Assembly (NCBI GenBank): GCA_965207375.1
Contig: OZ242274.1
Coordinates: 160,001 to 224,000 of the forward strand
Source: Nitrosopumilaceae archaeon
GTDB lineage: Archaea > Thermoproteota > Nitrososphaeria > Nitrososphaerales > Nitrosopumilaceae
Direction of reading: 5' to 3'
DNA: 64,000 bases
Shown in pieces: positions 1-64,000 of this stretch. Each line of letters starts with the position of its first letter. Positions within the stretch are counted from its first letter, which is position 1. The position numbers were made by a program, and so were the translations under genes. The notes beneath the pieces are model-generated. The model did not search any database. It was given only the letters and a program-made list of their open reading frames with translations, and was not told the DNA's origin.

Positions 1-200
1 AAAACGGCAATCGAGCCCACATACACTGCAATCTGAAACATTGCAACAAACGGTGAATCAAGCAGTAAAAAGAATCCTGCAATGCCGCCCAATGTTCCCA
101 TCAATGCTATAGAGCCGTAAATGAGCGAACGCAGCTCAAGTGCTGCAATGGCAGAGCCTATTGTCAAAACAGAAAGCGCAAGAAATGCAGCATCAGCCAT
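1..200 (-). CDS. nuoJ: NADH-quinone oxidoreductase subunit J (5' part, runs off window)
   Basis: Manual translation from ATG at 200: MADAAFLALSVLTIGSAIAALELRSLIYG...FQIAVYVGSIAV (NuoJ YVG motif); overlaps the nuoI stop. Confidence 0.9.
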   Translation of the reverse strand, partial: MADAAFLALSVLTIGSAIAALELRSLIYGSIALMGTLGGIAGFFLLLDSPFVAMFQIAVYVGSIAV

Positions 201-690
201 GCGATGCACCCCTATCATCAATTCTAATTTCCACATCTTGGGAAATATTTGGCTTTACCTGTAGTTGGGCAGGTGTGTAAATCAGACCCTCCTTGGTAAA
301 AGAGGACAACTCATAATCATTACTCATATACAATGCATAAAACGGACATGCATCCACACAGAGTCCACAAAACACGCATTTCCCATAATCTATCTGCGGC
401 ATGATTGATTTTTTGTTTTGGCCCCATTGCTCTGGAACCTTTACCATGCCGATTGCCTCAGCGACGCCCTCACATGCAATAGAACATAGCTGGCATCCGG
501 TACAATGATCATGAAACAACATGTGTCTGCCCTTTAGTCCTGCAATACCTACGCCTGTAGTTGGATCAAACTGATACCCGTCACCTACAAACTTTAGTTT
601 TTCTTCAGGATACCTTAGGGTGAATCTTTTTACTGCAAGATGCTTGATTCCAGAGTTTAATGCTTTGATAATTCCGGTTGCCGTTCCCAT
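193..690 (-). CDS. nuoI: NADH-quinone oxidoreductase subunit I
   Basis: Two CxxCxxCxxxC ferredoxin motifs, TLRYPEE; position in nuo operon. Confidence 0.96.
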   Translation of the reverse strand: MGTATGIIKALNSGIKHLAVKRFTLRYPEEKLKFVGDGYQFDPTTGVGIAGLKGRHMLFHDHCTGCQLCSIACEGVAEAIGMVKVPEQWGQNKKSIMPQIDYGKCVFCGLCVDACPFYALYMSNDYELSSFTKEGLIYTPAQLQVKPNISQDVEIRIDDRGASHG

Positions 691-1991
691 TATAACATAC
701 CTCCAGGTCCTATTACTCCAGCGTAAAGCAATCCGAGTGCTATAAACATGTTAACAAAGGCCAATCCGATTAATTTGAACCATCCAAGCTGTAACAGCAT
801 ATCTATTCGGATTCTGGGGAAAACACCCCTTGGAAGCAGAATAAAAAAGATGACTCCCACAGTTTTTAGCACAAACCAAATGGTTCCGTTAATCATTTCC
901 TGCGATACAATTGGAAGGCCTGATATCATGACAGTAACAGGTCCTGCCTCTATTCCATCTGTAATTATTTCCTCTGGGAACGGGGGCCAAATCATCGGTC
1001 CGTTCCATCCTCCCAAAAACAATACCACAAAGAGTGCAGCAAATGCATAAAGTTTTAGATAGGTTCCAAGCTGTACCAGACCATACATCATTCCGGAAAA
1101 TTCCGTCAGCCATCCTGCAACAATTTCACTTTCAGCCTCGGGCAAATCAAATGGAACTCTTTCAAGCTCTGCAAGCATTGTGATAAAAAATACAATTGCA
1201 CCTATTGGCAGGAAAATAATCCATGGAAATGCAGACTGACTCTCAATGATTTCAGTCAGATTTAGGGTTCCGGTAACTATTACGACTCCAAGCAGTGACA
1301 GTATCAGGGGAATTTCAAAAGATACCATCTGATGAAGTGCCCTGATTCCACCGATAAATGGGAATTTACTGTTTGCAGACCATGCAGATAATATGGTAAT
1401 AATTGGAAAGAATCCGATCACGGCAAATACTGCAAGCAGTCCCACATCCAAGTCTGCAACGACCCATCCACCAGGTGCCACCGGAATTAGTGCGGTAAAT
1501 GCGGCTGCTGCACCTACAAACATTAGCGGCGCAGTCCAAAATATTGGCTTGTCAGCCTTTGCAGGTATTATGATTTCTTTTGAGACAAGCTTGAGACCGT
1601 CTCCCATCAATTGCAAAATTCCTTCAATTTTTCCACAATAAAACGGTCCTACTCGCAACTGTAATTTTGCAAGCATCTTTCTTTCAACAAAGATTGTTCC
1701 TGCTGCCAATAGTGCAGCAAATCCAAATCCGGGAAACGCTGCAATTCTGAAAAAATCAGAGGCCAAAAGAGACTTTATCAGCGGAATTGCCCTAGACGGA
1801 TCAGAGAGCATTGTAAAGGCCAGAAATGGACTGACTAGTTCCCCATTGACTACGGGCAAATCCATATAGATTAAGACTATCTGAACTGCCGGAATTCCTA
1901 ACAGCGATCCAATAAGGACTATCCAAAATACGTTATCAAGTATGGATTTTAAAAAATATCCTAAACTAAACTGTGGTGCAAGAATTGACAT
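690..1991 (-). CDS. nuoH: NADH-quinone oxidoreductase subunit H
   Basis: ERKMLAKLQLRVGP and AELERVPFDLPEAESE motifs; polytopic membrane protein. Confidence 0.97.
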   Translation of the reverse strand: MSILAPQFSLGYFLKSILDNVFWIVLIGSLLGIPAVQIVLIYMDLPVVNGELVSPFLAFTMLSDPSRAIPLIKSLLASDFFRIAAFPGFGFAALLAAGTIFVERKMLAKLQLRVGPFYCGKIEGILQLMGDGLKLVSKEIIIPAKADKPIFWTAPLMFVGAAAAFTALIPVAPGGWVVADLDVGLLAVFAVIGFFPIITILSAWSANSKFPFIGGIRALHQMVSFEIPLILSLLGVVIVTGTLNLTEIIESQSAFPWIIFLPIGAIVFFITMLAELERVPFDLPEAESEIVAGWLTEFSGMMYGLVQLGTYLKLYAFAALFVVLFLGGWNGPMIWPPFPEEIITDGIEAGPVTVMISGLPIVSQEMINGTIWFVLKTVGVIFFILLPRGVFPRIRIDMLLQLGWFKLIGLAFVNMFIALGLLYAGVIGPGGML

Positions 1992-3125
1992 TTATCTGTC
2001 AGCCTCCACAGGCCAATAGTTGAGACTCCAATAAACTGCTGGCATGTTGCCTAATTTTTCACCCTTGAGTAAATATGGCATTGCAATCAAATTTCTAAAC
2101 GAGGAGACGCTGAGTTTTACCCTGTACGGCTCTGGTTTTTTATCAGAAACAATGTATGCGCCCAAAGAACCGCGTCCTGATTCTACGCGTTTGTAGACTG
2201 AGCCTATCTCACCCTTTGGATTTGGTTTTAATTTCACTCTGACGGAACCGGATTTTGACATTTTTTGCAATGCGTCTTTGATGATTCGACAACTTTGAAG
2301 CATGTCAAGCCACGGGATTTTGGAGCGCGCATAAGAGTCACCTTTTTGAAGAACCGGAACCTCAAAATCCATCTCGTCATAGGCATCATACGGCTCTTTT
2401 TTTCGAAGATCAAAGTCAACGCCGCTGGCTCTAAGCACCGAACCCGTGGTGCCTAATCTGATGGCATCCTGTCTGGACAAAACACCGGTATTTTCGGTTC
2501 TAGATACAAGTATTGGATTGTCATAGAATATGTCGGCATACTCTCTGATTCGTTTCTCAAAGTAATTGACCTGTCGTATACACACATCTTCAAAGTTTGC
2601 AGGAAGATCATTTCGGACTCCGCCTGGAACAAAGTAGGCATGTGTTACTCTTGCCCCTGTTAGTTTTTCCAAAAGATCAATTAAGAGCTCCCTGTCACCT
2701 GCAGGCCACATAAACATTGTAGAATGTCCCAAGAAAATTCCGTAAATTGCTAGCCAGTACAAAATGTAAACACAACGATTCAGCTCTGATGCAATAATTC
2801 TGACATACTTTGCACGTTCTGGAACCTCCACACCCAAGAGTTCCTCAACTCCCAGACAGTACGGATACAAAACATTGCAGGAATCGTGAATTACCGGACG
2901 TTCTAGATGCGGGATGTTTGTGATGTAATTTCTATATTCTGCCATTTTTTCCTCTCCGCGATGAACATATCCAGGATCAGGGTCACATGCAACAATATAG
3001 TCGCCGTCAATTTGAACAATGATTCTCATGTGGCCAGAACCAGGATGCTGTGGTCCTACATTGAGAGTCATGATTCTCTCATCTACTTTTTGAAGTGCCA
3101 ATCCCGGAGGTAGTTGTGTTGCCAT
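1992..3125 (-). CDS. nuoD: NADH-quinone oxidoreductase subunit D
   Basis: LNVGPQHPGSGH and GYVHRGEEK motifs; likely start MATQ at 3125. Confidence 0.96.
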   Translation of the reverse strand: MATQLPPGLALQKVDERIMTLNVGPQHPGSGHMRIIVQIDGDYIVACDPDPGYVHRGEEKMAEYRNYITNIPHLERPVIHDSCNVLYPYCLGVEELLGVEVPERAKYVRIIASELNRCVYILYWLAIYGIFLGHSTMFMWPAGDRELLIDLLEKLTGARVTHAYFVPGGVRNDLPANFEDVCIRQVNYFEKRIREYADIFYDNPILVSRTENTGVLSRQDAIRLGTTGSVLRASGVDFDLRKKEPYDAYDEMDFEVPVLQKGDSYARSKIPWLDMLQSCRIIKDALQKMSKSGSVRVKLKPNPKGEIGSVYKRVESGRGSLGAYIVSDKKPEPYRVKLSVSSFRNLIAMPYLLKGEKLGNMPAVYWSLNYWPVEADR

Positions 3126-3126
3126 T

Positions 3127-3795
3127 TTATCTTCCCTTGATTGCAAAGTCCTTTCTCATAGGCGGCAAATCCGCCCAATCTTCTGGCAAAAGTAGCCTTC
3201 TATTATCTGGATGACCTTCAAAATAAACACCTAGCATTTCAAAACATTCTCTTTCATGAAATTCTACACTGTAAAAGACCTCCCTAAGACTTGGCACAGT
3301 TGTAGAGTCCTTGCCTGGATTTGGGATTTCCTCTCTAGGAGAACGTGTAGCAAGTTCTAAAACCTGGCTAGACAGTGAATCATCAGAATAAGAGCCCAAA
3401 TGATACACTACCTCAATCTCCTTTTCGGCAGGATAGTCGACGCCGGTTACAGATTCGGCATGATCAAAGTTTAGCTCATCACGAAGGTATGTTGCGACCT
3501 CTTTGACGTCTTGCCGTGCGGCTTTGATGCCTATTCTGTTGGGTTTTACAAATGTAACCTGTGTTTTTTCGCCAAACTTGGCCACAATTTTATCAGAAAT
3601 TCCCTTTTCAAATTCAGAAAGTGATTTTTCTGCTGCGGGTTTTGGCACAGGCTTTGATACGGGTTTATCAGGTGAAGACTCTTTGGCCTTTACAGGCTCT
3701 GTAGGTTTGTCTTTATCTGTAGACTTTGCTACCTTTGACTTGTCTTCCAAAGTCTCTGCAGGTTTGTCTTTTGGATTATCAGCTGAGCTCATCAT
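3127..3795 (-). CDS. nuoC: NADH-quinone oxidoreductase subunit C with low-complexity N-terminal extension
   Basis: ERECFEMLGVYFEGHPDNRRLLLP...PMRKDF. Confidence 0.95.
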   Translation of the reverse strand: MMSSADNPKDKPAETLEDKSKVAKSTDKDKPTEPVKAKESSPDKPVSKPVPKPAAEKSLSEFEKGISDKIVAKFGEKTQVTFVKPNRIGIKAARQDVKEVATYLRDELNFDHAESVTGVDYPAEKEIEVVYHLGSYSDDSLSSQVLELATRSPREEIPNPGKDSTTVPSLREVFYSVEFHERECFEMLGVYFEGHPDNRRLLLPEDWADLPPMRKDFAIKGR

Positions 3796-4319
3796 ACTTC
3801 CTTCCTAGCTTTCATTCTTTTGATTTTTTCTTGTAGCAACATACAACCCTGAATAAGAGTTTCAGGCCTAGGCGGACAGCCTGGTACATATACATCCACA
3901 GGCAAAACACCGTCAATACCTGGCAAGACATTGTAAGAATCAAAATACAATCCGCCAGTTATTGCACATGCACCCATTGCTATCACATATTTTGGTTCGG
4001 GCATTTGATCATAAACTAGTCTGAGGCGTGGGGCCATTTTTCTGGTAATTGTTCCCTGAACCACAATCAAGTCACACTGTCTCAGAGAACCAAATGCCTC
4101 TATGATTCCAAATCTTTCAACATCATATCTTGGACTTGATGCTGCACCAAACTCTACACTACAACATGCAGTTTCAATATGAACCGGCCACAATGACCAG
4201 ATTCTTCCCCAGTTTATGGCATAACCTAGCGGCTTGTCAATGGCCTTTTCCAAAATATCGCCAAGCTTGCCAACAAAAACATTTGCATTTTGAGGCGTTA
4301 TCAGATCCTTGATGGTCAT
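3792..4319 (-). CDS. nuoB: NADH-quinone oxidoreductase subunit B
   Basis: TACCSVE, GACAITGG and YVPGCPPRPE motifs; likely start MTIKD. Confidence 0.96.
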   Translation of the reverse strand: MTIKDLITPQNANVFVGKLGDILEKAIDKPLGYAINWGRIWSLWPVHIETACCSVEFGAASSPRYDVERFGIIEAFGSLRQCDLIVVQGTITRKMAPRLRLVYDQMPEPKYVIAMGACAITGGLYFDSYNVLPGIDGVLPVDVYVPGCPPRPETLIQGCMLLQEKIKRMKARKEV

Positions 4320-4335
4320 ACTATTTCCTCCATGT

Positions 4336-4710
4336 CTACCATATGTTTCGTCTCCGTGATTGGTACAGTGCAAATGCCATGGCTGCAAACATTATTGCCA
4401 AAAATGCAATTATTGGAAGAGTTGCAGCCTTTGGCAGATGAAGAATTGTACTTCCCCAAGCATACAAGAAAATAGCCATTACATCAAATACTACAAACAT
4501 TAGAATATACGCATAATACTGCATCATAAAGTGGGTACGTCCCTCACCCTTGGGAACCTGTCCGCATTCCATTGGCAGAAATTTTACTGGATTGTTGTGT
4601 TTTCGGGGTGCCACCATACGTGAAATCAACAACGCAGGAGCCGTCGCTACAACGGCAAATCCAAACATAAGCAAGACTTGACTGTAATTACCTGCCACTT
4701 CCCCGACCAA
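4336..4710 (-). CDS. nuoA: NADH-quinone oxidoreductase subunit A
   Basis: MECG and FVVFDV motifs, 3 TM helices; first gene of operon. Confidence 0.94.
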   Translation of the reverse strand: MVGEVAGNYSQVLLMFGFAVVATAPALLISRMVAPRKHNNPVKFLPMECGQVPKGEGRTHFMMQYYAYILMFVVFDVMAIFLYAWGSTILHLPKAATLPIIAFLAIMFAAMAFALYQSRRRNIW

Positions 4711-4828
4711 AGTAGCTTTTGCTCCCTAGAATTGTTATATAAAACTATTCAAACTTTTTTAGGATGTCAGATCGCAAAGTCACAAAAAATTTTGTAAGGT
4801 TCTAATATGACAAAAATTGTTGAACTAT

Positions 4829-5299
4829 ATGGTACTAAACACAGGTGATCAAGCTCCAGATTTTGAACTTCCAGACACAGATTTAAAACTGAGAAGGCTA
4901 GAAGAATTCAAAGGCAAAAAGGTGGTGCTGTCATTTATTGTTGCTGCAAGCTCTCCTGTATGCGAGGTTGAATTGTGTACGTTTAGAGATTCATGGGATG
5001 AAATTTCCAAGTTGGGTGCACAAGTTGTTGCAATCAGCAACGATGGGCCCTTTGCAAACAAGGCATTTGCAGAAAAACATAACTTTGAATTTCCATTGTT
5101 GGGCGATTACACAAGCAAAACAATCAGAGACTATGACATTTTAATGCCTGATTTGTTGCACATAAAAAACTACAATGCAGCAAAGCGTTCCGTATTTGTC
5201 ATAATGGAGGATGGAAAAATAGGATACAAGTGGATATCTGAAGATCCATTAAAGGAACCAAACTATGATGAAATTAAAAACTTTTTAAAACAAAACTAG
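4829..5299 (+). CDS. Peroxiredoxin (BCP/AhpE-like)
   Basis: GDQAPDFEL, SPVCEVELC peroxidatic Cys motif, KRSVFVI. Confidence 0.9.
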   Translation: MVLNTGDQAPDFELPDTDLKLRRLEEFKGKKVVLSFIVAASSPVCEVELCTFRDSWDEISKLGAQVVAISNDGPFANKAFAEKHNFEFPLLGDYTSKTIRDYDILMPDLLHIKNYNAAKRSVFVIMEDGKIGYKWISEDPLKEPNYDEIKNFLKQN

Positions 5300-5376
5300 A
5301 CGGCTTGATAAAGTGCACCTAAATTAAATGTAAAATTATCGGTTTATGGTTTTTACGCAAAGTCTGCATGTTGTGA

Positions 5377-5889
5377 TTATTCTATTTCGGCAATAATGTC
5401 GTTTTTTGCAACGCTACTACCCTTTTTGATTTTGACAGATTTTACAGAGCCGTCTTTGTGTGCCTTGACACCTACCTGCATCTTCATAGATTCAAGGGTG
5501 CAAATGACATCTCCCTTCTTGACTGATGTGCCCTCCTCTACATCAATTGAGACTACCTTTCCTGGAATCTGGCTTTTGAGTAAAGTCGATACGCCGCCTG
5601 CACCACCACCTGAATTTTTGTAAACAACTTTGTCCAAACCCGGATGCATGTTGACAGTAATTGGTACTCCGTCTACAACTAGATTCATTTGGGCAGTAGA
5701 GCTTTGAAGATATTTTACTTTGTGAAACTCGTCATTTAAAATAAATTCAACACCTTTTGCATCAACTGTTAAAATTCTTAGACCATATTCATGATCATCT
5801 ATTTTGATAACATATTCAGAGTTGCCCAAGTTTTTGAGAATCTGTCCGTTAAAAATTCCCTCAATGTCTGAAATTTTGTATTCCATCAC
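5377..5889 (-). CDS. accB: Biotin carboxyl carrier protein of acetyl/propionyl-CoA carboxylase
   Basis: ESMKM biotinylation motif. Confidence 0.92.
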   Translation of the reverse strand: MMEYKISDIEGIFNGQILKNLGNSEYVIKIDDHEYGLRILTVDAKGVEFILNDEFHKVKYLQSSTAQMNLVVDGVPITVNMHPGLDKVVYKNSGGGAGGVSTLLKSQIPGKVVSIDVEEGTSVKKGDVICTLESMKMQVGVKAHKDGSVKSVKIKKGSSVAKNDIIAEIE

Positions 5890-5890
5890 T

Positions 5891-7384
5891 TTAACCCAAC
5901 CTATTTTTCCATTGAGAGTCTTCGTGAGGACCTGCAGTTATTTTGCTTTTATAGTATTCATTGTGTATGATTGCAGCTGCTAGAGCAACAGTCTGTTTTT
6001 CTCTTTGATCAGCTTTGATATCCTCAGTCAATCTGTTAATTATGTTGTAGCGTTTCAAAAAGTCAGTCGATAATTTGCCGTTTTTATACTCGTCTGTCTG
6101 CAAAATGGTTTTGTAAAGCGGAATCGAGGTCTCTACACCTTGAATGTGGAAATCCTGCAAGGCAGTCAACATACGCGTGCGACACTCGTCAAATGTAGGC
6201 GCCCAAGTACACAGTTTTGCCATCAACGAATCATAAAACGGAGAAACAGTACAGCCAGGATACAGGTACGTGTCACATCTGACGTTTGGGCCTGAGGGGA
6301 TTGTAACGTCTGGGACAGGTCCCGTGGATGGTGCAAAGTCCAAAAAGGTGTCTTCAGCATTAATTCTGCACTCGATTGCGTACCCGTTCATCCTAAGATC
6401 ACTTTGTTTGAATGGAAGTGGCTCGCCATTTGCAATGTCTAGTTGAAGTTTTACAAAATCCAATCCAGACACCATTTCAGATATTGGATGTTCTACCTGT
6501 AGTCTTGCGTTGATTTCTATGAAATAAAACTCTCCAGAGTCGGCTCGCAGGAATTCGGCAGTTCCCAAATTGGTATAATCAACTGCCTGTGCTGCCTTGA
6601 TGACTAGCTGTCCGATTTCCTCCCGTATAGTCTCATCTACTACCGGAGATGGGGTTTGTTCAATTAGTTTTTGGTTTCGTCTTTGAATTGAGCATTCTCT
6701 CTCAAAGAGGTGTACAGTATTACCGTGATGATCTCGGCACATTTGGTATTCTATGTGTCTTGTCTTTTCTAGGAATTTTTCAACTATAATTGCTGATTTT
6801 CCAACAGCAGATATTGACTCTGATGTTACAGTATCAAAACCCTCGCGTAATTCTTTGTCGTTTGTAACCAGCCTAATTCCTCTGCCTCCGCCACCATAGA
6901 CTGATTTCAAAAGTACCGGATATCCAATTTCGTTTGCAATCTTTTCTGCCTCATCTCCGTCTGCCACCAATCCAGGACTTCCTGGTACGGTTGGAACATT
7001 TGCTTTGAGCATTGCGGCCTTGCATCGCATCTTGTCCCCGCAAAGATTCATAGAGTCCGCAGATGGGCCGATAAAGTTGATCTTGTTTTTTTCACATAAT
7101 CGTGCAAAATCATCATTTTCTGAAAGAAATCCATAGCCTGGATGTACCGCATCTGCACCAGAAGACAGCATGACTTCAAGAATTTTTTCTTGATTCAGAT
7201 ATGATTTTGCGGGGGCTGCCTCGCCGATATGATAAGCTTCAGTTGCCTGCTTTACATGTAGGGAATTAAAGTCTTCATCAGAATAAACTGCCACGGTTTT
7301 GATTCCAAGTGCCTTGCATGTTCTAATTACCCTGAGGGCAATCTCTCCTCTGTTTGCGACAAGTACCTTCTCAATCATGTACAA
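5891..7384 (-). CDS. accC: Biotin carboxylase subunit (3HP/4HB carbon fixation)
   Basis: ANRGEIALR, HPGYGFLSEN and RLQVEHP motifs. Confidence 0.96.
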   Translation of the reverse strand: MYMIEKVLVANRGEIALRVIRTCKALGIKTVAVYSDEDFNSLHVKQATEAYHIGEAAPAKSYLNQEKILEVMLSSGADAVHPGYGFLSENDDFARLCEKNKINFIGPSADSMNLCGDKMRCKAAMLKANVPTVPGSPGLVADGDEAEKIANEIGYPVLLKSVYGGGGRGIRLVTNDKELREGFDTVTSESISAVGKSAIIVEKFLEKTRHIEYQMCRDHHGNTVHLFERECSIQRRNQKLIEQTPSPVVDETIREEIGQLVIKAAQAVDYTNLGTAEFLRADSGEFYFIEINARLQVEHPISEMVSGLDFVKLQLDIANGEPLPFKQSDLRMNGYAIECRINAEDTFLDFAPSTGPVPDVTIPSGPNVRCDTYLYPGCTVSPFYDSLMAKLCTWAPTFDECRTRMLTALQDFHIQGVETSIPLYKTILQTDEYKNGKLSTDFLKRYNIINRLTEDIKADQREKQTVALAAAIIHNEYYKSKITAGPHEDSQWKNRLG

Positions 7385-8938
7385 TCACAGGTTTATGTTT
7401 CCATGCTTTCGCGGAAGTTGTTTGTCACGTTTGTTTTTCAACATGTATAGTGCTTTAATTATCATTGGTCTAGTTTGTGCAGGATCAATTACGTTATCTA
7501 CGGTGCCATGGGATGCTGCAACATATGGATTGTCAAATTTTTCGGCAAATTTGTCTGTTAGCTGCCTCTTTAATGTGTCTGGATCGTCTGCATTTGCAAG
7601 ATCTTTTCTGTTCATTATCTTTACTGCCGCTTCTGCACCAAGTACGGCACAGCGCGCAGTAGGCCACGCATAGTTTACATCGGTTCGAAGGTTTTTGCTG
7701 CCCATTGCAATATAGGCCCCGCCATATGCCTTTCCTACTACGACGGTGATTTTTGGAACAGTTGCCTCACAGTATGCATAAAGAAGCTTGCTGCCGTGCC
7801 TGATAATGCCGTTATGTTCCTGATGCGACCCAGGCATGTAACCAGGAGTGTCTACAAGTGTCACAATTGGAATGTTAAATGCGTCGCAAAACCTGATGAA
7901 TCTTGCTGCCTTGTTTGAAGAGTCAATATCTAAGGCTCCTGCTAGTGCATTGGGCTGGTTTGCAACAATGCCTACCACGTGTCCGTCCATCCTTGCGTAT
8001 CCTATGATGATGTTTTGTGCAAACAACTCGTGTATCTCAAAGAACTCATAGTTATCAACAATAGAGTTTATAATTTCATGCATGTCATATGGATGCAATG
8101 GATTTTCAGGAATAATATCTATTAGTTTGCAATCTAGACGGTTTGGATCATCGTCGGTTTTGACAACGGGGGGCTGTTGCGTATTGTTTTGAGGAATAAA
8201 TGAAAGTAATTTTTTGATATAATCCATACATTGGTATTCGTTTTCGGCAACAAAATGGGCAACTCCACTCTTTGAACCATGAGACATCGCCCCACCTAGT
8301 TCGTCAGCAGTTATCTCCTCTCCTAGTACCGTTTTTACAACATCGGGTCCCGTAACAAACATTGTTGCTGCCTTTTGAACCATGACAATAAAGTCCGTCA
8401 TTGCAGGCGAATAAACAGAACCTCCTGCCGAGGGTCCAATACTTGCAGTAATTTGTGGAATAACTCCAGAGGCTAATTGATTGTGATAAAAAATATCTGC
8501 AAATCCGTCAAGACTCATAATTCCTTCCTGAATTCTTGCACCACCAGAATCCATAATTCCAATGATGGGACAACCGGTTCTAACTGCATGATCCATGAGT
8601 TTTGTGATTTTTTTAGCCCCCATCTGACTTAGTGTGCCGCCCAAAACCGTAAAATCGTATGCAAAAACAAAAACCTGTCTTCCATGAACCGTACCGTAAC
8701 CGCCAACAACTCCATCCCCGTAGAATTTCTTTTCCTGCATGTCGTATTCATGATAATGGTGAGTTGCCAACGGATCAACTTCGGTAAAACTGCCCTCATC
8801 CATCAATAGATCGATTCTCTCTCTAGCGGTGAGTTTTCCCTTTTCATGTTGAGATACGATTCGGTCCTCGCCTCCGCCTTGTAATGCCACGTTTTTCTTT
8901 GTAGAATAGTCATTAATTTTATCTGAATGTATAGCCAC
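7385..8938 (-). CDS. pccB: Acetyl/propionyl-CoA carboxylase carboxyltransferase subunit
   Basis: DSGGARIQEG, KAYGGAY and C-terminal KHGNINL. Confidence 0.95.
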   Translation of the reverse strand: MAIHSDKINDYSTKKNVALQGGGEDRIVSQHEKGKLTARERIDLLMDEGSFTEVDPLATHHYHEYDMQEKKFYGDGVVGGYGTVHGRQVFVFAYDFTVLGGTLSQMGAKKITKLMDHAVRTGCPIIGIMDSGGARIQEGIMSLDGFADIFYHNQLASGVIPQITASIGPSAGGSVYSPAMTDFIVMVQKAATMFVTGPDVVKTVLGEEITADELGGAMSHGSKSGVAHFVAENEYQCMDYIKKLLSFIPQNNTQQPPVVKTDDDPNRLDCKLIDIIPENPLHPYDMHEIINSIVDNYEFFEIHELFAQNIIIGYARMDGHVVGIVANQPNALAGALDIDSSNKAARFIRFCDAFNIPIVTLVDTPGYMPGSHQEHNGIIRHGSKLLYAYCEATVPKITVVVGKAYGGAYIAMGSKNLRTDVNYAWPTARCAVLGAEAAVKIMNRKDLANADDPDTLKRQLTDKFAEKFDNPYVAASHGTVDNVIDPAQTRPMIIKALYMLKNKRDKQLPRKHGNINL

Positions 8939-9010
8939 GCGATCTGAGGCATCTGTTAGCCTATATTAATTTAGTTAGCTTTTGCAAGCCGATGTTCGAA
9001 TTTTAAGAGG

Positions 9011-9322
9011 TTAGGCATTTAGGATGCGGAACCTCTTTTTGGCAGCATTTTGATAGGATATGTAAGAATCTCCGTTATCGCTGCATTTTTTACAAATGCA
9101 CAACTCTGATACCTTTTCAAGATCACATTCTTCTGTAAATTCACACGTACTACAGCCTGCAGGACCGCCGCATACAATGCAGTTCAATTCCCTGACTTGT
9201 GCACATTTTTCATGTTTTACGCCTAGTCCTTTTGCCCATAATCCGATTTCGTTAATCTCGATTTTTTCATTACACACAATACATGTGCCGGGAAATTTCA
9301 TTGGTATTTTACGCCAGCTCAT
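9011..9322 (-). CDS. Cys-rich (zinc-binding) conserved hypothetical protein
   Basis: Several CxxC pairs; overlaps the rfcL stop. Confidence 0.75.
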   Translation of the reverse strand: MSWRKIPMKFPGTCIVCNEKIEINEIGLWAKGLGVKHEKCAQVRELNCIVCGGPAGCSTCEFTEECDLEKVSELCICKKCSDNGDSYISYQNAAKKRFRILNA

Positions 9323-10479
9323 TTGATCAGATCCATTTCCTTGTCTAGCAATTCTGTAAATGCCTCGTCTAATTGTAGATTTAGTCCTTTATTTTTCATG
9401 CAAAACAAAACAAATGGCAAATAAAACACTGCAATGCGGCTTTGTGAGGTGTGGAAAAGTTTTCCAAGTGTACGGCCTAGTGATTTGATTTTTGCACCAT
9501 CCCATCTTATGCGATTAAGTAAAGGCCAAGAAAGATTGTATTGGGTGTATCTAATTGACGTGTCAGCCTTGTATAATTTTAATAAAATCGAATCCAGATA
9601 TCTTAACAGTCTCCAGTTTTGTGTTCGTATGATTTTTCCATATAACATGTCTGATTCAGAAATTACAGATAACATGTTTTGCATATCGGTTGGAGAAATT
9701 GCACTTGTGATCACGCTGGAATAAAACGCGTTGATTTTTTCTCTTGGATCTATTCTTAATGAATAAAGTACGCCTCTTGCCTCCTCTACAGACTTTGCCT
9801 TGAAAAATGCATTGACTCCCTCCTCTACATTTAATGTTTCAAATGATTTTTCCGTTGGTGGATCAAATCCAGTAACTAGTGCCTGTGCAGAATTTATGAT
9901 AGAGCGAATATCTCCTCTTGAATTATTTACAATTTTGATGACAGAACCCGGTCCCAATGTTGCGTCCTCTTTTTTCAAAATATGTTGCAGATAGATTCGT
10001 AATAATCTTGGAGGCAGTGGTTTGAATGCTATTGTTTTTACTGCCTTTTTGATATTTTTCATTTTAGCAGAGTCATCATAGTTGGCTGCCAACACGATTG
10101 GAACCGTGGCTTCTTTGAGAATCTTGATCAGGGCATCTGCTCCTCCATAATCTGAACGTCCGTGAATTCCGTCTACCTCGTCAATGAATATCATAGGTAC
10201 GCCCATCACACTGACATTACCTAAGACAGGGGTCAATATTTCATTAATTCTAGACTTTGTACGTGCATCACTTGCATTAAGGCCGATCATATCATAACCG
10301 AATTGCTTTGCAGCCAAGTTTGCAATCGTTGTTTTTCCAATTCCTGGAGGACCTACCAAAAGAATCGGCTTTGTGCCTTTTTTCCACTTTGCAAACCATT
10401 CTATAATAGTTGCGCGAGCAGCCTCGTTTCCGACCATGTCAATTATGGTTTGAGGCCTATACTTTTCGGACCACATCAT
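9319..10479 (-). CDS. rfcL: Replication factor C large subunit
   Basis: WSEKYRP, GPPGIGKTT, LNASDAR and IDEVDG motifs. Confidence 0.93.
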   Translation of the reverse strand: MMWSEKYRPQTIIDMVGNEAARATIIEWFAKWKKGTKPILLVGPPGIGKTTIANLAAKQFGYDMIGLNASDARTKSRINEILTPVLGNVSVMGVPMIFIDEVDGIHGRSDYGGADALIKILKEATVPIVLAANYDDSAKMKNIKKAVKTIAFKPLPPRLLRIYLQHILKKEDATLGPGSVIKIVNNSRGDIRSIINSAQALVTGFDPPTEKSFETLNVEEGVNAFFKAKSVEEARGVLYSLRIDPREKINAFYSSVITSAISPTDMQNMLSVISESDMLYGKIIRTQNWRLLRYLDSILLKLYKADTSIRYTQYNLSWPLLNRIRWDGAKIKSLGRTLGKLFHTSQSRIAVFYLPFVLFCMKNKGLNLQLDEAFTELLDKEMDLIK

Positions 10480-10485
10480 GGCAAA

Positions 10486-11598
10486 TCATTGGGGTAGTTT
10501 TGACGCAAAGTCAGACCACATGTCGGCTTTATGCAACTTGTTGTACCAGAATTGGTTATAATGTTCTACAGTTAAAAACAAAAATTCCAAAAATTCTTTG
10601 TGTGAAAATCCTTCCGGAAGCAGTTTGATGGCCAATCTTGCATCCTGAAGGTACAAATTGCCTTTTTCTAGGGTCAGTTCAAATCCCTTCTGAACGTCGT
10701 CTGCCAATAGGGAATAATATAACGGCCAGGATGGAATTTTTACAAATCCATTTTTAATAGAGTCCTCAATTTCGTTTCCACAGCCTACACCCTGTGCAGC
10801 ACATGCCATACCCAGATAAAAGATTTCTCCCAATGGCCTCTGTGCCAAAGCCATGTTTTTTCCAGCAGTACCCATAACTGCACGGTATTTTTTGTATGAC
10901 AGCGTCATTTCCTCCTCAGTAATGCTAGTTGGTTTTGTCTTTAATTTTTCGTCTACATATTGACCCACTCTTGCGTCTTTGAATCCGTCTTCGAATTCCT
11001 TGAGAACCTGTTCGCCACCCTTTGCAATCTTGTTTCTAGCTAATTGTAAAATATATGGATTCATCAGTTTGTAGTCATCTAAATAATCCAAATCTTCATC
11101 TTTGTCTACGATTCTGTCCATTGGTTCACTAAGATCAATTGCAAGAATGTGACCCTCGACAATATCTTGTTTTAGTTCAAAATGATCTCCTGAATATGCA
11201 GATGCTGCATCAAATAGGGCGTTAAATACTGGAAAGGTCATTTTTACAAAATTGGAATTGAGAATCCGCACTACTCTGTCTTTTAGTACGTCGCTGTCTT
11301 CTAATTTTGATTTGATTGGATCAATTTGTGATGCTTGTAAAATAATTTCAGTAGAACCTACCTCGTCTGCAAAAGCCTGCTGAGTTGTATTTGGTGAGGA
11401 ATCTGATTTGATTACCTTGTGCAGGTCATATACGAATCTGTCAGTAAAGTCGGGAAAATTGTTTTCGGTTTCCTCCTTGTATTTGTTAAACAGTTTGAAT
11501 CCTTTGGACTTGAAAAGTCCCTGTTTCATGATTTGCTTTCCGGGTCTTGTACTCATCAGGGCTTCCTTGCTTACCACCGACTGATCTTTGCTGCTCAC
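10486..11598 (-). CDS. Conserved thaumarchaeal hypothetical protein
   Basis: 370-aa ORF co-oriented with and 6 bp from rfcL; no motif recognised. Confidence 0.75.
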   Translation of the reverse strand: MSSKDQSVVSKEALMSTRPGKQIMKQGLFKSKGFKLFNKYKEETENNFPDFTDRFVYDLHKVIKSDSSPNTTQQAFADEVGSTEIILQASQIDPIKSKLEDSDVLKDRVVRILNSNFVKMTFPVFNALFDAASAYSGDHFELKQDIVEGHILAIDLSEPMDRIVDKDEDLDYLDDYKLMNPYILQLARNKIAKGGEQVLKEFEDGFKDARVGQYVDEKLKTKPTSITEEEMTLSYKKYRAVMGTAGKNMALAQRPLGEIFYLGMACAAQGVGCGNEIEDSIKNGFVKIPSWPLYYSLLADDVQKGFELTLEKGNLYLQDARLAIKLLPEGFSHKEFLEFLFLTVEHYNQFWYNKLHKADMWSDFASKLPQ

Positions 11599-11673
11599 AA
11601 GGCTTTAGCTCATATGTTGTTATTTATGCTTTCAAAAAACTCCACTTAAATTACGAAAAATTTCAAAAGCGTC

Positions 11674-12471
11674 ATGAAAGTAATTGACGTCTTACAAAAC
11701 GCATCAAAGCTGGTTTATGATAATGTAAAGGATCTGGCAGGTACCGAAGATGCCGCAGGAGATAACGGAATAGGCAGAGGTGGAGACATATCGCGAAATA
11801 TCGACATTATTGCAGAAAAAACTGTTCTAGACTATCTAAGAAAAGTTAATTTTGACTGTACCGTCTTAGGAGAAGAGTGCGGCACAGTACAGATATCAGA
11901 AAATCCAAGTGGATTTGTAATTATGGATGCAATAGACGGCTCTGCTAATGCAGTCAGAGGCGTTCCGTTTTTTTGCTGTTCGCTTGCCTTTGCAACCAAA
12001 GACAGACTAAGCTCTGTTACAGACGGGGTGGTTACCAACCTAGCTACCGGAGAAACGTACAGGGCCACCGCAGGTAATGGATGCTATTTAGATGAAAAAC
12101 AGATTAAAGTTCGCTCCAAAGAACCGATTTACAAAATTGTCGGAGTCAACACTTCAGGTGCAAGTAAGGAGCTTGTGGGACGATTAGATCCTGTCTTTGA
12201 AAATCATAATCACGTCAGACATTTTGGTGCAAACGCATTAGAAATGGCACTAGTTGCTAGAGGATTGATGGATGTATTTATTGATTTGCGCAAAAAAATT
12301 AGAATACAGGATTTGGCTGCAGGTTACATACTTGTCAAGGAGGCAGGAGGCCTGATTTTAGATGAAAATTATGAACCGTTGGATTCTGATTTGAGTTATG
12401 AGACTAGGTTGTCCTTTGTTGCAGCTTCGAATCAAAAGATTATAGATGATGTAATGTCAAAAGTAAAATAA
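11674..12471 (+). CDS. suhB: Inositol monophosphatase / fructose-1,6-bisphosphatase family protein
   Basis: LGEE, DAIDGSAN and DLAAG motifs. Confidence 0.88.
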   Translation: MKVIDVLQNASKLVYDNVKDLAGTEDAAGDNGIGRGGDISRNIDIIAEKTVLDYLRKVNFDCTVLGEECGTVQISENPSGFVIMDAIDGSANAVRGVPFFCCSLAFATKDRLSSVTDGVVTNLATGETYRATAGNGCYLDEKQIKVRSKEPIYKIVGVNTSGASKELVGRLDPVFENHNHVRHFGANALEMALVARGLMDVFIDLRKKIRIQDLAAGYILVKEAGGLILDENYEPLDSDLSYETRLSFVAASNQKIIDDVMSKVK

Positions 12472-12781
12472 AACAGCCTAGACAGAATTACAAATTCTGA
12501 TATCATTTATCTCACCTTATAAAACCAATTAGAATATTTTTTTCATGTTTTTGCAACATTAACATCACGGTCAGATTTTTATTTTTTAACAAAGCAATTT
12601 CATATCTAAAATTATCATAATTTCAAAACGCCAACGGTTACAAACGTGTTGATCACGATGAAATTATTTAGATACAGTGTAACTTTGAAATTTACAGATA
12701 GTAACTAACTCGCACAAGCAGGCGATACCGAAATTATTGGTTTTTGTGATATCTTCTTGATTGAAGTTGGTGAAAATAAAA

Positions 12782-12859
12782 TGGCGCCCTCGGCGGGATT
12801 TGAACACGCGTCTCAGCCGTGACAGGGCCGAATTCTAGACCGGGCTATACTACAAGGGC
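12782..12859 (-). tRNA. tRNA-Asp(GTC), CCA encoded
   Basis: Reverse complement GCCCTTGTAGTATAGCCCGG...CCCT-GTC-ACGG...GTTCAAATCCCGCCGAGGGCG-CCA folds as a cloverleaf. Confidence 0.93.
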
Positions 12860-12956
12860 ACTGTAAAATAAAAATAAGAATCGACGTTTAAAAGTTTCTT
12901 GAAGCTAAGAATACTTGTAAAAGACTAAATTATGTGGATCAGGAGTTTGTTTACGG

Positions 12957-13030
12957 GGGTCTATAGCGCAGCCAGGTAGCGCACTGGCCTTTTAAGCCAG
13001 CTGTCGTGGGTCCGAATCCCACTAGACCCG
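12957..13030 (+). tRNA. tRNA-Lys(TTT); integration target
   Basis: GGGTCTA...CTGGC-CT-TTT-AA-GCCAG...GTGGG TCCGAAT CCCAC TAGACCC G cloverleaf. Confidence 0.93.
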
Positions 13031-13033
13031 CTT
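13014..13033 (+). repeat. attL core (tRNA-Lys 3' end)
   Basis: Identical to 49609-49628. Confidence 0.9.
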
Positions 13034-13073
13034 CATTTTTGACATTTAATTAGGACACGCACGAAATCTAGGC

Positions 13074-14393
13074 GTGCCAATACGACTAGACCAAAGCGAT
13101 ATTATACAGACAACAGATGATGCATTAGCATTGTTTAGTACCGGCATCAAGACCAAGGCAACAAAACAAACCTACGAAAAACGCCTCAAAGAGTTTCTGT
13201 GCGGTACTTTGGAAAATTATCTTGATGGTGATTCAGAACTGCGAGACAGGCAAAAAAAGGAACGCTTGGCCGAAGGCAGCAATGCAGAAATTGGCAAGAC
13301 TTTGGATGCAGATTTTTCAGCCAGAGCCAGTGAATTGGTAAAAAAGGCAAAAGATGACCCAGATGCAGTGATGGGTCTACTGCTTGCATATTCTTCAAAA
13401 TTAAAGGAAAGATGCGACAAGCCTGCTGAAGATCCAGATCATCTCAATCCTAATACCGTACCTAATATGTTCAAGCCAATAAAGAAACTGTTCAAAATGA
13501 ATGGTGTTCATTTTCAATGGGAACGAATTGATTCCACATACCCCGAGTCTGAGACCAATCGTGACACTAGGGGATATACGCGAGAAGAAATTACCTCTAT
13601 TCTAGGATTTGCCAATCCACTTGAAAAGGCTGCCATATACCTTGCATCCTCATCTGGTATGAGGCGAGGTGGATTTGATTTTACCTGGGACTGCATCAAA
13701 CCTGTGTACAAAAAGGATAATGATTATTTCATGGGAAATTATGATGATAATGAAACTACTGGTGTTGTGTGTGGTGTGGTTACCGTGTATGCAGGCTCTA
13801 ATGAGCAATATTTCGCAATGTTTACACCAGAGGCATGGAAGGCAATCTGTGTGTATAGAACCCAATGGCACTCTGATACATTGCAGCATCCAAAACCCAA
13901 GGATGGATTCCTAAAGCGCGCAGGTGCTCAGATAAAATTGCTCAGCTGTGATGCATTGGCAACCAGGCTCAACAAAGTACTCAAAAAAGCAAAGGTCAGA
14001 GGACCACTTGAGGCAGGCAAAAGAAACCACGAGGTGCCAATCATGAATGGATTCAGAAGATACTTTAACAAAATCAACAAGGAGACCTTTTCAAGAGATT
14101 CTCCCCTGGCATCGTTGATAAAAAAGGAGATGATGCTTAGTCATACAGGCCTGCTAAAACTTGACAAGAATTACTTTCAAACACACTGGAAGGAGCTAGT
14201 CGAAGAGTATCTGGGTGCAGTTCCTGCACTGACTGTTTCCTCGGAACAAAGAGCAAAGGCAGAAAACCAGAAATTACGTGTAGAAAAATCCGAACTTGAG
14301 GACAAGAACCAGCAGCTACAGGCCATGAAGGAAGAGATAGACAAGATTCGTCAAAGGATGGATATTGCAGATAGGTTTGACAAGAAGGCATAA
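13074..14393 (+). CDS. int: Tyrosine recombinase / integrase
   Basis: SSGMRRG (R), NGFRR (HxxR-like), LSHTG, DKNYF (Y); starts 43 bp after the tRNA. Confidence 0.88.
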   Translation: MPIRLDQSDIIQTTDDALALFSTGIKTKATKQTYEKRLKEFLCGTLENYLDGDSELRDRQKKERLAEGSNAEIGKTLDADFSARASELVKKAKDDPDAVMGLLLAYSSKLKERCDKPAEDPDHLNPNTVPNMFKPIKKLFKMNGVHFQWERIDSTYPESETNRDTRGYTREEITSILGFANPLEKAAIYLASSSGMRRGGFDFTWDCIKPVYKKDNDYFMGNYDDNETTGVVCGVVTVYAGSNEQYFAMFTPEAWKAICVYRTQWHSDTLQHPKPKDGFLKRAGAQIKLLSCDALATRLNKVLKKAKVRGPLEAGKRNHEVPIMNGFRRYFNKINKETFSRDSPLASLIKKEMMLSHTGLLKLDKNYFQTHWKELVEEYLGAVPALTVSSEQRAKAENQKLRVEKSELEDKNQQLQAMKEEIDKIRQRMDIADRFDKKA

Positions 14394-14552
14394 CAGTTTT
14401 TTTCTAGATTTTCCAGATAAAATATTTGTATTCTCTATTGTTGGATTGCTTGGTAGGTAGGTGTAATTAAAATTGAGGGAGACAATAAATGGAAAATAAT
14501 AATTTAGTATTTCTCCGAAAGATCAAAATAGAAGTTATTTACACATAAAGTA

Positions 14553-15014
14553 ATGGAGCATTATCTAGATACTATCATTCTAGCCGTTATTGCTATATTT
14601 GCAGGTATTAGTGGTTTAGCTGCATGGTTTACATTTAAAAATACAAAAAAACACTATACCACTCATGAAAAATACATTTCATCTCAAATAATAATGCAAA
14701 TATTAAAGATGACAGAAAACTACTATGAGATAAATAATAAGATACTAGAAAAGGATATTAAAGAATATGAAACCGATGATGATTTGGAGCCATACATGAA
14801 TCATCTAGAAGGTCTTGGAAGATATTACCGTGATGGGCTTGTAACATATGAACATGTAGAAAACGACTTTGTTGAATTGCTTATAAAAATAAAAAAAGAC
14901 AACCTCCTTGAGCATTGCTTTGGAGATAAAATAAAATTAAACACTAGACGATTTGAAAATGTAAAATATCTTATTGCAAAGATTACTCCACCTAATGATT
15001 CCAAAAAAGAATAG
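14553..15014 (+). CDS. Single-pass membrane hypothetical protein (DUF4760-like)
   Basis: N-terminal TM helix; YMNHLEGLG...DGLV pattern. Confidence 0.65.
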   Translation: MEHYLDTIILAVIAIFAGISGLAAWFTFKNTKKHYTTHEKYISSQIIMQILKMTENYYEINNKILEKDIKEYETDDDLEPYMNHLEGLGRYYRDGLVTYEHVENDFVELLIKIKKDNLLEHCFGDKIKLNTRRFENVKYLIAKITPPNDSKKE

Positions 15015-15284
15015 AATCAAAATACATACTAAGTCATTGTAACTTCATAATAATGGGATTTGCTAGTCTGAATCGTTTTTAGGTTTGCCACGTTTTCCTG
15101 TGGATGTATGATCTACTGTTGTTGCAGGAGTGCTAGGTTTTTTTCTTTTTTTCTTGGGTTTTTCGTCAGTCATAAAAAAACCCAACATGGCACTCTAATA
15201 AAATGATCCTTTAATCCAGCTAAACGAAATGTGATCCTAATTCTACCTGCGATAATGAAATTTTGTGTCTAAATCATCACAGAA

Positions 15285-15902
15285 TCATTCTAATTGAATT
15301 ATTGATAACAAATCAAAAAATAATATGATAGCCCCAAGTAAAATGCCTAGCACCACATAGATTGCTATGCTTCCTGCAATACTGATTGCTATGCTTTTTG
15401 CAATACTATATACTCTATTTTTTGCTTTGATTTTAAATGCAAAATCTTGTGTAGCGTACACTTTACCATTTTTGTAATTAATCCACACACCAACCCCGAT
15501 CTGGTTGTAATTGCCTAATATGTTGAAGCGATGTCCGGCACTTTTCATCCACATCTTGACTAATTCTGAAGCCAAGGATCTTTCATTTTTGGATCTGGCA
15601 TGATGCTTGACGCCTTTACTAATGGTAAAGTGCGTATCTGTCCAAGTATATGCAATGTTTTCACCTATGCCCATATCCAAACCTGCCTTATCTGCCCTAT
15701 CTGTCGGTTCGTCTAAACTACCTAAAGTCTTATGACTATAATATTTTCTTCTTGCCATGTCTCTAGAATGATTGCGAGCGATTCTGCCTATTGAGCGTGA
15801 CCATGCTAGTTGATTTAGCCTATGTTTTCGTCTCTCTCTGTTTGTAATTTCAAATATGTGCCGTTCTATTTTTGACACTGACAACTTTCGATTGAATATC
15901 AA
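15285..15902 (-). CDS. CAP/SCP domain protein with C-terminal membrane anchor
   Basis: TNRERR, ARNHSRDMA..YYSH, GENIA, WMKSAGHRFNIL, ATQDF. Confidence 0.88.
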   Translation of the reverse strand: MIFNRKLSVSKIERHIFEITNRERRKHRLNQLAWSRSIGRIARNHSRDMARRKYYSHKTLGSLDEPTDRADKAGLDMGIGENIAYTWTDTHFTISKGVKHHARSKNERSLASELVKMWMKSAGHRFNILGNYNQIGVGVWINYKNGKVYATQDFAFKIKAKNRVYSIAKSIAISIAGSIAIYVVLGILLGAIILFFDLLSIIQLE

Positions 15903-16085
15903 GTCATAAAATGTGGGATTTTCTCAAATAAGTAGTTAAACAGCTAAACAAAATGTGTGCAAAATAGGCCAAAATCTACCGCAAAATGCAAAGAGAACAA
16001 CAGGTGCAGGTTAAGAATTTGGGTCACATTTCGCTTAGCTGAAGGATGTAAAAAACATATTAACGCAAAAAACCTAGATGAACAA

Positions 16086-16340
16086 ATGAATGAAAGTGAA
16101 ATAAAATCAGAAATTAATGAATTTTTTAAGATTTGGATTACAGCACATGAACACTTACAAACCAAAAAATCCGAATATGAAATAAAAAAAGATGATGAAT
16201 GGAGATTTGTAAATATGATATTAGAAAAACAACATAGAGATGAGGTGAAGGGTTATTTGGATTATATTGCATTTACAATGGATACGATTGATACATCACT
16301 GTGGAAAATAGCTAATCCTGATACTCCCAAGGATGAGTGA
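16086..16340 (+). CDS. Hypothetical protein
   Basis: ORF with likely ATG at 16086. Confidence 0.5.
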   Translation: MNESEIKSEINEFFKIWITAHEHLQTKKSEYEIKKDDEWRFVNMILEKQHRDEVKGYLDYIAFTMDTIDTSLWKIANPDTPKDE

Positions 16341-16629
16341 CACTCAGGATAACTTTATCAATTCTTTTACCTCGTAATTAAGCAGTTCATAATCCCACAG
16401 TATTTTTCCTGTATCAAAGCCTTGATTGAGACTTTGTGCCTTTTACATATTGTCTAGTCCAGTCTATTTAGAATATGTTCAGTATTTCTATCAAGTTTCT
16501 TTTCAATACCTACCATTGAAGGTATAAGGCTGCAGGAACTATAAGATCGTATTGTGTAATATTACCTTCACTTCAAGTCACAATCCCACTTTTCATGCAG
16601 TTTAATGAGTATCTGTTCTAGAAGATGTT

Positions 16630-16857
16630 TTATTCATACTGCATATTTTGATATGTGGAATCACCAATTCTTTGAATTTCTCCTGATTTGTTCAGTGAGT
16701 ATATTGCACTACGAATCCTATGTTTTATCTCGTTTTCTTTGATGTAAACATCTGGATGATTCACAAGTGCCTCATACAATTCTGAAAGCGTAACCTGTTT
16801 TTTATCCCGTATTACTTCCCGAACAATTCGAATCAGAGAAATGCGCTTCTGTTTCAT
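16630..16857 (-). CDS. Small winged-helix DNA-binding protein
   Basis: VTLSELYEAL...IRSAIYSL..SGEIQRIGDSTY wHTH pattern. Confidence 0.65.
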   Translation of the reverse strand: MKQKRISLIRIVREVIRDKKQVTLSELYEALVNHPDVYIKENEIKHRIRSAIYSLNKSGEIQRIGDSTYQNMQYE

Positions 16858-16982
16858 TTTTTTACCATATTTACTATTTTATACGTATTATTAGAGATTT
16901 TCTAATCTATATAATAATCCCAAAAAATATGAAATGGGGGTTTCAAACAACCTAGTCTGGATTAGGTCACTCAATTCTGAAA

Positions 16983-17927
16983 TTATTGATGGAAAATAGT
17001 ATGTGAAAACAAACTAGCAGATATTCCTATCAACTGTATATCAAATTTTAAAGATGGCTCTATTCTGGTACGTGCATTATGTATTCTAAATGATATTGTC
17101 CAGCCATTATCAAAAGTTACGATTAAAATATTGTCTTGTTTTCTTTCGGTGTCAATTATCTTTCTTGGCATTTTTAGACGTGAAATTTTGTTTTTGGGTT
17201 TTATATTATTGCAAGGATAATTTAATGTTCCACACATGTTGTAGCCCTGTATTTTGGTACATTCATTATGTTTAATTATCTTGTAAAAGTCATTTTTTCC
17301 TAATAGATATTCAAGTAACAATTTTGGCACTTGGGGATTGTTTGACAAACTACACAATTCTTTTTCAAACGCATCTAGTGTAGGAATATAATATGAAGAT
17401 TCTTTGTTGTCAAGATCACGCCAGTTTTGATTTGGATTCTGTTTGAGTAGTGTTCTTATATCACCAAATATTTTACCTACACTCTTCATGTATTCATTGG
17501 AACAATTAACACCTAGCCATTCCTTCCCAAAATCTATCTTATCTGATAATCTTGAATGCTTAACTGCCGTATGATTGTTCTTTGCAGAAAACCCAATCTC
17601 CCAATTATGTACAGACCTTACCATAATCACATCCCTAACATCACCTTTTGCACCTTGTTGATCAGGCTGTATTGTTATGTGCAATTCGTCATCACTTATA
17701 GAGTGCTCAAGACGTGGTTCAAGATCTGAAATATAATCAACTGCTACACGTGCAGATTTTATGTATAGTTTTTGTTCCGTCAAGGTAAACAAGTCATAGC
17801 AGTTTTGTGCATTATAATATGATGTATTTTTTATGATTGTTATTTTTTGTCCATTATTTAGTTTGTCAAATAATTCAGTACATAGTGCATATTCAAATGC
17901 CTTTCCAGATTGCATTTGATTAGGCAT
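16983..17927 (-). CDS. HaeIII-family type II restriction endonuclease (probable GGCC)
   Basis: GKAFEYA, GDVRD, EIGFSAKNNHTAVKHSRLS, SFRIHNA...SLKFD are typical of the HaeIII family. Confidence 0.85.
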   Translation of the reverse strand: MPNQMQSGKAFEYALCTELFDKLNNGQKITIIKNTSYYNAQNCYDLFTLTEQKLYIKSARVAVDYISDLEPRLEHSISDDELHITIQPDQQGAKGDVRDVIMVRSVHNWEIGFSAKNNHTAVKHSRLSDKIDFGKEWLGVNCSNEYMKSVGKIFGDIRTLLKQNPNQNWRDLDNKESSYYIPTLDAFEKELCSLSNNPQVPKLLLEYLLGKNDFYKIIKHNECTKIQGYNMCGTLNYPCNNIKPKNKISRLKMPRKIIDTERKQDNILIVTFDNGWTISFRIHNARTRIEPSLKFDIQLIGISASLFSHTIFHQ

Positions 17928-17931
17928 TTTA

Positions 17932-18702
17932 TCAATCCAGGTCGTGACTTAAAATCAAAACTTCTCTTGATTTTTTATTATTTGACATTCCGTATTTCCA
18001 TTCAGGATAATGAAAGCGATAACCATCATAAAGAGAGTGGATTTGCTTGCAGTCATTATATGACAAAATCCATCTTTTACGCTTGTGTAGTAGATTAGCC
18101 AGCGCCTCATGATCAAACCCATCATGCATATTGCCTTTATCACCATACAAACGACTTTGTATAAGATATGGTGGATCAAGATACAATAGTTTGCCCCTGT
18201 TTTTTGGGATTGATTTTGTAAAATCAGCATGTGATACTTGTAAGTTTTGAATGCTGAAATTTACAAGTCTTTCAATGGCAGATTGTGTAAAACGTGGATG
18301 GTCTGGCGACATTCCGCCTGATAGTGTGGTGCCTGAAAAAGAACATCTGTTCAGAACATAAAATATTGCCGCTCTTTCATATTTTGAATGATTCTTGTAT
18401 GTCTTTTGAAGTTTATAAAAATCCGGTCTTGACATAGGATAATATTTGGTCACAGCATCTGCTAGTCTCTTTGGGTCCTTCAAAAGACATTGCCAAAATT
18501 CTACAACAGGCTTGAAATTATCATAGCCAATTACCTTAATGCCATTATTTGCACAGAAAAGTTCAACTGAGCCTCCCCCAAAAAAAGGTGAGCAGATAAT
18601 TTTTGTATCTTGAGGTATGAAATTCGATATTTCCAAAACACCTCTTGATTTGCCACCGCAATATCTTAGTGGTGATTTTGAATGCTTTTTAACAACTTGC
18701 AT
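17932..18702 (-). CDS. Dam-like (D12 class) amino-methyltransferase, probably N4-cytosine GGCC
   Basis: PLRYCGGKS, SPFFGGGS and YLDPPY motifs; adjacent to the endonuclease. Confidence 0.85.
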   Translation of the reverse strand: MQVVKKHSKSPLRYCGGKSRGVLEISNFIPQDTKIICSPFFGGGSVELFCANNGIKVIGYDNFKPVVEFWQCLLKDPKRLADAVTKYYPMSRPDFYKLQKTYKNHSKYERAAIFYVLNRCSFSGTTLSGGMSPDHPRFTQSAIERLVNFSIQNLQVSHADFTKSIPKNRGKLLYLDPPYLIQSRLYGDKGNMHDGFDHEALANLLHKRKRWILSYNDCKQIHSLYDGYRFHYPEWKYGMSNNKKSREVLILSHDLD

Positions 18703-18835
18703 CTGCCTTCACCCAATGATTACATTGTGAACAACATGGTATTTTCATTTTTGAGAAAAACTCATGACCGCATTCTTCACATTTTATGACCCGCCTTTTC
18801 TTTAGTTGTTCTGTATATTTTCTAGCTTTGGCCAC
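18689..18835 (-). CDS. 48-aa zinc-ribbon microprotein (not in ORF track)
   Basis: Manual translation MAKARKYTEQLKKRRVIKCEECGHEFFSKMKIPCCSQCNHWVKADASC; overlaps the methylase start; paralog at 36779-36913. Confidence 0.65.
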   Translation of the reverse strand: MAKARKYTEQLKKRRVIKCEECGHEFFSKMKIPCCSQCNHWVKADASC

Positions 18836-18961
18836 ATTTCGATACTAGATGTATACTATTTTAGTGTATATACTATACAAAAGTATACGGTTCATAAATG
18901 CATATACAATAGTATTCAAGAAACCCAAAGCGATCTAGATAAAATTAAAATATCTATTAAC

Positions 18962-20203
18962 ATGGGAGACTTTGTGAGCACCAAAATATCTACCGAAAGA
19001 AAGCAATATTATGACAAACTTCAAAGAACGCTAAAACCGAAGGAGACATACAAAGTTCCATACAAATCTAATACAGAATATACTGCACTTCCAAAATACA
19101 CAATTCCAATTGGTGATTTTCAAACAGGACTCAGATACAATCTGTATAACTCTAGAATATTAAGATCAATAGAGTTTGAAGAGTCTAAAGGTACAAAACT
19201 AGATCCATCAGATGAAGCTACTCAAAAACTAATCGAAGAAATTCTTCTCAATGACAAAAATTATTCTAGTCGTGCACCTGAAAAATTAGCAGAAGATTTA
19301 GACAACAGCGGCCAACAGGAACCTGCGATAATATCATGTGATGGGGTTATTTGGGATGGAAATAGAAGAATAGCTACAAAGAGAAATAAAAAGAGAGAGA
19401 CTGGGGATCCAAAATGGGATACAGTAAAATGTGTATTTCTTCCAGAACTTGATAAAAAACAACTGAAACTATTAGAACATCGCATTCAGATGGCACCAGA
19501 ACTTCGTGAGGATTATGACAGAATAACATTATTTCTTGATTGTAGAAAGAGAATAAGGGAAGATAAATGGACACTTGAGGAACTTGTTAATTCATTCAAA
19601 GATAGGTATACAAAAAAAGAGATTGAGGATTTTATCAAGCAAATTGACATAATAGATGAGTATTTGATACGAATAGGACGACCAAAAAATTATCCAAATA
19701 TTGGTGATAAAGGTGCCGAATTTTTTACCATCATGCAAAAACATATTGAAAAAGAGGACAAGAAATTAGGCACTAATAAGATTGATTTGGCCAAAATAAA
19801 AACGGAATTTTTTGCTGCAGCAGCACACCCTAAATCTACATATCAACATGCTCGAAATCTTGGCAAGATTTTGGCAAAAGAAGATACAAGAAAGACATAT
19901 CTTGCAAATTCCAAGATTTTCAAGGAGCATGCAAAGTACACCGTACCTGATAATGATGGAATTGAAAAAACATTTTTACCTAAATCTACAGATGATGTCA
20001 TTAAAAACATCACATCAACATCTGCTGAGATGAGTGCACGTGAAGTTGATGGACCCGAAACACTTGCAAACAAAGCATTGGACAAGCTTAATGACATCAA
20101 AGAAGAATATATTAAACAGGATGACTCTGATCTACTAAATACACTAAAACAAATTGAGAAACGCATAGTGATATTGAAGAAATACCTAAACGAAGATGTT
20201 TAA
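18962..20203 (+). CDS. ParB/Srx-like N-terminal domain protein
   Basis: GQQEPAIISCDGVIWDGNRR ParB-type motif; first gene of an overlapping operon. Confidence 0.75.
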   Translation: MGDFVSTKISTERKQYYDKLQRTLKPKETYKVPYKSNTEYTALPKYTIPIGDFQTGLRYNLYNSRILRSIEFEESKGTKLDPSDEATQKLIEEILLNDKNYSSRAPEKLAEDLDNSGQQEPAIISCDGVIWDGNRRIATKRNKKRETGDPKWDTVKCVFLPELDKKQLKLLEHRIQMAPELREDYDRITLFLDCRKRIREDKWTLEELVNSFKDRYTKKEIEDFIKQIDIIDEYLIRIGRPKNYPNIGDKGAEFFTIMQKHIEKEDKKLGTNKIDLAKIKTEFFAAAAHPKSTYQHARNLGKILAKEDTRKTYLANSKIFKEHAKYTVPDNDGIEKTFLPKSTDDVIKNITSTSAEMSAREVDGPETLANKALDKLNDIKEEYIKQDDSDLLNTLKQIEKRIVILKKYLNEDV

Positions 20204-22109
20204 GATTACATATCAAAACAATGAGTTATCTGTAATCTCTAATGAATCCTTAATTCCTGTAATTAGACAATTCTTACAGGATTTTGGGTTTGAAATGTCT
20301 GGGTCACAACAGATGATTTTAAAATTAAATAAATCTCCATATCCGATAATTGAATCTGTAAAACGAATGATTGAGGAATATGGACCCATAGTATTGGATG
20401 AGGGTTGCAATAAGATAATCGATGACGAAAATACCTCGAAATTGGAATTTCAAAACATGCTTGCTGAGGCAAAATCAATCAAGCATAAAGACAAGACATA
20501 TTGGGAAAATGTTGATGTGGTCATACCTATGTTAGCACCGGATAAATCACTAAAATGGTATCAGAAAATGCCAGTACAGCATGCAGTAACGCTGGGAAAT
20601 ACTGCAAATTTTTCAGTACCTGGTTCAGGCAAAACATGGATGGGTTACTCTACATTCTTCAAGCTAAAATATGAAAAGGATGTTGTTGATAAATTACTTG
20701 TAGTCTCCCCACTTGCTGCATTTAGACCATGGGAAACAGAGTATTACTCTATGACCGGAAAGGAACCAAACATAGTTAGAATAACCGGAACCCCTAAAGA
20801 AAGAAACAGCATAATTTATAACAAAATAAATTATTCTGACATATTTTTAATATCACATACTATGGTTACCAATGAAGAGGACCATCTGATAGATATAATG
20901 AACAAGTTTAGATTTATGGTAATAGTTGACGAATCACATAACATCAAAAAACATGATGGAAAACGCGCAACTTCATTGCATAAAATTGCACTATTTGCGC
21001 GCAGACGCATGATTCTTAGCGGAACACCAATTCCAAAGAACCTTCATGATTTGTGGTCACAATTTACATTTCTATATCATGATGAATCATTGCTACACAC
21101 ATGGCCACAATATGAGCAAGAATGCAAATCAGTAAATGCCCTTAAAGACATATCCTCTAAATTGAATCCATATTTTGTAAGAGTCTCAAAGGACGTGCTG
21201 AATCTACCAAAACCTACATTTAATCCAAACAATGTCGATGGAAGACCAACAATCATTCAAATGAATCCAATACAAAGAAGAATTTATGACACTATAGCAC
21301 TCAGGATCAAGAACAATGTCGAACAGTTTCGCAGTGATGCCGTTGCCCTAGACAAATTTAGAAGAAATTCTATGATTTACCTTATAGAGGCTGCAACCGA
21401 TCCCTCACTTCTTACAAAAGATCAAACATATCCTAATGATGATATGGATGCTGAAGGTCTGGAAATGTTAGAACTTTTGGCAAAATATCCACGTCTTAGG
21501 GGTGAGCGTCCAAATAAGATAACAGAAGCAATACGTCTTGCAAAAACAACGCTTGACTCTGATGGAAAGGTCATCATTTGGTGTAGTTTCATTAATACGA
21601 TACAGAAAATATCCCAGTATTTTGATGATGCAGGACATAAATCAATTCGAATATGGGGAGATATACCGCGAGATGAGGATGTCAATGAACACTTTAACCG
21701 TGAAAGTGAAATAGAGAAATTCAAAACAGATGGCAACTATAACATACTTGTAGCAAATCCTGCATCCATGGCCGAATCTATATCCCTGCACAAAGTCTGT
21801 CACCATGCAATATATGTGGACAGGACGTTTAATGGTGCACATTACATGCAGAGTCTTGAGAGAATACACAGGGTAGGTCTGCAATCAGATGTGCACACCA
21901 AATATGACATCCTCCAGTCCGAGGCATCAATTGATCAGACAATACATGAGCGTCTTACATTAAAGCAACAAAACATGGAAAAATTTCTTAACAGCAAAGA
22001 CCTCAAAATTCATGGAACAGAAGAATTTGTCAAAGGTTTCGATGATGATTATGCAGATGACTTTAACGCCGTGATACGAGATATAAAACAACATGTCGGG
22101 TCTGTTTGA
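20196..22109 (+). CDS. SNF2-family helicase/ATPase
   Basis: PGSGKT, IVDESH, LSGTP and QSLERIHRVG motifs. Confidence 0.9.
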   Translation: MFKITYQNNELSVISNESLIPVIRQFLQDFGFEMSGSQQMILKLNKSPYPIIESVKRMIEEYGPIVLDEGCNKIIDDENTSKLEFQNMLAEAKSIKHKDKTYWENVDVVIPMLAPDKSLKWYQKMPVQHAVTLGNTANFSVPGSGKTWMGYSTFFKLKYEKDVVDKLLVVSPLAAFRPWETEYYSMTGKEPNIVRITGTPKERNSIIYNKINYSDIFLISHTMVTNEEDHLIDIMNKFRFMVIVDESHNIKKHDGKRATSLHKIALFARRRMILSGTPIPKNLHDLWSQFTFLYHDESLLHTWPQYEQECKSVNALKDISSKLNPYFVRVSKDVLNLPKPTFNPNNVDGRPTIIQMNPIQRRIYDTIALRIKNNVEQFRSDAVALDKFRRNSMIYLIEAATDPSLLTKDQTYPNDDMDAEGLEMLELLAKYPRLRGERPNKITEAIRLAKTTLDSDGKVIIWCSFINTIQKISQYFDDAGHKSIRIWGDIPRDEDVNEHFNRESEIEKFKTDGNYNILVANPASMAESISLHKVCHHAIYVDRTFNGAHYMQSLERIHRVGLQSDVHTKYDILQSEASIDQTIHERLTLKQQNMEKFLNSKDLKIHGTEEFVKGFDDDYADDFNAVIRDIKQHVGSV

Positions 22110-23091
22110 TCTAAATAAGATGTTGATGACGGTCCATAATTTTGGTACAGGACCAACAGAGGAGAGTTTCATACGTTTGACATATGACAGTACATATTAT
22201 TCGGAACAAACGGCCAATTTTGACGATGTACTATATGTGGCCTCATGCATGAATTTTCTGGATTTGAATGGTGACAAAATATCACTTTTACAAAACGGAT
22301 ATGACTTTATTGATTTGACATCCAAATATGACAATCACGTCATGTTGGACAGCAACGACTTGCAGAAAAAATTTGTGTTTGACTGCCTTGATACGGCATG
22401 TATCAATGACATGTGTAAAACACTATTTGAAAAATTTTACATAAATTATTCATTTGAGCCACCAACATGGAATGCTTATTTACGTTTATTTGATAATAAG
22501 GAAAGGTTCCTTCTTGACATACTTTGTGATATTGGAGTGGTATCATTTGAGAGAAAAATGGTTTGGTTAGATAATCAACATTTGAATCTGTTTTCTGTAA
22601 TGAAACATGGATTAATTGTAAACTGGAGTGAACTTTTTGAGCGCAAACAACAAGTTGGAAATCTAGGTGAGGATTTATCTATGAATTATGAGGTAAAAAG
22701 ACTAACAAATTATTGTCGTGGGGATTTGGCAGATATGATAAAACAGACAAGTCTGATTGATCCGTACGCTGGATATGACATAATGTCATTTGATGCACCT
22801 GATTCAGATGAGGATTGTCCAGATAGATTCATTGAGGTAAAGGCAACTGTTGGAACACGGCCTAATTTTTTCTGGAGTAAAAATGAAATAATCAAGGCAA
22901 AACAATACGGTACAAAATATTGGATATATCTGTGGGTAAACGTTGATAATGATTCCAGAAAATTATACTTGATACAAGATCCATACAAAAATCTATTTGA
23001 AACTGGCAATCCTATACCTGAGCCAACTACATATCTAATAGATGGAAATGTGTTGGAACATGCAAACATGGAGGCTGTAGAAACAATATGA
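22093..23091 (+). CDS. DUF3883 (NO VEIN C-terminal, PD-(D/E)xK) nuclease-like protein
   Basis: GNLGE..., AGYDIMS...RFIEVKAT...FFWSKNE. Confidence 0.8.
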   Translation: MSGLFDLNKMLMTVHNFGTGPTEESFIRLTYDSTYYSEQTANFDDVLYVASCMNFLDLNGDKISLLQNGYDFIDLTSKYDNHVMLDSNDLQKKFVFDCLDTACINDMCKTLFEKFYINYSFEPPTWNAYLRLFDNKERFLLDILCDIGVVSFERKMVWLDNQHLNLFSVMKHGLIVNWSELFERKQQVGNLGEDLSMNYEVKRLTNYCRGDLADMIKQTSLIDPYAGYDIMSFDAPDSDEDCPDRFIEVKATVGTRPNFFWSKNEIIKAKQYGTKYWIYLWVNVDNDSRKLYLIQDPYKNLFETGNPIPEPTTYLIDGNVLEHANMEAVETI

Positions 23092-23927
23092 AGTTTACAG
23101 GTTCTGGAGTAACTGCATTTGATAAGATGCAAAAATATCTAAAAACACGCAAGACTAAAACATCTACAGATACAATGAGACAATTGAAACAACACAAGTC
23201 TGACAAACCTCATAATTTGGCCAATATCAAAAACAAACTTCCAAAGTCAAAACATCGTTTTAGATTTACCAAAAAGACACCCAAAGTAACCAATGATACA
23301 ACCCACGATGCATGGAGTTCCAAAATTCGTAGGAAAATTGATAGTTTGAACTGTGATAAATCTCGAATATTTCCACTTGGCGATATTACTTTTACACCAG
23401 ATTATATCCTAAAATTATCCTATGAAGGAAAACAAATCATTGTACATATAGATCGTAATTTTACAAATTCTGCAACAGAGAAATACAAATCATTTATGGA
23501 GAAGTTCAAAACAGCCTATTACTTTATTTTAGTGGTCAGTGATAATGATCTTAGGCGTTGGAATACGACCAATATGGGACGAAGAATCCTTTTTGATGAG
23601 ATTTGGGTCGGTGAAGATGTGACAGATATGATTAAAAACATACAAAAATTATCGGAACAAACCACAAACAAAATTATGGTATGCTCTAAATGTTATAAAA
23701 AGATAGAAGGCATACAAAAAATCAAGAGTCATTTTTCATATCAAACAAAAGAAGATGGTTCTCTTTTAATTAATTCTATATGTAGAAAATGTGTGGAAAT
23801 TCCACAACCTACAATAACTCATATTCCAAAATCAACGTACAAGTGTATAGGTTGTGGTAGTGATTTTGATACTACAATAGCTTCTCAACTATATTGTGAT
23901 GTATGCAATGACAAACTACAATCATGA
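23088..23927 (+). CDS. Hypothetical protein with nuclease-like core and C-terminal zinc fingers
   Basis: FTPDYIL motif and four CxxC pairs; overlaps the previous gene. Confidence 0.6.
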   Translation: MKFTGSGVTAFDKMQKYLKTRKTKTSTDTMRQLKQHKSDKPHNLANIKNKLPKSKHRFRFTKKTPKVTNDTTHDAWSSKIRRKIDSLNCDKSRIFPLGDITFTPDYILKLSYEGKQIIVHIDRNFTNSATEKYKSFMEKFKTAYYFILVVSDNDLRRWNTTNMGRRILFDEIWVGEDVTDMIKNIQKLSEQTTNKIMVCSKCYKKIEGIQKIKSHFSYQTKEDGSLLINSICRKCVEIPQPTITHIPKSTYKCIGCGSDFDTTIASQLYCDVCNDKLQS

Positions 23928-24009
23928 GATTTATGTACACACTCAGGTCATAGATTTTTCAGGCATGAAATTTTCATGTCTGTATCATCACATCTAATAA
24001 ACTCTAAAG

Positions 24010-24669
24010 TCACCTTTTAGTTGACTTTTTTGGGCTTTGCAGGTGTGCTTGCTTTTTGGCAGCCTTTATCTTGTCCTTGATTTTCTTTTTGGCAAGTATC
24101 TGTTCTTTGTTCCTTTCATAGTATTCTTTTGAGCGCTTGTCAACCTTTTCCTTGTTATTCTGGTAATACTCTTTTTCTTTCTGTATAATTTTCATCTTAT
24201 TTTTTTCCCTGTTATTCATGTACTCCTTTTTGATTTTCTCTTTGTTCTTTTGATAATACTCTTTTCTATACTGTTGTAGTCTCTCCTCGTGTTCTTTGTT
24301 ATAGGCCTTTGATTTGTTTACGAGTTTCTTTTTGTTTTTTTGATAGTATTCTTGCTTTTTTTCCTTGTCCTTGCGTGCATTTGATCTTGTCTTTTCTTTA
24401 TTCTTTGTATAGTGTGCCGCCTTTTGTGCAAGTAACCTTTCTCTGTCTTTTTGATACTTTGCCTTCTTTTCTGCTAGTATCTTTTCCTTGTTTAGTTCGT
24501 ATAGTGCCTTATGATGCGCCTTGATTTTCTCCTTGTTTTTTTGATAATATTTGGCAGTGTATTGATTTTCTCGCTCTCTTAGTTCTTCGTGTTTTTCTTT
24601 ACGTTTTTCCTTGATTTTTTCTTTATTTTTCTGATAATACGCTTGATGTTGTTGGGTATAGGTAGACAT
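24010..24669 (-). CDS. Basic 15-aa repeat protein 3 (YYQKNKEKI repeats)
   Basis: ~13 repeats; SD-like GAGGTGAGG upstream. Confidence 0.75.
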   Translation of the reverse strand: MSTYTQQHQAYYQKNKEKIKEKRKEKHEELRERENQYTAKYYQKNKEKIKAHHKALYELNKEKILAEKKAKYQKDRERLLAQKAAHYTKNKEKTRSNARKDKEKKQEYYQKNKKKLVNKSKAYNKEHEERLQQYRKEYYQKNKEKIKKEYMNNREKNKMKIIQKEKEYYQNNKEKVDKRSKEYYERNKEQILAKKKIKDKIKAAKKQAHLQSPKKSTKR

Positions 24670-24675
24670 GTTACC

Positions 24676-25119
24676 TCACCTCGATTTTTTGGCCTGTACC
24701 GGCTTTTTGGCTCTCTTGACAGGCTTTATCTTGGCTTTAGTCCTGGCTGCAGTTTTCTTGCCTAGTTCGTATTTTTTCTTTTTATCTGCTAGGATCTTTT
24801 CTCTGTTTAATTGATAACGTTTTTTGTATTTGGCAAGTAACTTTTCTTTATTCTTTGTATAGTATTCCTTTTTTTGCTCTAAGACCTTCTTTTTGTTCTT
24901 TATATTGTACTGTTTGTTATATTCCTTGAACCGTTCCTTGTCTGATTCGTATAGTTCTTTGTGATTTGCCTTGATTCTCTCTTTGTTCTTTTGATAATAA
25001 TCGGCGCTGATTTGATTTTCTTGTTCTTTATTTGCTGTATAATGCTTTTTGCGGTTTTTCTTGATTCTTTCCTTGTTTTTTTGATAGTAGACTTGGTGGG
25101 TTTGTGTGTAGGTAGACAT
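24676..25119 (-). CDS. Basic 15-aa repeat protein 2
   Basis: Same MSTYTQxHQxYYQKNKE start and repeat. Confidence 0.75.
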   Translation of the reverse strand: MSTYTQTHQVYYQKNKERIKKNRKKHYTANKEQENQISADYYQKNKERIKANHKELYESDKERFKEYNKQYNIKNKKKVLEQKKEYYTKNKEKLLAKYKKRYQLNREKILADKKKKYELGKKTAARTKAKIKPVKRAKKPVQAKKSR

Positions 25120-25124
25120 GCATG

Positions 25125-25745
25125 TTACCCCGATGTTTGCTTGATGGTTTCTTCTTTGATCTTTTGACGGTTGATTCTTGCTCGTTCTGCGATTTTTTCC
25201 TTGTTATTTTGATAGTATTCTTTTTGCTGCTTTGCAATCTTTTCTTTGTTATTTTGATATTTTACCTTGTTCTTGACACTTATCGCTTCCTTGTTCTTTG
25301 TATAGTGTTTCTTTGCTCGCTTGGCAAAATCAGCCTTGTTGTTCTGATAGTATGTCTGTGCACGTTTGACAAATTTTTCCTTGTTATTCTGATAATACTC
25401 CTTTGCACGCTTTGCAATTTCTTCCTTGTTTGCCTTGTATAGTGCTTTTTTCTTGGCGCTTAATTGGGCCTTGTTCCTTTCATAGTATTGCTTTTCTCTC
25501 TTTGTAACTTTGTCTTTATTTTTCTCCCTGTACTCTCTACTGCTTTTTTTGAATTTCTCCTTGTCATTTGCATAGTTGTTTCTATTCTTTTTTTTTATTT
25601 GCTCTTTATTTTTCTGATAATAGGTATACTGATTTTCTCGTTCTCTGAGTTCGTTGTGGTGTTTTTTGTGGTTTTCCTTTATCTTTTCTTTATTTTTCTG
25701 ATAATACTCTTGGTGTTGTTTTGTGTATGTAGTTAGTTGTTTCAA
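25125..25745 (-). CDS. Basic 15-aa repeat protein 1
   Basis: ~12 repeats; 44 bp downstream of the S-layer gene. Confidence 0.75.
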   Translation of the reverse strand: MKQLTTYTKQHQEYYQKNKEKIKENHKKHHNELRERENQYTYYQKNKEQIKKKNRNNYANDKEKFKKSSREYREKNKDKVTKREKQYYERNKAQLSAKKKALYKANKEEIAKRAKEYYQNNKEKFVKRAQTYYQNNKADFAKRAKKHYTKNKEAISVKNKVKYQNNKEKIAKQQKEYYQNNKEKIAERARINRQKIKEETIKQTSG

Positions 25746-25789
25746 TTTTTCAGAATAAAAAGAAAAGGGGAAATGTGTTGTTTTCTAGT

Positions 25790-28700
25790 CTAGTTGACAG
25801 TTATTGTGAGTTCGTTTGGTGGTGATAGTGCAGTTGGATTATCTACAGACTCCCAAACAAATGCAGTTGCAGTGTATGTTCCTGCCTCTGATGGGGTCCA
25901 TGATAATGCTGGACTAAACGACTGTGAAGGTGTCAATGTTCCTGAAACCCATGCAAGGGCTACAGTTACACTGCTACTATCCTGAATCTGTACGATGTAT
26001 GCAAATGGCTGATCTTTATCCTGACCGTTTGCTAGGTCGGCTGTAATCTGTACCTGTTGATCCACGTCGACCGTATCTAGCGTATTGCTAAATGCATCAA
26101 CTACTCTCAAGTTGGTAGCTGGTGCTCGTTCGAGTGGAGGTATGATTGAGCCAATCTGGGTTGTGGCAGTAATATCGATTTCATCTGATGTATCGTGTGG
26201 ATCAGGTAGTGTACGGTCGTTATATTCTGCAGTGACAGTGTCGCCTTCTGAAACTCTCAGTCTGTGACCGGAGGATGTATCAGATACGGTAAAGAATGCT
26301 GTGCCTTCAAAGATTCCGGTTGCCTGGTTTGTCTCAGTTACAGTCAAGTCAATACCTCCGACATCTGAATCAGACCAGACGTTAACCTCAAAGTTATCGA
26401 CTGATTCTGGATTCAAATTCATGTCTGGGTCTATTACCCTGATTACGCCTGTACCGCTAGCTGCATAGCTTGCTTCTAACCACTGAACCTCACCGATATT
26501 CCATCTGATTAGTGCTGATCCTACTACCGTTTCATCCTCTGAAAATTCAAAGGAGATAGAAAGACCATCATCGTCTTCAGTTGCTAGGAATCCGTTTGTT
26601 GGTCCTAAGTTGTCAGTTTGGCCTTTACCGTCACCGGTAATTGCTCTTGCATCGTCTTTTTCGCCGTCACCATTAGCATCGTGTGCAAATCCAGTAAGGA
26701 TTACCTCACCAGTAAAGATTCCAGTGTTAGGTCCTGTCTCAACCAGTTTGTATTGGTCAAGGTCGTCACCTCTTGTTGCAATCTTTATTGGATCGTCACC
26801 AGTATTACCTATTTCATCTACCAAGTCAGAATCGAAGTTGTGATCAGGTGCTACAATAGTTATGTAGACCTTATCAGTCCAAGTGTAAACCTTTTGGTCT
26901 AGCTCCACTGTACTGCCAAAGTTTGATGTAAAGATTGTAAGATTAATATCTTCATCTTCATCACCAACGTGGTCAGAACCAGATGGGCCCCAATCGGTAT
27001 ATTCTAGTTCGATTTCTTCACCTCTTTCGAGTTTGTCGCCGCCTAGTTCTGCAGGAACTTCGACTACAACCTGGAAGACTCCAGTGCTGTCACCTGTTTC
27101 TCTAAAGTCGGCTGGTTCTGGATCAAATGCTGCTGCATCTGTTCCATATTTACCCATACTCGTTGTGCCTGCATCTGAATCCCACTCGATTAAGTCAAGT
27201 GGATATGTCTCTGCTCCATCATTGTCAAGATCAAAGTCTGGCTCTATTAGAGTCAAGATCATGTCACTTCCAATGATGTAGACTGACTTGCCAGATTGCA
27301 GTACGGCGTTTCTTAGGTCAAATGTAGCTGAATCAGTAATTGTGTTTGGCTCACCAGATGCGTCTGTTGGATCTTCATACTGTACAGTAATAATATCTCC
27401 TTGCAGAATACATCCATCTTTGAATATGTTATTTGCAGCATTTGGATATACTGGACAATCGTTTGTAGGTCCATCATTGTAGCTGATTGGAATATCTGCT
27501 TCAAAGATTCCAGCGTCAGGTGCAATCTCTGTAATTGGACCATACTCCTTTGCAGTAGTATTTGTAGCCTCAATTACATTTTCTCCACCTGCTGTTGCAA
27601 CAATTTTAGAAGCTTGTCCTCTTGAAACAGTAACCTCGATAGGTCCTTTTGTGCCTGATGCGATTGTATCTTCACCAGAGGCTGACAAATCATAGTCAGG
27701 ATCAGAGACTCTGACATGAATTATTGCATCGCCTTGTGGCAAATATCCACTAGCACCTTCGTCCTTAAACTTGGATCCATCTGAAGTATCAATTGATGGA
27801 TGAAGTGGGAATGCATTATCTGCGAATGGAACTGGGTAAACCGTTCTGTCAAGAGATATTGAACCAGTGCTGGCTCGTACACCTGCTGAATCACCTACTT
27901 CGATGATTTCACCAGATTCGTCTCTATAGTCAAGATAGTTTACTTCAATGTCAGTACCGGTAACAGATAATCGTTTACCGTCGTCATTGTTTTCACCATT
28001 GATTTCTGTTGGACAATACATTGCTGGAATCTGGAATGAACCAGTAAAGACACCGCTTGCAGTTTCGGTTTCAATTAGTGTGAAACCTGTTTCATGTAAG
28101 CCGTCATCAGAGTTTGGATCATCTCCACACTCATTTACAGTCCATGTCTCGTCATCAAAGGTAACATCAAGTATTCGTCCTAATGGATTACCAGATTCAC
28201 TGATTGTTTTGTTAGCGCCAATTGATTTACTGTAAGACTTTGATACGTCTTTTCCGACTGTGTCGGCCAAGTCGCCGTCTTCGACTACGGTAAATATGTC
28301 AATCAAGTCACTATCCACGTTCAAGTCAGCATCAGTCAATTTGACAATCACTGTATCAGCCACCTTGTAGGATTTTGAATCAAGTGATACCACACCAGAG
28401 TGTGATGGTGCTGCTTGTTGGTCAGCAATCTGTGTTGAAACACCGTCTGCTCCTAGGTCAAGATAATTGACTCGAGGAGAGTCTTCATCTGTTAGATCCT
28501 CCATTACGATAAATGTTGGTTCATCAGATATTGGACTAAGACCTTTGTATGTATCTGCGTCTAGTATGTTGAGTTGGTTTAACATGGTGTATTCAAGGCC
28601 ACCTACAAAGGTGTCAGTGTTATCACCAGTTTCTTCCAATTCAAGTCTGACTATTTGGTTAGCTGTTCTTCCGTCATCGCCAAATCCAAATGCGAAAAAG

Positions 28701-31700
28701 TCCAATACAATTGGATCTGCTTTAGCATCAGTCTTGGCGTTAGTTTTGACGTTGTCTTTATGATATTCAATGAGTATTGCTAATTCACTGTCGTCATGAA
28801 TGTCCAAGATGTTTGTGATTGTTGCATTGTGAGTGTGTGCTTTGTCTGTTTGGTCTACCTGAACTGTTTGTCCAAAGATTTCACCAAATGAGTTGATTGC
28901 ACAGTCAATACATGATACTAACTGTGGGCTGTTCAACATTGGTATAGATGATGTAGAAGCACAAGTGTTAACTGGATCAGCTGCTTTGTATGTAAAGCTA
29001 GTAGCAGTTGCATCGTCAGCTATCTCAAGTACGTCATAGATTGTACATTCAAGATCACCGTTGGCGCCAAGAATTGTACTGTGTGTCAAGGAACTGGCAT
29101 TGTATGCACGAGCTACATCTGGCAAGATTTGCTTTAGTTGCTCGGCTGTGCCATCTTTTCCAAGTTGATCTATGGCTCGTGCCATGATTTGACCTGCGTC
29201 GTATGCGGCATATACATGCCTATCAGCATATTCGTTTCCTTGGTTGGCTATATCATGTAATTTTTTAGCGTTAGCGCTGTCTAGTGCAAACTTTATCGTT
29301 TTCATGTCTGTGGCTTTTAGCAATGCAATTCCATCAGCGTCAAGTGCTGCTGGAACGGTTGCTGCAAGGTCTGGAATGAAGATGTTTGTTGTTTCAATTC
29401 CTGTATAGATATACGTACCATTAGTGTGTGTCTTAGATAGTTCCATGATTACAGTTTCAACTTCACCAAATCCTAGAATCACAATTGCGGTGTTTGCTGC
29501 AATAGTGCCTACGTTTGCTGGGGTCAATTTGCTCATTATTTCACCTGTCAAGTCTGTTGCAGATGAATTGTATGCAATCTCTTTGTGGTTGTTACCATAT
29601 AGAGTGACTAGTTGATCTTTAAAGTCAGCACTCCATGCATCGTCGCGATGTATGGTTATGACGTTTGCAATAGTAGCATTATCTAACTGTGGCTTCAAAA
29701 CCTCAGCTGTCTGACGTTTATTGTCCATAGTTAGTCTGAATATATTGTCGTCAAGTGATAGCGTTGAAGCAGTTGAAGCATAACTTAGGAAGACAATTCT
29801 AGATTCATCCTTGTATTTTGTCAACTGTTCTGAGCTGTATGTGCCGACAACTCCTATATGTTCATCACGAACTATTGGGTCAATGTCTGCGGTAGTACCG
29901 GCAGTGATGTTATATCGTACGTCATAAATAGTCGTATTTTGTTGCCTTCTGTCTTCATTATGATAATCGCCTATGGCAATACCAAATGCTTCAAAGAATT
30001 GTTGTTCGTAGTTATCAGCTATATTAAGATACAGCATTGGAATGTTAACATCGCCAGCGTCAAAGGCTACTCTGTCTGGAATTACCACTGGAGTTGGTGC
30101 TGGTGCAGTTATTGTGATAGTAATAGATTCTCTATCAAAACCACCTTTTCCGTCACTTGCTGTAAACATTACATTGTTTGTGACACTTTCAGTTGGTGTA
30201 TTCCAAGTGAATGTGTGGCCTACTAGAGTTGATCCTGTTGGCTTACCGATCACATTGTAATTAACCCTGTCACCATCTGGATCAGGTGCAGAGAGAGTGA
30301 AGGATAGTGCTGTGCCTTCTTGGTGTGTTATATCACCGATTTCTGCCAAGACTGGAGGTCTATTTACTGTGATAGTAATAGTCTCGGAATCCATACCAGA
30401 TGCGTCAGCTGCTGTGAATGTTACTCTGTGTGTGCCTGAACTTGATGGAGTCCAAGTGAATTCACCTGTGCGGTTGTCAAATGTTACTCCTGTTAGACGT
30501 GGGGTCATATTGTAAGTAATACTGTCGCCATCTGCATCAGTTGCATTAACTGTGAAGGTCAATGTTTCATCTACGTTTACAAATTTATCACCTATTGGGT
30601 CTAAATCTGGAGCGGTGTTAGATGAGCCTCCATTGGTTTGTGCTGCATTTACGGTTATAGTAACAGTCTCTGTATCACTGCCTCCGTTACCGTCAGATAC
30701 AGTAAACAGGATGTTTACAGAACCTTGGGCTGTTGGAGTGAATGTAAAGACGTTGGCAGTGTTTGTTGGCAGTGTTTCTGCATTATCTTCTGTATAGATC
30801 AAAGTATCGCTAGTGTCAGCGTCAGTTGCTACAACAGTTAGTGTCAATGATTGACCTACTGTTACTGTTCTAGCACCGGTTACTGATGATATGACTGGAT
30901 CTGCGTTAGCTGGTGCAGTTGGAGTTGCCGGTACATTAATAGATGCTGGGCCTGTTCCTTCTGCGTTTGTTGCACTTACTTTAAAGATGTAGTTTTGATC
31001 GTTTGTGAGACCTGTTATTGTAGCGGTTGTTCCCGTTACTGTAACAGGAGTGAAGGTGTTTCCTGCATCTGCACTGTATTGTACTGTGTAGTTGAGGATT
31101 TGTGAATTGCCGTCATGTGGTTGATTCCACTCTAGTGTGACTTGAGTATCACCTACTGTAGCGTTAAGACCTGTTACTTGTTCAGGTATAGTAGCTGTTG
31201 CTGATGGAATTGCAGTATCAACATTAGATGCTGGTCCTGCTCCTTGTGCATTTGTTGCAAGTACTCGGAAGTGGTATGTTTGACCGTTAGTAAGTCCAGT
31301 TACCATAGCAGTTGTTCCAGTTACAGTTGTAGAATCAACGAAGTTAGTTCCATCAGTACTTTGTTGTACTGTATAACCTGTTGCTGGAGTACCAGTGCTT
31401 GGTGCTTTCCATTCTAGTGCAACTGCTGCGTCTCTACCTTGTGCTATAAGACCAGTTGGTGCATTAGGTTCTGCTATAGTTTTAGGACATTCAACAGCGT
31501 TAGTAGTTTCTTGTGTTGGAGTTTTAAGTGCAAATGTTCCAGAACTATCATCAATCTCAAATATGTCATAGACCATACATGCTAGGTCACCATCTGCGTT
31601 TAGCTTTGTATTGTATATCAAAGCGTTAGGACTATAATCGTTTGCTACGATTGGAATCCGTTTGTTTAGTTGTTCAGATGTGTAATCCAATTCACCATCT

Positions 31701-34609
31701 TCTGATCTAAGATCATCTATGGCTTGTGTCAGAATCTGACCTGCGTCGTATGCGGCGTATGCATGTCTGTCAAAGATGTTACCAAAACTGTCAAGATTAA
31801 CACGATCAGAAGGACTCTGATTTTGTAGAGAGGTCTTCAATGCTGTTTGATCATCAGTGTTGTCACTTAGTGCAAACTTTATCGTCTGCATGTTTGTGGC
31901 TTTTAGTAATGCAATAGCATCATCGTTTATAGTAGTACCGAATGCACCACTTGGAACATCAGGAATGATGAACTTTGTGGTCTCGATTCCTTCAAAAACA
32001 TAAGTGCCGTCAGTATTTTTCATGGCAAGTTTTTCTATCAATTTATCAAGTCCCTCTTGATTATATTCAAGAATCACGATTGCGGTTCTTGAATCAAGTG
32101 GATTTTGCAATAAACCATTAGAAGTTGCTTTTAGAACACTGTCAAACTCGGTAGATATGTTCTTTGCGTCAGCATCGTATGGAATAACTCTGTGTTCGTT
32201 ACCGTATACTCCGGTTAATGCAGTGACATAATCATGACTCCATGCATCATCAAGATGTATGGAGATGATTTGGTCATAATCATTATCTGGAATCAGTTTT
32301 GTTACTATATCGGTCACCTGACGAGAGCTATCAACGGTAAGTCTGAAGATGCCATCATCTTGTACAGCAAATGATTTTGCTGCTGAAGAGTAACTTAACA
32401 AGACAATGTCTCCATTATCTGTACCGATCTTGCCGGTGTTGTTAAGAGTCCTCAACTGTTCTGAGGTGTAAGTACCTACTGCTCCTTTAGCGCCTGTATT
32501 TAGTACATCCTGTATAGCGGTTGTTCCCAAAGTTATTCTCTTTGGAGCATAGTCATTATCGGTAACAACATCGGTAACAGCTTTATCAAATGCTGTTCCA
32601 AAGTGTTGCGATTCGTAATCACGACCGTCGTATAGTAATGGAATTGGTGTTGGTTGTACTTGTGGTTCTGGTGCTGGCTTTACGGTTATAACAACAGTGT
32701 GTGTATCAGAGGTTGCTTCATATTCGTCAGTTGCTGTAAACTCTATGGCTACAGAACCTGCTGTTTTTGGAGTGAATACAAAGACATCATCATTGTTTGG
32801 TGATGTTGTTTCTGTATTGTTTGCACTGTACTTCATAATGTTACCAGTAGTGTCAACTGCATTAACAGTCAGTCTCAATGATTGACCTACTGTTGCATTT
32901 GCTACACCACTAACCGATGATATGACTGGAGCTGCGTTATCACTTAGTTCTTTACAAGAAGAAGGATTAGTACCATTCAATAATACTAGACCACTGCCTG
33001 ATGTGTTACAATGTAAAGCAACATCGACTGATGTACCGTTATCGGTATTCACCAATGATATGTTTACAGTACCTTCAGGTAATGAACTAATGTCATAATT
33101 GAATAGATTATATCCATAGTTTCCATCGTTGGTATTGACCAAAGAGGCTTGTAGTTCCTCGCCGGTAATACCAAGGTCAATTAGTACGGTGCTTACTGTG
33201 TTACCACTTTTAGCATCGTCAAGAATTGCTCTGTCGCTGAATGCATTCACATTTGTTTTGTTATCTTCTGTACCATCATAAGACACTGTGATTTGTCCGT
33301 CGCTATTTGCTCCACTACCTAAGGTAATTGGGCTTCCAGTCCTAAGACTTGGAATTATTTTGTAGCTAGGGTCACTTAATGAAATGTCCTCGTCTGCTCT
33401 GGTATTTTTGTTAATATCAGCATCGACAAGAACGACCGGTATTAGTTCACCGCTGTTCCAAGTGGCAGATGCGGGTTGAATGTCAATTGTAGCAAATGCG
33501 TGAGTTACTAGGACAGATGCTGGACCGTCATTGTAATCTACAGTAGCTGACGTGCCTCTATCTGCATCATCGATGATTTTGAGTACAGATTTGTCAGACT
33601 CGTCATAAGTACCAAAGATTCCACTGTTAGGTCCTTGTTCTGTGACAGTTATTGCAGCCGGAACTCCGTCGACAGGATTAGAATCGCTGTTATCCTGAAT
33701 TTCAATGATGTCGTTACCCTGTGTACCTTTGTTTAGTAACAATTTACAATCAGAGCACATCAAATCAGGATCAGACGGATCTATGCTGTCACGTGCTGTG
33801 TTAGTTCCTTCACCGCCATTATCATCAAAGAGATGGTAATAGGCTTCACCGTCGCCTTCTGGATCTGAGTTGAACGTCCAAACATCCTCGTCAGTTGGGT
33901 CAATGTTTAACCATGCATCAGTAATAGTTGCATGAACTTGTGCTCCTTGTGGATAAGAAGTTCTGTCCAGCATTATACCTGCAAAGTCGTCAACAGTATC
34001 AAAGGTTAATGTGGTGCTTTGTGCACCGCCACCTTTGTTATACTGTACTACAACATTGCCACCTTGACTGAATGTGTAGAGTTGGATGAATGGCCATGCA
34101 TTGGCATCAACGCCAATTTGACCACTACCAAAACTGTTTATGTTCTTCTCTTCTCTTACAACATTGACATTATCGCCATTATTGTAAAAGAGTCCATCAG
34201 CTTCAAATTCAGTAAGATCAATATCACTAGCAGAACCAGATGTACCAAAGTCCAATCCATTATCAGTACCATCAGCTAACTCTGCCATTTCTTTATCAGC
34301 AAAGTAACCATACCAGTTACCGTCAGTTGCTTGAACCATTCTCAGGTTGTTGCCATTAACAGTAACGTCAGGTTCTCCCTCGCCTTCATTAGTATCAGAG
34401 ATAGATGAATCAATTATTGTCACCTCAATTACTTGAGGTCCGGACATGTAATTGTCAAATTTTGAGTTTTCTGCGGAGACGAACAAGTTCGCGTTGGCAG
34501 CATAGGCCTCTGGTACCATTCCTGGTACTGCAAAGGTCATTCCACCAGCGACCATAATTGTCATTAGTGTTAGACTAGTTAATTTTCGTTGTATTTGTTG
34601 TTGTTTCAT
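25790..34609 (-). CDS. Giant SlaA-type S-layer protein with inserted Ig-like, 2x periplasmic-binding and 2x FN3 domains
   Basis: N-terminus RKLTSLTLMTIMVAGGMTFAVPG...ANLFVSAENS..NYMSGPQVIEV and C-terminus ...AFVWESVDNPTALSP are typical of Nitrosopumilus S-layer proteins; central insert of ~1350 aa. Confidence 0.88.
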   Translation of the reverse strand: MKQQQIQRKLTSLTLMTIMVAGGMTFAVPGMVPEAYAANANLFVSAENSKFDNYMSGPQVIEVTIIDSSISDTNEGEGEPDVTVNGNNLRMVQATDGNWYGYFADKEMAELADGTDNGLDFGTSGSASDIDLTEFEADGLFYNNGDNVNVVREEKNINSFGSGQIGVDANAWPFIQLYTFSQGGNVVVQYNKGGGAQSTTLTFDTVDDFAGIMLDRTSYPQGAQVHATITDAWLNIDPTDEDVWTFNSDPEGDGEAYYHLFDDNGGEGTNTARDSIDPSDPDLMCSDCKLLLNKGTQGNDIIEIQDNSDSNPVDGVPAAITVTEQGPNSGIFGTYDESDKSVLKIIDDADRGTSATVDYNDGPASVLVTHAFATIDIQPASATWNSGELIPVVLVDADINKNTRADEDISLSDPSYKIIPSLRTGSPITLGSGANSDGQITVSYDGTEDNKTNVNAFSDRAILDDAKSGNTVSTVLIDLGITGEELQASLVNTNDGNYGYNLFNYDISSLPEGTVNISLVNTDNGTSVDVALHCNTSGSGLVLLNGTNPSSCKELSDNAAPVISSVSGVANATVGQSLRLTVNAVDTTGNIMKYSANNTETTSPNNDDVFVFTPKTAGSVAIEFTATDEYEATSDTHTVVITVKPAPEPQVQPTPIPLLYDGRDYESQHFGTAFDKAVTDVVTDNDYAPKRITLGTTAIQDVLNTGAKGAVGTYTSEQLRTLNNTGKIGTDNGDIVLLSYSSAAKSFAVQDDGIFRLTVDSSRQVTDIVTKLIPDNDYDQIISIHLDDAWSHDYVTALTGVYGNEHRVIPYDADAKNISTEFDSVLKATSNGLLQNPLDSRTAIVILEYNQEGLDKLIEKLAMKNTDGTYVFEGIETTKFIIPDVPSGAFGTTINDDAIALLKATNMQTIKFALSDNTDDQTALKTSLQNQSPSDRVNLDSFGNIFDRHAYAAYDAGQILTQAIDDLRSEDGELDYTSEQLNKRIPIVANDYSPNALIYNTKLNADGDLACMVYDIFEIDDSSGTFALKTPTQETTNAVECPKTIAEPNAPTGLIAQGRDAAVALEWKAPSTGTPATGYTVQQSTDGTNFVDSTTVTGTTAMVTGLTNGQTYHFRVLATNAQGAGPASNVDTAIPSATATIPEQVTGLNATVGDTQVTLEWNQPHDGNSQILNYTVQYSADAGNTFTPVTVTGTTATITGLTNDQNYIFKVSATNAEGTGPASINVPATPTAPANADPVISSVTGARTVTVGQSLTLTVVATDADTSDTLIYTEDNAETLPTNTANVFTFTPTAQGSVNILFTVSDGNGGSDTETVTITVNAAQTNGGSSNTAPDLDPIGDKFVNVDETLTFTVNATDADGDSITYNMTPRLTGVTFDNRTGEFTWTPSSSGTHRVTFTAADASGMDSETITITVNRPPVLAEIGDITHQEGTALSFTLSAPDPDGDRVNYNVIGKPTGSTLVGHTFTWNTPTESVTNNVMFTASDGKGGFDRESITITITAPAPTPVVIPDRVAFDAGDVNIPMLYLNIADNYEQQFFEAFGIAIGDYHNEDRRQQNTTIYDVRYNITAGTTADIDPIVRDEHIGVVGTYSSEQLTKYKDESRIVFLSYASTASTLSLDDNIFRLTMDNKRQTAEVLKPQLDNATIANVITIHRDDAWSADFKDQLVTLYGNNHKEIAYNSSATDLTGEIMSKLTPANVGTIAANTAIVILGFGEVETVIMELSKTHTNGTYIYTGIETTNIFIPDLAATVPAALDADGIALLKATDMKTIKFALDSANAKKLHDIANQGNEYADRHVYAAYDAGQIMARAIDQLGKDGTAEQLKQILPDVARAYNASSLTHSTILGANGDLECTIYDVLEIADDATATSFTYKAADPVNTCASTSSIPMLNSPQLVSCIDCAINSFGEIFGQTVQVDQTDKAHTHNATITNILDIHDDSELAILIEYHKDNVKTNAKTDAKADPIVLDFFAFGFGDDGRTANQIVRLELEETGDNTDTFVGGLEYTMLNQLNILDADTYKGLSPISDEPTFIVMEDLTDEDSPRVNYLDLGADGVSTQIADQQAAPSHSGVVSLDSKSYKVADTVIVKLTDADLNVDSDLIDIFTVVEDGDLADTVGKDVSKSYSKSIGANKTISESGNPLGRILDVTFDDETWTVNECGDDPNSDDGLHETGFTLIETETASGVFTGSFQIPAMYCPTEINGENNDDGKRLSVTGTDIEVNYLDYRDESGEIIEVGDSAGVRASTGSISLDRTVYPVPFADNAFPLHPSIDTSDGSKFKDEGASGYLPQGDAIIHVRVSDPDYDLSASGEDTIASGTKGPIEVTVSRGQASKIVATAGGENVIEATNTTAKEYGPITEIAPDAGIFEADIPISYNDGPTNDCPVYPNAANNIFKDGCILQGDIITVQYEDPTDASGEPNTITDSATFDLRNAVLQSGKSVYIIGSDMILTLIEPDFDLDNDGAETYPLDLIEWDSDAGTTSMGKYGTDAAAFDPEPADFRETGDSTGVFQVVVEVPAELGGDKLERGEEIELEYTDWGPSGSDHVGDEDEDINLTIFTSNFGSTVELDQKVYTWTDKVYITIVAPDHNFDSDLVDEIGNTGDDPIKIATRGDDLDQYKLVETGPNTGIFTGEVILTGFAHDANGDGEKDDARAITGDGKGQTDNLGPTNGFLATEDDDGLSISFEFSEDETVVGSALIRWNIGEVQWLEASYAASGTGVIRVIDPDMNLNPESVDNFEVNVWSDSDVGGIDLTVTETNQATGIFEGTAFFTVSDTSSGHRLRVSEGDTVTAEYNDRTLPDPHDTSDEIDITATTQIGSIIPPLERAPATNLRVVDAFSNTLDTVDVDQQVQITADLANGQDKDQPFAYIVQIQDSSSVTVALAWVSGTLTPSQSFSPALSWTPSEAGTYTATAFVWESVDNPTALSPPNELTITVN

Positions 34610-34826
34610 GTTATTGGTTTTTATCTGAAAACTAAGCAATTTTCCCTAGTTTTGACCTGTATCATAACCACTGGGCGTGATTTTTTGCCATTTTAGGCGA
34701 TAAAGCCACAAAATGATTAACCACTAACCTGTTAACACCCTCTCAAGTGACGAACCAATAGTCCATTTGTCTTATATCCTACGTATTGTATCATTAATCT
34801 TGGATAACTTGCTTCTCAAAAGATGG

Positions 34827-34926
34827 GTAACACTTCGACTTTCTGAAGTTATGTGCGTAAAAAACGCCAAACTCTTGATTTTTACATTTGATTCAGGCAT
34901 AGTACTTCATAAAGTCGATCTGTTAC
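34827..34926. mobile_element. 100-bp IS66-family MITE, copy 1
   Basis: GTAAC...GTTAC imperfect TIRs; 8-bp TSD AAAGATGG. Confidence 0.9.
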
Positions 34927-35078
34927 AAAGATGGATCATTTGTCCATTTGTCTTATATAGTTAGTTTTCAGATAGAAATTAATCATTTTTCATTCATAAA
35001 TCTGATTGAGCGTAAAGCCTGCGGTTATAGGAACAGTGTTTTGATGGTCCCAGAGGCTAGGACGCAGGCACGATACAG

Positions 35079-35969
35079 TCAATCGGTAAAATAGTCATCA
35101 TCGACCTTTTTTACCTCAAAGGTGTCCCTTACATTCACGCCTAGATTATACTCGTACATGTATTCAGTCAGCATATTGCCGTTGATTAGGATGATTTTTG
35201 CATCGATGTTTTTTACAAAGTCGTATGTGTCACTTGAAAAGGTAGAGGATGTTATGAATATGCCTTTTTTTGATTTTTTACTTGACAGAGCCCCTACAAA
35301 ATCCCTTACCTGGTGTATTGGTACTGTATTTTGCCATCTTTTTGCCTGAAAGTATATCTCATCTAAGCCTAATTTGTCCTCCTTTACTACACCGTCTATT
35401 CCACCATCACCTGTTCTCCCTAGCACCTTATGATCAATTCCATATCCCATTTTTCTAATCAAATCTAGCACGAGTCTCTCAAAAAATTCCGGAGTGTTTT
35501 CGTTAATCTTTTCAAGTAGTTCGTTCTCAACTTCACTTCTAATGATTCCATGACCTGTACTTAGCATCTCCTCTGGAGTATATTCAACGGAGAGCGAAGA
35601 TTCTTCCTTGTGTTCCTTTCTTTTAGCTAACATGTTGGAGTGATATTGGTGATATTTTGGAATTGTCAGTAGGTATTTGCGGTCTATGCGTGCAGGTTTT
35701 CTTTTTAAGGTGTTCTGACCGTCCTCGGTTATAGAAATAATGTTTTTTGTCTTATCTACCAAACCTGCTTTTTTTAGATCAGCTATGACCCATCTAACTT
35801 TGTTTTGGAATAATGTTTCACGACCACGTTTTGTGAGTTGATTACGTTCCGCATCTGTCAGATCAAATTTTTCTTCAAGGGGTTTGATTAATTCACGTAG
35901 ATGAATGCTTTTTTTATTATCACAAATACTCAAAATTGATAATCCTAACTCCCAATATTTTGGACGCAT
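35079..35969 (-). CDS. mrr: Mrr-family type IV restriction endonuclease
   Basis: Mrr N-terminal wHTH (FQNKVRW), GDGGIDG, QAKRW, GIFITSS. Confidence 0.92.
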   Translation of the reverse strand: MRPKYWELGLSILSICDNKKSIHLRELIKPLEEKFDLTDAERNQLTKRGRETLFQNKVRWVIADLKKAGLVDKTKNIISITEDGQNTLKRKPARIDRKYLLTIPKYHQYHSNMLAKRKEHKEESSLSVEYTPEEMLSTGHGIIRSEVENELLEKINENTPEFFERLVLDLIRKMGYGIDHKVLGRTGDGGIDGVVKEDKLGLDEIYFQAKRWQNTVPIHQVRDFVGALSSKKSKKGIFITSSTFSSDTYDFVKNIDAKIILINGNMLTEYMYEYNLGVNVRDTFEVKKVDDDYFTD

Positions 35970-36157
35970 GAAAATGGCATGGTTCAGTACTATAATTTGG
36001 TATCGAACCAGTCAAGATTTCAGATGAATTGTAGGTACATGTGTTATCGTGTTAATACTTTTTGTAGGATTTAGTCATTTGTATGAAGGAAATTAGAATC
36101 TGACTAGAGTTAGTTCTCTTTGGGGAAGGTCAGAATCTGGAAAGTGTTGGGTGTTAG

Positions 36158-36538
36158 TCATGCTTTTTTTCTCTCAAATGCTATGAAAATCACTGTAGAC
36201 CCGTCAAATTGGTAAATTATTGTAACACTTCGACTTTCTGAAGTTATGTGCGTAAAAAACGCCAAACTCTTGATTTTTACATTTGATTCAGGCATAGTAC
36301 TTCATAAAGTCGATCTGTTACAAATTATTATCCAACCAGTATTAAATTCTAATTTTTTATAATCACCCTCAGAACATGTTGCACATCCTCCAATATTATT
36401 TGGAGTCGGATGATTTGCAATTTGTATCGTGTAATTATTTATATCATATTTGTCCTTCGTGTCCCGAAGTATTGAATGTTTAACATAAAATCTTGGTTTG
36501 TATTTACGATTCCATTGTGTTTGTGTTTTCTTATACAT
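36158..36538 (-). pseudogene. RelE/YafQ-like toxin interrupted by MITE
   Basis: Removing MITE plus one TSD restores a 90-aa ORF MYKKTQTQWNRKYK...NTGWIIIYQFDGSTVIFIAFERKKA. Confidence 0.6.
36222..36321. mobile_element. 100-bp IS66-family MITE, copy 2 (identical to copy 1)
   Basis: Same sequence as 34827-34926; 8-bp TSD AAATTATT. Confidence 0.9.
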
Positions 36539-36662
36539 CCAATTCGTCCTTGCTTTCCAACCCCAACTCATCATCAATTTTGGACTGGACTATGTGATCA
36601 TTATCACTGTCTTCCCAGGTGGTAGGCACAATATCCTTTTCAAATTTGGATAAATTAGTCAT
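36531..36662 (-). CDS. 43-aa acidic putative antitoxin
   Basis: MTNLSKFEKDIVPTTWEDSDNDHIVQSKIDDELGLESKDELDV; stop overlaps the toxin ATG (ATGTATAA). Confidence 0.45.
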   Translation of the reverse strand: MTNLSKFEKDIVPTTWEDSDNDHIVQSKIDDELGLESKDELDV

Positions 36663-36778
36663 TAGTCATACAAATTAATTGCTAGTTAAAAACATTCCTT
36701 ACACTTTTTCGGCATTATGAATTATCGTCTTCCAATCAAGAGATAGCTGGTCGAATTTCGTTATCTGAGTCATCTTGT

Positions 36779-36913
36779 TCATGTCTGATACTTCCTGCAA
36801 TCTCTATTACCACATCTAGCGATTTTCATTTTTGTAATGATATTATTACCACAATACTTGCATTTTATCTCCCTAAGTTTACCCTTCTCTGTGTATTTTT
36901 TTGGAAGACCCAT
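36779..36913 (-). CDS. 44-aa zinc-ribbon microprotein (paralog of 18689-18835)
   Basis: MGLPKKYTEKGKLREIKCKYCGNNIITKMKIARCGNRDCRKYQT; SD-like GAGGTGA upstream. Confidence 0.65.
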   Translation of the reverse strand: MGLPKKYTEKGKLREIKCKYCGNNIITKMKIARCGNRDCRKYQT

Positions 36914-36940
36914 AGTAATGATCACCTCTGCTGGTTATTA

Positions 36941-36999
36941 TAGGTAATGCCCTAATGTATAGGCAATATCCTATATGTTAAAATATAGGATGTGGACTA
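36941..36999. promoter_or_regulatory. Tandem TAGG-N6-CCTA operator-like boxes in a divergent intergenic region
   Basis: TAGGTAATGCCCTA (36941), TAGGCAATATCCTA (36960) and degenerate TAGGATGTGGACTA. Confidence 0.5.
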
Positions 37000-37007
37000 T
37001 ACAAAGT

Positions 37008-37316
37008 ATGAATGTTTACGCAGGAATACACACAAAAAATCCCAAGGTAACCATCACCTGTAGGAACTGCAAGGTTCAAAAAATCATGAAATACAATGAG
37101 ATGATTGCAGGCGAGATCAAATGCGATTGTCCGGATAACAAAAAGCCGGTAATGTCAACGTATGAGATTTTTGAACAAATCCACAAAGAGTATGCAGAGG
37201 CCGTCAAGTCCGGCCCATCTGCAATACAAGAGTGTCCAATATGCAAATACAAATCATGTCTCCCAACAAGGTTTGAATTTCACATAAAGGCACATCAACA
37301 CAGAGGTGAGGCATAA
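37008..37316 (+). CDS. Zinc-finger protein
   Basis: CRNC...CDC and CPIC...HIKAH. Confidence 0.6.
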   Translation: MNVYAGIHTKNPKVTITCRNCKVQKIMKYNEMIAGEIKCDCPDNKKPVMSTYEIFEQIHKEYAEAVKSGPSAIQECPICKYKSCLPTRFEFHIKAHQHRGEA

Positions 37317-37317
37317 T

Positions 37318-37512
37318 ATGCCTTTACACAAATTTGATTTTGAGTGCAAGTTTTGCGGTTATGTCAAGTATTGCACTCTGGCTGATGCACAAGAGCATGT
37401 CAGAGAGTGTCAGGGCATAGACGAATGTGCACAGGAAAACTATGACTGGACTGAGCAAGGCAGAGAGAATCACGCATTGCATACCTACAATTCTAGAAGA
37501 TGGGTTGAATGA
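37318..37512 (+). CDS. Small zinc-finger protein
   Basis: CKFC...HVREC; SD GAGGTGAGG upstream. Confidence 0.55.
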   Translation: MPLHKFDFECKFCGYVKYCTLADAQEHVRECQGIDECAQENYDWTEQGRENHALHTYNSRRWVE

Positions 37513-37630
37513 AGGCTAAATGCCTAACCCCCTTTTTTATTTTAAATTTCGAATTTAGTGACAATCCACTAAAGGCCGTCAAACTGCATGTTATCAAGCC
37601 ACGTTCTTAATTTTTATTTTTTTAAAGTCA

Positions 37631-39097
37631 CTATGGGCATGCTATGGGAACACCAGTATTATTAATGAAAGTAAAACATTCACTATTTATTTCACTTCCA
37701 TCTGGGTTTAGGTTCATGCGATGATAGATTCCATTCTTATCATGGTACACATGCCACCATAACTGTCCAGTATCGGGATCCCATGATTTACTTACATTAT
37801 TTCCATTCTCATCAGTGTAATGATGGACTGATAACAGTCCATTTGTATAATACTCTTTTTGTACTATTCCATTCTCATCACCATAAAGATGCTTCTTTAA
37901 CTGTCCAGTTTCATACCATTCTTTCACCCACGCACCATCAACTTTCCACCAGCCATCAGTATTTGTATAGTTATACCCATGAATATATAATTGACCGTTT
38001 TCATACCATTGTTTTTCTACTTGAACCCCGTCTGCATCTGTCCATTTGTGGTGTGTTATGGTTTGGGTTCCATTATCTTTTTGAAGATCATAAAAAGATA
38101 TTCGTAAATTATATTTACCATCTATTTCATCTACTGATTCAGATTCAACAACTGATTCAGATTCAACAACTGGTGGTAATGGTTCGTGTATCTGGCCTAT
38201 TGCGCCTGATATAGATTTATGTACAAATGGTTGTCCTTGCCACCAGTGATGTTCTGGTTCCTTAGTCTCTCGTGCTGTTCCAGTAGGCAATATAGGCAAC
38301 ATTTCCCACATTTGGATTTTATCAAAGCCTTGCGGATGTTGTTCTACAATCAATAATAAAGAGTCATTACAATAACGTTCGTAACTATCACATATTGGAT
38401 GGCTCCAAGATTGTTCTATGTTAAATTGTATCTCATAAAACCCTGTCCGTTGATCAGGATAAACCGTCTGATTTACAACTATGCCAAGTCCACGATTCAT
38501 CGGAGCCGATTTGCTGTCCGTATATGATGTAAAACCGTAATTAGTACTATCCAACCGGTAATCATCTGTTACAATTATTGTAACCGGTGCATTTGATGTT
38601 GACGAGCCGTTTATGACCACTAATGATTCACCTGCTATTGTATTGATTGTTGTATTCAATAGATGTACTCTTCTATCAGATTCAATACTGGCGTCCTTGA
38701 TTTGTAGTTTCTCTTTCTTATTGTCAATGTTAGTATCTTTTCTGTCAATCTTGCTATTCTTTCTGTCAATTGCTTCCTCGAGTTTTACAATCTTGTTTTC
38801 TAATTTGTCAATCTTTGCATTTTTGTTGTCTAATTTAGATTCTAGTTTTTCAATTTTATTTTCAGTTTGGTTGTTTTTAGCTTTTAGTTTATCTCTTAAT
38901 TCTGCAATCTTTACATTTTTGTTCTGTTTATCTTCTTTTAGTTCTGTAATCTTAGTTTCTAGTCCTGTAATCGTTGCCTCTAGTTCTGCAATTTTAGCCT
39001 CTAACTCTGCAATAAGATCTGGATTTGCATAGACTACAGAACTTGATAATAGAGTAATTGAAAGTAATGCTATAATGGTAATGTGTAAAGTCTGCAC
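37631..39097 (-). CDS. Secreted coiled-coil protein with C-terminal MORN-variant/YwqK-like repeats
   Basis: Signal peptide, heptad coiled coil, WYENGQL / WYETGQL / YYTNGLL repeats. Confidence 0.8.
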   Translation of the reverse strand: MQTLHITIIALLSITLLSSSVVYANPDLIAELEAKIAELEATITGLETKITELKEDKQNKNVKIAELRDKLKAKNNQTENKIEKLESKLDNKNAKIDKLENKIVKLEEAIDRKNSKIDRKDTNIDNKKEKLQIKDASIESDRRVHLLNTTINTIAGESLVVINGSSTSNAPVTIIVTDDYRLDSTNYGFTSYTDSKSAPMNRGLGIVVNQTVYPDQRTGFYEIQFNIEQSWSHPICDSYERYCNDSLLLIVEQHPQGFDKIQMWEMLPILPTGTARETKEPEHHWWQGQPFVHKSISGAIGQIHEPLPPVVESESVVESESVDEIDGKYNLRISFYDLQKDNGTQTITHHKWTDADGVQVEKQWYENGQLYIHGYNYTNTDGWWKVDGAWVKEWYETGQLKKHLYGDENGIVQKEYYTNGLLSVHHYTDENGNNVSKSWDPDTGQLWWHVYHDKNGIYHRMNLNPDGSEINSECFTFINNTGVPIACP

Positions 39098-39146
39098 TGG
39101 CTTTAGGCAGGATTGTGAGTTATTAAATCAATCTGTCTGGTTCTTA

Positions 39147-39226
39147 CCTGCATGATATTTCATACATTCACAAATTACGGATATTGACTTTTGATTAGAC
39201 TTGGTATGTTAAAAAATTTGTTGATT
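39147..39226. repeat. 80-bp intergenic direct repeat, copy 1
   Basis: One mismatch versus 40896-40975. Confidence 0.88.
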
Positions 39227-39228
39227 TA

Positions 39229-40530
39229 TCAAGTTGTGTTGTGTTGTAATATTTGTCCGTCTTGATTCCATGCTATGTTATATGTTCTAAATCCAATATC
39301 ATACAATACATCATGTGTTAATCCATAAATATTGTGACTTGCCAGCTGCCCGTTTTCATGCCAATGATAATACATTTGCATATGAGGCAAGTCTGCTTGA
39401 GTGTATCCATCCCTAACGCCACCATGTTCGTCATACCAACTCATTTGCATTTGATATTCGCCCTCTATGTACCAATAATCTCGTATCTGTCCATTTTCAT
39501 ACCAAGTATAACTCACTTGATGTCCATTTTCATCAAAATGGGTGAGACTCTGCATTTGTCTATTTTCAAACCACATTTTCTTCACCCAATGTTCATTTGT
39601 ATCATAATAACTGTAACTAAATACAGTACCGTTGGTATGGTAATAGCATTCGTATGTATCGGCAGGACATTGAGTAGGTCTTGGTTCTCCTAGCATATTT
39701 GTTGGTATGCCGTTATGTTGTATGTATACGGTACTATTCATGGTTATTTGTTGTGGGTTTGTTGTTGTTGGTATGATTTGTTGTGGGTTTGTTGTTGGGT
39801 TAACATCACGTTTAGGTATTGGTTTAGGTTCTGGATTCAATTGTGTTTTCATCTCGTCTATTATTTTTTGTTTATTCTCAACTTTCTCTTGTTTATTGGC
39901 AATCTTTCTATCCACCTTTTCTTTCAGATGATCAATCTTTGCATTTTTTTTGTCAAGTGCAGCTTCTAGTTCTGCAATCTTTGTATTTTTCTTTTCTAAT
40001 TTAGCTTCTAGTTTTACATCTTGATTTTCAGTTTGGTTGTTTTTAGCTTTTAGTTTATCTCTTAACTCGTCAATCTTTGTATTTTTGTTTTGTTTATCTT
40101 CTTTTAGTTCTGCAATCTTTGCCTCTTGTTCTGTTACCTGTGATTCAAGTGTGGTAATCTTTGAGGTTAACTCACTTGTATCAGTTGTACTTTTTTGTGA
40201 TTCAAGATATTTTACCCTAGTTTCAAGAGTTAAAATTTGATTATTCTGAACTGAAATTATATCACTTAATTTGGCTGCATTATCAACATACCTCTGAATA
40301 GATTCTTGTAGCTGAGTATTTCGGTGTTCAAATTGTGCTACGGTGTTATTCATTGTTGTAAGATCAGATTTTGCCTTGTTAAAATCTTGAACTAGAGCCT
40401 GATATTGCGCCATTACTGAATCATAGTTTACCTTCCAATCAATATCAGGAACTACATCATGTGCATAAGCTGTACCTGTTGATATTCCAATTGCTAGAAC
40501 TGCAATTATAGTATAGTGTAAAGTCTTCAC
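39229..40530 (-). CDS. Secreted coiled-coil protein with MORN-variant repeats
   Basis: MKTLHYTIIAVLAIGISTGTAYA signal; shared KIAELKEDKQNKN stalk; WYENGQ repeats. Confidence 0.8.
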   Translation of the reverse strand: MKTLHYTIIAVLAIGISTGTAYAHDVVPDIDWKVNYDSVMAQYQALVQDFNKAKSDLTTMNNTVAQFEHRNTQLQESIQRYVDNAAKLSDIISVQNNQILTLETRVKYLESQKSTTDTSELTSKITTLESQVTEQEAKIAELKEDKQNKNTKIDELRDKLKAKNNQTENQDVKLEAKLEKKNTKIAELEAALDKKNAKIDHLKEKVDRKIANKQEKVENKQKIIDEMKTQLNPEPKPIPKRDVNPTTNPQQIIPTTTNPQQITMNSTVYIQHNGIPTNMLGEPRPTQCPADTYECYYHTNGTVFSYSYYDTNEHWVKKMWFENRQMQSLTHFDENGHQVSYTWYENGQIRDYWYIEGEYQMQMSWYDEHGGVRDGYTQADLPHMQMYYHWHENGQLASHNIYGLTHDVLYDIGFRTYNIAWNQDGQILQHNTT

Positions 40531-40560
40531 TAGCTACGAACAAATTTCAGGATTATTAAA

Positions 40561-40650
40561 TCAGTCGATCAAATAGCATTCCCACTTTTCATGCATCTTG
40601 AGCAGTTTCTTATCTAGGATATGCTTTTCATGCGTGATACAATATGCCAT
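40561..40650 (-). CDS. 29-aa possible metal-binding micropeptide
   Basis: MAYCITHEKHILDKKLLKMHEKWECYLID; degenerate homolog near 16568-16630. Confidence 0.35.
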   Translation of the reverse strand: MAYCITHEKHILDKKLLKMHEKWECYLID

Positions 40651-40895
40651 GATTATAGTTACTACAAAATGACATAAAAAATTAATGTTTTAGTCTCAAA
40701 TTTGATAATTCTAACTTATCCCATCTTTGACCATATAGTTAACCAGACTGCAAAGCAAAGCATTCCAGCAGTATTTAGTATCATTTGTATTTTTATGGCC
40801 TTGTTTGGGTCTATCATTGTTTTACCTCTAGTTTTAGTTTTGGGCTAACCTGACGATCTATCCTTGGTTCAGAAGGATTGTATGGTTTCTGCTTG

Positions 40896-40975
40896 CCTGC
40901 ATGATATTCCATACATTCACAAATTACGGATATTGACTTTTGATTAGACTTGGTATGTTAAAAAATTTGTTGATT
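40896..40975. repeat. 80-bp intergenic direct repeat, copy 2
   Basis: One mismatch versus 39147-39226. Confidence 0.88.
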
Positions 40976-41510
40976 AGGGATCAACTAGGTCAGGTAACTC
41001 ATTACATACACCATTAGACAAACGGTATGGTTTATCTGTAGGACAATTAGGATCAATGTCCCAATTAAGCCTAAGAGGTTCAGGACTTGTCCAGCAATCG
41101 CCATCAGATCGAAGATATGGATAACCAGCAAAACATCCATCAATTAAAGTAAAATCCTCATGATAAAACATGGCATAATCGTAATAATCTGAACGCTGTG
41201 CAATTGACTCAATTTCTGCCCTTATGTCATAATATTGACTATATGTAGAATGTGTTATAAAATCCACACATGTTTCCTCTGTAATATATTCAGAAAGAGT
41301 TTGAGATTTAATTCCTACTGGACTAAGTGCAAATTCAAAAGGACTTTCATAGGCCAAGTCTGTCATTGTATGCAAAGCCTCAATATGATCCTTGACTTTT
41401 TCTTCACATTCCCAATCGACATGCGAATATGTGTTAATAATAAAACTACTCAAAAATCCTGCACCTGCAATCGCAAAAAGAATGATACTGATTTTAATGG
41501 TTATGTGCAT
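40974..41510 (-). CDS. Secreted/membrane-anchored protein with Cys-containing C-terminal repeats
   Basis: N-terminal hydrophobic segment; CFAGYPYLRSDGDC / CPTDKPYRLSNGVC repeats. Confidence 0.7.
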   Translation of the reverse strand: MHITIKISIILFAIAGAGFLSSFIINTYSHVDWECEEKVKDHIEALHTMTDLAYESPFEFALSPVGIKSQTLSEYITEETCVDFITHSTYSQYYDIRAEIESIAQRSDYYDYAMFYHEDFTLIDGCFAGYPYLRSDGDCWTSPEPLRLNWDIDPNCPTDKPYRLSNGVCNELPDLVDP

Positions 41511-41525
41511 TAGTTAGAACGCTCA

Positions 41526-42569
41526 TTAACAGAAATATTGTTTTTCATTTTCATCATAACAAAAATGTGAACGGACAGAACCATCATCAAAATAAGTTGT
41601 GTGTGTTGTAGGTTTACCGTGTTGATCATACATAGTCATAGCCCACGCATACCTATTTGAAGGACCGTCATAATGTGATTTTTTAGGTTCACATGAACCA
41701 CTGTATGGGTAATAACATTCAGTAGTAGCTTGGCCAGGTTGGTCATAGAATGTATTCTGTTTATATACAGTACCGCCCGTTGTCCATTTGGTAACTGATT
41801 CCCATCTTCCACTTTCATAATACACTATTGTTATAGTAGGTGATTGTGTAGGGTCATGACTGCCCCAATAAGTCGATTTAGATTTTGTTTTACCACTATC
41901 ATAATAGGAATAACAGATCATTCCCCAATCACGAGCGCCGCCTGTAAACTTATCACCGTAAGGGACACATTTTTCATCTGGATTTGGCGGGATCCATTTT
42001 GTTGGTATTTGAACCGTCTGGTTTTTTGATTCAATCTCACTCATTTGAGCCTTCATATTGTTAATCTTGTTATTTTTCCTATCAACTTTCTTTTCTAATT
42101 TTTCAATGGTCTCTTTTTGTTCTGCAATAGTGTTTTTCAATTTGGCAATCTTTTCATTCTTGTTATCCACTTTGGTGTTCTTAGCCTCTAGTTTCTCTTT
42201 TAATTTCTCCAGATAAGATACATCTGAAAAACTGCTATGACTTAGTAAGGGCAATCCTAACATCTTTTCAATCTCGGTCTCAATGTACAAGTGCCTATTT
42301 TCATAGGCTACAAAGTCCAAAATTCCCTCTTTATACTCTAAAGCCAGTTCTGTATATGCTGCCTTTTTGGCCTCATCTGTAGTTAAACCATCAAAATGAT
42401 CTGCATATTGTTGATAAATTGAGTTACGATAAACCTCATCAGAGGCAAAACGATCCCGTTCATTTAATGCAGATTGAAGATTTGCATAATAATCCGTAGT
42501 AGCATAAACTGTGCCTGTTGATATTCCAATTGCCAAAACTACAATAATTGTAATGTGTAAAGTCTTCAC
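41526..42569 (-). CDS. Secreted coiled-coil protein with MORN-variant repeats
   Basis: Same signal peptide family; YYDSGK, YYESGR and YFDDGS repeats. Confidence 0.8.
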   Translation of the reverse strand: MKTLHITIIVVLAIGISTGTVYATTDYYANLQSALNERDRFASDEVYRNSIYQQYADHFDGLTTDEAKKAAYTELALEYKEGILDFVAYENRHLYIETEIEKMLGLPLLSHSSFSDVSYLEKLKEKLEAKNTKVDNKNEKIAKLKNTIAEQKETIEKLEKKVDRKNNKINNMKAQMSEIESKNQTVQIPTKWIPPNPDEKCVPYGDKFTGGARDWGMICYSYYDSGKTKSKSTYWGSHDPTQSPTITIVYYESGRWESVTKWTTGGTVYKQNTFYDQPGQATTECYYPYSGSCEPKKSHYDGPSNRYAWAMTMYDQHGKPTTHTTYFDDGSVRSHFCYDENEKQYFC

Positions 42570-42927
42570 TAGATTTTGATAAAAAAGAGTATAATTAAAC
42601 GGTTCTATGATCCTTCTGTGGTCCAGGATAGATTATGTACTGCCTGCATCCTGCCTACAGTTTCCCATTTTACTGTCATACAAACATGTCTTGGATTTTT
42701 AATACCATGATAGGTATAGGTTTGTGCCTTGTTTACGGCCATGTATATCCTTAATGAGGATTATTAATAAGACTGCCGTATATCGCACAATTTGTAGGGC
42801 ATTGCAGGCACTTGTCAAGTATTAGACTTGGATTGTCTTGTAAAAATATGCTTGCCCATCAAAAGAATATTTCTCCCATTACATCATGATGTGTCGACTT
42901 TATCATGATATATTAAAACTAAACTGT

Positions 42928-43020
42928 AGGCTAAGTCTATACGCTTGGGTCATTTGGGTCCGTAAACCAAAATTCATGGTTAGCAGGGTTATCGTCATCT
43001 GTTTCGACATGCAGTGCAGT
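42928..43020 (-). pseudogene. Orphan 3' fragment of a terminase paralog
   Basis: Encodes ...VETDDDNPANHEFWFTDPNDPSV*; 45 bp identical to 43848-43892. Confidence 0.8.
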
Positions 43021-43160
43021 ATGTACGTGCAGTCAGATCTTGGTTACTTGTTCATCTCGTACTTAATTTTTCAATCATTACACCTGGGCACAAATTAACT
43101 CTATTACGTTAAAGCTAAATACGTTAAAGCTAAATTAGGTCATGACAACCTGCAAACAAG

Positions 43161-43511
43161 TTGGCACTTGAATTACCTAAATCACCTGATGTTCCTGAAT
43201 TACACCGTGAACCAATTAAACAACAAGCATGGTACTTACAGATTAAAGATGAAATTCCTAACAGTAAAAGACCAATAGATAAAATGTCTATTGCTGAAAT
43301 TTTAGAAATGTATCAAAACAATGACTTTGTTTGTGACGATTGCGGTTCCAAAATGGGAAAAATGAACTGCACATTAAAGGAGCATATTGCACATGTGATT
43401 AATCCTATAGTTCATTGGAGTTGTGAGGACTGTATTATACAAGCCATACGAAATGGTAGAGTAATAGCATCCACTGCAACCACAGACAAATGGAAATTAT
43501 CCAATCGTTGA
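43161..43511 (+). CDS. Zinc-binding hypothetical protein
   Basis: CDDC...CEDC. Confidence 0.6.
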   Translation: MALELPKSPDVPELHREPIKQQAWYLQIKDEIPNSKRPIDKMSIAEILEMYQNNDFVCDDCGSKMGKMNCTLKEHIAHVINPIVHWSCEDCIIQAIRNGRVIASTATTDKWKLSNR

Positions 43512-43555
43512 AATTTTGATCTACGTATATAACGTGTAGATGCAGTGTATGTTAC

Positions 43556-43810
43556 ATGATTGAATATGAAATAACATGTGTCAGAAAAGATGATGAAAAA
43601 ATAACTCATGTGAAATTTGACGACAAAGTTCGTGAGGTTAGAGAAGCAGTTGAAGGGCTGCAGGCTAAAAAATATTCCCTCTACACATACAAAGATAAAC
43701 AAAAAGTATCTGTTGAGCCACAACGGTCAAAAGTAAATGGTACTTGGTTTTTGACCACAGAACCAGACAATACTAAAGAAAACAACTTGGGCTTTTTACC
43801 TAATTGTTAA
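43556..43810 (+). CDS. DUF3892 family protein
   Basis: YEITCVRK...FLTTEPDNTKENNLGFLPNC pattern. Confidence 0.75.
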   Translation: MIEYEITCVRKDDEKITHVKFDDKVREVREAVEGLQAKKYSLYTYKDKQKVSVEPQRSKVNGTWFLTTEPDNTKENNLGFLPNC

Positions 43811-43856
43811 TTTTTTTTCTTTTACATTTGCCAGTCATAAATCAAACAGGCTAAGT

Positions 43857-45413
43857 CTATACGCTTGGGTCATTTGGGTCCGTAAACCAAAACTCGTGAT
43901 TTGCAGGATTATCTTCGTCTGTTTGAACCTTTATCGCTACGGCAAGGAAAACTAGAGACATTAGGAAATCATCATTTCTGTTTGGCATTAAGGAAAAGCG
44001 TAATACTGTATTGCCTCCGGACTTTGTTACTATATGGGATTCCTCTGCCGTTAGATGTTCTATACTCCATTCTGTATCTGCGTTCAATGGTATAGTTATT
44101 TTAGAATTTTGCCAATCCTCAAACCAGGATATTACCTTTTGAACAAAATTGGATTTATCAACTGAAACTTGGTCTTGTTCCTCAATCTTGCTATAGTTTA
44201 TGATATTGGCAGGGTTTTCGCCTAAAGACACTTTGATTACCTTGTTGGCAGATTCTAGGATTTGTAATGCTCCTGTATTTCCTCCTATATCCGCATAGGT
44301 ATAATCAGGTTTGTAATAGTCTATTATCGTTTTTACCTTATCGCCTAGTTCCTGCACGTTTGAATCATTGTACCTGTGGATTGAAACAATTTTGATTTTA
44401 TAATCTTGTTGTTTGATTTGTTCTTCTGTACCTATTACCTGCGCTAATGTAACTACCGTAAAAGCGTCGCCTCCGCTTGCCCAATCAATGCAGGCGTATA
44501 GTTTGGATTCTTCTGATTTTTCTATTTCGGCAGGCTGTAATAATCTTATATCGTCTTTGTAAGATTCTTTTACTAAACTATAAGGCAATGGGATTTTAGC
44601 ACCTACCGAAAATCTTCCCAATACTTCAAAATCAAATTTAGATTGCAGGTAGGTCTTGCGTTTATGCTCTATTTCTTCTTTGGTAATATTGGGCATCATT
44701 AGTTGGTTTATTGCATATCCGTGGTTTATGCCCGTTGGATTTTGGTTTACCCACTGTTTCCCATTCCATTCGGCTTGAGTGGTACTTTGATAATATCTGT
44801 GCCAAGCCGATCCTTCGTATGCTCCGGTTCCTGTGACGATTAGTTTGCCATGTTTAGATTGTGCCATTGCTTCTATAAGGTTGGGCAAACCGTCTAAATC
44901 CGTGTCTTGGCATTCGTCTAAATAGCAAAAGTCCGCGTCTATTGAACGGGCTTGCTTGAACTCCGAATATCCGGATAAAATGTATAATGTTGAGCCATTG
45001 GGAAAGTAATACCTTGAGATAATCTTATCCTTTGTATCTGTCGGTAAGGGGGTTTTATCCAATATATGATTGAGTTTATCCTGTGAAAATATCCTAACCT
45101 TATCAATACTAGAAGTTACGTAAATATGATTAGTATATGGATAAAGTAGGGCATTATGGACTATTTTGGCGATAATATAGGTAGTCATCCCGACCTGCCG
45201 CCCTTTTCGGATTACTATAATTTTTGATTCGTCTTGGCATATATCGTGTAACCATTCCCTACCTTCAAACGAATATTGGCCGTTGCGTAGGGTGATAAAC
45301 TCCTTTAGGAATTTTGTAAAAACCCGTGATATTTCTATTTGATTACCGCTTGCAGGGATTGATTTCTCAATCTCTGATAACAACGGGGTTTGTCGCGTCT
45401 TGATTTTTGCCAT
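43857..45413 (-). CDS. Terminase large subunit-like protein (ATPase + RNase H-like nuclease)
   Basis: Walker A-like KGRQVGMTT, Walker B CYLDE, IDWASGGD and NDDFLMS acidic nuclease motifs. Confidence 0.82.
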   Translation of the reverse strand: MAKIKTRQTPLLSEIEKSIPASGNQIEISRVFTKFLKEFITLRNGQYSFEGREWLHDICQDESKIIVIRKGRQVGMTTYIIAKIVHNALLYPYTNHIYVTSSIDKVRIFSQDKLNHILDKTPLPTDTKDKIISRYYFPNGSTLYILSGYSEFKQARSIDADFCYLDECQDTDLDGLPNLIEAMAQSKHGKLIVTGTGAYEGSAWHRYYQSTTQAEWNGKQWVNQNPTGINHGYAINQLMMPNITKEEIEHKRKTYLQSKFDFEVLGRFSVGAKIPLPYSLVKESYKDDIRLLQPAEIEKSEESKLYACIDWASGGDAFTVVTLAQVIGTEEQIKQQDYKIKIVSIHRYNDSNVQELGDKVKTIIDYYKPDYTYADIGGNTGALQILESANKVIKVSLGENPANIINYSKIEEQDQVSVDKSNFVQKVISWFEDWQNSKITIPLNADTEWSIEHLTAEESHIVTKSGGNTVLRFSLMPNRNDDFLMSLVFLAVAIKVQTDEDNPANHEFWFTDPNDPSV

Positions 45414-45807
45414 TGATCGTATCCCTGAATACCATTAGTAACGGTAATGATTCCATTAAGAATCTTAGTGAATCTTCTGTATTGTTGATTGTGTCTGCTA
45501 TTGCCGCTTTGGTTCTAGGTTGTGGACATTCCCTTAATGTTTCTTCTAGGTGCTGAATCCGTTGTTTCTTCTGCAAAGCCATTGTCCTAATCGTTTCTAA
45601 ATAGCCTGCCTTGGCTTGGTCATTAATCCATTCGTCGTTAGTTTCTCTTAGCCTTTTCAAATATCGATATATGGCATTCCTTGATATTTTCGTACCCTTT
45701 GATCTTAGTATTTTTTGAATCTCTGTAGGGGATAACGTTCCCTGAGTATAAACTACATCCCGCACGGCATTAAATTTTTCAACTGTTGTCTTTCTCATGC
45801 TTGACAT
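45367..45807 (-). CDS. HTH protein, putative terminase small subunit
   Basis: N-terminal HTH (ISRNAIYRYLK) plus helical region; directly upstream of and overlapping terL. Confidence 0.6.
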   Translation of the reverse strand: MSSMRKTTVEKFNAVRDVVYTQGTLSPTEIQKILRSKGTKISRNAIYRYLKRLRETNDEWINDQAKAGYLETIRTMALQKKQRIQHLEETLRECPQPRTKAAIADTINNTEDSLRFLMESLPLLMVFRDTINGKNQDATNPVVIRD

Positions 45808-46059
45808 GATACAATTAATATTGACACGATATATAACAACTAACTTTTGTGTTCCAAAAAGGCATTAATGGTGTTCCAAAAACGATTAAAAATTGTTGAA
45901 AAGTGATAAAAAAAGGTTCAAGGTAGATTGGTAGGCGTATATCCGCGTCCAGACCACAGAATGCCTGTTTGTTGTAGTGTGATGAGGGCTGCAATGTCAG
46001 GGTCAGACGAGATATTGCCAAATTCGTTGAAAAAAGACGGAGCATCATTGGAAATACAT

Positions 46060-47141
46060 AGAGGTGATCCGTAATTATTTTTTATGCGTGCCTACTGCCA
46101 TCCAGATGCCCTGTTTCAGTCAGGCCATCTGATCTAACCGCCACAATATGCTGCGGTTTACCAAACCGCACACAATATCATTGATCCGGTCGTATTTTAT
46201 GAGTGGATTCCTGTATACGTTTCCCATAATACGCCATGTTTTGACCCTGCGTATTGCATGTTCTACATATACACGAATCTTTGAGTGGATTTTGTTGTAT
46301 TCTTTTTGCCCTTCTGTGAGCTTTGCACCCTTTTTCTTTTTGATTGGGGTGCACAGTGTCCCTCCGGGAACCTCAGGTGCCCCTTGGTATCCTCTGTCTG
46401 CATATATGGTGACCTGTGCTTCATCAGGTATTTTCTCTGGAAATGTTGGAGGTTTTTTCTTGTATACTGTAACGTCATGTACTTTTCCGGGTGAATGACG
46501 TGTCTTGTGCACGATTAGTCCATGCGTGTTAGTCGTATATTGTATCTTAGAGGTGTGCGCTCCTGCCTTGCCAGAATAGTGAGATTTTTCCATGTCTTTG
46601 CGTTCGGGCCTTTGTATTTCCTGTTCTGAGGCATCAACAAGACATCTGAGACCTGGAAGAATCTCTTCTAATTCCTCAATGGAGGAAATTCTCTTCATCT
46701 GGTCGTGTATCTTGGTAGGTATTGGAATGCATAGTTTGAGGATGGGCTCTATATGTGTAATAGAGCGCGATACTGATGCTTGTCCTATTTCAAACATGAC
46801 TGCTGCTACATCTTGTGTGCAGTATGTACGATAGTAAAACAAAAGTAGCATCACCTGGTCTCGTACATTTAATGCGAATCTGCGGCCTGCACCTATTGCG
46901 CGCACTCTGTTTTCTCTAGAGAGTCTCTTTTTTTCTGCTCTTGGATACTTTTTTTCCACCTTAGATACTAACAAATCAAATTCTTTGGCAGACATGCCTG
47001 TTATGGCACGAAATCTTCTGGTATTTTTTACCAGTTTTTCATAGGACATCATGAGTTGTGGTAGATTCGGGTGATATTTGGATCTTTTTGGTATTGCTAG
47101 GCGTGAAATTTAGGGAAATTTGCTAATTACGAATCACATCT
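46060..47141 (-). mobile_element. IS5/ISL2-like insertion sequence (1082 bp)
   Basis: TIRs AGAGGTGATCCGTAATTA / AGATGTGATTCGTAATTA; 3-bp TSD CAT. Confidence 0.85.
46120..47052 (-). CDS. DDE transposase (HTH_Tnp_4 + DDE_Tnp_4)
   Basis: FRAITG, VDASEQEIQRP, YSGK, ADRGYQG and RVYVEHAI motifs. Confidence 0.9.
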   Translation of the reverse strand: MMSYEKLVKNTRRFRAITGMSAKEFDLLVSKVEKKYPRAEKKRLSRENRVRAIGAGRRFALNVRDQVMLLLFYYRTYCTQDVAAVMFEIGQASVSRSITHIEPILKLCIPIPTKIHDQMKRISSIEELEEILPGLRCLVDASEQEIQRPERKDMEKSHYSGKAGAHTSKIQYTTNTHGLIVHKTRHSPGKVHDVTVYKKKPPTFPEKIPDEAQVTIYADRGYQGAPEVPGGTLCTPIKKKKGAKLTEGQKEYNKIHSKIRVYVEHAIRRVKTWRIMGNVYRNPLIKYDRINDIVCGLVNRSILWRLDQMA

Positions 47142-47224
47142 CATTATTATCTCTAGTCATAATCGGAAAGCCTAGGTCCAAGGTAGGGAAAAGTCTGGTA
47201 AAAAGGTTCAAAGGCGGCAAAACA

Positions 47225-48127
47225 TTATAGTTTTGCATCGTCTGAGAACAGTGATTCTGCAAACTCTTGTTTAACTGTCTTTTTTGTGGTTTTAATCTTC
47301 TCGAACCTGTCCACTGTAGTTCCGTTAGGCATAGGCTTGGTATAATATCTCAGCATCGTATCATTAAACTCTTCAATCTCCAACTCTACGTCTTTCTTTG
47401 AGAATTTTGTTCGTATCTTGTCGATATGCAGGTGATAGTGATACAATATCCATCTTTTAACGTCAGGCAGTAGATAATGTCCAGACGTAACGGAAAGATG
47501 ATCTGAAATTTTACCCAAAATGACGCATAAACCAAGTATTCCATAATAATCATGAATTATGGGATGACGGCTGTTTGTAATGTGGATTTGGATAGTTTTT
47601 GGATATATGACTGCCTTTACAGGTACATCAAGGTCACTTACCGGTATTTGTATCTGGATGGAACTGTTTTCAGGATGTGGTTCTCTCCCTCTTTCAACTA
47701 GCATCCGGTGCAGATTAGGATCATGGAAGCGTACTGCAATGTCATGAATCTTCAAGGCGTAGCCATGCAAGCCTTCTAGGTATTGATGTAACGGATTAGA
47801 CCCTACCCCCGTGGGCTCATGTGTTACGGGTTTTTGATAATATGGCATGTCAATTCCCTTGAGTTTGTACCAAGTAGGCTTACCTTTTTGCTCGATTTCA
47901 ATATAGTTTATGCATTTATGTACCCTTTGCCTGAATAGAGGGGCAGAATAGCCAAGTTCTTTAAAAACAATGGAGGTAAATGCACACTTTTCTCGCTTGA
48001 CAAAATCATAACAGTGACGCAAAAATTCCCTGTTTTTCTTTGTAAGTTTACCATGTGGGCAACTGTTAAGCCAATCTGTGAATCCAAGTGTTACAAAATC
48101 ATCTGGTTCAGGTCGCTTGGCACTCAA
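47225..48127 (-). CDS. Hypothetical protein, candidate replication/DNA-binding protein of the element
   Basis: 300-aa ORF with wHTH-like N-terminal half; position in the element backbone; function inferred. Confidence 0.55.
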   Translation of the reverse strand: MSAKRPEPDDFVTLGFTDWLNSCPHGKLTKKNREFLRHCYDFVKREKCAFTSIVFKELGYSAPLFRQRVHKCINYIEIEQKGKPTWYKLKGIDMPYYQKPVTHEPTGVGSNPLHQYLEGLHGYALKIHDIAVRFHDPNLHRMLVERGREPHPENSSIQIQIPVSDLDVPVKAVIYPKTIQIHITNSRHPIIHDYYGILGLCVILGKISDHLSVTSGHYLLPDVKRWILYHYHLHIDKIRTKFSKKDVELEIEEFNDTMLRYYTKPMPNGTTVDRFEKIKTTKKTVKQEFAESLFSDDAKL

Positions 48128-48202
48128 TTTAGAAAACCTCGCTTTTGAAAAATTTGAAGATGTTTAGAATACTATAGGAATGGTTGTTTTGTGTAGCGCA
48201 GA

Positions 48203-48352
48203 TCATGATAACTTAACCTCTGTAATTACGTGGCGTAATGGGTTATCTGCATAACATTTCTTACATAGTTCGAGTTCGTAATTGCCTCCAGACCCACCGT
48301 CTAGAATAACCTTGACAAATTTTTTTGTTTTGCACTTACAATGGTAATTCAA
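48203..48352 (-). CDS. 49-aa zinc-binding microprotein
   Basis: MNYHCKCKTKKFVKVILDGGSGGNYELELCKKCYADNPLRHVITEVKLS; GGAGG upstream. Confidence 0.45.
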   Translation of the reverse strand: MNYHCKCKTKKFVKVILDGGSGGNYELELCKKCYADNPLRHVITEVKLS

Positions 48353-48480
48353 TGTTTTTGTGCCTCCCAACATTCAAGTAATCGAAGTAGAATCTGTTCA
48401 AAACTATCGCCTTTTGCACCTAACAGAGCGATCTTGTCTTTGGTTTCTTTTGATAAAGACATTGTAGTAATTTTTGCCAT
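48349..48480 (-). pseudogene. Small RHH/antitoxin-like DNA-binding protein, frameshifted in an A-run
   Basis: Frame ...LLSKETKDKIALLGAKGDSFEQILLRLLECWEAQKH is out of phase with the ATG at 48480 by one A. Confidence 0.4.
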
Positions 48481-48508
48481 ATGGATAATTACACGAATTA
48501 ATCATATA

Positions 48509-48528
48509 TAGTGTAGTGAACTACACTA
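48509..48528. promoter_or_regulatory. Perfect palindromic operator-like site
   Basis: TAGTGTAGT-GA-ACTACACTA between divergent genes, 4 bp before the ATG at 48533. Confidence 0.6.
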
Positions 48529-48532
48529 GTGT

Positions 48533-49327
48533 ATGATCAATAGACGAAAAATAATAAGAGATAATTATGGTAAAGAAAAAAACCCCAAGGAATTGATAAC
48601 AAGTTTTCTTGGACGTAATGAAAAGATGACATTTGGAGAAATAAAAAAAGAATTAAAGAACATGGACATCAGTTATGCAGACAATAAAGGATTGGATCTA
48701 GTTCTAAAGGCATTGATTGAAGACCATGTAATCAAAAAGCGTCCAGCAAAACCGTATCCACTATACTATCTGACCAACAAAGCAATCACAAACATTGACT
48801 GGATTGCAGATGAGTTTAAGCGAGAAATAGCAGGTAGGATTCTAAATCACCCTCATCAGCCAATGCTTATAACAGAAACAGAAGAGAGTCATAAAATACG
48901 AGACTTGATTCTGATTTATGGAGTGTACATGATGTATGTTCAGATTCAAAGCTGGAATATCGTAAATCCAAAGAAGAGTTCAAAATACAATCATGATGCT
49001 AGACGCTCATGGTTCATACATACAATTCTACATAACAACGAATCGCTCTTATTTGAAAAGATGATTACTAGGCTTTGTAATTGGGGTTTGGATCTTAGCG
49101 ATGAGGAATATGATGAGAAGAGGGCAATGATATATGAAAGTAAGAAGAAATTAAAAAAATTCAAAGAGATAGAAAAGACTTTCAAATTACAATACAAGCC
49201 ATATTATGATTTTTTTGATAAAGTGTACCAAAAGGCTCCAAAAGGTGCTAGAGGAGCACGAGACTGGATAAAAGAAATGCAAAGAAAAGAACGCACAAAG
49301 AAAAGACGTGAAGGTAAAAGGAAATAA
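48533..49327 (+). CDS. Winged-helix transcriptional regulator-like protein
   Basis: MTFGEIKKEL...LDLVLKALIEDHVIKK...YYLT wHTH. Confidence 0.65.
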   Translation: MINRRKIIRDNYGKEKNPKELITSFLGRNEKMTFGEIKKELKNMDISYADNKGLDLVLKALIEDHVIKKRPAKPYPLYYLTNKAITNIDWIADEFKREIAGRILNHPHQPMLITETEESHKIRDLILIYGVYMMYVQIQSWNIVNPKKSSKYNHDARRSWFIHTILHNNESLLFEKMITRLCNWGLDLSDEEYDEKRAMIYESKKKLKKFKEIEKTFKLQYKPYYDFFDKVYQKAPKGARGARDWIKEMQRKERTKKRREGKRK

Positions 49328-49608
49328 TATTGTAGATATGTATTAGATACTATACGTTATTGAATAATCTCAAATCTTATGATTCTAGACTAGACCAGAA
49401 ATAGGTATTTGGTACTTGTTCACGTAATCGAGTTAATTTGTGGCCAGATTGTGATGTAATGATTGACAAATTAGGTACGAGGTGAACAAGTACACTATTC
49501 TTTTTACATTTGTATTGACACAAGACCTAGACTCTACTAGGCGTGAATCTGAGCCATATCTGACTAAAATCCTCCCTTTTACCCCAAGACACACTTCATT
49601 TTTGACAG

Positions 49609-49628
49609 GAATCCCACTAGACCCGCTT
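49609..49628 (+). repeat. attR core
   Basis: GAATCCCACTAGACCCGCTT, identical to the tRNA-Lys 3' end. Confidence 0.9.
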
Positions 49629-49994
49629 GATCTTTCCAAAAAGTCCGAAAAACTCGCTACAAAAAAGACACCTGGAGAGATTAATTCAGAATCAACCCGC
49701 ACTCTGAAGAAAAACCAAAAAGACGCTGCCAAAAAGCCAGTACAAAATGGCACCGTCAATGTGGCTAAAAATCCAAAAGATACAAAAGCAAATTATGCTG
49801 TAATTGAAGAAATTTTAGGCACGGGCAATCCAGAGAAAATTTGCATATTGACTTTGTCCAACAGATAAAGCAGAAGAATCCGCAAAACAATTTATTTTTA
49901 TAATACTCTGTTGCATTATAACCATCGTCTATACTTGAATCCTTAGTGTGAGCAGTTTGCCGACTTCTAAGGCTCATGTGAGTATAGGCGTTTT

Positions 49995-50578
49995 TCATTT
50001 AAAATCATGTAATAGTGAAGATTTTACATCACTACTAATATCTAGTGTTGTTACTCCCTTGGGTTCTAGCCCACGATTATTGCACCATGCAACAACATCT
50101 GACAAATCATATGCTGAACCCTTGTAAACATATCTGAGGTTAGTATCTTTTGCAAACCTTATGCAATCACTATCACATTGAAAAAGTACATCTTCTAATC
50201 TTTGACTATGATCTAGGGTAAACCGTTGAAGTCTTTCTGCAATGTGTTGGAATACAGTTCGGTAATATGCACGAAAAATTTTTTCGGTAGGTATATTTTT
50301 TTCTTAATGCGTCTTAATGTTAGAATTTGATTTGTAATTATGTTCCTGTCAATTCGGATACAGAATGCAATATTGTTCTTGCCGTCAAATCTTAATCTAG
50401 ATACGATTGTATTTTGTTTATCACTATGTATATTTCGCATGTGTATGTGATCATATCCAAGGGTATCAAAAATTGCAGATATACTTTCTTCGGTTCCAAT
50501 CACAATTGCAATAAATTTGTCAAGAGAACCAGCATTTCCTGAAAAGTCCATCCCTCCAACAAGCATTATTGACCTCAC
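49995..50578 (-). pseudogene. DUF3800-like (RNase H fold) protein, frameshifted at an A7 run; paralog of 52127-52702
   Basis: Second frame continues ...FQCDSDCIRFAKD...SDVVAW, matching the paralog's FECDSDCVNFAKD...SDIVAW. Confidence 0.7.
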
Positions 50579-50630
50579 CTAATATCAAACGATTCTAGAT
50601 TTGAAAACGTAAACAAAATCTCGATAACTG

Positions 50631-51791
50631 TCATCTCAAACTCTCCGTAATTGCATCTTCCTTTTCCCGTACAAACTCTGCTGCCTGTGCAATGTCTGCA
50701 ACTGCAGTGTCAATGTCTTGTGGAGCAGTGTATCTTCCAAGAGATATTCTAATGGATTCGTCTGCTGCTGTTCTGTCTAGACCCATTGCTGTTAGAACAT
50801 GTGAGGGCTCCATGGTATTAGACGTACATGCACTTCCAGAAGATATCTCAATGTCTTTCGTATTAACTAGTACGGCATCTGCCTGTGCACCATGTATTCG
50901 TATATTTGATGTGTTAGGTAACCGCTCTGCTGTATCTCCATTCACTGTAACATTTGGAATTACATTCTTTATCTTTGACTCAAAATTATCTCGTAAAACA
51001 AGCATTTTTACTGATTCTTCTGGCATCTTTTTGTACGATACTGCACAGGCTACACCAAATCCTATGATTCCTGGCACATTTTGTGTTCCGCTACGCAAGC
51101 CGTTTTCCTGACCTCCGCCATAAATCAGCGGAGTGAGGTTTTTGCGCATATGACGTGATGCAACAAGTGCGCCTACTCCCTTGGGACCATACATCTTGTG
51201 ACTGCTCAGTGTAGCAATATCTATTCCAAGATCATGAATATCTACTGGAATCTTGCCTGCAGCCTGCGTAATGTCGCTGTGTAGTATGGCACCTGCATCA
51301 TGAACAATTTTGGAGATCTCCTTGATTGGGTTTATCACGCCTGTCTCACTGTTTGCAAGCATTACTGAAACTAAATCAGTCTCATATTCTAGTGCCGTGT
51401 TTAATTCGTCAAAATTGATTGTACCATTAGGATTTACCGGAACAGGTAATGTCTCTAATCCAAATCGTCCCATGTGTATGCATGGTTCTATTACTGACTT
51501 GTGTTCTGTGGTCCCATACAAGACTCTATGATTATTTTCAAGATCTAATCCAAGTGATGATATTATCATATTGTTGGCCTCTGTAGCCCCTGATGTGAAA
51601 ATAACATCACCTGAATTTGCGCCAATCAAAATGGCTACATTCTCTCGTGCATCATCTATCATATCTGTGGCAAACATTCCTGATTCATGTGGACTAGAAG
51701 GATTTGCAAAGTCTTTATCAAAGGCAGACATCATAGAATCAATTACTGTTTTGTCTACTGGGGTTGTGGCGTTGTAATCAAGATATACCAT
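50631..51791 (-). CDS. Cysteine desulfurase (IscS/DndA/SspA-like)
   Basis: YLDYNATT, SSHKMYGPKG and SSGSACTS motifs. Confidence 0.93.
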   Translation of the reverse strand: MVYLDYNATTPVDKTVIDSMMSAFDKDFANPSSPHESGMFATDMIDDARENVAILIGANSGDVIFTSGATEANNMIISSLGLDLENNHRVLYGTTEHKSVIEPCIHMGRFGLETLPVPVNPNGTINFDELNTALEYETDLVSVMLANSETGVINPIKEISKIVHDAGAILHSDITQAAGKIPVDIHDLGIDIATLSSHKMYGPKGVGALVASRHMRKNLTPLIYGGGQENGLRSGTQNVPGIIGFGVACAVSYKKMPEESVKMLVLRDNFESKIKNVIPNVTVNGDTAERLPNTSNIRIHGAQADAVLVNTKDIEISSGSACTSNTMEPSHVLTAMGLDRTAADESIRISLGRYTAPQDIDTAVADIAQAAEFVREKEDAITESLR

Positions 51792-52126
51792 GAGTATATT
51801 CGGAGAAGATTCCATTAAAGCATTTACTACATGTTAAAAGTTGACAACGATCAGATATTGTATCTAGCTTGGGTTTTTCTAAATTAACTGCTGGTGGTAG
51901 AGATCAAATATCTGAGTTGCACCTGTCTAGTTTACAACAGGTGCAGACAAATCAATTACAGTAAGCAGAGTATCAAATTTTACCAACATTTAATGCAGAA
52001 GAACCAAACAAACAATGATTTAATATATGAGAATAATGTTTTATTATTTGCACGTAATCGAATCCTGCGGGCCAACATTGCGTTGGCGAACCGTGGGCTC
52101 ATGTGATTATTGTGCATTTGATTTAT

Positions 52127-52702
52127 TCATATGTTTTTCAATATGGTGGAAATTTTATTTCTAAGATCAAGTTGTATTACGCCATCTGATTCGATGTTTT
52201 TATTGTTAGCCCATGCAACAATATCCGATATCATGTGAATCTTTCCTTTGTTAGTAAATGGTAAACTGACATCCTTGGCAAAATTTACACAATCACTATC
52301 ACATTCAAAAATAATATCAGATATTGTATAATCATATTTGCTTAGAAATTCTAAAATTGGATTTCGTAATTGTTTGAATAATGCCCGATTAAATAGATAA
52401 TAAATTCGGCCTTTGGAAATATTTTTCTGTTTAGTTTTTCGTAATTGATTTATTTTGTTAACTATCACATATCTGTCTATTCTGATACAAAATGCAATAT
52501 TATTTTCACTATCAAACGACAATTTAGAAATAATCTGAGATTGTTTTTTCTTATTGAAATTGCTCATGTGAATATGATTATGGCCTAATTTTTTAAAAAT
52601 TGATGAAATACTTTCGTCGGTACCTATAACAATTGCTAAAAATTTGTCATTTCCAAATGTAGGATCTCCTGAGGAATCCATTGCAGCTACGAGTTTATTC
52701 AT
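52127..52702 (-). CDS. DUF3800-like hypothetical protein
   Basis: MDSSG and SDIVAW acidic motifs. Confidence 0.6.
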   Translation of the reverse strand: MNKLVAAMDSSGDPTFGNDKFLAIVIGTDESISSIFKKLGHNHIHMSNFNKKKQSQIISKLSFDSENNIAFCIRIDRYVIVNKINQLRKTKQKNISKGRIYYLFNRALFKQLRNPILEFLSKYDYTISDIIFECDSDCVNFAKDVSLPFTNKGKIHMISDIVAWANNKNIESDGVIQLDLRNKISTILKNI

Positions 52703-52707
52703 GTTTT

Positions 52708-54222
52708 TTATTTTGCCATAGCACTCAGCATAGCAATTAAGGCCTCCGTATCCTTTTTTGTAAATCTTTTTGTTTTCACATCTTTGATTATTTTAGTTGC
52801 AACATCTTTGATCCTTTTCTCTTGTTCTGGTTTTACAGATATTATATTATGATACTCACTTCCATCTGCATGTGTTACAGTTACCTGATATGACGGTTTT
52901 GCAAAATTATCAGATACATCTGCAAAGTGCATAGATGCGAGTCGGTTGAATTTACCAGACATTTCTGCCAAATTATTCTCAAATAGTTCCAGCTGATCAT
53001 CATTCCATGACATCGGAGGCACATCAGTAAGGCTCAAAGCTACATAGCTTATCCAGTCTTCATCTCGGTCTATAGTATCTGCAGACACAGCAGTTAGAAA
53101 CACCTTCATTTTATGATCAGTTACACCTTGCAACATAGTTGATGCTGTCTTGGAGAGTTTTTCTCTATCCTCAATTCCGGTAACATCAAACAATGTTTTT
53201 TTCATATTGTACAGCATATCAGAGAATGTATTTTGCAGTGTTACCTTGGATTTTGTGAGGGTTTTTGAAAACTTTGCAATCTCTGATTCAGACATCTTTG
53301 AGCCAAATGCAAGTACCTTTGGAAGCGACTCAAACAGTAATGTGTCAGGTTCTGTTGCTGCAAGAACTGCTTCACGCACGGCAATAGCATTTTTGTCTAG
53401 CTTTTTTGTCTGCTTTGCATATGGTACCAAAGCAGAAACAGTTCGAACTAAATGAGATACTACATCTAACACACTGCCTTTTGAATTTATATCAAAATCT
53501 TTGATTACTGTGCCAAGTAACTGCTTTTTTGAAACAGTACTTTTGAAATATTTTAGCTCAAAATGTGCAGGATTTTTTATCATTCGCTCAACTGTCTCTA
53601 TTGCAAGCTTTGGAGAATATGTCCCATGCTCATACAGTGCAATGTTATTTTTGTATATCAGCAAAATTGTGACAATTATAATATCAATTACTCCTGTCTT
53701 CACGCCGTATGGTGGCATCTTGCACATCTGGTGTATCAAATACAATGGTACACGTTTTTTGGAGTTTTTTAACATGGCCAATATGTTTTCCCAAACAGGA
53801 TACAACGTGTTATCCTTTTTGGGTGGTAATAGATTCCATTCAAGATTTGAATTTACAATATGAATTTTATTTTTTATGAAAATTGCCTCGTATACTGCAC
53901 GCTCTGGTCCATACCCCTGTATTCCAAAACGTACCTTGTTAGTATTAGATATCATTTCTTCTAGTAATTTTCGCTTTGCAGCAGAACCCTGTGTTGATAG
54001 AACTGTACGGTTTATCATCTCGTTGTGTATCATTGGTGTTTTCAGATATACCTCATCACTTACTATAGACGCAATAGTGCTAGGTGTTCCTTCTAGTTTT
54101 TTATTATTATATGACCACTTTGCAGAATCGCCATACGTTTTTCCATCACATAGTATTGAATTTCCTATGACAATTGTTCCCCAAGGTCTGATTTGTACAA
54201 TATCGTTTATGTTTAGAGTCAT
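52708..54222 (-). pseudogene. C-terminal half of an SspC-like ATPase (no P-loop)
   Basis: EMINR..LSTQGSAAKRKLLEEM, GIQGYGPERAVYE, PPYGVK.G, ALYEHG; N-terminal ATPase domain absent. Confidence 0.6.
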
Positions 54223-54235
54223 TTTACAGAATTGC

Positions 54236-54952
54236 TTATTTGATTATATATTCAGTTATTTTGTCATATTCCAATCCTAATGCTAAAATTTTTTGTTTGT
54301 ATTTTTTATATTCTGATTCCTTAAATACAATTCCTATGTTATTGCCCCTTTGATGAATTTTTTCAACATGTGTAATTCCAAGTCTGTCTCTTAGATTTTT
54401 TTCTAATATTCTCAAAGAATTTGTTTGTAGCAAGTATGCATCTTGTTCCAACTTTATTTGCATCTGTGGAGAAATAGAAATTACAACAAGATATTCATTT
54501 ATGATTTGTGGTCTCGCATTAGTTGTTTTTTGAATTACCTCTTTTAATGATATGTCATGTTTCTTATAAAACGATATTATGTGCAGTACGTCTTTTTCAG
54601 AAATACTTTGTTTTGAGGTCTCTGAAAACAGTAACATTTGATCCTCTTTTTTATCTAGAGTGGATATGTGACTTGCAGCAGAAAAACCAACGCCTAAATC
54701 ATTAGATTCTCCCCATGTTATAGCATCATGATATTTTTCTGGTAATTTCAAGAGGCGCGTAAAAGTGCTAATATTGCCTTTTGTCAGAGGCAAAATGTCA
54801 GGGATGACTTGTTCTCCTTCTTCACTTATTAATCTTTGAATTTGATGTGCAACTTCAATGGTAGATAAAACGCGTTTGAGATTGGTATTTGCAATTTTAA
54901 TACTAGATAATAATTTTGCATATTCTTTATTATCGGTAATTAATCGCGACAA
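54236..54952 (-). CDS. ParB-like HTH/C-terminal domain protein
   Basis: LSTIEVAH...RLLKLPE pattern of ParB HTH regions. Confidence 0.55.
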   Translation of the reverse strand: MSRLITDNKEYAKLLSSIKIANTNLKRVLSTIEVAHQIQRLISEEGEQVIPDILPLTKGNISTFTRLLKLPEKYHDAITWGESNDLGVGFSAASHISTLDKKEDQMLLFSETSKQSISEKDVLHIISFYKKHDISLKEVIQKTTNARPQIINEYLVVISISPQMQIKLEQDAYLLQTNSLRILEKNLRDRLGITHVEKIHQRGNNIGIVFKESEYKKYKQKILALGLEYDKITEYIIK

Positions 54953-54953
54953 T

Positions 54954-55792
54954 TTAATCTCCTGACTCTCTCAAGCCGTCTAGGATTAAATTTACAGCAG
55001 CAGAAGATCTAGTTTCTTCATTATTTTTTGCGTATTTGTCTAGTCTTTCCATATCTGATGATTGTAAATCTATAGTGAGTTGTTGGCTAGTATTTACTAT
55101 TCCATCCTTTAACAATTCGTCATTTGTTGCATTAGGATTGTTCTCTCCATATTGTTGTATATTGTCGATCTGTTTGTATGTCAAGTTATTTTGATGGATT
55201 TGTTTTGCAAGATCCAAAATATCATTTCCATTATCTTCTGATGTTGCACCTTTTACAAACATCTTGGCATCAGTTGCCCTCATTGCAAGCTCTATTGGTA
55301 TTTCACCACGTTCTACTGCTTCTCGTACAACATCTGGAGTACGTGGTAATTTAATACATGCCTTTACCTCTTTGTGTGAAATTCCTAACTCTGTTGCGAT
55401 CTCTTTTTGGCTATATTTTTGAGAATGCATGTTAACCACATGTCTTATTTTGTCTTTGTTTTGCATCTTTTGCCTTGCTTCGTTTTCAAGCCAAGAAATT
55501 GTTGTTGCTATCATGTTATCTTTAGGTTTTTCAATAATTATAGCAAGAATTTCATTCCATTGTAATATATTTTTGTATGCTAGATATCTTCTTTGTCCAA
55601 CAATTAATTCATAATCGTTTCCATCTGAATATACTACAATAGGTTGAATTAAACCAACTTTACGTATCTGTTCTGCAAAACGTTCTAGACCTTTTGTTAC
55701 TTGAAATTGCCTTGCTTGAATACTTCCCATCTTGATTTTATCCACTGGTATTTTTTTGTTTCAATAACTTTGATTATTACATCTTCAGGCAT
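54954..55792 (-). CDS. ParB/RepB/Spo0J family protein (5' end frameshifted at A7, or starts at GTG 55745)
   Basis: GLIQPIVV, ELIVGQRRYLA, ENEAR and HTH motifs. Confidence 0.8.
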
Positions 55793-55911
55793 ATAGTGTC
55801 ATGTAATACACACCAACATAATTAATTTATCTCTCAATTGATTCTTCTGCTTTATCTGTTGGTCAAAGTCAATATGCAAATTTTCTCCGAATTGCCTGTG
55901 CCTAAAATTTC

Positions 55912-57605
55912 GTAACAGATCGACCTTCTGAAGTTACTCTGGTTTTTAGATGATCCATGAAACTGCATGCAAAACCCTAGTGCAGTTTACGACAATGAAC
56001 CGGCACAGAACATATCCAGACTATAGAAATGATCATACAGCATCAAATTTTGTGTATTATACACTGTACATTTGATTATATCATGCAGCAACTGTGACTT
56101 TTGGCATGGGGATTTCTTTGATATTGCCACGCAGATACTCCTTGACGAAATGATACGGATTTACATCGCGCCTTTCACATGTGGCAAATATGCTTTGACG
56201 TATCTCTGTGGTTTTGAGGCCTTTCTCTGAGCGACTACCGTAGAATACTTTTCGCATTATGGCAAATATGCGCATTGCCTGCTCGCTTGCGTTGTTGTGG
56301 TACGGCACGCCATCATATTTTAGAAATGTCAGCAAAGAGTTACCCTCACGCTTTAGTCGCTTTACATATATGAGACAATCTTCATCCTCATATGTTCCTG
56401 TAGCAAGTGCATTGATTCTTTTTTGCAGTTTGGTTATACTGCCCTTTGCAATGTCCTGTACTGTGTCATGTTTTTTGCCAAGCTTTATTGCAGATTTTAG
56501 TATCTTGTATAGTTCATCAAAGAAGCTCTGAAATTCTTTTTTGTCATTTTTTTCAAGCGTTCTGTACATGTCCCTGAAATAGTGTAGCAGGCATTTTTGA
56601 AGTATGTCTGCAACACTCCATCCAGGATGAGAGTCACCCATTAGTATGCCCTCAAAATCCTTTAGAAACGTCTCAGATACCATTTTGCTTCTAGATTGTG
56701 AGATGTGATATACTACCGTGTATATCGAATGAAACACCCATGCCCAGCATAGTTTGCCGTTTAGATACCATCCTGTTTCATCACCTCCTACGATTTTTGC
56801 CTTGGTAATCTCATCAAGAAGCGAATAGTAGAGCGGTTCTAGGCATTTTGAGGCTTGCGCATCAAGTCTTTCTAGTGTAGAGATTGCCATATTTTTGCCG
56901 TAAAACATCTGCAAGAGTTTCTGTATTTTGCCATACGATATAGTCAGGTGTCTCATTGTAGAAATTCTTGCCATTATAGTGATGCTAAATTTTTCATTGG
57001 ACAAAAAGTCAACAGGTTTTGCATATTGCATTTGTGCACATTTTTTGCAGTATCTGCCTACAATGGTCATATTGACGTTAGACCATTTGCCGTCTATTAT
57101 TGATTCACCGTTTCTGGTGTATTTGCTTGATGAATCTGCAAGAGCATTACCACATTGTGGACAAAACTTGTGATCTATGGTTAGATTGTTAGTCTCAGAT
57201 TCTTGCTGTGTATATTTTGGCTGTGTCTTTTGTTTTTTGATCTTTGGGTATCCCTTGTACTCTCTGGTGTTATAGCTACTGACATGACTGGATCTTGTTT
57301 TTTTCTTTTGCAGCTTTGCTATGAGTTTTTTTAGTTGAACCATTTCTTCTTTTAGCTGTTTATTTTCTGCAATCACTTGTTCACTTTTTACATCTTTTAG
57401 ATGATTGTCTTTTTGTAGATCTTTAATTTGTTTATCCATTTGATCAAATTTTTCAGTAAGAACCTCGAAAAGCCTGTTGACATCGGGATTCTTCCAATCT
57501 ATTCCCTCAAGATCAAATCCTGGCAGCATATTTTATGCTGATAGTGGTGATCCTTATGCTTTACTGCCTGACTATATAAGGAACTTTAGAAAGTGGGAAT
57601 GTTAC
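55912..57605 (-). mobile_element. IS66-family insertion sequence (single-ORF type)
   Basis: Ends GTAACAGATCGACCTTCTGAAGTT and (rc) GTAACATTCCCACTTTCTAAAGTT; no TSD seen. Confidence 0.85.
56081..57529 (-). CDS. IS66 transposase TnpC
   Basis: Coiled coil, CPQCG zinc finger, GDETGW, QKCLLH and NNASEQAMR motifs. Confidence 0.9.
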   Translation of the reverse strand: MLPGFDLEGIDWKNPDVNRLFEVLTEKFDQMDKQIKDLQKDNHLKDVKSEQVIAENKQLKEEMVQLKKLIAKLQKKKTRSSHVSSYNTREYKGYPKIKKQKTQPKYTQQESETNNLTIDHKFCPQCGNALADSSSKYTRNGESIIDGKWSNVNMTIVGRYCKKCAQMQYAKPVDFLSNEKFSITIMARISTMRHLTISYGKIQKLLQMFYGKNMAISTLERLDAQASKCLEPLYYSLLDEITKAKIVGGDETGWYLNGKLCWAWVFHSIYTVVYHISQSRSKMVSETFLKDFEGILMGDSHPGWSVADILQKCLLHYFRDMYRTLEKNDKKEFQSFFDELYKILKSAIKLGKKHDTVQDIAKGSITKLQKRINALATGTYEDEDCLIYVKRLKREGNSLLTFLKYDGVPYHNNASEQAMRIFAIMRKVFYGSRSEKGLKTTEIRQSIFATCERRDVNPYHFVKEYLRGNIKEIPMPKVTVAA

Positions 57606-58075
57606 GAGAAATCTGGCTAGTGCAAACTTGTACGTATTATTCTTATGTGGAGTTTTTAATACCTCCATAAATTTGGCTTGAAATTCTGAATCATCTACAA
57701 GTCTGAACTTCATTGTATCATATCGATGTTATCTCTTTTTAAATTATTTTACTTTTGATGTGACATGTTCAAAAATATGACACCTTGCAAATACAATCTA
57801 AATTAGTCCAAAAAAATTTTTTTTGTGACAGCTGATCCTTTTGGATACCTATAATGGTTTTCAATCACAATACAAAGACAGCAATCATTGAAACAAATCT
57901 CTACAATGACATCCAAACATCTAGGGCATCTGATTGTACGTAGAGCTTGTCTGCAAAGTTTGGATCAAACACACATCCCTTACAGAAAACTTTAATCAAA
58001 AACCACATGTTTTGTATAATATTGAATATCAAAATACTGCTCAATAAGATAAAGTTGCGGGGTCCAAAGACAAGC

Positions 58076-58825
58076 ATGAATACAATAGAATCCCTCCTAG
58101 AATCAAGAGAAGAGTCATTTTTCCACTTGGCCCAATTTGTGACTTGCCGTGAAAGCTGGAATAATCCCAACATTCATGGCTGGTCGCCGTATTGTGCACT
58201 TAGTATACTAGCAAAGATGCATAGCTATGGCGCACTGCTTGCAATAAACACAGCCATGATTTACTATACAAAACATGCACATGATTGGATAATTATAGAT
58301 GCGCCTAACATATTGGCACACTTTGGACCAGATTTCATACGACCCATAACTGCACTTATGTGGCACACAGGTGCAGACATATTGATACGAACTCGTGCCG
58401 AGATTGCACTGCTTGTTATTGCTAAAAGCCATCCAGAAACCAAACATCAGATAGTCGAATCCATAAAGGCATGCGCAATGGCAGAATCTAACATCAAGAA
58501 CAGAGATCAAATCCTAGGTTACATGCTTTACATAGATGAGCCTGAAATGCACAAATATCTACATGAATTAATGGATGAGGGCCATGCAACAGACGACTGT
58601 TATAATCTGTATCATTTCAACGATGGCAGTGGTCATGACTTTAAGATACATTTGGAAAGAGCAAAGGATCCGTTACTGTTTTTTGAGGTTGGCAAGCATA
58701 TGCCTCCCAACAATCCCAAATCTACTGTATCTCTACAGGAAGGAACTAAGCGCAAGGTGGGTAGAAACGATCCATGTGCGTGTGGCTCTGGTATAAAATA
58801 CAAGAAATGCTGTCTACGCAATTAG
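58076..58825 (+). CDS. Helical-repeat protein with C-terminal SEC-C motif
   Basis: KVGRNDPCACGSGIKYKKCC. Confidence 0.8.
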   Translation: MNTIESLLESREESFFHLAQFVTCRESWNNPNIHGWSPYCALSILAKMHSYGALLAINTAMIYYTKHAHDWIIIDAPNILAHFGPDFIRPITALMWHTGADILIRTRAEIALLVIAKSHPETKHQIVESIKACAMAESNIKNRDQILGYMLYIDEPEMHKYLHELMDEGHATDDCYNLYHFNDGSGHDFKIHLERAKDPLLFFEVGKHMPPNNPKSTVSLQEGTKRKVGRNDPCACGSGIKYKKCCLRN

Positions 58826-59049
58826 TTTCAGTGTGGTCTACTCCAAAATCATGGTGTTACCTCAGCATAATTCTGAGAGGTGATTCATAATTAGAAAACC
58901 ACGCCTAATAAGAGCAAAAATCCGTGCCTAGATCTAAATACGAATCATATTTCTGATACAAACACGTACTGTTATCAAAATGCAATCTCTTTTTTGTACA
59001 AGAACTACAAACACAAAATATAACAAGCTTATATTACAATCTTTTATTT

Positions 59050-59970
59050 ATGGCAAAAAATTCAAGATATATTATCGCCTTTGCAGCAAGTGACGGAAAT
59101 GTCTTGTGCACTAGTGTCCTAATGGACATTTACAGTGCAGAAGCCATCAGAGAGATACGCAGCATATTTGCTGAGAGAATGATGGCAGACTATGCATTAA
59201 TCTGGAGGTATGACGGTACTCCAATCACCAAAACCGAACAGACCAAAGTTGCAAAATGCATGCGCGAAGCTGTAACGCCTGGTTGGACTCTTAAATCTGA
59301 TACCAGTGTAATACGCGGAGGCAAATTCGGGAGAAAGTACGTTGATTCTGAATTATGCATGGTTGTACAGTGGAACGGACTGTTGCTACCTTACAAATAT
59401 TCTCACTGGAGCGACTTTATGTACCAGTGCCGTATAGATGCACAGCAAATGATACAATCCAACATGATAGGTCTAGAAAACATGAAAGACTTGTCGTCTT
59501 ATGATGCCCAAACTCAACGAGAGGCTGATCCTGGATACCTAACACAGGTAGAGGACCATGTAACCCGGAACGGCACAGCTACTGAGTCACAGCTTCCTTA
59601 CTTTGATGATAAAGTGATGCGTCAATGCACCAAGCTCATACAAAAAGGCAACAGCAGGGACATATTTGTGATCCTAGCAGATGCCTGTGACATACCACTT
59701 CCCAAGATTAGTACAGACATAGGCAAACATCCCCTAGCTTATGCGTTTTATGACACTACACAGCGTACCATAGTATATGCTCCAGAAACTGTTGTAAGCA
59801 TGGAGCAGGCAATATTGGGTGTCATGGCGGGGTTTTTCAGATACATGGCACAATACTATGGGTGGAGGTTCTATGATGACCCTACTAGCAGTCTGAATTA
59901 TGAGCTAGATATATCATCAGACTTTGCAACGTCGATTACAGACGCACTATTGTCTTCTATCAAAGGATGA
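59050..59970 (+). CDS. Hypothetical protein
   Basis: 306-aa ORF; no motif recognised. Confidence 0.65.
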   Translation: MAKNSRYIIAFAASDGNVLCTSVLMDIYSAEAIREIRSIFAERMMADYALIWRYDGTPITKTEQTKVAKCMREAVTPGWTLKSDTSVIRGGKFGRKYVDSELCMVVQWNGLLLPYKYSHWSDFMYQCRIDAQQMIQSNMIGLENMKDLSSYDAQTQREADPGYLTQVEDHVTRNGTATESQLPYFDDKVMRQCTKLIQKGNSRDIFVILADACDIPLPKISTDIGKHPLAYAFYDTTQRTIVYAPETVVSMEQAILGVMAGFFRYMAQYYGWRFYDDPTSSLNYELDISSDFATSITDALLSSIKG

Positions 59971-60126
59971 TTCCTAGATATATCTGTACAATACGCGCAA
60001 TCTCTGTAAATCTGAGATATGGCTCTGATACATTGCAATATTTCTAGTGACCTCTGATACGCCTGCAAAGCCCGGCAAAAATTATAAATTTTCTTCCTTG
60101 TAGATTCTAAAATGTAGGTACAAACT

Positions 60127-61113
60127 ATGAACCAAGAAATCAACGAATTAACCGACACTGCAGCCAACTTTTCAAGCTCCCTACAAAAATTATCTGCAGA
60201 AATTAAAACTGTAATTGTAGGCCAGGACAAAATTGTTGAAAAATTACTTGTTGCCTTGCTATCACAAGGCCATGTCCTACTAGAGGGTGTTCCAGGACTT
60301 GCAAAAACCCTGTTAATTAGAACAGTATCTGGATGCATTGATTCAAAATTTGTAAGACTGCAATTTACCCCAGATCTACTTCCTGCCGATATTCTTGGAA
60401 CAAAAATCTATGATCATAATTCTTCTTCCTTTACTACAATCAAGGGCCCAATCTTTTCAAATTTCATACTAGCCGATGAGATAAACAGAGCTCCTCCAAA
60501 GGTTCAATCTGCACTACTTGAGGCAATGCAGGAACACCAAGTTAGCATTCAAGGTGATACACACATTTTACAAAAACCATTCTTTGTAATGGCCACTCAA
60601 AATCCAATAGAATCCGAAGGCACCTATAAACTGCCTGAAGCACAAATAGACAGATTCATGTTCAAACTCTTAATCTCATACCCTACCAAAAAACAAGAAT
60701 TCGAAATTATTCACAGGTTCACATCTGGCATGTCCCATAACACATCAAAAATTCTTTCAACATCTGACCTGTTACAAATGCAAAACTTTGTGCCAAAAAT
60801 TTATGCAGACGAAAAGATCCACTATTATATTGCAGATATTGTTGATGCGACGCGAAATCCTGCCTCCTATGACCTTGCAATATCAGACAAAATAGAGTTT
60901 GGTGCATCTCCTAGAGCATCAATATGGCTAACCATCGGGGCCAAGGCAAACGCCCTTTTGAATGGACGAGGATACGTAATACCACAAGATGTCCAAGATA
61001 CAGTACATGATGTTTTAAGACACAGAATCTTACTTACCTATGAGGCCGAATCCGAAGATATCACCTCTGACGATCTTCTTACGCAAATTCTTGACAAAAT
61101 AACGATTCCATAA
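60127..61113 (+). CDS. moxR: MoxR-family AAA+ ATPase
   Basis: LEGVPGLAKT, QFTPDLLPAD, DEINRAPPKVQSALLEAM. Confidence 0.95.
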   Translation: MNQEINELTDTAANFSSSLQKLSAEIKTVIVGQDKIVEKLLVALLSQGHVLLEGVPGLAKTLLIRTVSGCIDSKFVRLQFTPDLLPADILGTKIYDHNSSSFTTIKGPIFSNFILADEINRAPPKVQSALLEAMQEHQVSIQGDTHILQKPFFVMATQNPIESEGTYKLPEAQIDRFMFKLLISYPTKKQEFEIIHRFTSGMSHNTSKILSTSDLLQMQNFVPKIYADEKIHYYIADIVDATRNPASYDLAISDKIEFGASPRASIWLTIGAKANALLNGRGYVIPQDVQDTVHDVLRHRILLTYEAESEDITSDDLLTQILDKITIP

Positions 61114-61129
61114 ATTCTGGTGATACATT

Positions 61130-61993
61130 ATAAACAAAGAAATCCTACAACAGGTAAAAAAATTAGAAATCTCAACACGGCATCTTGTTGACGGACTGTT
61201 GTCTGGAAATTACAACTCTATCTTTAAGGGAGCAGGAATTGATTTTTCTGAAATCCGCGATTATAGGCCAGGTGATGACATTCGGGCAATTGACTGGAAG
61301 GTCACTGCTCGATTTAATCATCCTTATATCAGGGAGTTTATAGAGGAGCGTGATTTACACGTCTATTTTGTAATTGACCTGTCTGCATCATCTAGTTTTG
61401 GTACAAACACTTCAAAACAAAACACATCACTATACCTTGTTGCAAGCCTGATGTTTGCCGCCCTGAGAAATCATGATAAGATAGGTTCGTTTTTAGTTAC
61501 TGATTCGGTTGAAAAATTCATTCCTGCTCGTATCGGAAGACGGCATCTGCTATACTCTTTGAGTACTATTGCCTCTTTTACCCCTAGTTGTGCACACACC
61601 AATCTTGAAGCTGCACTAGTTACCGTCTTTAAAACAATAAAGTCAAAAAGTGTCATCTTTGTAATTTCAGATTTTATCGATGACAGCCGATTTCTCAAAC
61701 CCCTCAAAATCTTGAGAAAAAAACACGACGTAATTGCTATAAAAATATCTGATTATAGAGAAAGGCACATACCTGATGTAGGTCTAATTGAGCTAGAAGA
61801 CGAAGAAACCGGAGAGCAGGTCCTTGTTGATACCTCCAATGAACAATTTCGCAATTCCTATTATACCCTAATTGACAACAACGAGAAGAAACTAGTATCT
61901 GATTTTAAAAAAATTAAAATCAGTACCGTCTCAATATCGACCGAAGCAGACTATGGAATCATACTGAAAAAATTTTTCAAACAAAGGCGGTAA
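61130..61993 (+). CDS. DUF58 family protein
   Basis: IRDYRPGDDIRAIDWKVTAR; frame is open back to 61124 after SD-like GGTGA. Confidence 0.88.
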   Translation: MNKEILQQVKKLEISTRHLVDGLLSGNYNSIFKGAGIDFSEIRDYRPGDDIRAIDWKVTARFNHPYIREFIEERDLHVYFVIDLSASSSFGTNTSKQNTSLYLVASLMFAALRNHDKIGSFLVTDSVEKFIPARIGRRHLLYSLSTIASFTPSCAHTNLEAALVTVFKTIKSKSVIFVISDFIDDSRFLKPLKILRKKHDVIAIKISDYRERHIPDVGLIELEDEETGEQVLVDTSNEQFRNSYYTLIDNNEKKLVSDFKKIKISTVSISTEADYGIILKKFFKQRR

Positions 61994-61999
61994 TGTGTA

Positions 62000-62944
62000 A
62001 TGGCAGGATTTAACAACGAAATTGTTTTATTTTTTCTTTTACTAGTGCCGGGTTTGTTTTTGCTATACCGTACAGTCTTGAGTAAAAGAAAAAAGGCTGC
62101 AATAAAATTCAGCAATGTATCCTATGTCAAATCAGTAATTGGAGGCAAAACCAAAAGAGATTCAGCACTGTTCTATATGTCAATAGGGGTCATAGCTTTG
62201 ATGATACTAGGATTTGCTGATCCATTTGTTCCATTAGAACAAACTAAACAGGGAGTAAATGTGATTTTAGTTCTTGATGTATCAGGCTCGATGCAGGCAA
62301 CTGATTATACTCCAAACAGACTTGAATCTGCAAAAAACTCTGCTAAAATATTGCTAGAGTCATTACACCCAAAGGACAATGCGGGAATAGTCACATTTGA
62401 GACAGGGGCCACCACTGCAGCGTATCTTAGTCCATACAAAGACAGGGTAATAGACAAACTCGAAAACATCTCTCCTAGGGATGGACAGACTGCAATTGGT
62501 GACGGTCTGAGTCTAGGAATAGATATGGCAACCTCTGTTCCAAACAAAAAAAAGGTGGTAATTTTATTAAGTGATGGCGTCAACAATGCAGGCGTAATTA
62601 CACCTAGTGAGGCAATTGCATTTGCAAAATCTAGTGACATTCAAGTGTATACCATCGGATTAGGTTCAGAAGATAGGGTTGTCTTGGGATATGATTTTTT
62701 CGGGCGACCCCAGTATGCAGAACTTGACGAGGCCACTTTGAATACCATAGCTGCACAAACCGGAGGAAAATATTTCAAATCAATAGATTCGCAAACACTT
62801 GATGAGATACACAGAAACATTAGCGATGACATAGAACGCCAAACAGAGAACACCAGTATTCAAGAGTGGCTGTTTGCTGCAGCACTAGGACTATTTTCTG
62901 TGCAGTTGTACATGCGATACGGAAGGGGAAGAATAATCCAATGA
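62000..62944 (+). CDS. VWA domain membrane protein (BatA-like)
   Basis: DVSGSM MIDAS, TAIGDG, LSDG; N- and C-terminal TM segments. Confidence 0.9.
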   Translation: MAGFNNEIVLFFLLLVPGLFLLYRTVLSKRKKAAIKFSNVSYVKSVIGGKTKRDSALFYMSIGVIALMILGFADPFVPLEQTKQGVNVILVLDVSGSMQATDYTPNRLESAKNSAKILLESLHPKDNAGIVTFETGATTAAYLSPYKDRVIDKLENISPRDGQTAIGDGLSLGIDMATSVPNKKKVVILLSDGVNNAGVITPSEAIAFAKSSDIQVYTIGLGSEDRVVLGYDFFGRPQYAELDEATLNTIAAQTGGKYFKSIDSQTLDEIHRNISDDIERQTENTSIQEWLFAAALGLFSVQLYMRYGRGRIIQ

Positions 62945-64000
62945 GGCATATTCTTGTTTTTGTATTGTTTTTATCATTTGTTCCTTTTGCTTTTGCCGAA
63001 CAAATCACTCTGTCTGTAGAGCAATCAGTATATTATTTTACGGTTGGGGAAACTGCTGCAATTCCACTTGAAGTTGATAACAGATACAGCAAATCAATTA
63101 CTGCAATACTACAATATTCAATAACTCAACAAATAACGCAAGGCGGCACACAGATTTCTAGCTCAAACACACAATCATCCACCCTCTTAATTGATGGTGG
63201 CAACAATGTATTGACACTTGATTTTGGAATATCTGATGTTCCTACTAGTTTTACTGTAGATTTGGATCTGTTTTATACTGAAAATGGCGAATTTACAGTA
63301 AGCCTAGATCCTATTACCATACACTTTGTCTTGACAGAATCACAAAAAAATAACCAACAAAACAAAATACAAAGTACGACCATACAAAACCCAAATACAT
63401 CATCGTCCCTAGGGCAGTCTACACCTGACAATTCCTTAGATCCCACGCAGCGTCTGCAAAACAACCAAATTTCTCAAGACAGCTCTGCATTAAGACAGCA
63501 AATTTATGAGCAGTTAGAGCAAGACAACCAGCTAAATCAGCAATTTCAAAATCAGCTTGCAGCAGATGAGAAATTTCAAGAATCTCATCAAAACCTCCTA
63601 GATCAAGGATATGAGATCACCGGCGGCAATCTAAATCCGACATCTGCCTCTACTGGTTCCTTTGAGATTGACTATACCAATGAACAAGGACAATGGGCAA
63701 AAATCCAGGGTCACATGACAAATGGCACATCAAAAATTCAAACCCAGACACAAAGTGATCTAGAACGCATGCTAGATCAACTCAAAGCAGATCCTGCCTA
63801 TACAAAATATCAAGAGCAGCTTTTATCTGAAGGGTTTTTTGAGAATAAAGTCGAATTTGTTCCAGATTTTAACCACACAACTATCGAGGTGCACTATACA
63901 CAAGGCAACCAGTCAGCAATCATCTTTGGTACATTTGAGAACAATGATCTAGTCAGGGTGCATCTGGATAGGGATTCAGATCTGAATTGGCTAGTCTGGA
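62941..64000 (+). CDS. Secreted protein of the moxR-bat operon (partial, runs off window)
   Basis: MRHILVFVLFLSFVPFAFAE signal peptide; ATGA overlap with the VWA gene; frame appears open to the window end. Confidence 0.75.
   Translation, partial: MRHILVFVLFLSFVPFAFAEQITLSVEQSVYYFTVGETAAIPLEVDNRYSKSITAILQYSITQQITQGGTQISSSNTQSSTLLIDGGNNVLTLDFGISDVPTSFTVDLDLFYTENGEFTVSLDPITIHFVLTESQKNNQQNKIQSTTIQNPNTSSSLGQSTPDNSLDPTQRLQNNQISQDSSALRQQIYEQLEQDNQLNQQFQNQLAADEKFQESHQNLLDQGYEITGGNLNPTSASTGSFEIDYTNEQGQWAKIQGHMTNGTSKIQTQTQSDLERMLDQLKADPAYTKYQEQLLSEGFFENKVEFVPDFNHTTIEVHYTQGNQSAIIFGTFENNDLVRVHLDRDSDLNWLVW

Follow-up and report, generated by a model that had tools for sequence, protein, structure and literature searches.

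A 36.6-kb element in a tRNA-Lys gene of a Nitrosopumilaceae archaeon carries an intact large terminase gene with defence and surface-protein cargo

Why would a mobile island keep an integrase and terminase genes when no recognisable capsid gene accompanies them? This question is raised by a 36.6-kb island inside the tRNA-Lys gene of an ammonia-oxidising archaeon of the Nitrosopumilaceae, which we analysed in a window of 64,000 nt (GCA_965207375.1, OZ242274.1:160001-224000; Table 1). A preliminary description had offered two answers: either the island is satellite-like and uses helper virions to package itself, or it is a provirus in which cargo has refilled the place of lost morphogenesis genes.

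Table 1. Features of the element and its borders, numbered from the first letter of the window
Feature	Position	Strand	Evidence or remark
tRNA-Lys(TTT), integration target	12957..13031	+	ARAGORN
attL core, 20 bp (tRNA 3' end plus 2 nt)	13014..13033	+	
14-mer CTTCATTTTTGACA, directly 3' of left core	13031..13044	+	Copy directly 5' of right core
Divergent tyrosine recombinase (integrase), 439 aa	13074..14393	+	Family alignment, fold
CAP/YkwD-domain protein, C-terminal hydrophobic tail	15285..15902	-	
MITE-like repeat, about 100 bp	15941..16043	.	58 blastn matches on contig C1
Type II restriction-modification unit, incl. small wHTH ORF	16630..18702	-	
HaeIII-family REase	16983-17927	-	In type II unit
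D12-class MTase	17932-18702	-	In type II unit
Four-gene defence-like operon: ParB-like, SNF2 helicase (ZorD/DpdE-like), NOV_C/PD-T4-1-like nuclease domain protein, Cys-rich 279-aa protein	18806..23927	+	
Three Lys-rich repeat proteins	24010..25745	-	YYQKNKEK-type 45-nt periodic repeats
S-layer protein homologue, 2949 aa	25790..34639	-	Extra fn3, Ig-like, ANF_receptor domains
Mrr type IV restriction gene	35079-35969	-	Within 34827..36324, between two identical 103-bp MITE-like repeats
Three secreted coiled-coil paralogues (488, 433, 347 aa) and 178-aa Cys-rich protein	37631..42569	-	
77-bp duplicate of TerL 3' end	42928..43004	-	70/77 identical
Insert genes: Zn-ribbon protein (116 aa), DUF3892 protein (84 aa)	43161..43810	+	
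TerL, large terminase subunit, 518 aa, intact	43857..45413	-	phrog_675, Terminase_6N
TerS-like ORF, 146 aa, N-terminal HTH, rest helical	45367..45807	-	Position and architecture only
IS element	46056..47147	-	DDE_Tnp_4 transposase, 46120-47052
300-aa winged-helix and TBP-like DNA-binding protein, plus 56-aa Zn-ribbon ORF (48203-48373)	47225..48373	-	
264-aa protein, no known family	48533..49327	+	Divergent from terminase operon
attR core (49609-49628) and second 14-mer copy (49594-49607)	49594..49628	+	

Boundaries and integrase

The 20-bp att core (GAATCCCACTAGACCCGCTT) was found in exactly two perfect copies in the window, 36,595 bp apart from start to start, and none of 100 shuffles gave two matches. 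No third copy occurs in the window when up to three mismatches are allowed. The left core consists of the final 18 nt of tRNA-Lys(TTT) plus 2 nt. The 14-mer in Table 1 (two matches vs. 0.08 expected) lies beside both cores, so a circular form would carry it on each side of the core; these flanking copies are possibly integrase binding sites.

The integrase gene starts 41 nt past attL, and on its own its product had no match in any of Pfam, PHROGs and NCBIfam. Of the 222 proteins that make up its family, some are called integrase by NCBI. PF00589 was matched by six of the 22 members aligned, and R197, R328, H357 and Y367 (the R..R..H..Y catalytic set) are invariant across these 22 sequences. 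A Foldseek search of the predicted structure against PDB gave, among the matches listed, tyrosine recombinases throughout, with XerA (5hxy, E = 1.2e-4) at the top. By the fold of the model the protein is a tyrosine recombinase, if a divergent one. The perfect att repeats and the intact-looking integrase of the preliminary description were both borne out, and together they speak against an old, dead element.

A search for the empty site showed that the integration locus is rearranged in genomes of the same genus. In a genome of another genus (G005), the gene most similar to the right-flank aminotransferase (55% identity) has a tRNA-Lys gene at a distance of 222 bp, but in opposite orientation and with wider synteny lost. 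In run X1 the flank contig stops 18 nt beyond the att core, and variant integrase contigs are present that differ at 2-4% of positions.

Terminase operon

TerL was matched by phrog_675 (2.9e-51) and Terminase_6N (3.5e-7), and by tblastn it matched terminases of Bacillus-group phages and of Haloarcula virus HHTV-1. All family-invariant catalytic positions of the ATPase and nuclease motifs are retained; going by general motif patterns, they would correspond to the Walker A, Walker B and coupling motifs and to three Asp residues of the nuclease. Of 65 columns without variation among its 13 closest homologues, TerL differs at two; the homologues themselves depart at 0-20 columns, or at 0-4 for those with 50-73% identity (the latter drawn from ENA contigs only). 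In a 24-sequence set it differs at none of 32 invariant columns. Judged by sequence, TerL is a genuine terminase, and relaxed constraint, which the preliminary description had named as contrary evidence, left no sign.

The operon runs from the 56-aa Zn-ribbon ORF through the 300-aa DNA-binding protein and the TerS-like ORF to TerL. The TerS-like ORF overlaps the start of TerL by 47 nt and has a weak N-terminal HTH match in profile searches. Its homologues are 49-54% identical, and one of them lies on a 19,816-nt contig, the same size as the contig of one TerL homologue. Of the "TerS/TerL-like genes" first described, the second is thus firmly identified, and only its position and architecture allow the first to be called TerS-like. 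In G254, homologues of both the 300-aa and the 56-aa ORF lie upstream of TerL. A divergent regulator switch had also been listed. The 159-bp gap between the 56-aa and 264-aa ORFs does contain a palindrome, but no HMM supports a regulatory role for either gene.

The operon has been disturbed on both sides. The IS element lies between TerS and the gene for the 300-aa protein; it is 95-98% identical to full copies elsewhere on contig C1, and the chromosome has at least seven copies nearly identical to it. At the other end the 77-bp duplicate and its original (43848-43924) bracket an unrelated 843-bp insert, just where a portal gene would follow TerL. The IS, the MITE-like repeats (the copy of about 100 bp and the two 103-bp copies flanking Mrr) and the TerL duplicate are marks of accretion and recombination. 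TerS and TerL are still intact and overlapped despite the upstream IS and recombination at the last 22 codons, which looks like retention.

Virus, replication and conjugation genes

The preliminary description had recognised no major capsid, portal, tail, primase/MCM or VirB4 gene, and profile searches agreed. Among the 35 ORFs, no family in Pfam, PHROGs or NCBIfam was matched for capsid, portal or tail, for MCM, primase, Rep or Orc1 (hence no replication module was found), or for VirB4, VirD4 and other conjugation ATPases. Phage_capsid, Phage_portal (PF04860) and SPP1_portal (PF05133) matched nothing anywhere in the assembly. A structure check for the HK97 fold was made on the 300-aa ORF, which was rejected as a capsid candidate because its model combines a winged helix with a TBP-like domain.

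Could the element be a complete virus whose structural proteins escape all profiles? Eleven co-directional ORFs behind a related TerL in G222 match no Pfam or PHROG family above noise, so thaumarchaeal structural proteins, archaeal MCPs included, can escape profiles. The negative result for an HK97-fold MCP in the 35 ORFs is likewise profile-based, and among the ORFs of 264, 279, 178 and 153 aa there may still be a small structural protein that is very divergent. We nevertheless regard a complete virus as very improbable. All ORFs of at least 350 aa are otherwise assigned (integrase, ParB-like, SNF2, S-layer, two coiled-coil secreted proteins, TerL), and no portal-sized ORF is left among the unassigned ones. 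What follows TerL are genes for secreted coiled-coil proteins that have paralogues on the chromosome. Furthermore, blastp of the window ORFs against those of relatives matched only TerL, the 300-aa and 56-aa ORFs, CAP, the S-layer C-terminus and the IS.

Related terminase loci in Nitrosopumilaceae

A TerL clade distantly related to that of the element recurs in Nitrosopumilaceae (20 loci), which is new here. At 11 of the 20 loci, host-like genes flank TerL on both sides and are no more than 14 kb apart. Among these 11 small-island TerLs, eight are full length. The other three are cut short or split, so decay of such copies does happen. At G237 an integrase, MCM, TerS, TerL and a type IIG restriction-modification gene are tightly arranged within 11.6 kb. 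At G376 TerS and TerL stand alone, with no integrase, in a 3.65-kb gap between amoA and an Rpb7-like gene.

Orphan pairs of the latter kind bring up the idea that TerS-TerL is kept for the host or element as an interference device, which would cut or mis-package concatemers of invading head-tailed viruses. The element is otherwise defence-rich. Moreover, two congeneric species share a syntenic spot at which TerL identity is 51% vs. 84% for the adjoining Na/H exchanger, which fits fast turnover. However, repeated insertion of different elements explains this pattern equally well, and no PADLOC model matched the TerS-like ORF in a scan that did not include TerL. We consider such a device improbable.

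The same loci bear on the helper-dependent reading, in which the excised element would be packaged by its own TerS/TerL into capsids of a co-infecting head-tailed thaumarchaeal virus, with defence and surface genes riding along. It fits the intact TerL with conserved motifs, the overlapped TerS-like ORF with its homologues, the intact integrase, the perfect att repeats and the 14-mers flanking the core. TerS-TerL pairs without capsid genes are frequent in the family, and the compact G237 element, with its integrase and MCM helicase, is one of them. The X1 contig end and the variant integrase contigs fit several element versions at one site; as a lead only, contigs of the closest TerL homologues include four of 37.5-39.2 kb, vs. 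36.6 kb for the element. On the other side, no replication module was found in the 35 ORFs and no helper virus, capsid or portal family in the assembly, and the IS separates TerS-TerL from the upstream operon genes. The broken island TerLs of the related clade also speak against it, as does the fact that the element far exceeds described satellites in size and in cargo load. From Archaea, no satellite of a head-tailed virus is known. We hold this reading to be possible but rather unlikely.

Comparison with known systems

Bacterial phage satellites (PICI, cf-PICI, P4, PLE) are typically about 10-20 kb and have a replication module and helper-sensing regulators. Many PICIs have their own TerS, and a TerL without capsid genes is unusual among them. 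The element shares with these satellites an integrase, the lack of a full virion module and its own packaging genes, which would imply helper dependence; as in PICI-like satellites, packaging-specificity genes (TerS-like and TerL) are present and capsid families were not found. In contrast to them it is 36.6 kb long and archaeal, with no known helper and no replication module found.

The closest known system is NitKor-E1, a cryptic integrated element of Ca. Nitrosopumilus koreensis AR1. In the sections of the survey used here, it is given an integrase, TerS, TerL, a REase, a toxin-antitoxin pair and no other Caudovirales gene, and is read by its authors as a probable relic (Krupovic et al., 2019, PMC6563490). 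The two elements belong to one host family; each has a tyrosine integrase, a restriction endonuclease and a TerS gene that immediately precedes TerL, and in neither is there a further Caudovirales gene. The element differs in its tRNA-Lys site and in its cargo (S-layer cassette, SNF2/ParB-like cluster, HaeIII-type restriction-modification, Mrr), and no VapBC was seen in it; this comparison is by gene content. Since an S-layer protein gene on a cryptic element is listed in a figure legend of the same survey, both the element type and such cargo were already known, and ours is a new case. Thaumarchaeal cryptic elements have a median att length of 17 bp, reach 98 kb, and lie in the 3' part of a tRNA gene in 39 of 68 cases (PMC6563490). 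The element resembles them in its short att site (20 bp), tRNA 3' integration and restriction-modification cargo; most of them, according to the same sections, have MCM, Orc1, primpol or Rep, whereas none was found here.

The head-tailed proviruses or GTA-like loci Nvie-Pro1, NCAV2-Pro1 and CalSub-Pro share a TerL of head-tailed virus type. As described in the text consulted, they keep portal, protease-MCP and tail genes and are mostly without att sites, whereas the element has att sites and an integrase and no morphogenesis genes were found in it. As archaeal satellites known earlier, a 2025 preprint, in the part used here, names pSSVi and pSSVx alone; to these it adds satellites of spindle viruses (bioRxiv 10.1101/2025.02.15.638363). 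pSSVi, pSSVx and the haloarchaeal SRCEs are archaeal and thought to borrow a helper virion, but they ride spindle-shaped viruses, have an AAA+ ATPase and/or MCP, and are without terminase.

Origin of the element

The boundaries, the integrase fold, the intact TerL, the identities and paralogy of the cargo and the scars are shown by the analysis. The reading toward which we lean, with somewhat less than even confidence, is that of a cryptic integrated element like NitKor-E1, mosaic in make-up and descended from a head-tailed virus. A tyrosine recombinase would have inserted it into the tRNA-Lys 3' end via the 20-bp core, regenerating the tRNA end. The terminase operon would be its only virus-derived module, with the morphogenesis genes that normally lie 3' of TerL lost or replaced; we infer this ancestry and the order of events, as well as any present terminase activity. 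Three restriction/defence units, the S-layer cassette, host-family secreted-protein genes, the IS and the MITE-like repeats would have accreted later. Such an element would be unable to build a virion, and movement, if any remains, would be by integrase-mediated excision and integration.

Both answers of the preliminary description thus keep part of their ground. The refilled provirus is supported by the chromosomal paralogues, IS, MITE-like repeats and TerL duplicate; the intact TerL, the TerS overlap and the recurrent capsid-less loci (G237, G376, and the full-length TerLs of most small islands) speak for a terminase that still works. The satellite proposal has the evidence given above, against a missing replication module and a size unlike that of known satellites. 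There is some chance, well short of even, that capsid-less elements with intact TerS-TerL form a recurrent Nitrosopumilaceae class, of which this island would be a large, cargo-laden member packaging itself into helper heads. If true, they would be the first satellites of tailed viruses in Archaea, and would carry defence systems and an alternative S-layer gene from one ammonia oxidiser to another.

Defence and surface cargo

In the NitKor-E1-type reading that we prefer, the cargo would probably provide restriction-type defence and an alternative surface coat for the host. The several defence loci and the full S-layer gene with secreted paralogues that were first noted are all present. Defence genes make up about 22% of the element; they are the HaeIII-type REase, D12-class MTase, Mrr and the SNF2/NOV_C/ParB-like cluster, whose helicase matches ZorD/DpdE-like defence models.

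Surface or secreted proteins account for about 44%. The remodelling of the host envelope put forward in the preliminary description is an inference. The S-layer product matched PDB 8c8k_A, the solved N. maritimus S-layer protein (E = 0, 1750 bits), in four stretches, the best being residues 1973-2948 vs. 714-1733. The entry 8C8K occurs in the Nature 2024 paper on the N. maritimus S-layer. By this match the product is a homologue of the Nitrosopumilus-type S-layer protein. Its gene is one of five paralogous loci on contig C1, and paralogous Lys-rich sets adjoin two of the others. The three coiled-coil proteins have signal-peptide-like N-termini and related copies elsewhere on C1. Most surface-gene families have chromosomal paralogues, which for the S-layer, Lys-rich and coiled-coil genes are 24-90% identical. 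The GC content of the S-layer segment is 0.40-0.43 vs. 0.33-0.36 in adjoining parts of the element. A homologue of the CAP protein, 28% identical, lies near TerL in G222.

Boundaries and insertion site of the element

The 36.6-kb element in tRNA-Lys is bounded by an exact 20-bp repeat, which gives a unit length of 36,595 bp (see the table for coordinates). No third copy of GAATCCCACTAGACCCGCTT was found in the window at up to three mismatches, and 0 of 100 shuffles gave two matches. A tandem array of two elements was ruled out, as there is no internal att-like copy (≤3 mismatches) and only a single integrase. The 14-mer CTTCATTTTTGACA was observed twice (0.08 matches expected). The circularised element would have one 14-mer on each side of the core, and the two copies are putative recombinase binding sites.

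Features of the element and of related loci (window positions unless another contig is named)
Feature	Position	Strand	Evidence or remark
tRNA-Lys(TTT)	12957-13031	+	ARAGORN
20-mer GAATCCCACTAGACCCGCTT (att core)	13014-13033 and 49609-49628		exact repeat
14-mer CTTCATTTTTGACA	13031-13044 and 49594-49607		after left core; before right core
Integrase ORF, 439 aa	13074-14393		
MITE-like repeats	15941-16043, 34827-34929, 36222-36324, 49781-49880		
HaeIII-family REase, D12-class MTase and small wHTH ORF			REase: Pfam 5e-96, PADLOC 9e-100
Mrr			PADLOC mREase_IV 3.8e-62; between two identical 103-bp MITE-like repeats
Operon: ParB-like, SNF2 helicase, NOV_C/PD-T4-1-like, Cys-rich protein			helicase ZorD-like, 1e-23; PD-T4-1-like 7.7e-16
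Three Lys-rich proteins	24010-25745		surface/secreted cargo; YYQKNKEK-type repeats (45-nt period)
Other Lys-rich sets	C1 about 1,209,262-1,210,205 and 2,057,317-2,058,461		
S-layer gene, 2949 aa			solved 'cell surface protein' 8c8k_A, E = 0
Three coiled-coil proteins; Cys-rich 178-aa protein			surface/secreted cargo; coiled-coil proteins with signal-peptide-like N-termini
CAP-domain protein			surface/secreted cargo
TerL, 518 aa	43857-45413	-	phrog_675 2.9e-51, phrog_2 3.1e-22, Terminase_6N 3.5e-7
TerS-like ORF, 146 aa	45367-45807		upstream of TerL, 47-nt overlap
IS, ~1.09 kb	46056-47147		between 300-aa gene and TerS; 95-98% identical to full C1 copies
Compact interval of G237, 11.6 kb	G237:C23 (L043/L044) about 61.6-73.1 kb		between FEN1 and host dehydrogenase
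TerS-like ORF (196 aa) and intact TerL (534 aa) of G376	G376:C46 (L058) 2977-7878		

Genes for NADH dehydrogenase and acetyl/propionyl-CoA carboxylase lie in the left flank, and an aminotransferase gene, repeats and more variable DNA in the right one. The right flank is itself variable DNA, as indicated by a 0.8-0.9-kb repeat right of attR (49893-50790; three more copies at 79-85% identity on C1, the contig carrying the window) and, beyond it, a block (52127-57529) of uncharacterised genes that also encodes a ParB_N protein and IS66 transposase. The complete genome G005, from a different genus, has its best homologue of the right-flank aminotransferase gene (55% identity) 222 bp away from tRNA-Lys; this homologue is in the opposite orientation and has no further synteny around it. 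Because of this loss of synteny, and because the locus is rearranged in same-genus genomes, the empty-site comparison gives suggestive, not clean, support for insertion. Genome G001 carries an integrase fragment (31% identity, residues 21-177) immediately 3' of its own tRNA-Lys.

Logan contigs were compared over window positions 6000-25000. In sequencing run X1, a contig of 19.7 kb that matches the flank exactly stops at window position 13051, 18 nt beyond the core. Depth was 203 for this flank contig, ~70-74 for contigs identical to 14364-23964, and 137-155 for two integrase-gene contigs that differ at 5/249 and 10/242 positions; run X3 had the same pattern (29.8 vs. 6-13), Logan contig depths not being cell shares. 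These data hint at several versions of an integrase-bearing element at the tRNA-Lys site in the sampled population. Positions 16778-23751 had no cover in runs X4 and X5, a result that carries no weight as evidence.

The integrase gave zero matches in Pfam, PHROGs and NCBIfam, one chance-level match in a PDB sequence search (E 0.67), and none when the PDB was searched with its family profile. Several Nitrosopumilales and Nitrosotalea records among its 222 homologues bear the name integrase. R197, R328/R329, H357 and Y367 are invariant in a 22-sequence alignment, six members of which match PF00589 (best E 1.8e-5). Every PDB match listed by Foldseek for the AlphaFold2 model (mean pLDDT 79) is a tyrosine recombinase: XerA (5hxy, E 1.2e-4), with XerH, Tn1549 Int, Cre, lambda Int and XerD further down. 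Two paralogues are encoded on C1, at 1354070-1355238 (41% identity) and at 151291-152376 (27%), the latter ~8 kb left of the window edge; other elements of the same integrase family may be present. An intact integrase with perfect att repeats favours a terminase that still works over a terminase that is a relic.

Virion genes

The preliminary description had recognised no capsid or portal gene, and family searches agree. Capsid, portal, protease, tail, MCM, primase, Rep and conjugation families were absent from the ORFs scanned (35 with Pfam, 34 with PHROGs and 31 with NCBIfam), and the Pfam families Phage_capsid, Phage_portal and SPP1_portal have no match in the whole 4.3-Mb assembly. Every ORF of at least 350 aa was assigned to something other than capsid or portal; the 465-aa ORF is ParB-like (0.97, Atlas features). 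Weak 'major head' and 'tape measure' rows from PHROGs map to coiled-coil segments of secreted proteins. A complete virus with unrecognised virion genes is very improbable. The absence of a replication gene from the scanned ORFs counts towards a relic.

The terminase operon

TerL is the sole terminase in the assembly. Its tblastn matches are terminases of Rossellomorea phage phiT1 (26%, 1e-40), Bacillus phages and Haloarcula virus HHTV-1, and a PDB sequence search gave no match. The closest relatives form 16 protein clusters (35-78% identity) on metagenome contigs of 2-43 kb; four contigs bearing close homologues measure 37.5-39.2 kb. No relative was found among viral contigs with the single sequence, and only 21%-identical matches with a TerL alignment. 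Searches for close relatives returned no neighbourhoods from metagenome contigs, and one irrelevant Streptomyces stretch from genome contigs.

Aligned with 13 metagenome homologues, TerL departs at 2 of the 65 columns invariant in them; by the same count the homologues at 50-73% identity depart at 0-4 columns, and the two most distant ones at 12 and 20. Against a 24-sequence set that takes in the unpublished genome G294, TerL departs at none of 32 columns. Invariant residues include K70/R72/Q73, D161/D166/E167, T196/G197, D310, D375 and D482, which we take, by motif pattern, to be Walker A and B, the coupling motif and acidic residues of the nuclease. Almost every pair of genome-borne TerLs had saturated dS, and the few usable dN/dS values (0.07-0.17) are no evidence of present function because they mostly reflect evolution before integration.

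The overlapping 146-aa ORF has a weak HTH match at its N-terminus and two homologues (49-54% identity), one on a contig equal in size to that of a TerL homologue. Position and architecture are the basis for naming it TerS-like; its predicted complex with TerL scored 0.27, below the mark of 0.32. Upstream lies a 300-aa ORF from a family of 135 cluster representatives, 47 members of which gave no informative family in a Pfam scan. Its model (pLDDT 80.5) has an N-terminal winged helix matching 1q1h (Z 7.9) and a TBP-like region (Foldseek E 1.5e-3; VIA Z 6.6-6.8 over 132-140 residues), with no capsid fold among the matches listed. The scores are middling, but the two tools agree. The 159-bp gap (48374-48532) between the divergent 56-aa and 264-aa genes holds a near-perfect palindrome, TAGTGTAGTGAACTACACTA, a possible operator.

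Rearrangements have left scars both adjoining the operon and within it, one of them the IS. A sharp-edged 77-bp repeat (70/77 identical) duplicates the final 22 TerL codons plus 9 nt, and this copy and the true TerL 3' end enclose an 843-bp insert whose Zn-ribbon and DUF3892 genes run on the opposite strand. The portal gene normally follows TerL, i.e., at the position of this insert. The scars speak for a relic. On the other side, TerL is intact and motif-complete, and it was kept with its overlapped partner through the two nearby rearrangements, as expected of a working terminase. We also observed three families of ~100-bp MITE-like repeats, with 58, 17 and 38 blastn matches, all on C1.

Defence and surface cargo

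Defence genes occupy about 8.1 kb (22% of the element). At 16983-18702 the HaeIII-family REase is paired with a D12-class (N6A/N4C-type) MTase, not a C5 methyltransferase, and the two identical MITE-like copies around the Mrr gene resemble a composite unit. An interference or defence role of the terminase itself is improbable.

Surface and secreted proteins take up about 16 kb (44%). The S-layer is the cell's outer coat and its ammonium-concentrating surface. Four paralogous S-layer loci on C1 share 54-71% identity with the element's gene across long stretches, and the coiled-coil genes have chromosomal relatives too. Lys-rich gene sets adjoin three of the five S-layer paralogues (the window's and two other C1 loci). 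This heavy accretion of cargo from host families is a further point for a relic. A literature search places the entry code 8c8k in the Nature paper of 2024 on the S-layer of N. maritimus.

Related terminase loci in other genomes

TerL as query matched (E ≤1e-5) 30 of the 223 same-family genomes and none of the 177 from other families in the class. In a second draw of 400 family genomes, 23 had a match (1e-30 or better), and a single genus, with 63 genomes in the draw, accounted for 20 of these; both family tallies count the unpublished genomes G244, G294 and G337. The TerLs from these surveys are just 25-35% identical to the window's, and none in the 400-genome search exceeded 35% except the window's own. 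They form a second group, whose nine closest members are mutually 45-77% identical; G222 stands further off (33-41%). When ORFs from the loci of 11 relatives and from the window were compared all against all by blastp, TerL was the sole real family in more than three genomes; the one other cluster was rejected as a shadow ORF within TerL.

We then asked how closely host genes bound these TerLs, calling an ORF host-like at ≥40% identity over ≥70% of its length to the source chromosome outside the island, a crude yardstick that also picks up some toxin-antitoxin, IS and S-layer paralogues. In this count, which leaves out G294, host-like ORFs bound TerL on both sides at 11 of 20 loci (G237, G338, G254, G157, G376, G121, G520, G563, G250, G564 and G535), with gaps of 3.65-13.9 kb, and on one side only at five. 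The other four (G222, G532, G547 and G543) have no host-like gene within 4.3-20 kb of sequence and may be viruses or proviruses. Among the 11 TerLs bounded on both sides, eight have their full length (499-534 aa). The other three (G121, G564 and G535) are truncated or split, and these broken genes in related small islands argue for a relic.

Tight capsid-less arrangements recur, which favours a working terminase. The compact interval of G237 reads FEN1, integrase, 341-aa ORF, MCM helicase, 114-aa ORF, TerS-like ORF, TerL, 140-aa ORF, type IIG R-M gene and host dehydrogenase; neither att repeat nor tRNA was found for it. In G376 the order is amoA, 115-aa ORF, TerS-like ORF, TerL and an Rpb7-like RNA polymerase subunit gene, in a 3.65-kb gap with no integrase. 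In G254, EPSP synthase is immediately 3' of TerL, and the genes upstream include homologues of the 300-aa and 56-aa ORFs of the window. In G165 and G376, from one genus, TerL adjoins the same Na/H exchanger gene; the TerLs are 51% and the exchangers 84% identical, a contrast that fits repeated insertion or fast change. In G157, ~1 kb downstream of TerL and beyond two short ORFs, a 604-aa protein (L056, G157:C14, 2788-4602) shares 39% identity with the C-terminal 515 residues of the window S-layer protein; S-layer-like genes may recur beside terminase genes.

Precedent and interpretation

The available passages of Krupovic et al. (2019; PMC6563490) report five TerL matches in thaumarchaea. One belongs to NitKor-E1 of Ca. 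Nitrosopumilus koreensis AR1, classed as a cryptic integrated element, which has TerS and TerL only, with integrase, VapBC and REase, and whose terminase is termed 'enigmatic but likely a relic'; a figure legend records that an element of this class carries a gene for an S-layer protein. A full-text literature search for NitKor-E1 by name finds this paper alone. The window element as such belongs to an already described kind, and our survey shows that the 'enigmatic' case of 2019 is not isolated. In the accessible portion of a recent preprint, pSSVi and pSSVx are the only earlier archaeal satellites named (bioRxiv 10.1101/2025.02.15.638363).

The preliminary description had offered a satellite packaged into helper virions or a provirus stripped of its morphogenesis genes. 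Weighing the scars, cargo and broken relatives against the intact TerL and integrase, we favour, at a little under an even chance, a mosaic cryptic element that inherited its terminase as a module and may or may not still use it. Helper-dependent packaging, which draws on the same signs of a working terminase, is rather unlikely, and what probability remains falls to something else. Little is known of the mobile elements of ammonia-oxidising archaea, organisms with a central place in the nitrogen cycle. If lone terminase pairs do work, tens of kilobases, including S-layer variants and restriction systems, would pass between archaea in borrowed virus heads, a form of transfer so far unrecognised; if they are relics, the element is a cryptic one of the ordinary sort, interesting for its cargo. 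G237, G376 and the window element are concrete loci for testing the question.

Other contigs of the assembly

Three further contigs of the source assembly (C2, C3 and C4; 0.43, 0.78 and 0.93 Mb; GC 0.367-0.369) are sharply unlike C1. They have no megablast similarity to it, lack a ribosomal protein L2 gene, and carry 1, 4 and 9 tRNAs vs. 46 on C1. ORFs of at least 100 aa cover 14-22% of their bases vs. 84% on C1, and their appearance is that of DNA from outside the archaea, perhaps from a eukaryote, deposited together with the archaeal chromosome.

Follow-up and report, generated by a model that had tools for sequence, protein, structure and literature searches.

What are three small adjoining genes, each encoding little else than a basic 15-residue repeat, doing directly behind the S-layer gene of a Nitrosopumilaceae archaeon? 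The genes lie in a 64,000-nucleotide stretch of chromosome, here called the window, which is part of a 2.16-Mb contig (C1 of genome G000). Judged by sequence comparison, the repeat is an arm of HNH and GIY-YIG nucleases that is absent from family catalogues. Its occurrence on viral-type nucleases had been noted before; what is new is its nuclease-free expansion and its recurrent placement beside surface genes.

The repeat genes behind slaA and their paralogs

The S-layer gene slaA (25790..34639, minus strand) is a 2949-aa frame with an acidic product (Asp + Glu 452, Lys + Arg 153), whose C-terminal ~468-469 residues match PDB 8c8k (E 4.6e-239), as befits a homolog of the N. maritimus S-layer protein; the archaeon is accordingly related to Nitrosopumilus. 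Past its stop codon comes a 44-nt spacer (25746..25789, minus strand) with a C/T-rich tract that is typical after slaA stops family-wide and is a probable archaeal terminator. Gene A starts at the end of these 44 nt (25125..25745, minus strand; 206 aa, TTG start, 12 recognisable 15-residue units) and is followed by gene B (24676..25119, minus strand; 147 aa, eight units and a Lys/Pro-rich tail) and gene C (24010..24669, minus strand; 219 aa, ~10 regular units plus irregular stretches). The preliminary description of three tandem paralogs is accurate: the ORFs are intact and separated by 5 and 6 nt, and the common N-terminal motif and the two basic tails are correctly given in it. The start of gene A is supported by an in-frame TTG that is kept at all three intact clusters on the chromosome (see below), although the lengths of the A-run differ.

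BLOSUM autocorrelation of proteins A, B and C is maximal at lag 15 (z = 10.7, 7.6 and 7.2 against 300 shuffles), with z of 9.4, 8.2 and 8.4 at lag 30 against as many shuffles, and the 15-residue spacing carries a Tyr-Tyr-x-x-Asn-Lys-Glu-x-hydrophobic scaffold. That the proteins are built only from this repeat, as had been proposed, goes slightly too far: the 12, 8 and 10 units are there, but they cover just 92%, 82% and 85% of A, B and C. The second unit is degenerate in A and C, and C also has irregular spacings of 22, 11 and 19 residues. All three proteins are basic (Lys + Arg 31-34%, net charge +34 to +42, pI ~10) and contain no Cys. They match no Pfam family at E<=0.1, NUMOD and nuclease catalytic domains included, and no NCBIfam family at E<=0.01. 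With a highest 11-residue hydropathy of -0.17 to -0.40 they also lack a signal peptide, so the earlier statement that neither a catalytic domain nor a signal peptide is present holds. Downstream of gene C, a scan of three frames detected no ORF or nuclease remnant.

Several other features surround the locus. A ~45-bp dispersed repeat with ~30 copies on C1 lies just past gene C (window 23935-23983). Defence-like genes flank the S-layer locus on both sides (window 16983-23927 and 35079-35969) and comprise a HaeIII-type endonuclease, a D12 adenine methylase, a weakly ParB-like protein, an SNF2 helicase, a NOV_C protein and Mrr. Window positions 37631-42569 hold several coiled-coil-rich ORFs of no clear family, two of them with weak MORN-variant matches.

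Seven repeat genes are present on the chromosome. They form three clusters, and immediately upstream of every cluster is a full-length slaA paralog; the order is A-B-C in the window, A-B at 1.209 Mb of C1 and B-C at 2.058 Mb, where B bears the first codons of A. The paralog of gene A (A2) lies at G000:C1:1209259-1209882, B has paralogs in both other clusters, and C has a 265-aa paralog in the third cluster, in which its basic tail is not kept; gene A has no tail. The slaA family itself numbers four full-length paralogs and one truncated copy, with intact repeat genes behind three of the four. Behind the fourth, the spacer recurs and is followed by a stub with 11 codons of the common start and, beyond that, by an IS-like region, while the fifth copy (G000:C1:1401242-1406248) is truncated at its 3' end ~90 codons before the usual end.

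Between paralogs, dN/dS is 0.34 for A versus A2, 0.17-0.25 for B and 0.31 for C, with a pooled value of 0.30 (CI 0.23-0.40) at dS of 0.39-0.73 and an upper confidence bound of at most 0.55 in all five pairs; the slaA C-terminus gives 0.17-0.29, and in the last segment compared its pS is 0.09-0.14, as if the slaA 3' ends had been homogenised. Because dN/dS is 0.17-0.34 at such divergence, the repeat genes are selected and not decaying: purifying selection maintains them, and they are not HNH debris. Pieces of DNA 85-90% identical to the locus occur on contigs from the sequencing runs of two other studies; one such contig spans the A-B junction, and the loose end of another hints that an A-like gene there comes after a B-like one.

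A nuclease arm and its anatomy

The preliminary description had stated that similar repeats precede HNH domains in viral proteins. This is borne out, and GIY-YIG nucleases carry them too. Among the best 120 of 293 homologs of protein C, 56 have an HNH-type motif, 49 a GIY-YIG-type motif, one has both and 14 have neither; at least one of the two motifs is thus present in 106 of the 120, compared with 6% of shuffles. Strict motifs were used for these counts, a looser nuclease regular expression having matched 29% of shuffles, and a Pfam nuclease domain was confirmed in 14 of 60 homologs scanned. The repeat, whose dominant spacing is 15, is N-terminal to HNH in 54/56 cases and C-terminal to GIY-YIG in 45/46, and because it is found before the one and after the other we regard it as a mobile accessory module. 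EndoVII nucleases are also among the carriers.

The profiles used (A1-A3) were built from whole proteins, not from single repeat units. One profile retrieved 7847 representatives at E<=0.001, and in this broader representative set strict nuclease motifs occurred in 74 of 141 new best matches. About ten nuclease-free versions, judged by eye, were seen in other genomes and metagenomes; the stand-alone state is therefore not unique to the genome of the window. In PHROG, repeat-rich stretches of proteins A-C weakly match an HNH family (E 2e-5 to 6e-3), and in the ESM Atlas the clusters found, at 0.91-0.92, are largely viral and their recognition is low. A literature search that covered few subscription papers found no description of the 15-residue repeat or of a linkage to surface genes. 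On an animal-like contig of the same assembly (locus L012, G000:C3:311471-317579) a related 15-residue repeat, in which Asn is followed by Pro, stands ahead of Helitron-like ORFs, and a long array similar to it is found in P0163; rolling-circle transposons of eukaryotes may also make use of the repeat.

Two DNA-free AlphaFold2 models of the gene A product were made, one shallow and one from a 94-sequence alignment. The latter is a single long helix (pLDDT 96, pTM 0.53) broken only at residues 18, 76, 106 and 181, which are conserved Asn positions, and the shallow model breaks at Asn 76 and 136. As modelled, each unit makes about four turns of helix, with a kink where the conserved Asn stands; one face would present Tyr, Asn, Ile, Tyr and the variable residues at +7/+8, free of acid and flanked by Lys/Arg rails, and the opposite face would be Glu-rich. 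Across 1756 distinct units from homologs, Asp and Glu are nearly absent from the Tyr/Asn/Ile face and the positions next to it, and Lys/Arg lie at the flanks: the two acidic residues make up 1-5% at positions 5, 7, 8 and 9, in contrast to 24-44% at 6, 10, 13 and 14. The positions scored (5-10, 13 and 14) played no part in finding the units.

Entropy across the same 1756 units is highest at +8, and the residues found there are typical of base contacts. Positions +4 to +8 vary between units (identity 0.11-0.27) and are kept between paralogs in 147/180 cases as opposed to 93/147 at other variable positions (p 2e-4, for a post hoc comparison of pairs that are not fully independent). As to the suggestion that the variable positions might set specificity, +4 to +8 are unit-specific and paralog-kept, a pattern that was recognised post hoc. 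Taken with the models, the anatomy of the units appears to be that expected for a modular reader of a polyanion.

Tracking along a DNA groove, also suggested at the outset, finds no support in its tight form. Fitted indirectly, from the rmsd of the DNA-free model to straight helices, protein A describes a wide superhelix of radius ~27 A and pitch ~175 A with an error of 1.1 A, compared with 8-15 A for groove geometry; with such a wide superhelix the protein would have to tighten upon binding. Foldseek gave no match for the first model in the PDB or for the second in BFVD, the VIA structure search turned up no more than long helices of a generic kind (Z<=8; rmsd of 22-49 A in the long alignments), and a search by sequence among solved structures had no match with E below 0.5. 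Ancestry and anatomy together nevertheless make DNA binding in some form by A-C quite probable. In its working the array is most likely a DNA-binding arm of the NUMOD type, yet it falls outside NUMOD3 and every nuclease family.

Surface genes and switchable promoters

In relatives, the slot after the slaA stop holds a ~320-aa SlaB-like gene at 20 of 29 slaA loci, and repeat searches retrieved none of the 29; S-layers hence do not need the repeat genes. We considered and rejected the repeat genes as a SlaB replacement, since the SlaB-like gene is intact in the genome of the window at G000:C1:321095-322081, apart from all slaA copies (weak NF040788 match, E 2.7e-8, far below cut-off). The hallmarks of a SlaB anchor, a signal peptide and a C-terminal membrane helix, are absent from A-C, as their low hydropathy indicates. 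In Sulfolobales, slaA and slaB form one operon in which the slaB level is lower, according to the accessible part of the report (PMC5744192), and this precedent makes read-through from slaA into gene A plausible.

How widespread is the linkage to surface genes? Of 400 family genomes, one profile picked out the repeat in 15 and a second in 24, and none of four genomes of the same genus yielded it. Inspection showed nuclease-free copies in about 11 of the family genomes and HNH fusions in several, and five were false or unresolved. Nuclease-free copies adjoin surface-protein genes in four other family genomes (G283, G396, G169 and G091), whereas in about seven of the ~11 other genomes with stand-alone copies these lie away from surface genes. 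In G283, which was reached via the repeat alone, a frameshifted copy ends ~100 bp before slaA; in G396 an IS separates slaA from a copy ~1 kb beyond it that has Cys pairs at its C-terminus. Seven of eight copies in G169 and three of four in G091 follow acidic secreted proteins by 18-24 nt, and these neighbours are of Ig/PKD/EPTP types, or of a P-domain type for two copies. This placement occurs in just two of ten genomes of the genus concerned (g18). With the genome of the window, the relatives provide four placements in three genera; copies inside one lineage are products of co-duplication and do not count as independent cases. Because of this co-duplication, and because about seven genomes have copies elsewhere, a hot spot for insertion retains some plausibility as an explanation.

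The g18 repeat genes have their own ATG and ~5 to 18 units. In all ten cases in which a g18 copy follows a surface gene, the copy shares the frame of that gene's stop, and the spacer between them, 18 or 24 nt long, comes in five versions (L202:13815, L203:13858, L205:6098, L206:14614, L207:6293, L208:14747, L209:9365, L227, L232 and L235). The upstream stop is TAG in the seven that were read, and one of two decayed remnants is out of frame (22 nt). Amber read-through by pyrrolysine was considered for g18 and rejected, no pyrrolysyl-tRNA synthetase (PylRS) scoring over the cut-off in any of three genomes. At a locus of G283 (listed also as G067; L170:3756-16554), two slaA copies stand face to face and have in common a 1.7-kb, 92% identical 3' end. 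Frameshifts interrupt the first of the two and also the repeat gene upstream of it, as a result of either decay or an error in the assembly.

Upstream of slaA in the window lies an invertible promoter (34618..34978) bounded by 18-bp inverted repeats that are 94% alike, and its TATA-like core faces away from slaA in the assembly. Two other slaA promoters of the genome are likewise bounded by inverted repeats (G000:C1 ~1200290-1200550 and 2066800-2067000). The repeats measure 18-24 bp throughout, and the core is reversed at the window and the third cluster and forward at the second, which leaves one of the three promoters on in this assembly. Inversion is seen from a comparison across paralogs (two reversed, one forward). 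Such a promoter precedes all three slaA copies with intact repeat genes versus neither of the two without (a weak correlation, p=0.1), where no promoter inverted repeats were seen. Were the repeat genes transcribed by read-through alone, the orientation seen in the assembly would leave A-B-C unexpressed. Within the slaA promoter sits a 103-bp near-palindromic, MITE-like element (window 34827-34929) with an identical copy at 36222-36324 and ~15 or more diverged copies on C1.

Inverted repeats were not found upstream of slaA in G283 or G396, nor upstream of any of the six g18 surface genes tested, and inversion is thus no general partner of the repeat genes. Of 20 slaA promoter regions from relatives, 13 were scorable and gave one weak inverted-repeat match, with 4/60 among shuffles. 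The genome has one tyrosine recombinase, far from slaA, and no serine resolvase for the inversions was found in it. A literature search found no paper on archaeal S-layer promoter inversion.

Possible roles and known counterparts

The explanation that we tentatively prefer, though we would put it at somewhat under an even chance, is that A-C are domesticated DNA-binding arms acting on surface-gene expression, where both binding and expression are inferred. They would descend from the DNA-binding arm of mobile HNH, GIY-YIG and related endonucleases, with the nuclease lost. The proteins would stay cytoplasmic, would be made by read-through from slaA and hence only with the promoter of that copy flipped on, and would bind the archaeon's own DNA through unit-specific contacts. 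They may thereby be regulators or architectural factors for surface genes, for example keeping other slaA promoters off or steering inversion. A bolder version, which we hold to be doubtful, would make the 15-residue kinked helix a new modular DNA-reading repeat with a code at +4 to +8, captured several times from viral nucleases by host-associated ammonia-oxidising archaea; nuclease-free arrays co-expressed with each surface gene would then be locus-specific regulators that enforce one-coat-at-a-time S-layer switching.

The repeat is tiny and widespread across its thousands of representatives, and A-C are short, soluble-looking, nuclease-free forms of it in three sequence types, which suits them to asking whether it reads DNA by a code. 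If it does, it would be a programmable binder far smaller per unit than TALEs, and the tie to invertible slaA promoters, if true, would be a first handle on archaeal S-layer phase variation. If A-C are just generic polycations, they would be a curious domestication.

The generic case is the alternative that survives best, although we consider it unlikely. A-C would form a non-specific DNA coat, compacting or shielding DNA in the manner of histone H1 or protamine, and the position behind slaA would simply lend them a very strong promoter. Their net charge suits such a coat, as do the Lys/Pro-rich tails borne by B, C and, independently, the g18 copies, the abundance of restriction-modification genes in the window and the freely varying unit number (from ~5 to 18 within g18). 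A coat would, however, fall silent whenever its slaA copy flips off, and three sequence types kept side by side, each with unit-specific residues at +4 to +8, exceed what a generic polycation needs.

The acidity of the neighbouring proteins invites a different reading, one to which we give a rather low probability: a polycation that serves SlaA and the g18 adhesin stalks as a cytoplasmic chaperone or counter-ion before export, or a read-through adhesin tail in g18. Besides the acidic residues of SlaA, Asp + Glu against Lys + Arg counts of 174/63 and 138/44 for g18 proteins fit such a partner, the acid-free face would fit any polyanion, and the ten in-frame g18 copies would fit a tail. But relatives with an equally acidic SlaA have no such gene, gene A of the window is out of frame with slaA yet selected, the g18 copies have their own ATG, no PylRS scored over the cut-off in the three genomes, and the ancestry of the module is nuclease-associated.

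It is improbable that the position is incidental, that is, that A-C are functional DNA binders whose nuclease gene landed in a hot spot at a surface locus and was copied along with the conserved 3' ends. IS elements beside two loci, the homogenised look of the slaA 3' ends and the many stand-alone copies elsewhere agree with this, and the g18 copies score 99.8 bits on the window profile against 135 bits for viral-type ones, which fits separate captures. Adjacency to slaA nevertheless recurs in three genomes, of which two came to light solely through the repeat, against an expectation of ~0.03 by our own rough estimate (~4 flanking slots among ~2000 genes), and the genes have been retained to dS of 0.4-0.7.

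Contigs C2-C4 of the assembly resemble animal DNA, which implies a host-associated sample, and a sponge-associated lifestyle of the archaeon is likely. The basic tails had been read as nuclear localisation signals, and A-C could on that account be effectors sent into the nucleus of an animal host; sponge thaumarchaea do carry host-interaction proteins, as the accessible part of PMC7848895 relates. We think this very unlikely: NLS-like matches number 4, 4 and 3 in A, B and C, no commoner than in shuffles (means 4.7, 4.5 and 6.8), gene A is tail-less, the tail of C is not kept in its paralog, and there is neither a signal peptide nor a hydrophobic segment for export. That A-C are decaying fragments of one HNH nuclease gene is scarcely credible, despite the weak PHROG matches and the existence of one stub and several broken copies, given that all seven copies are open, each with its own N-terminal motif, that the upper bound of dN/dS stays at or below 0.55 in every pair, that no nuclease remnant follows gene C and that related DNA turns up in the runs of two other studies; the genes stand alone.

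The preferred reading, of domesticated arms acting on surface-gene expression, has several counterparts among known systems. TAL effectors and PPR proteins are built of tandem units with a fixed scaffold and variable positions. A-C resemble them in scaffold, variable positions and, in the model, superhelix; they differ in having one kinked helix per unit instead of a hairpin and in lacking an export or activation domain. AP2/ERF domains were domesticated from the DNA-binding domains of HNH endonucleases. The evolutionary route, in which the DNA-binding part is kept without the nuclease, would be common to both, although the fold is unrelated and the regulatory role of A-C is putative.

Sponge thaumarchaea have expanded S-layer families and host-interaction domains (10.1101/527234, PMC7848895), and 15-residue repeat proteins are not mentioned in the accessible parts of these two sources. 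SlaB, in the slaAB operons described in the accessible part of PMC5744192, resembles A-C in lying directly behind slaA past a probable terminator, and differs from them in its signal peptide and membrane helix. The nearest modules described for the 15-residue repeat are the NUMODs (PMC3664794, PMC2677866, PMC1564403), of which NUMOD3 is reported to be a minor-groove DNA-binding helix that occurs in tandem (PMC3664794, PMC2677866). As far as the accessible portions of these papers go, the NUMODs of I-TevI, I-BmoI and I-HmuI are likewise short, repeated, basic helical modules shuffled among HNH, GIY-YIG and other nucleases. The A-C type has no Pfam NUMOD match and is set apart by its strict 15-residue period and Tyr-Tyr-x-x-Asn scaffold, by 8-18 linker-free units and by the absence of a nuclease from the window proteins. 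The 15-residue arms of viral-type HNH, GIY-YIG and EndoVII nucleases share unit, spacing and position profile with A-C; compared with these arms, A-C are nuclease-free, chromosomal, multi-copy, selected and tied to surface genes.
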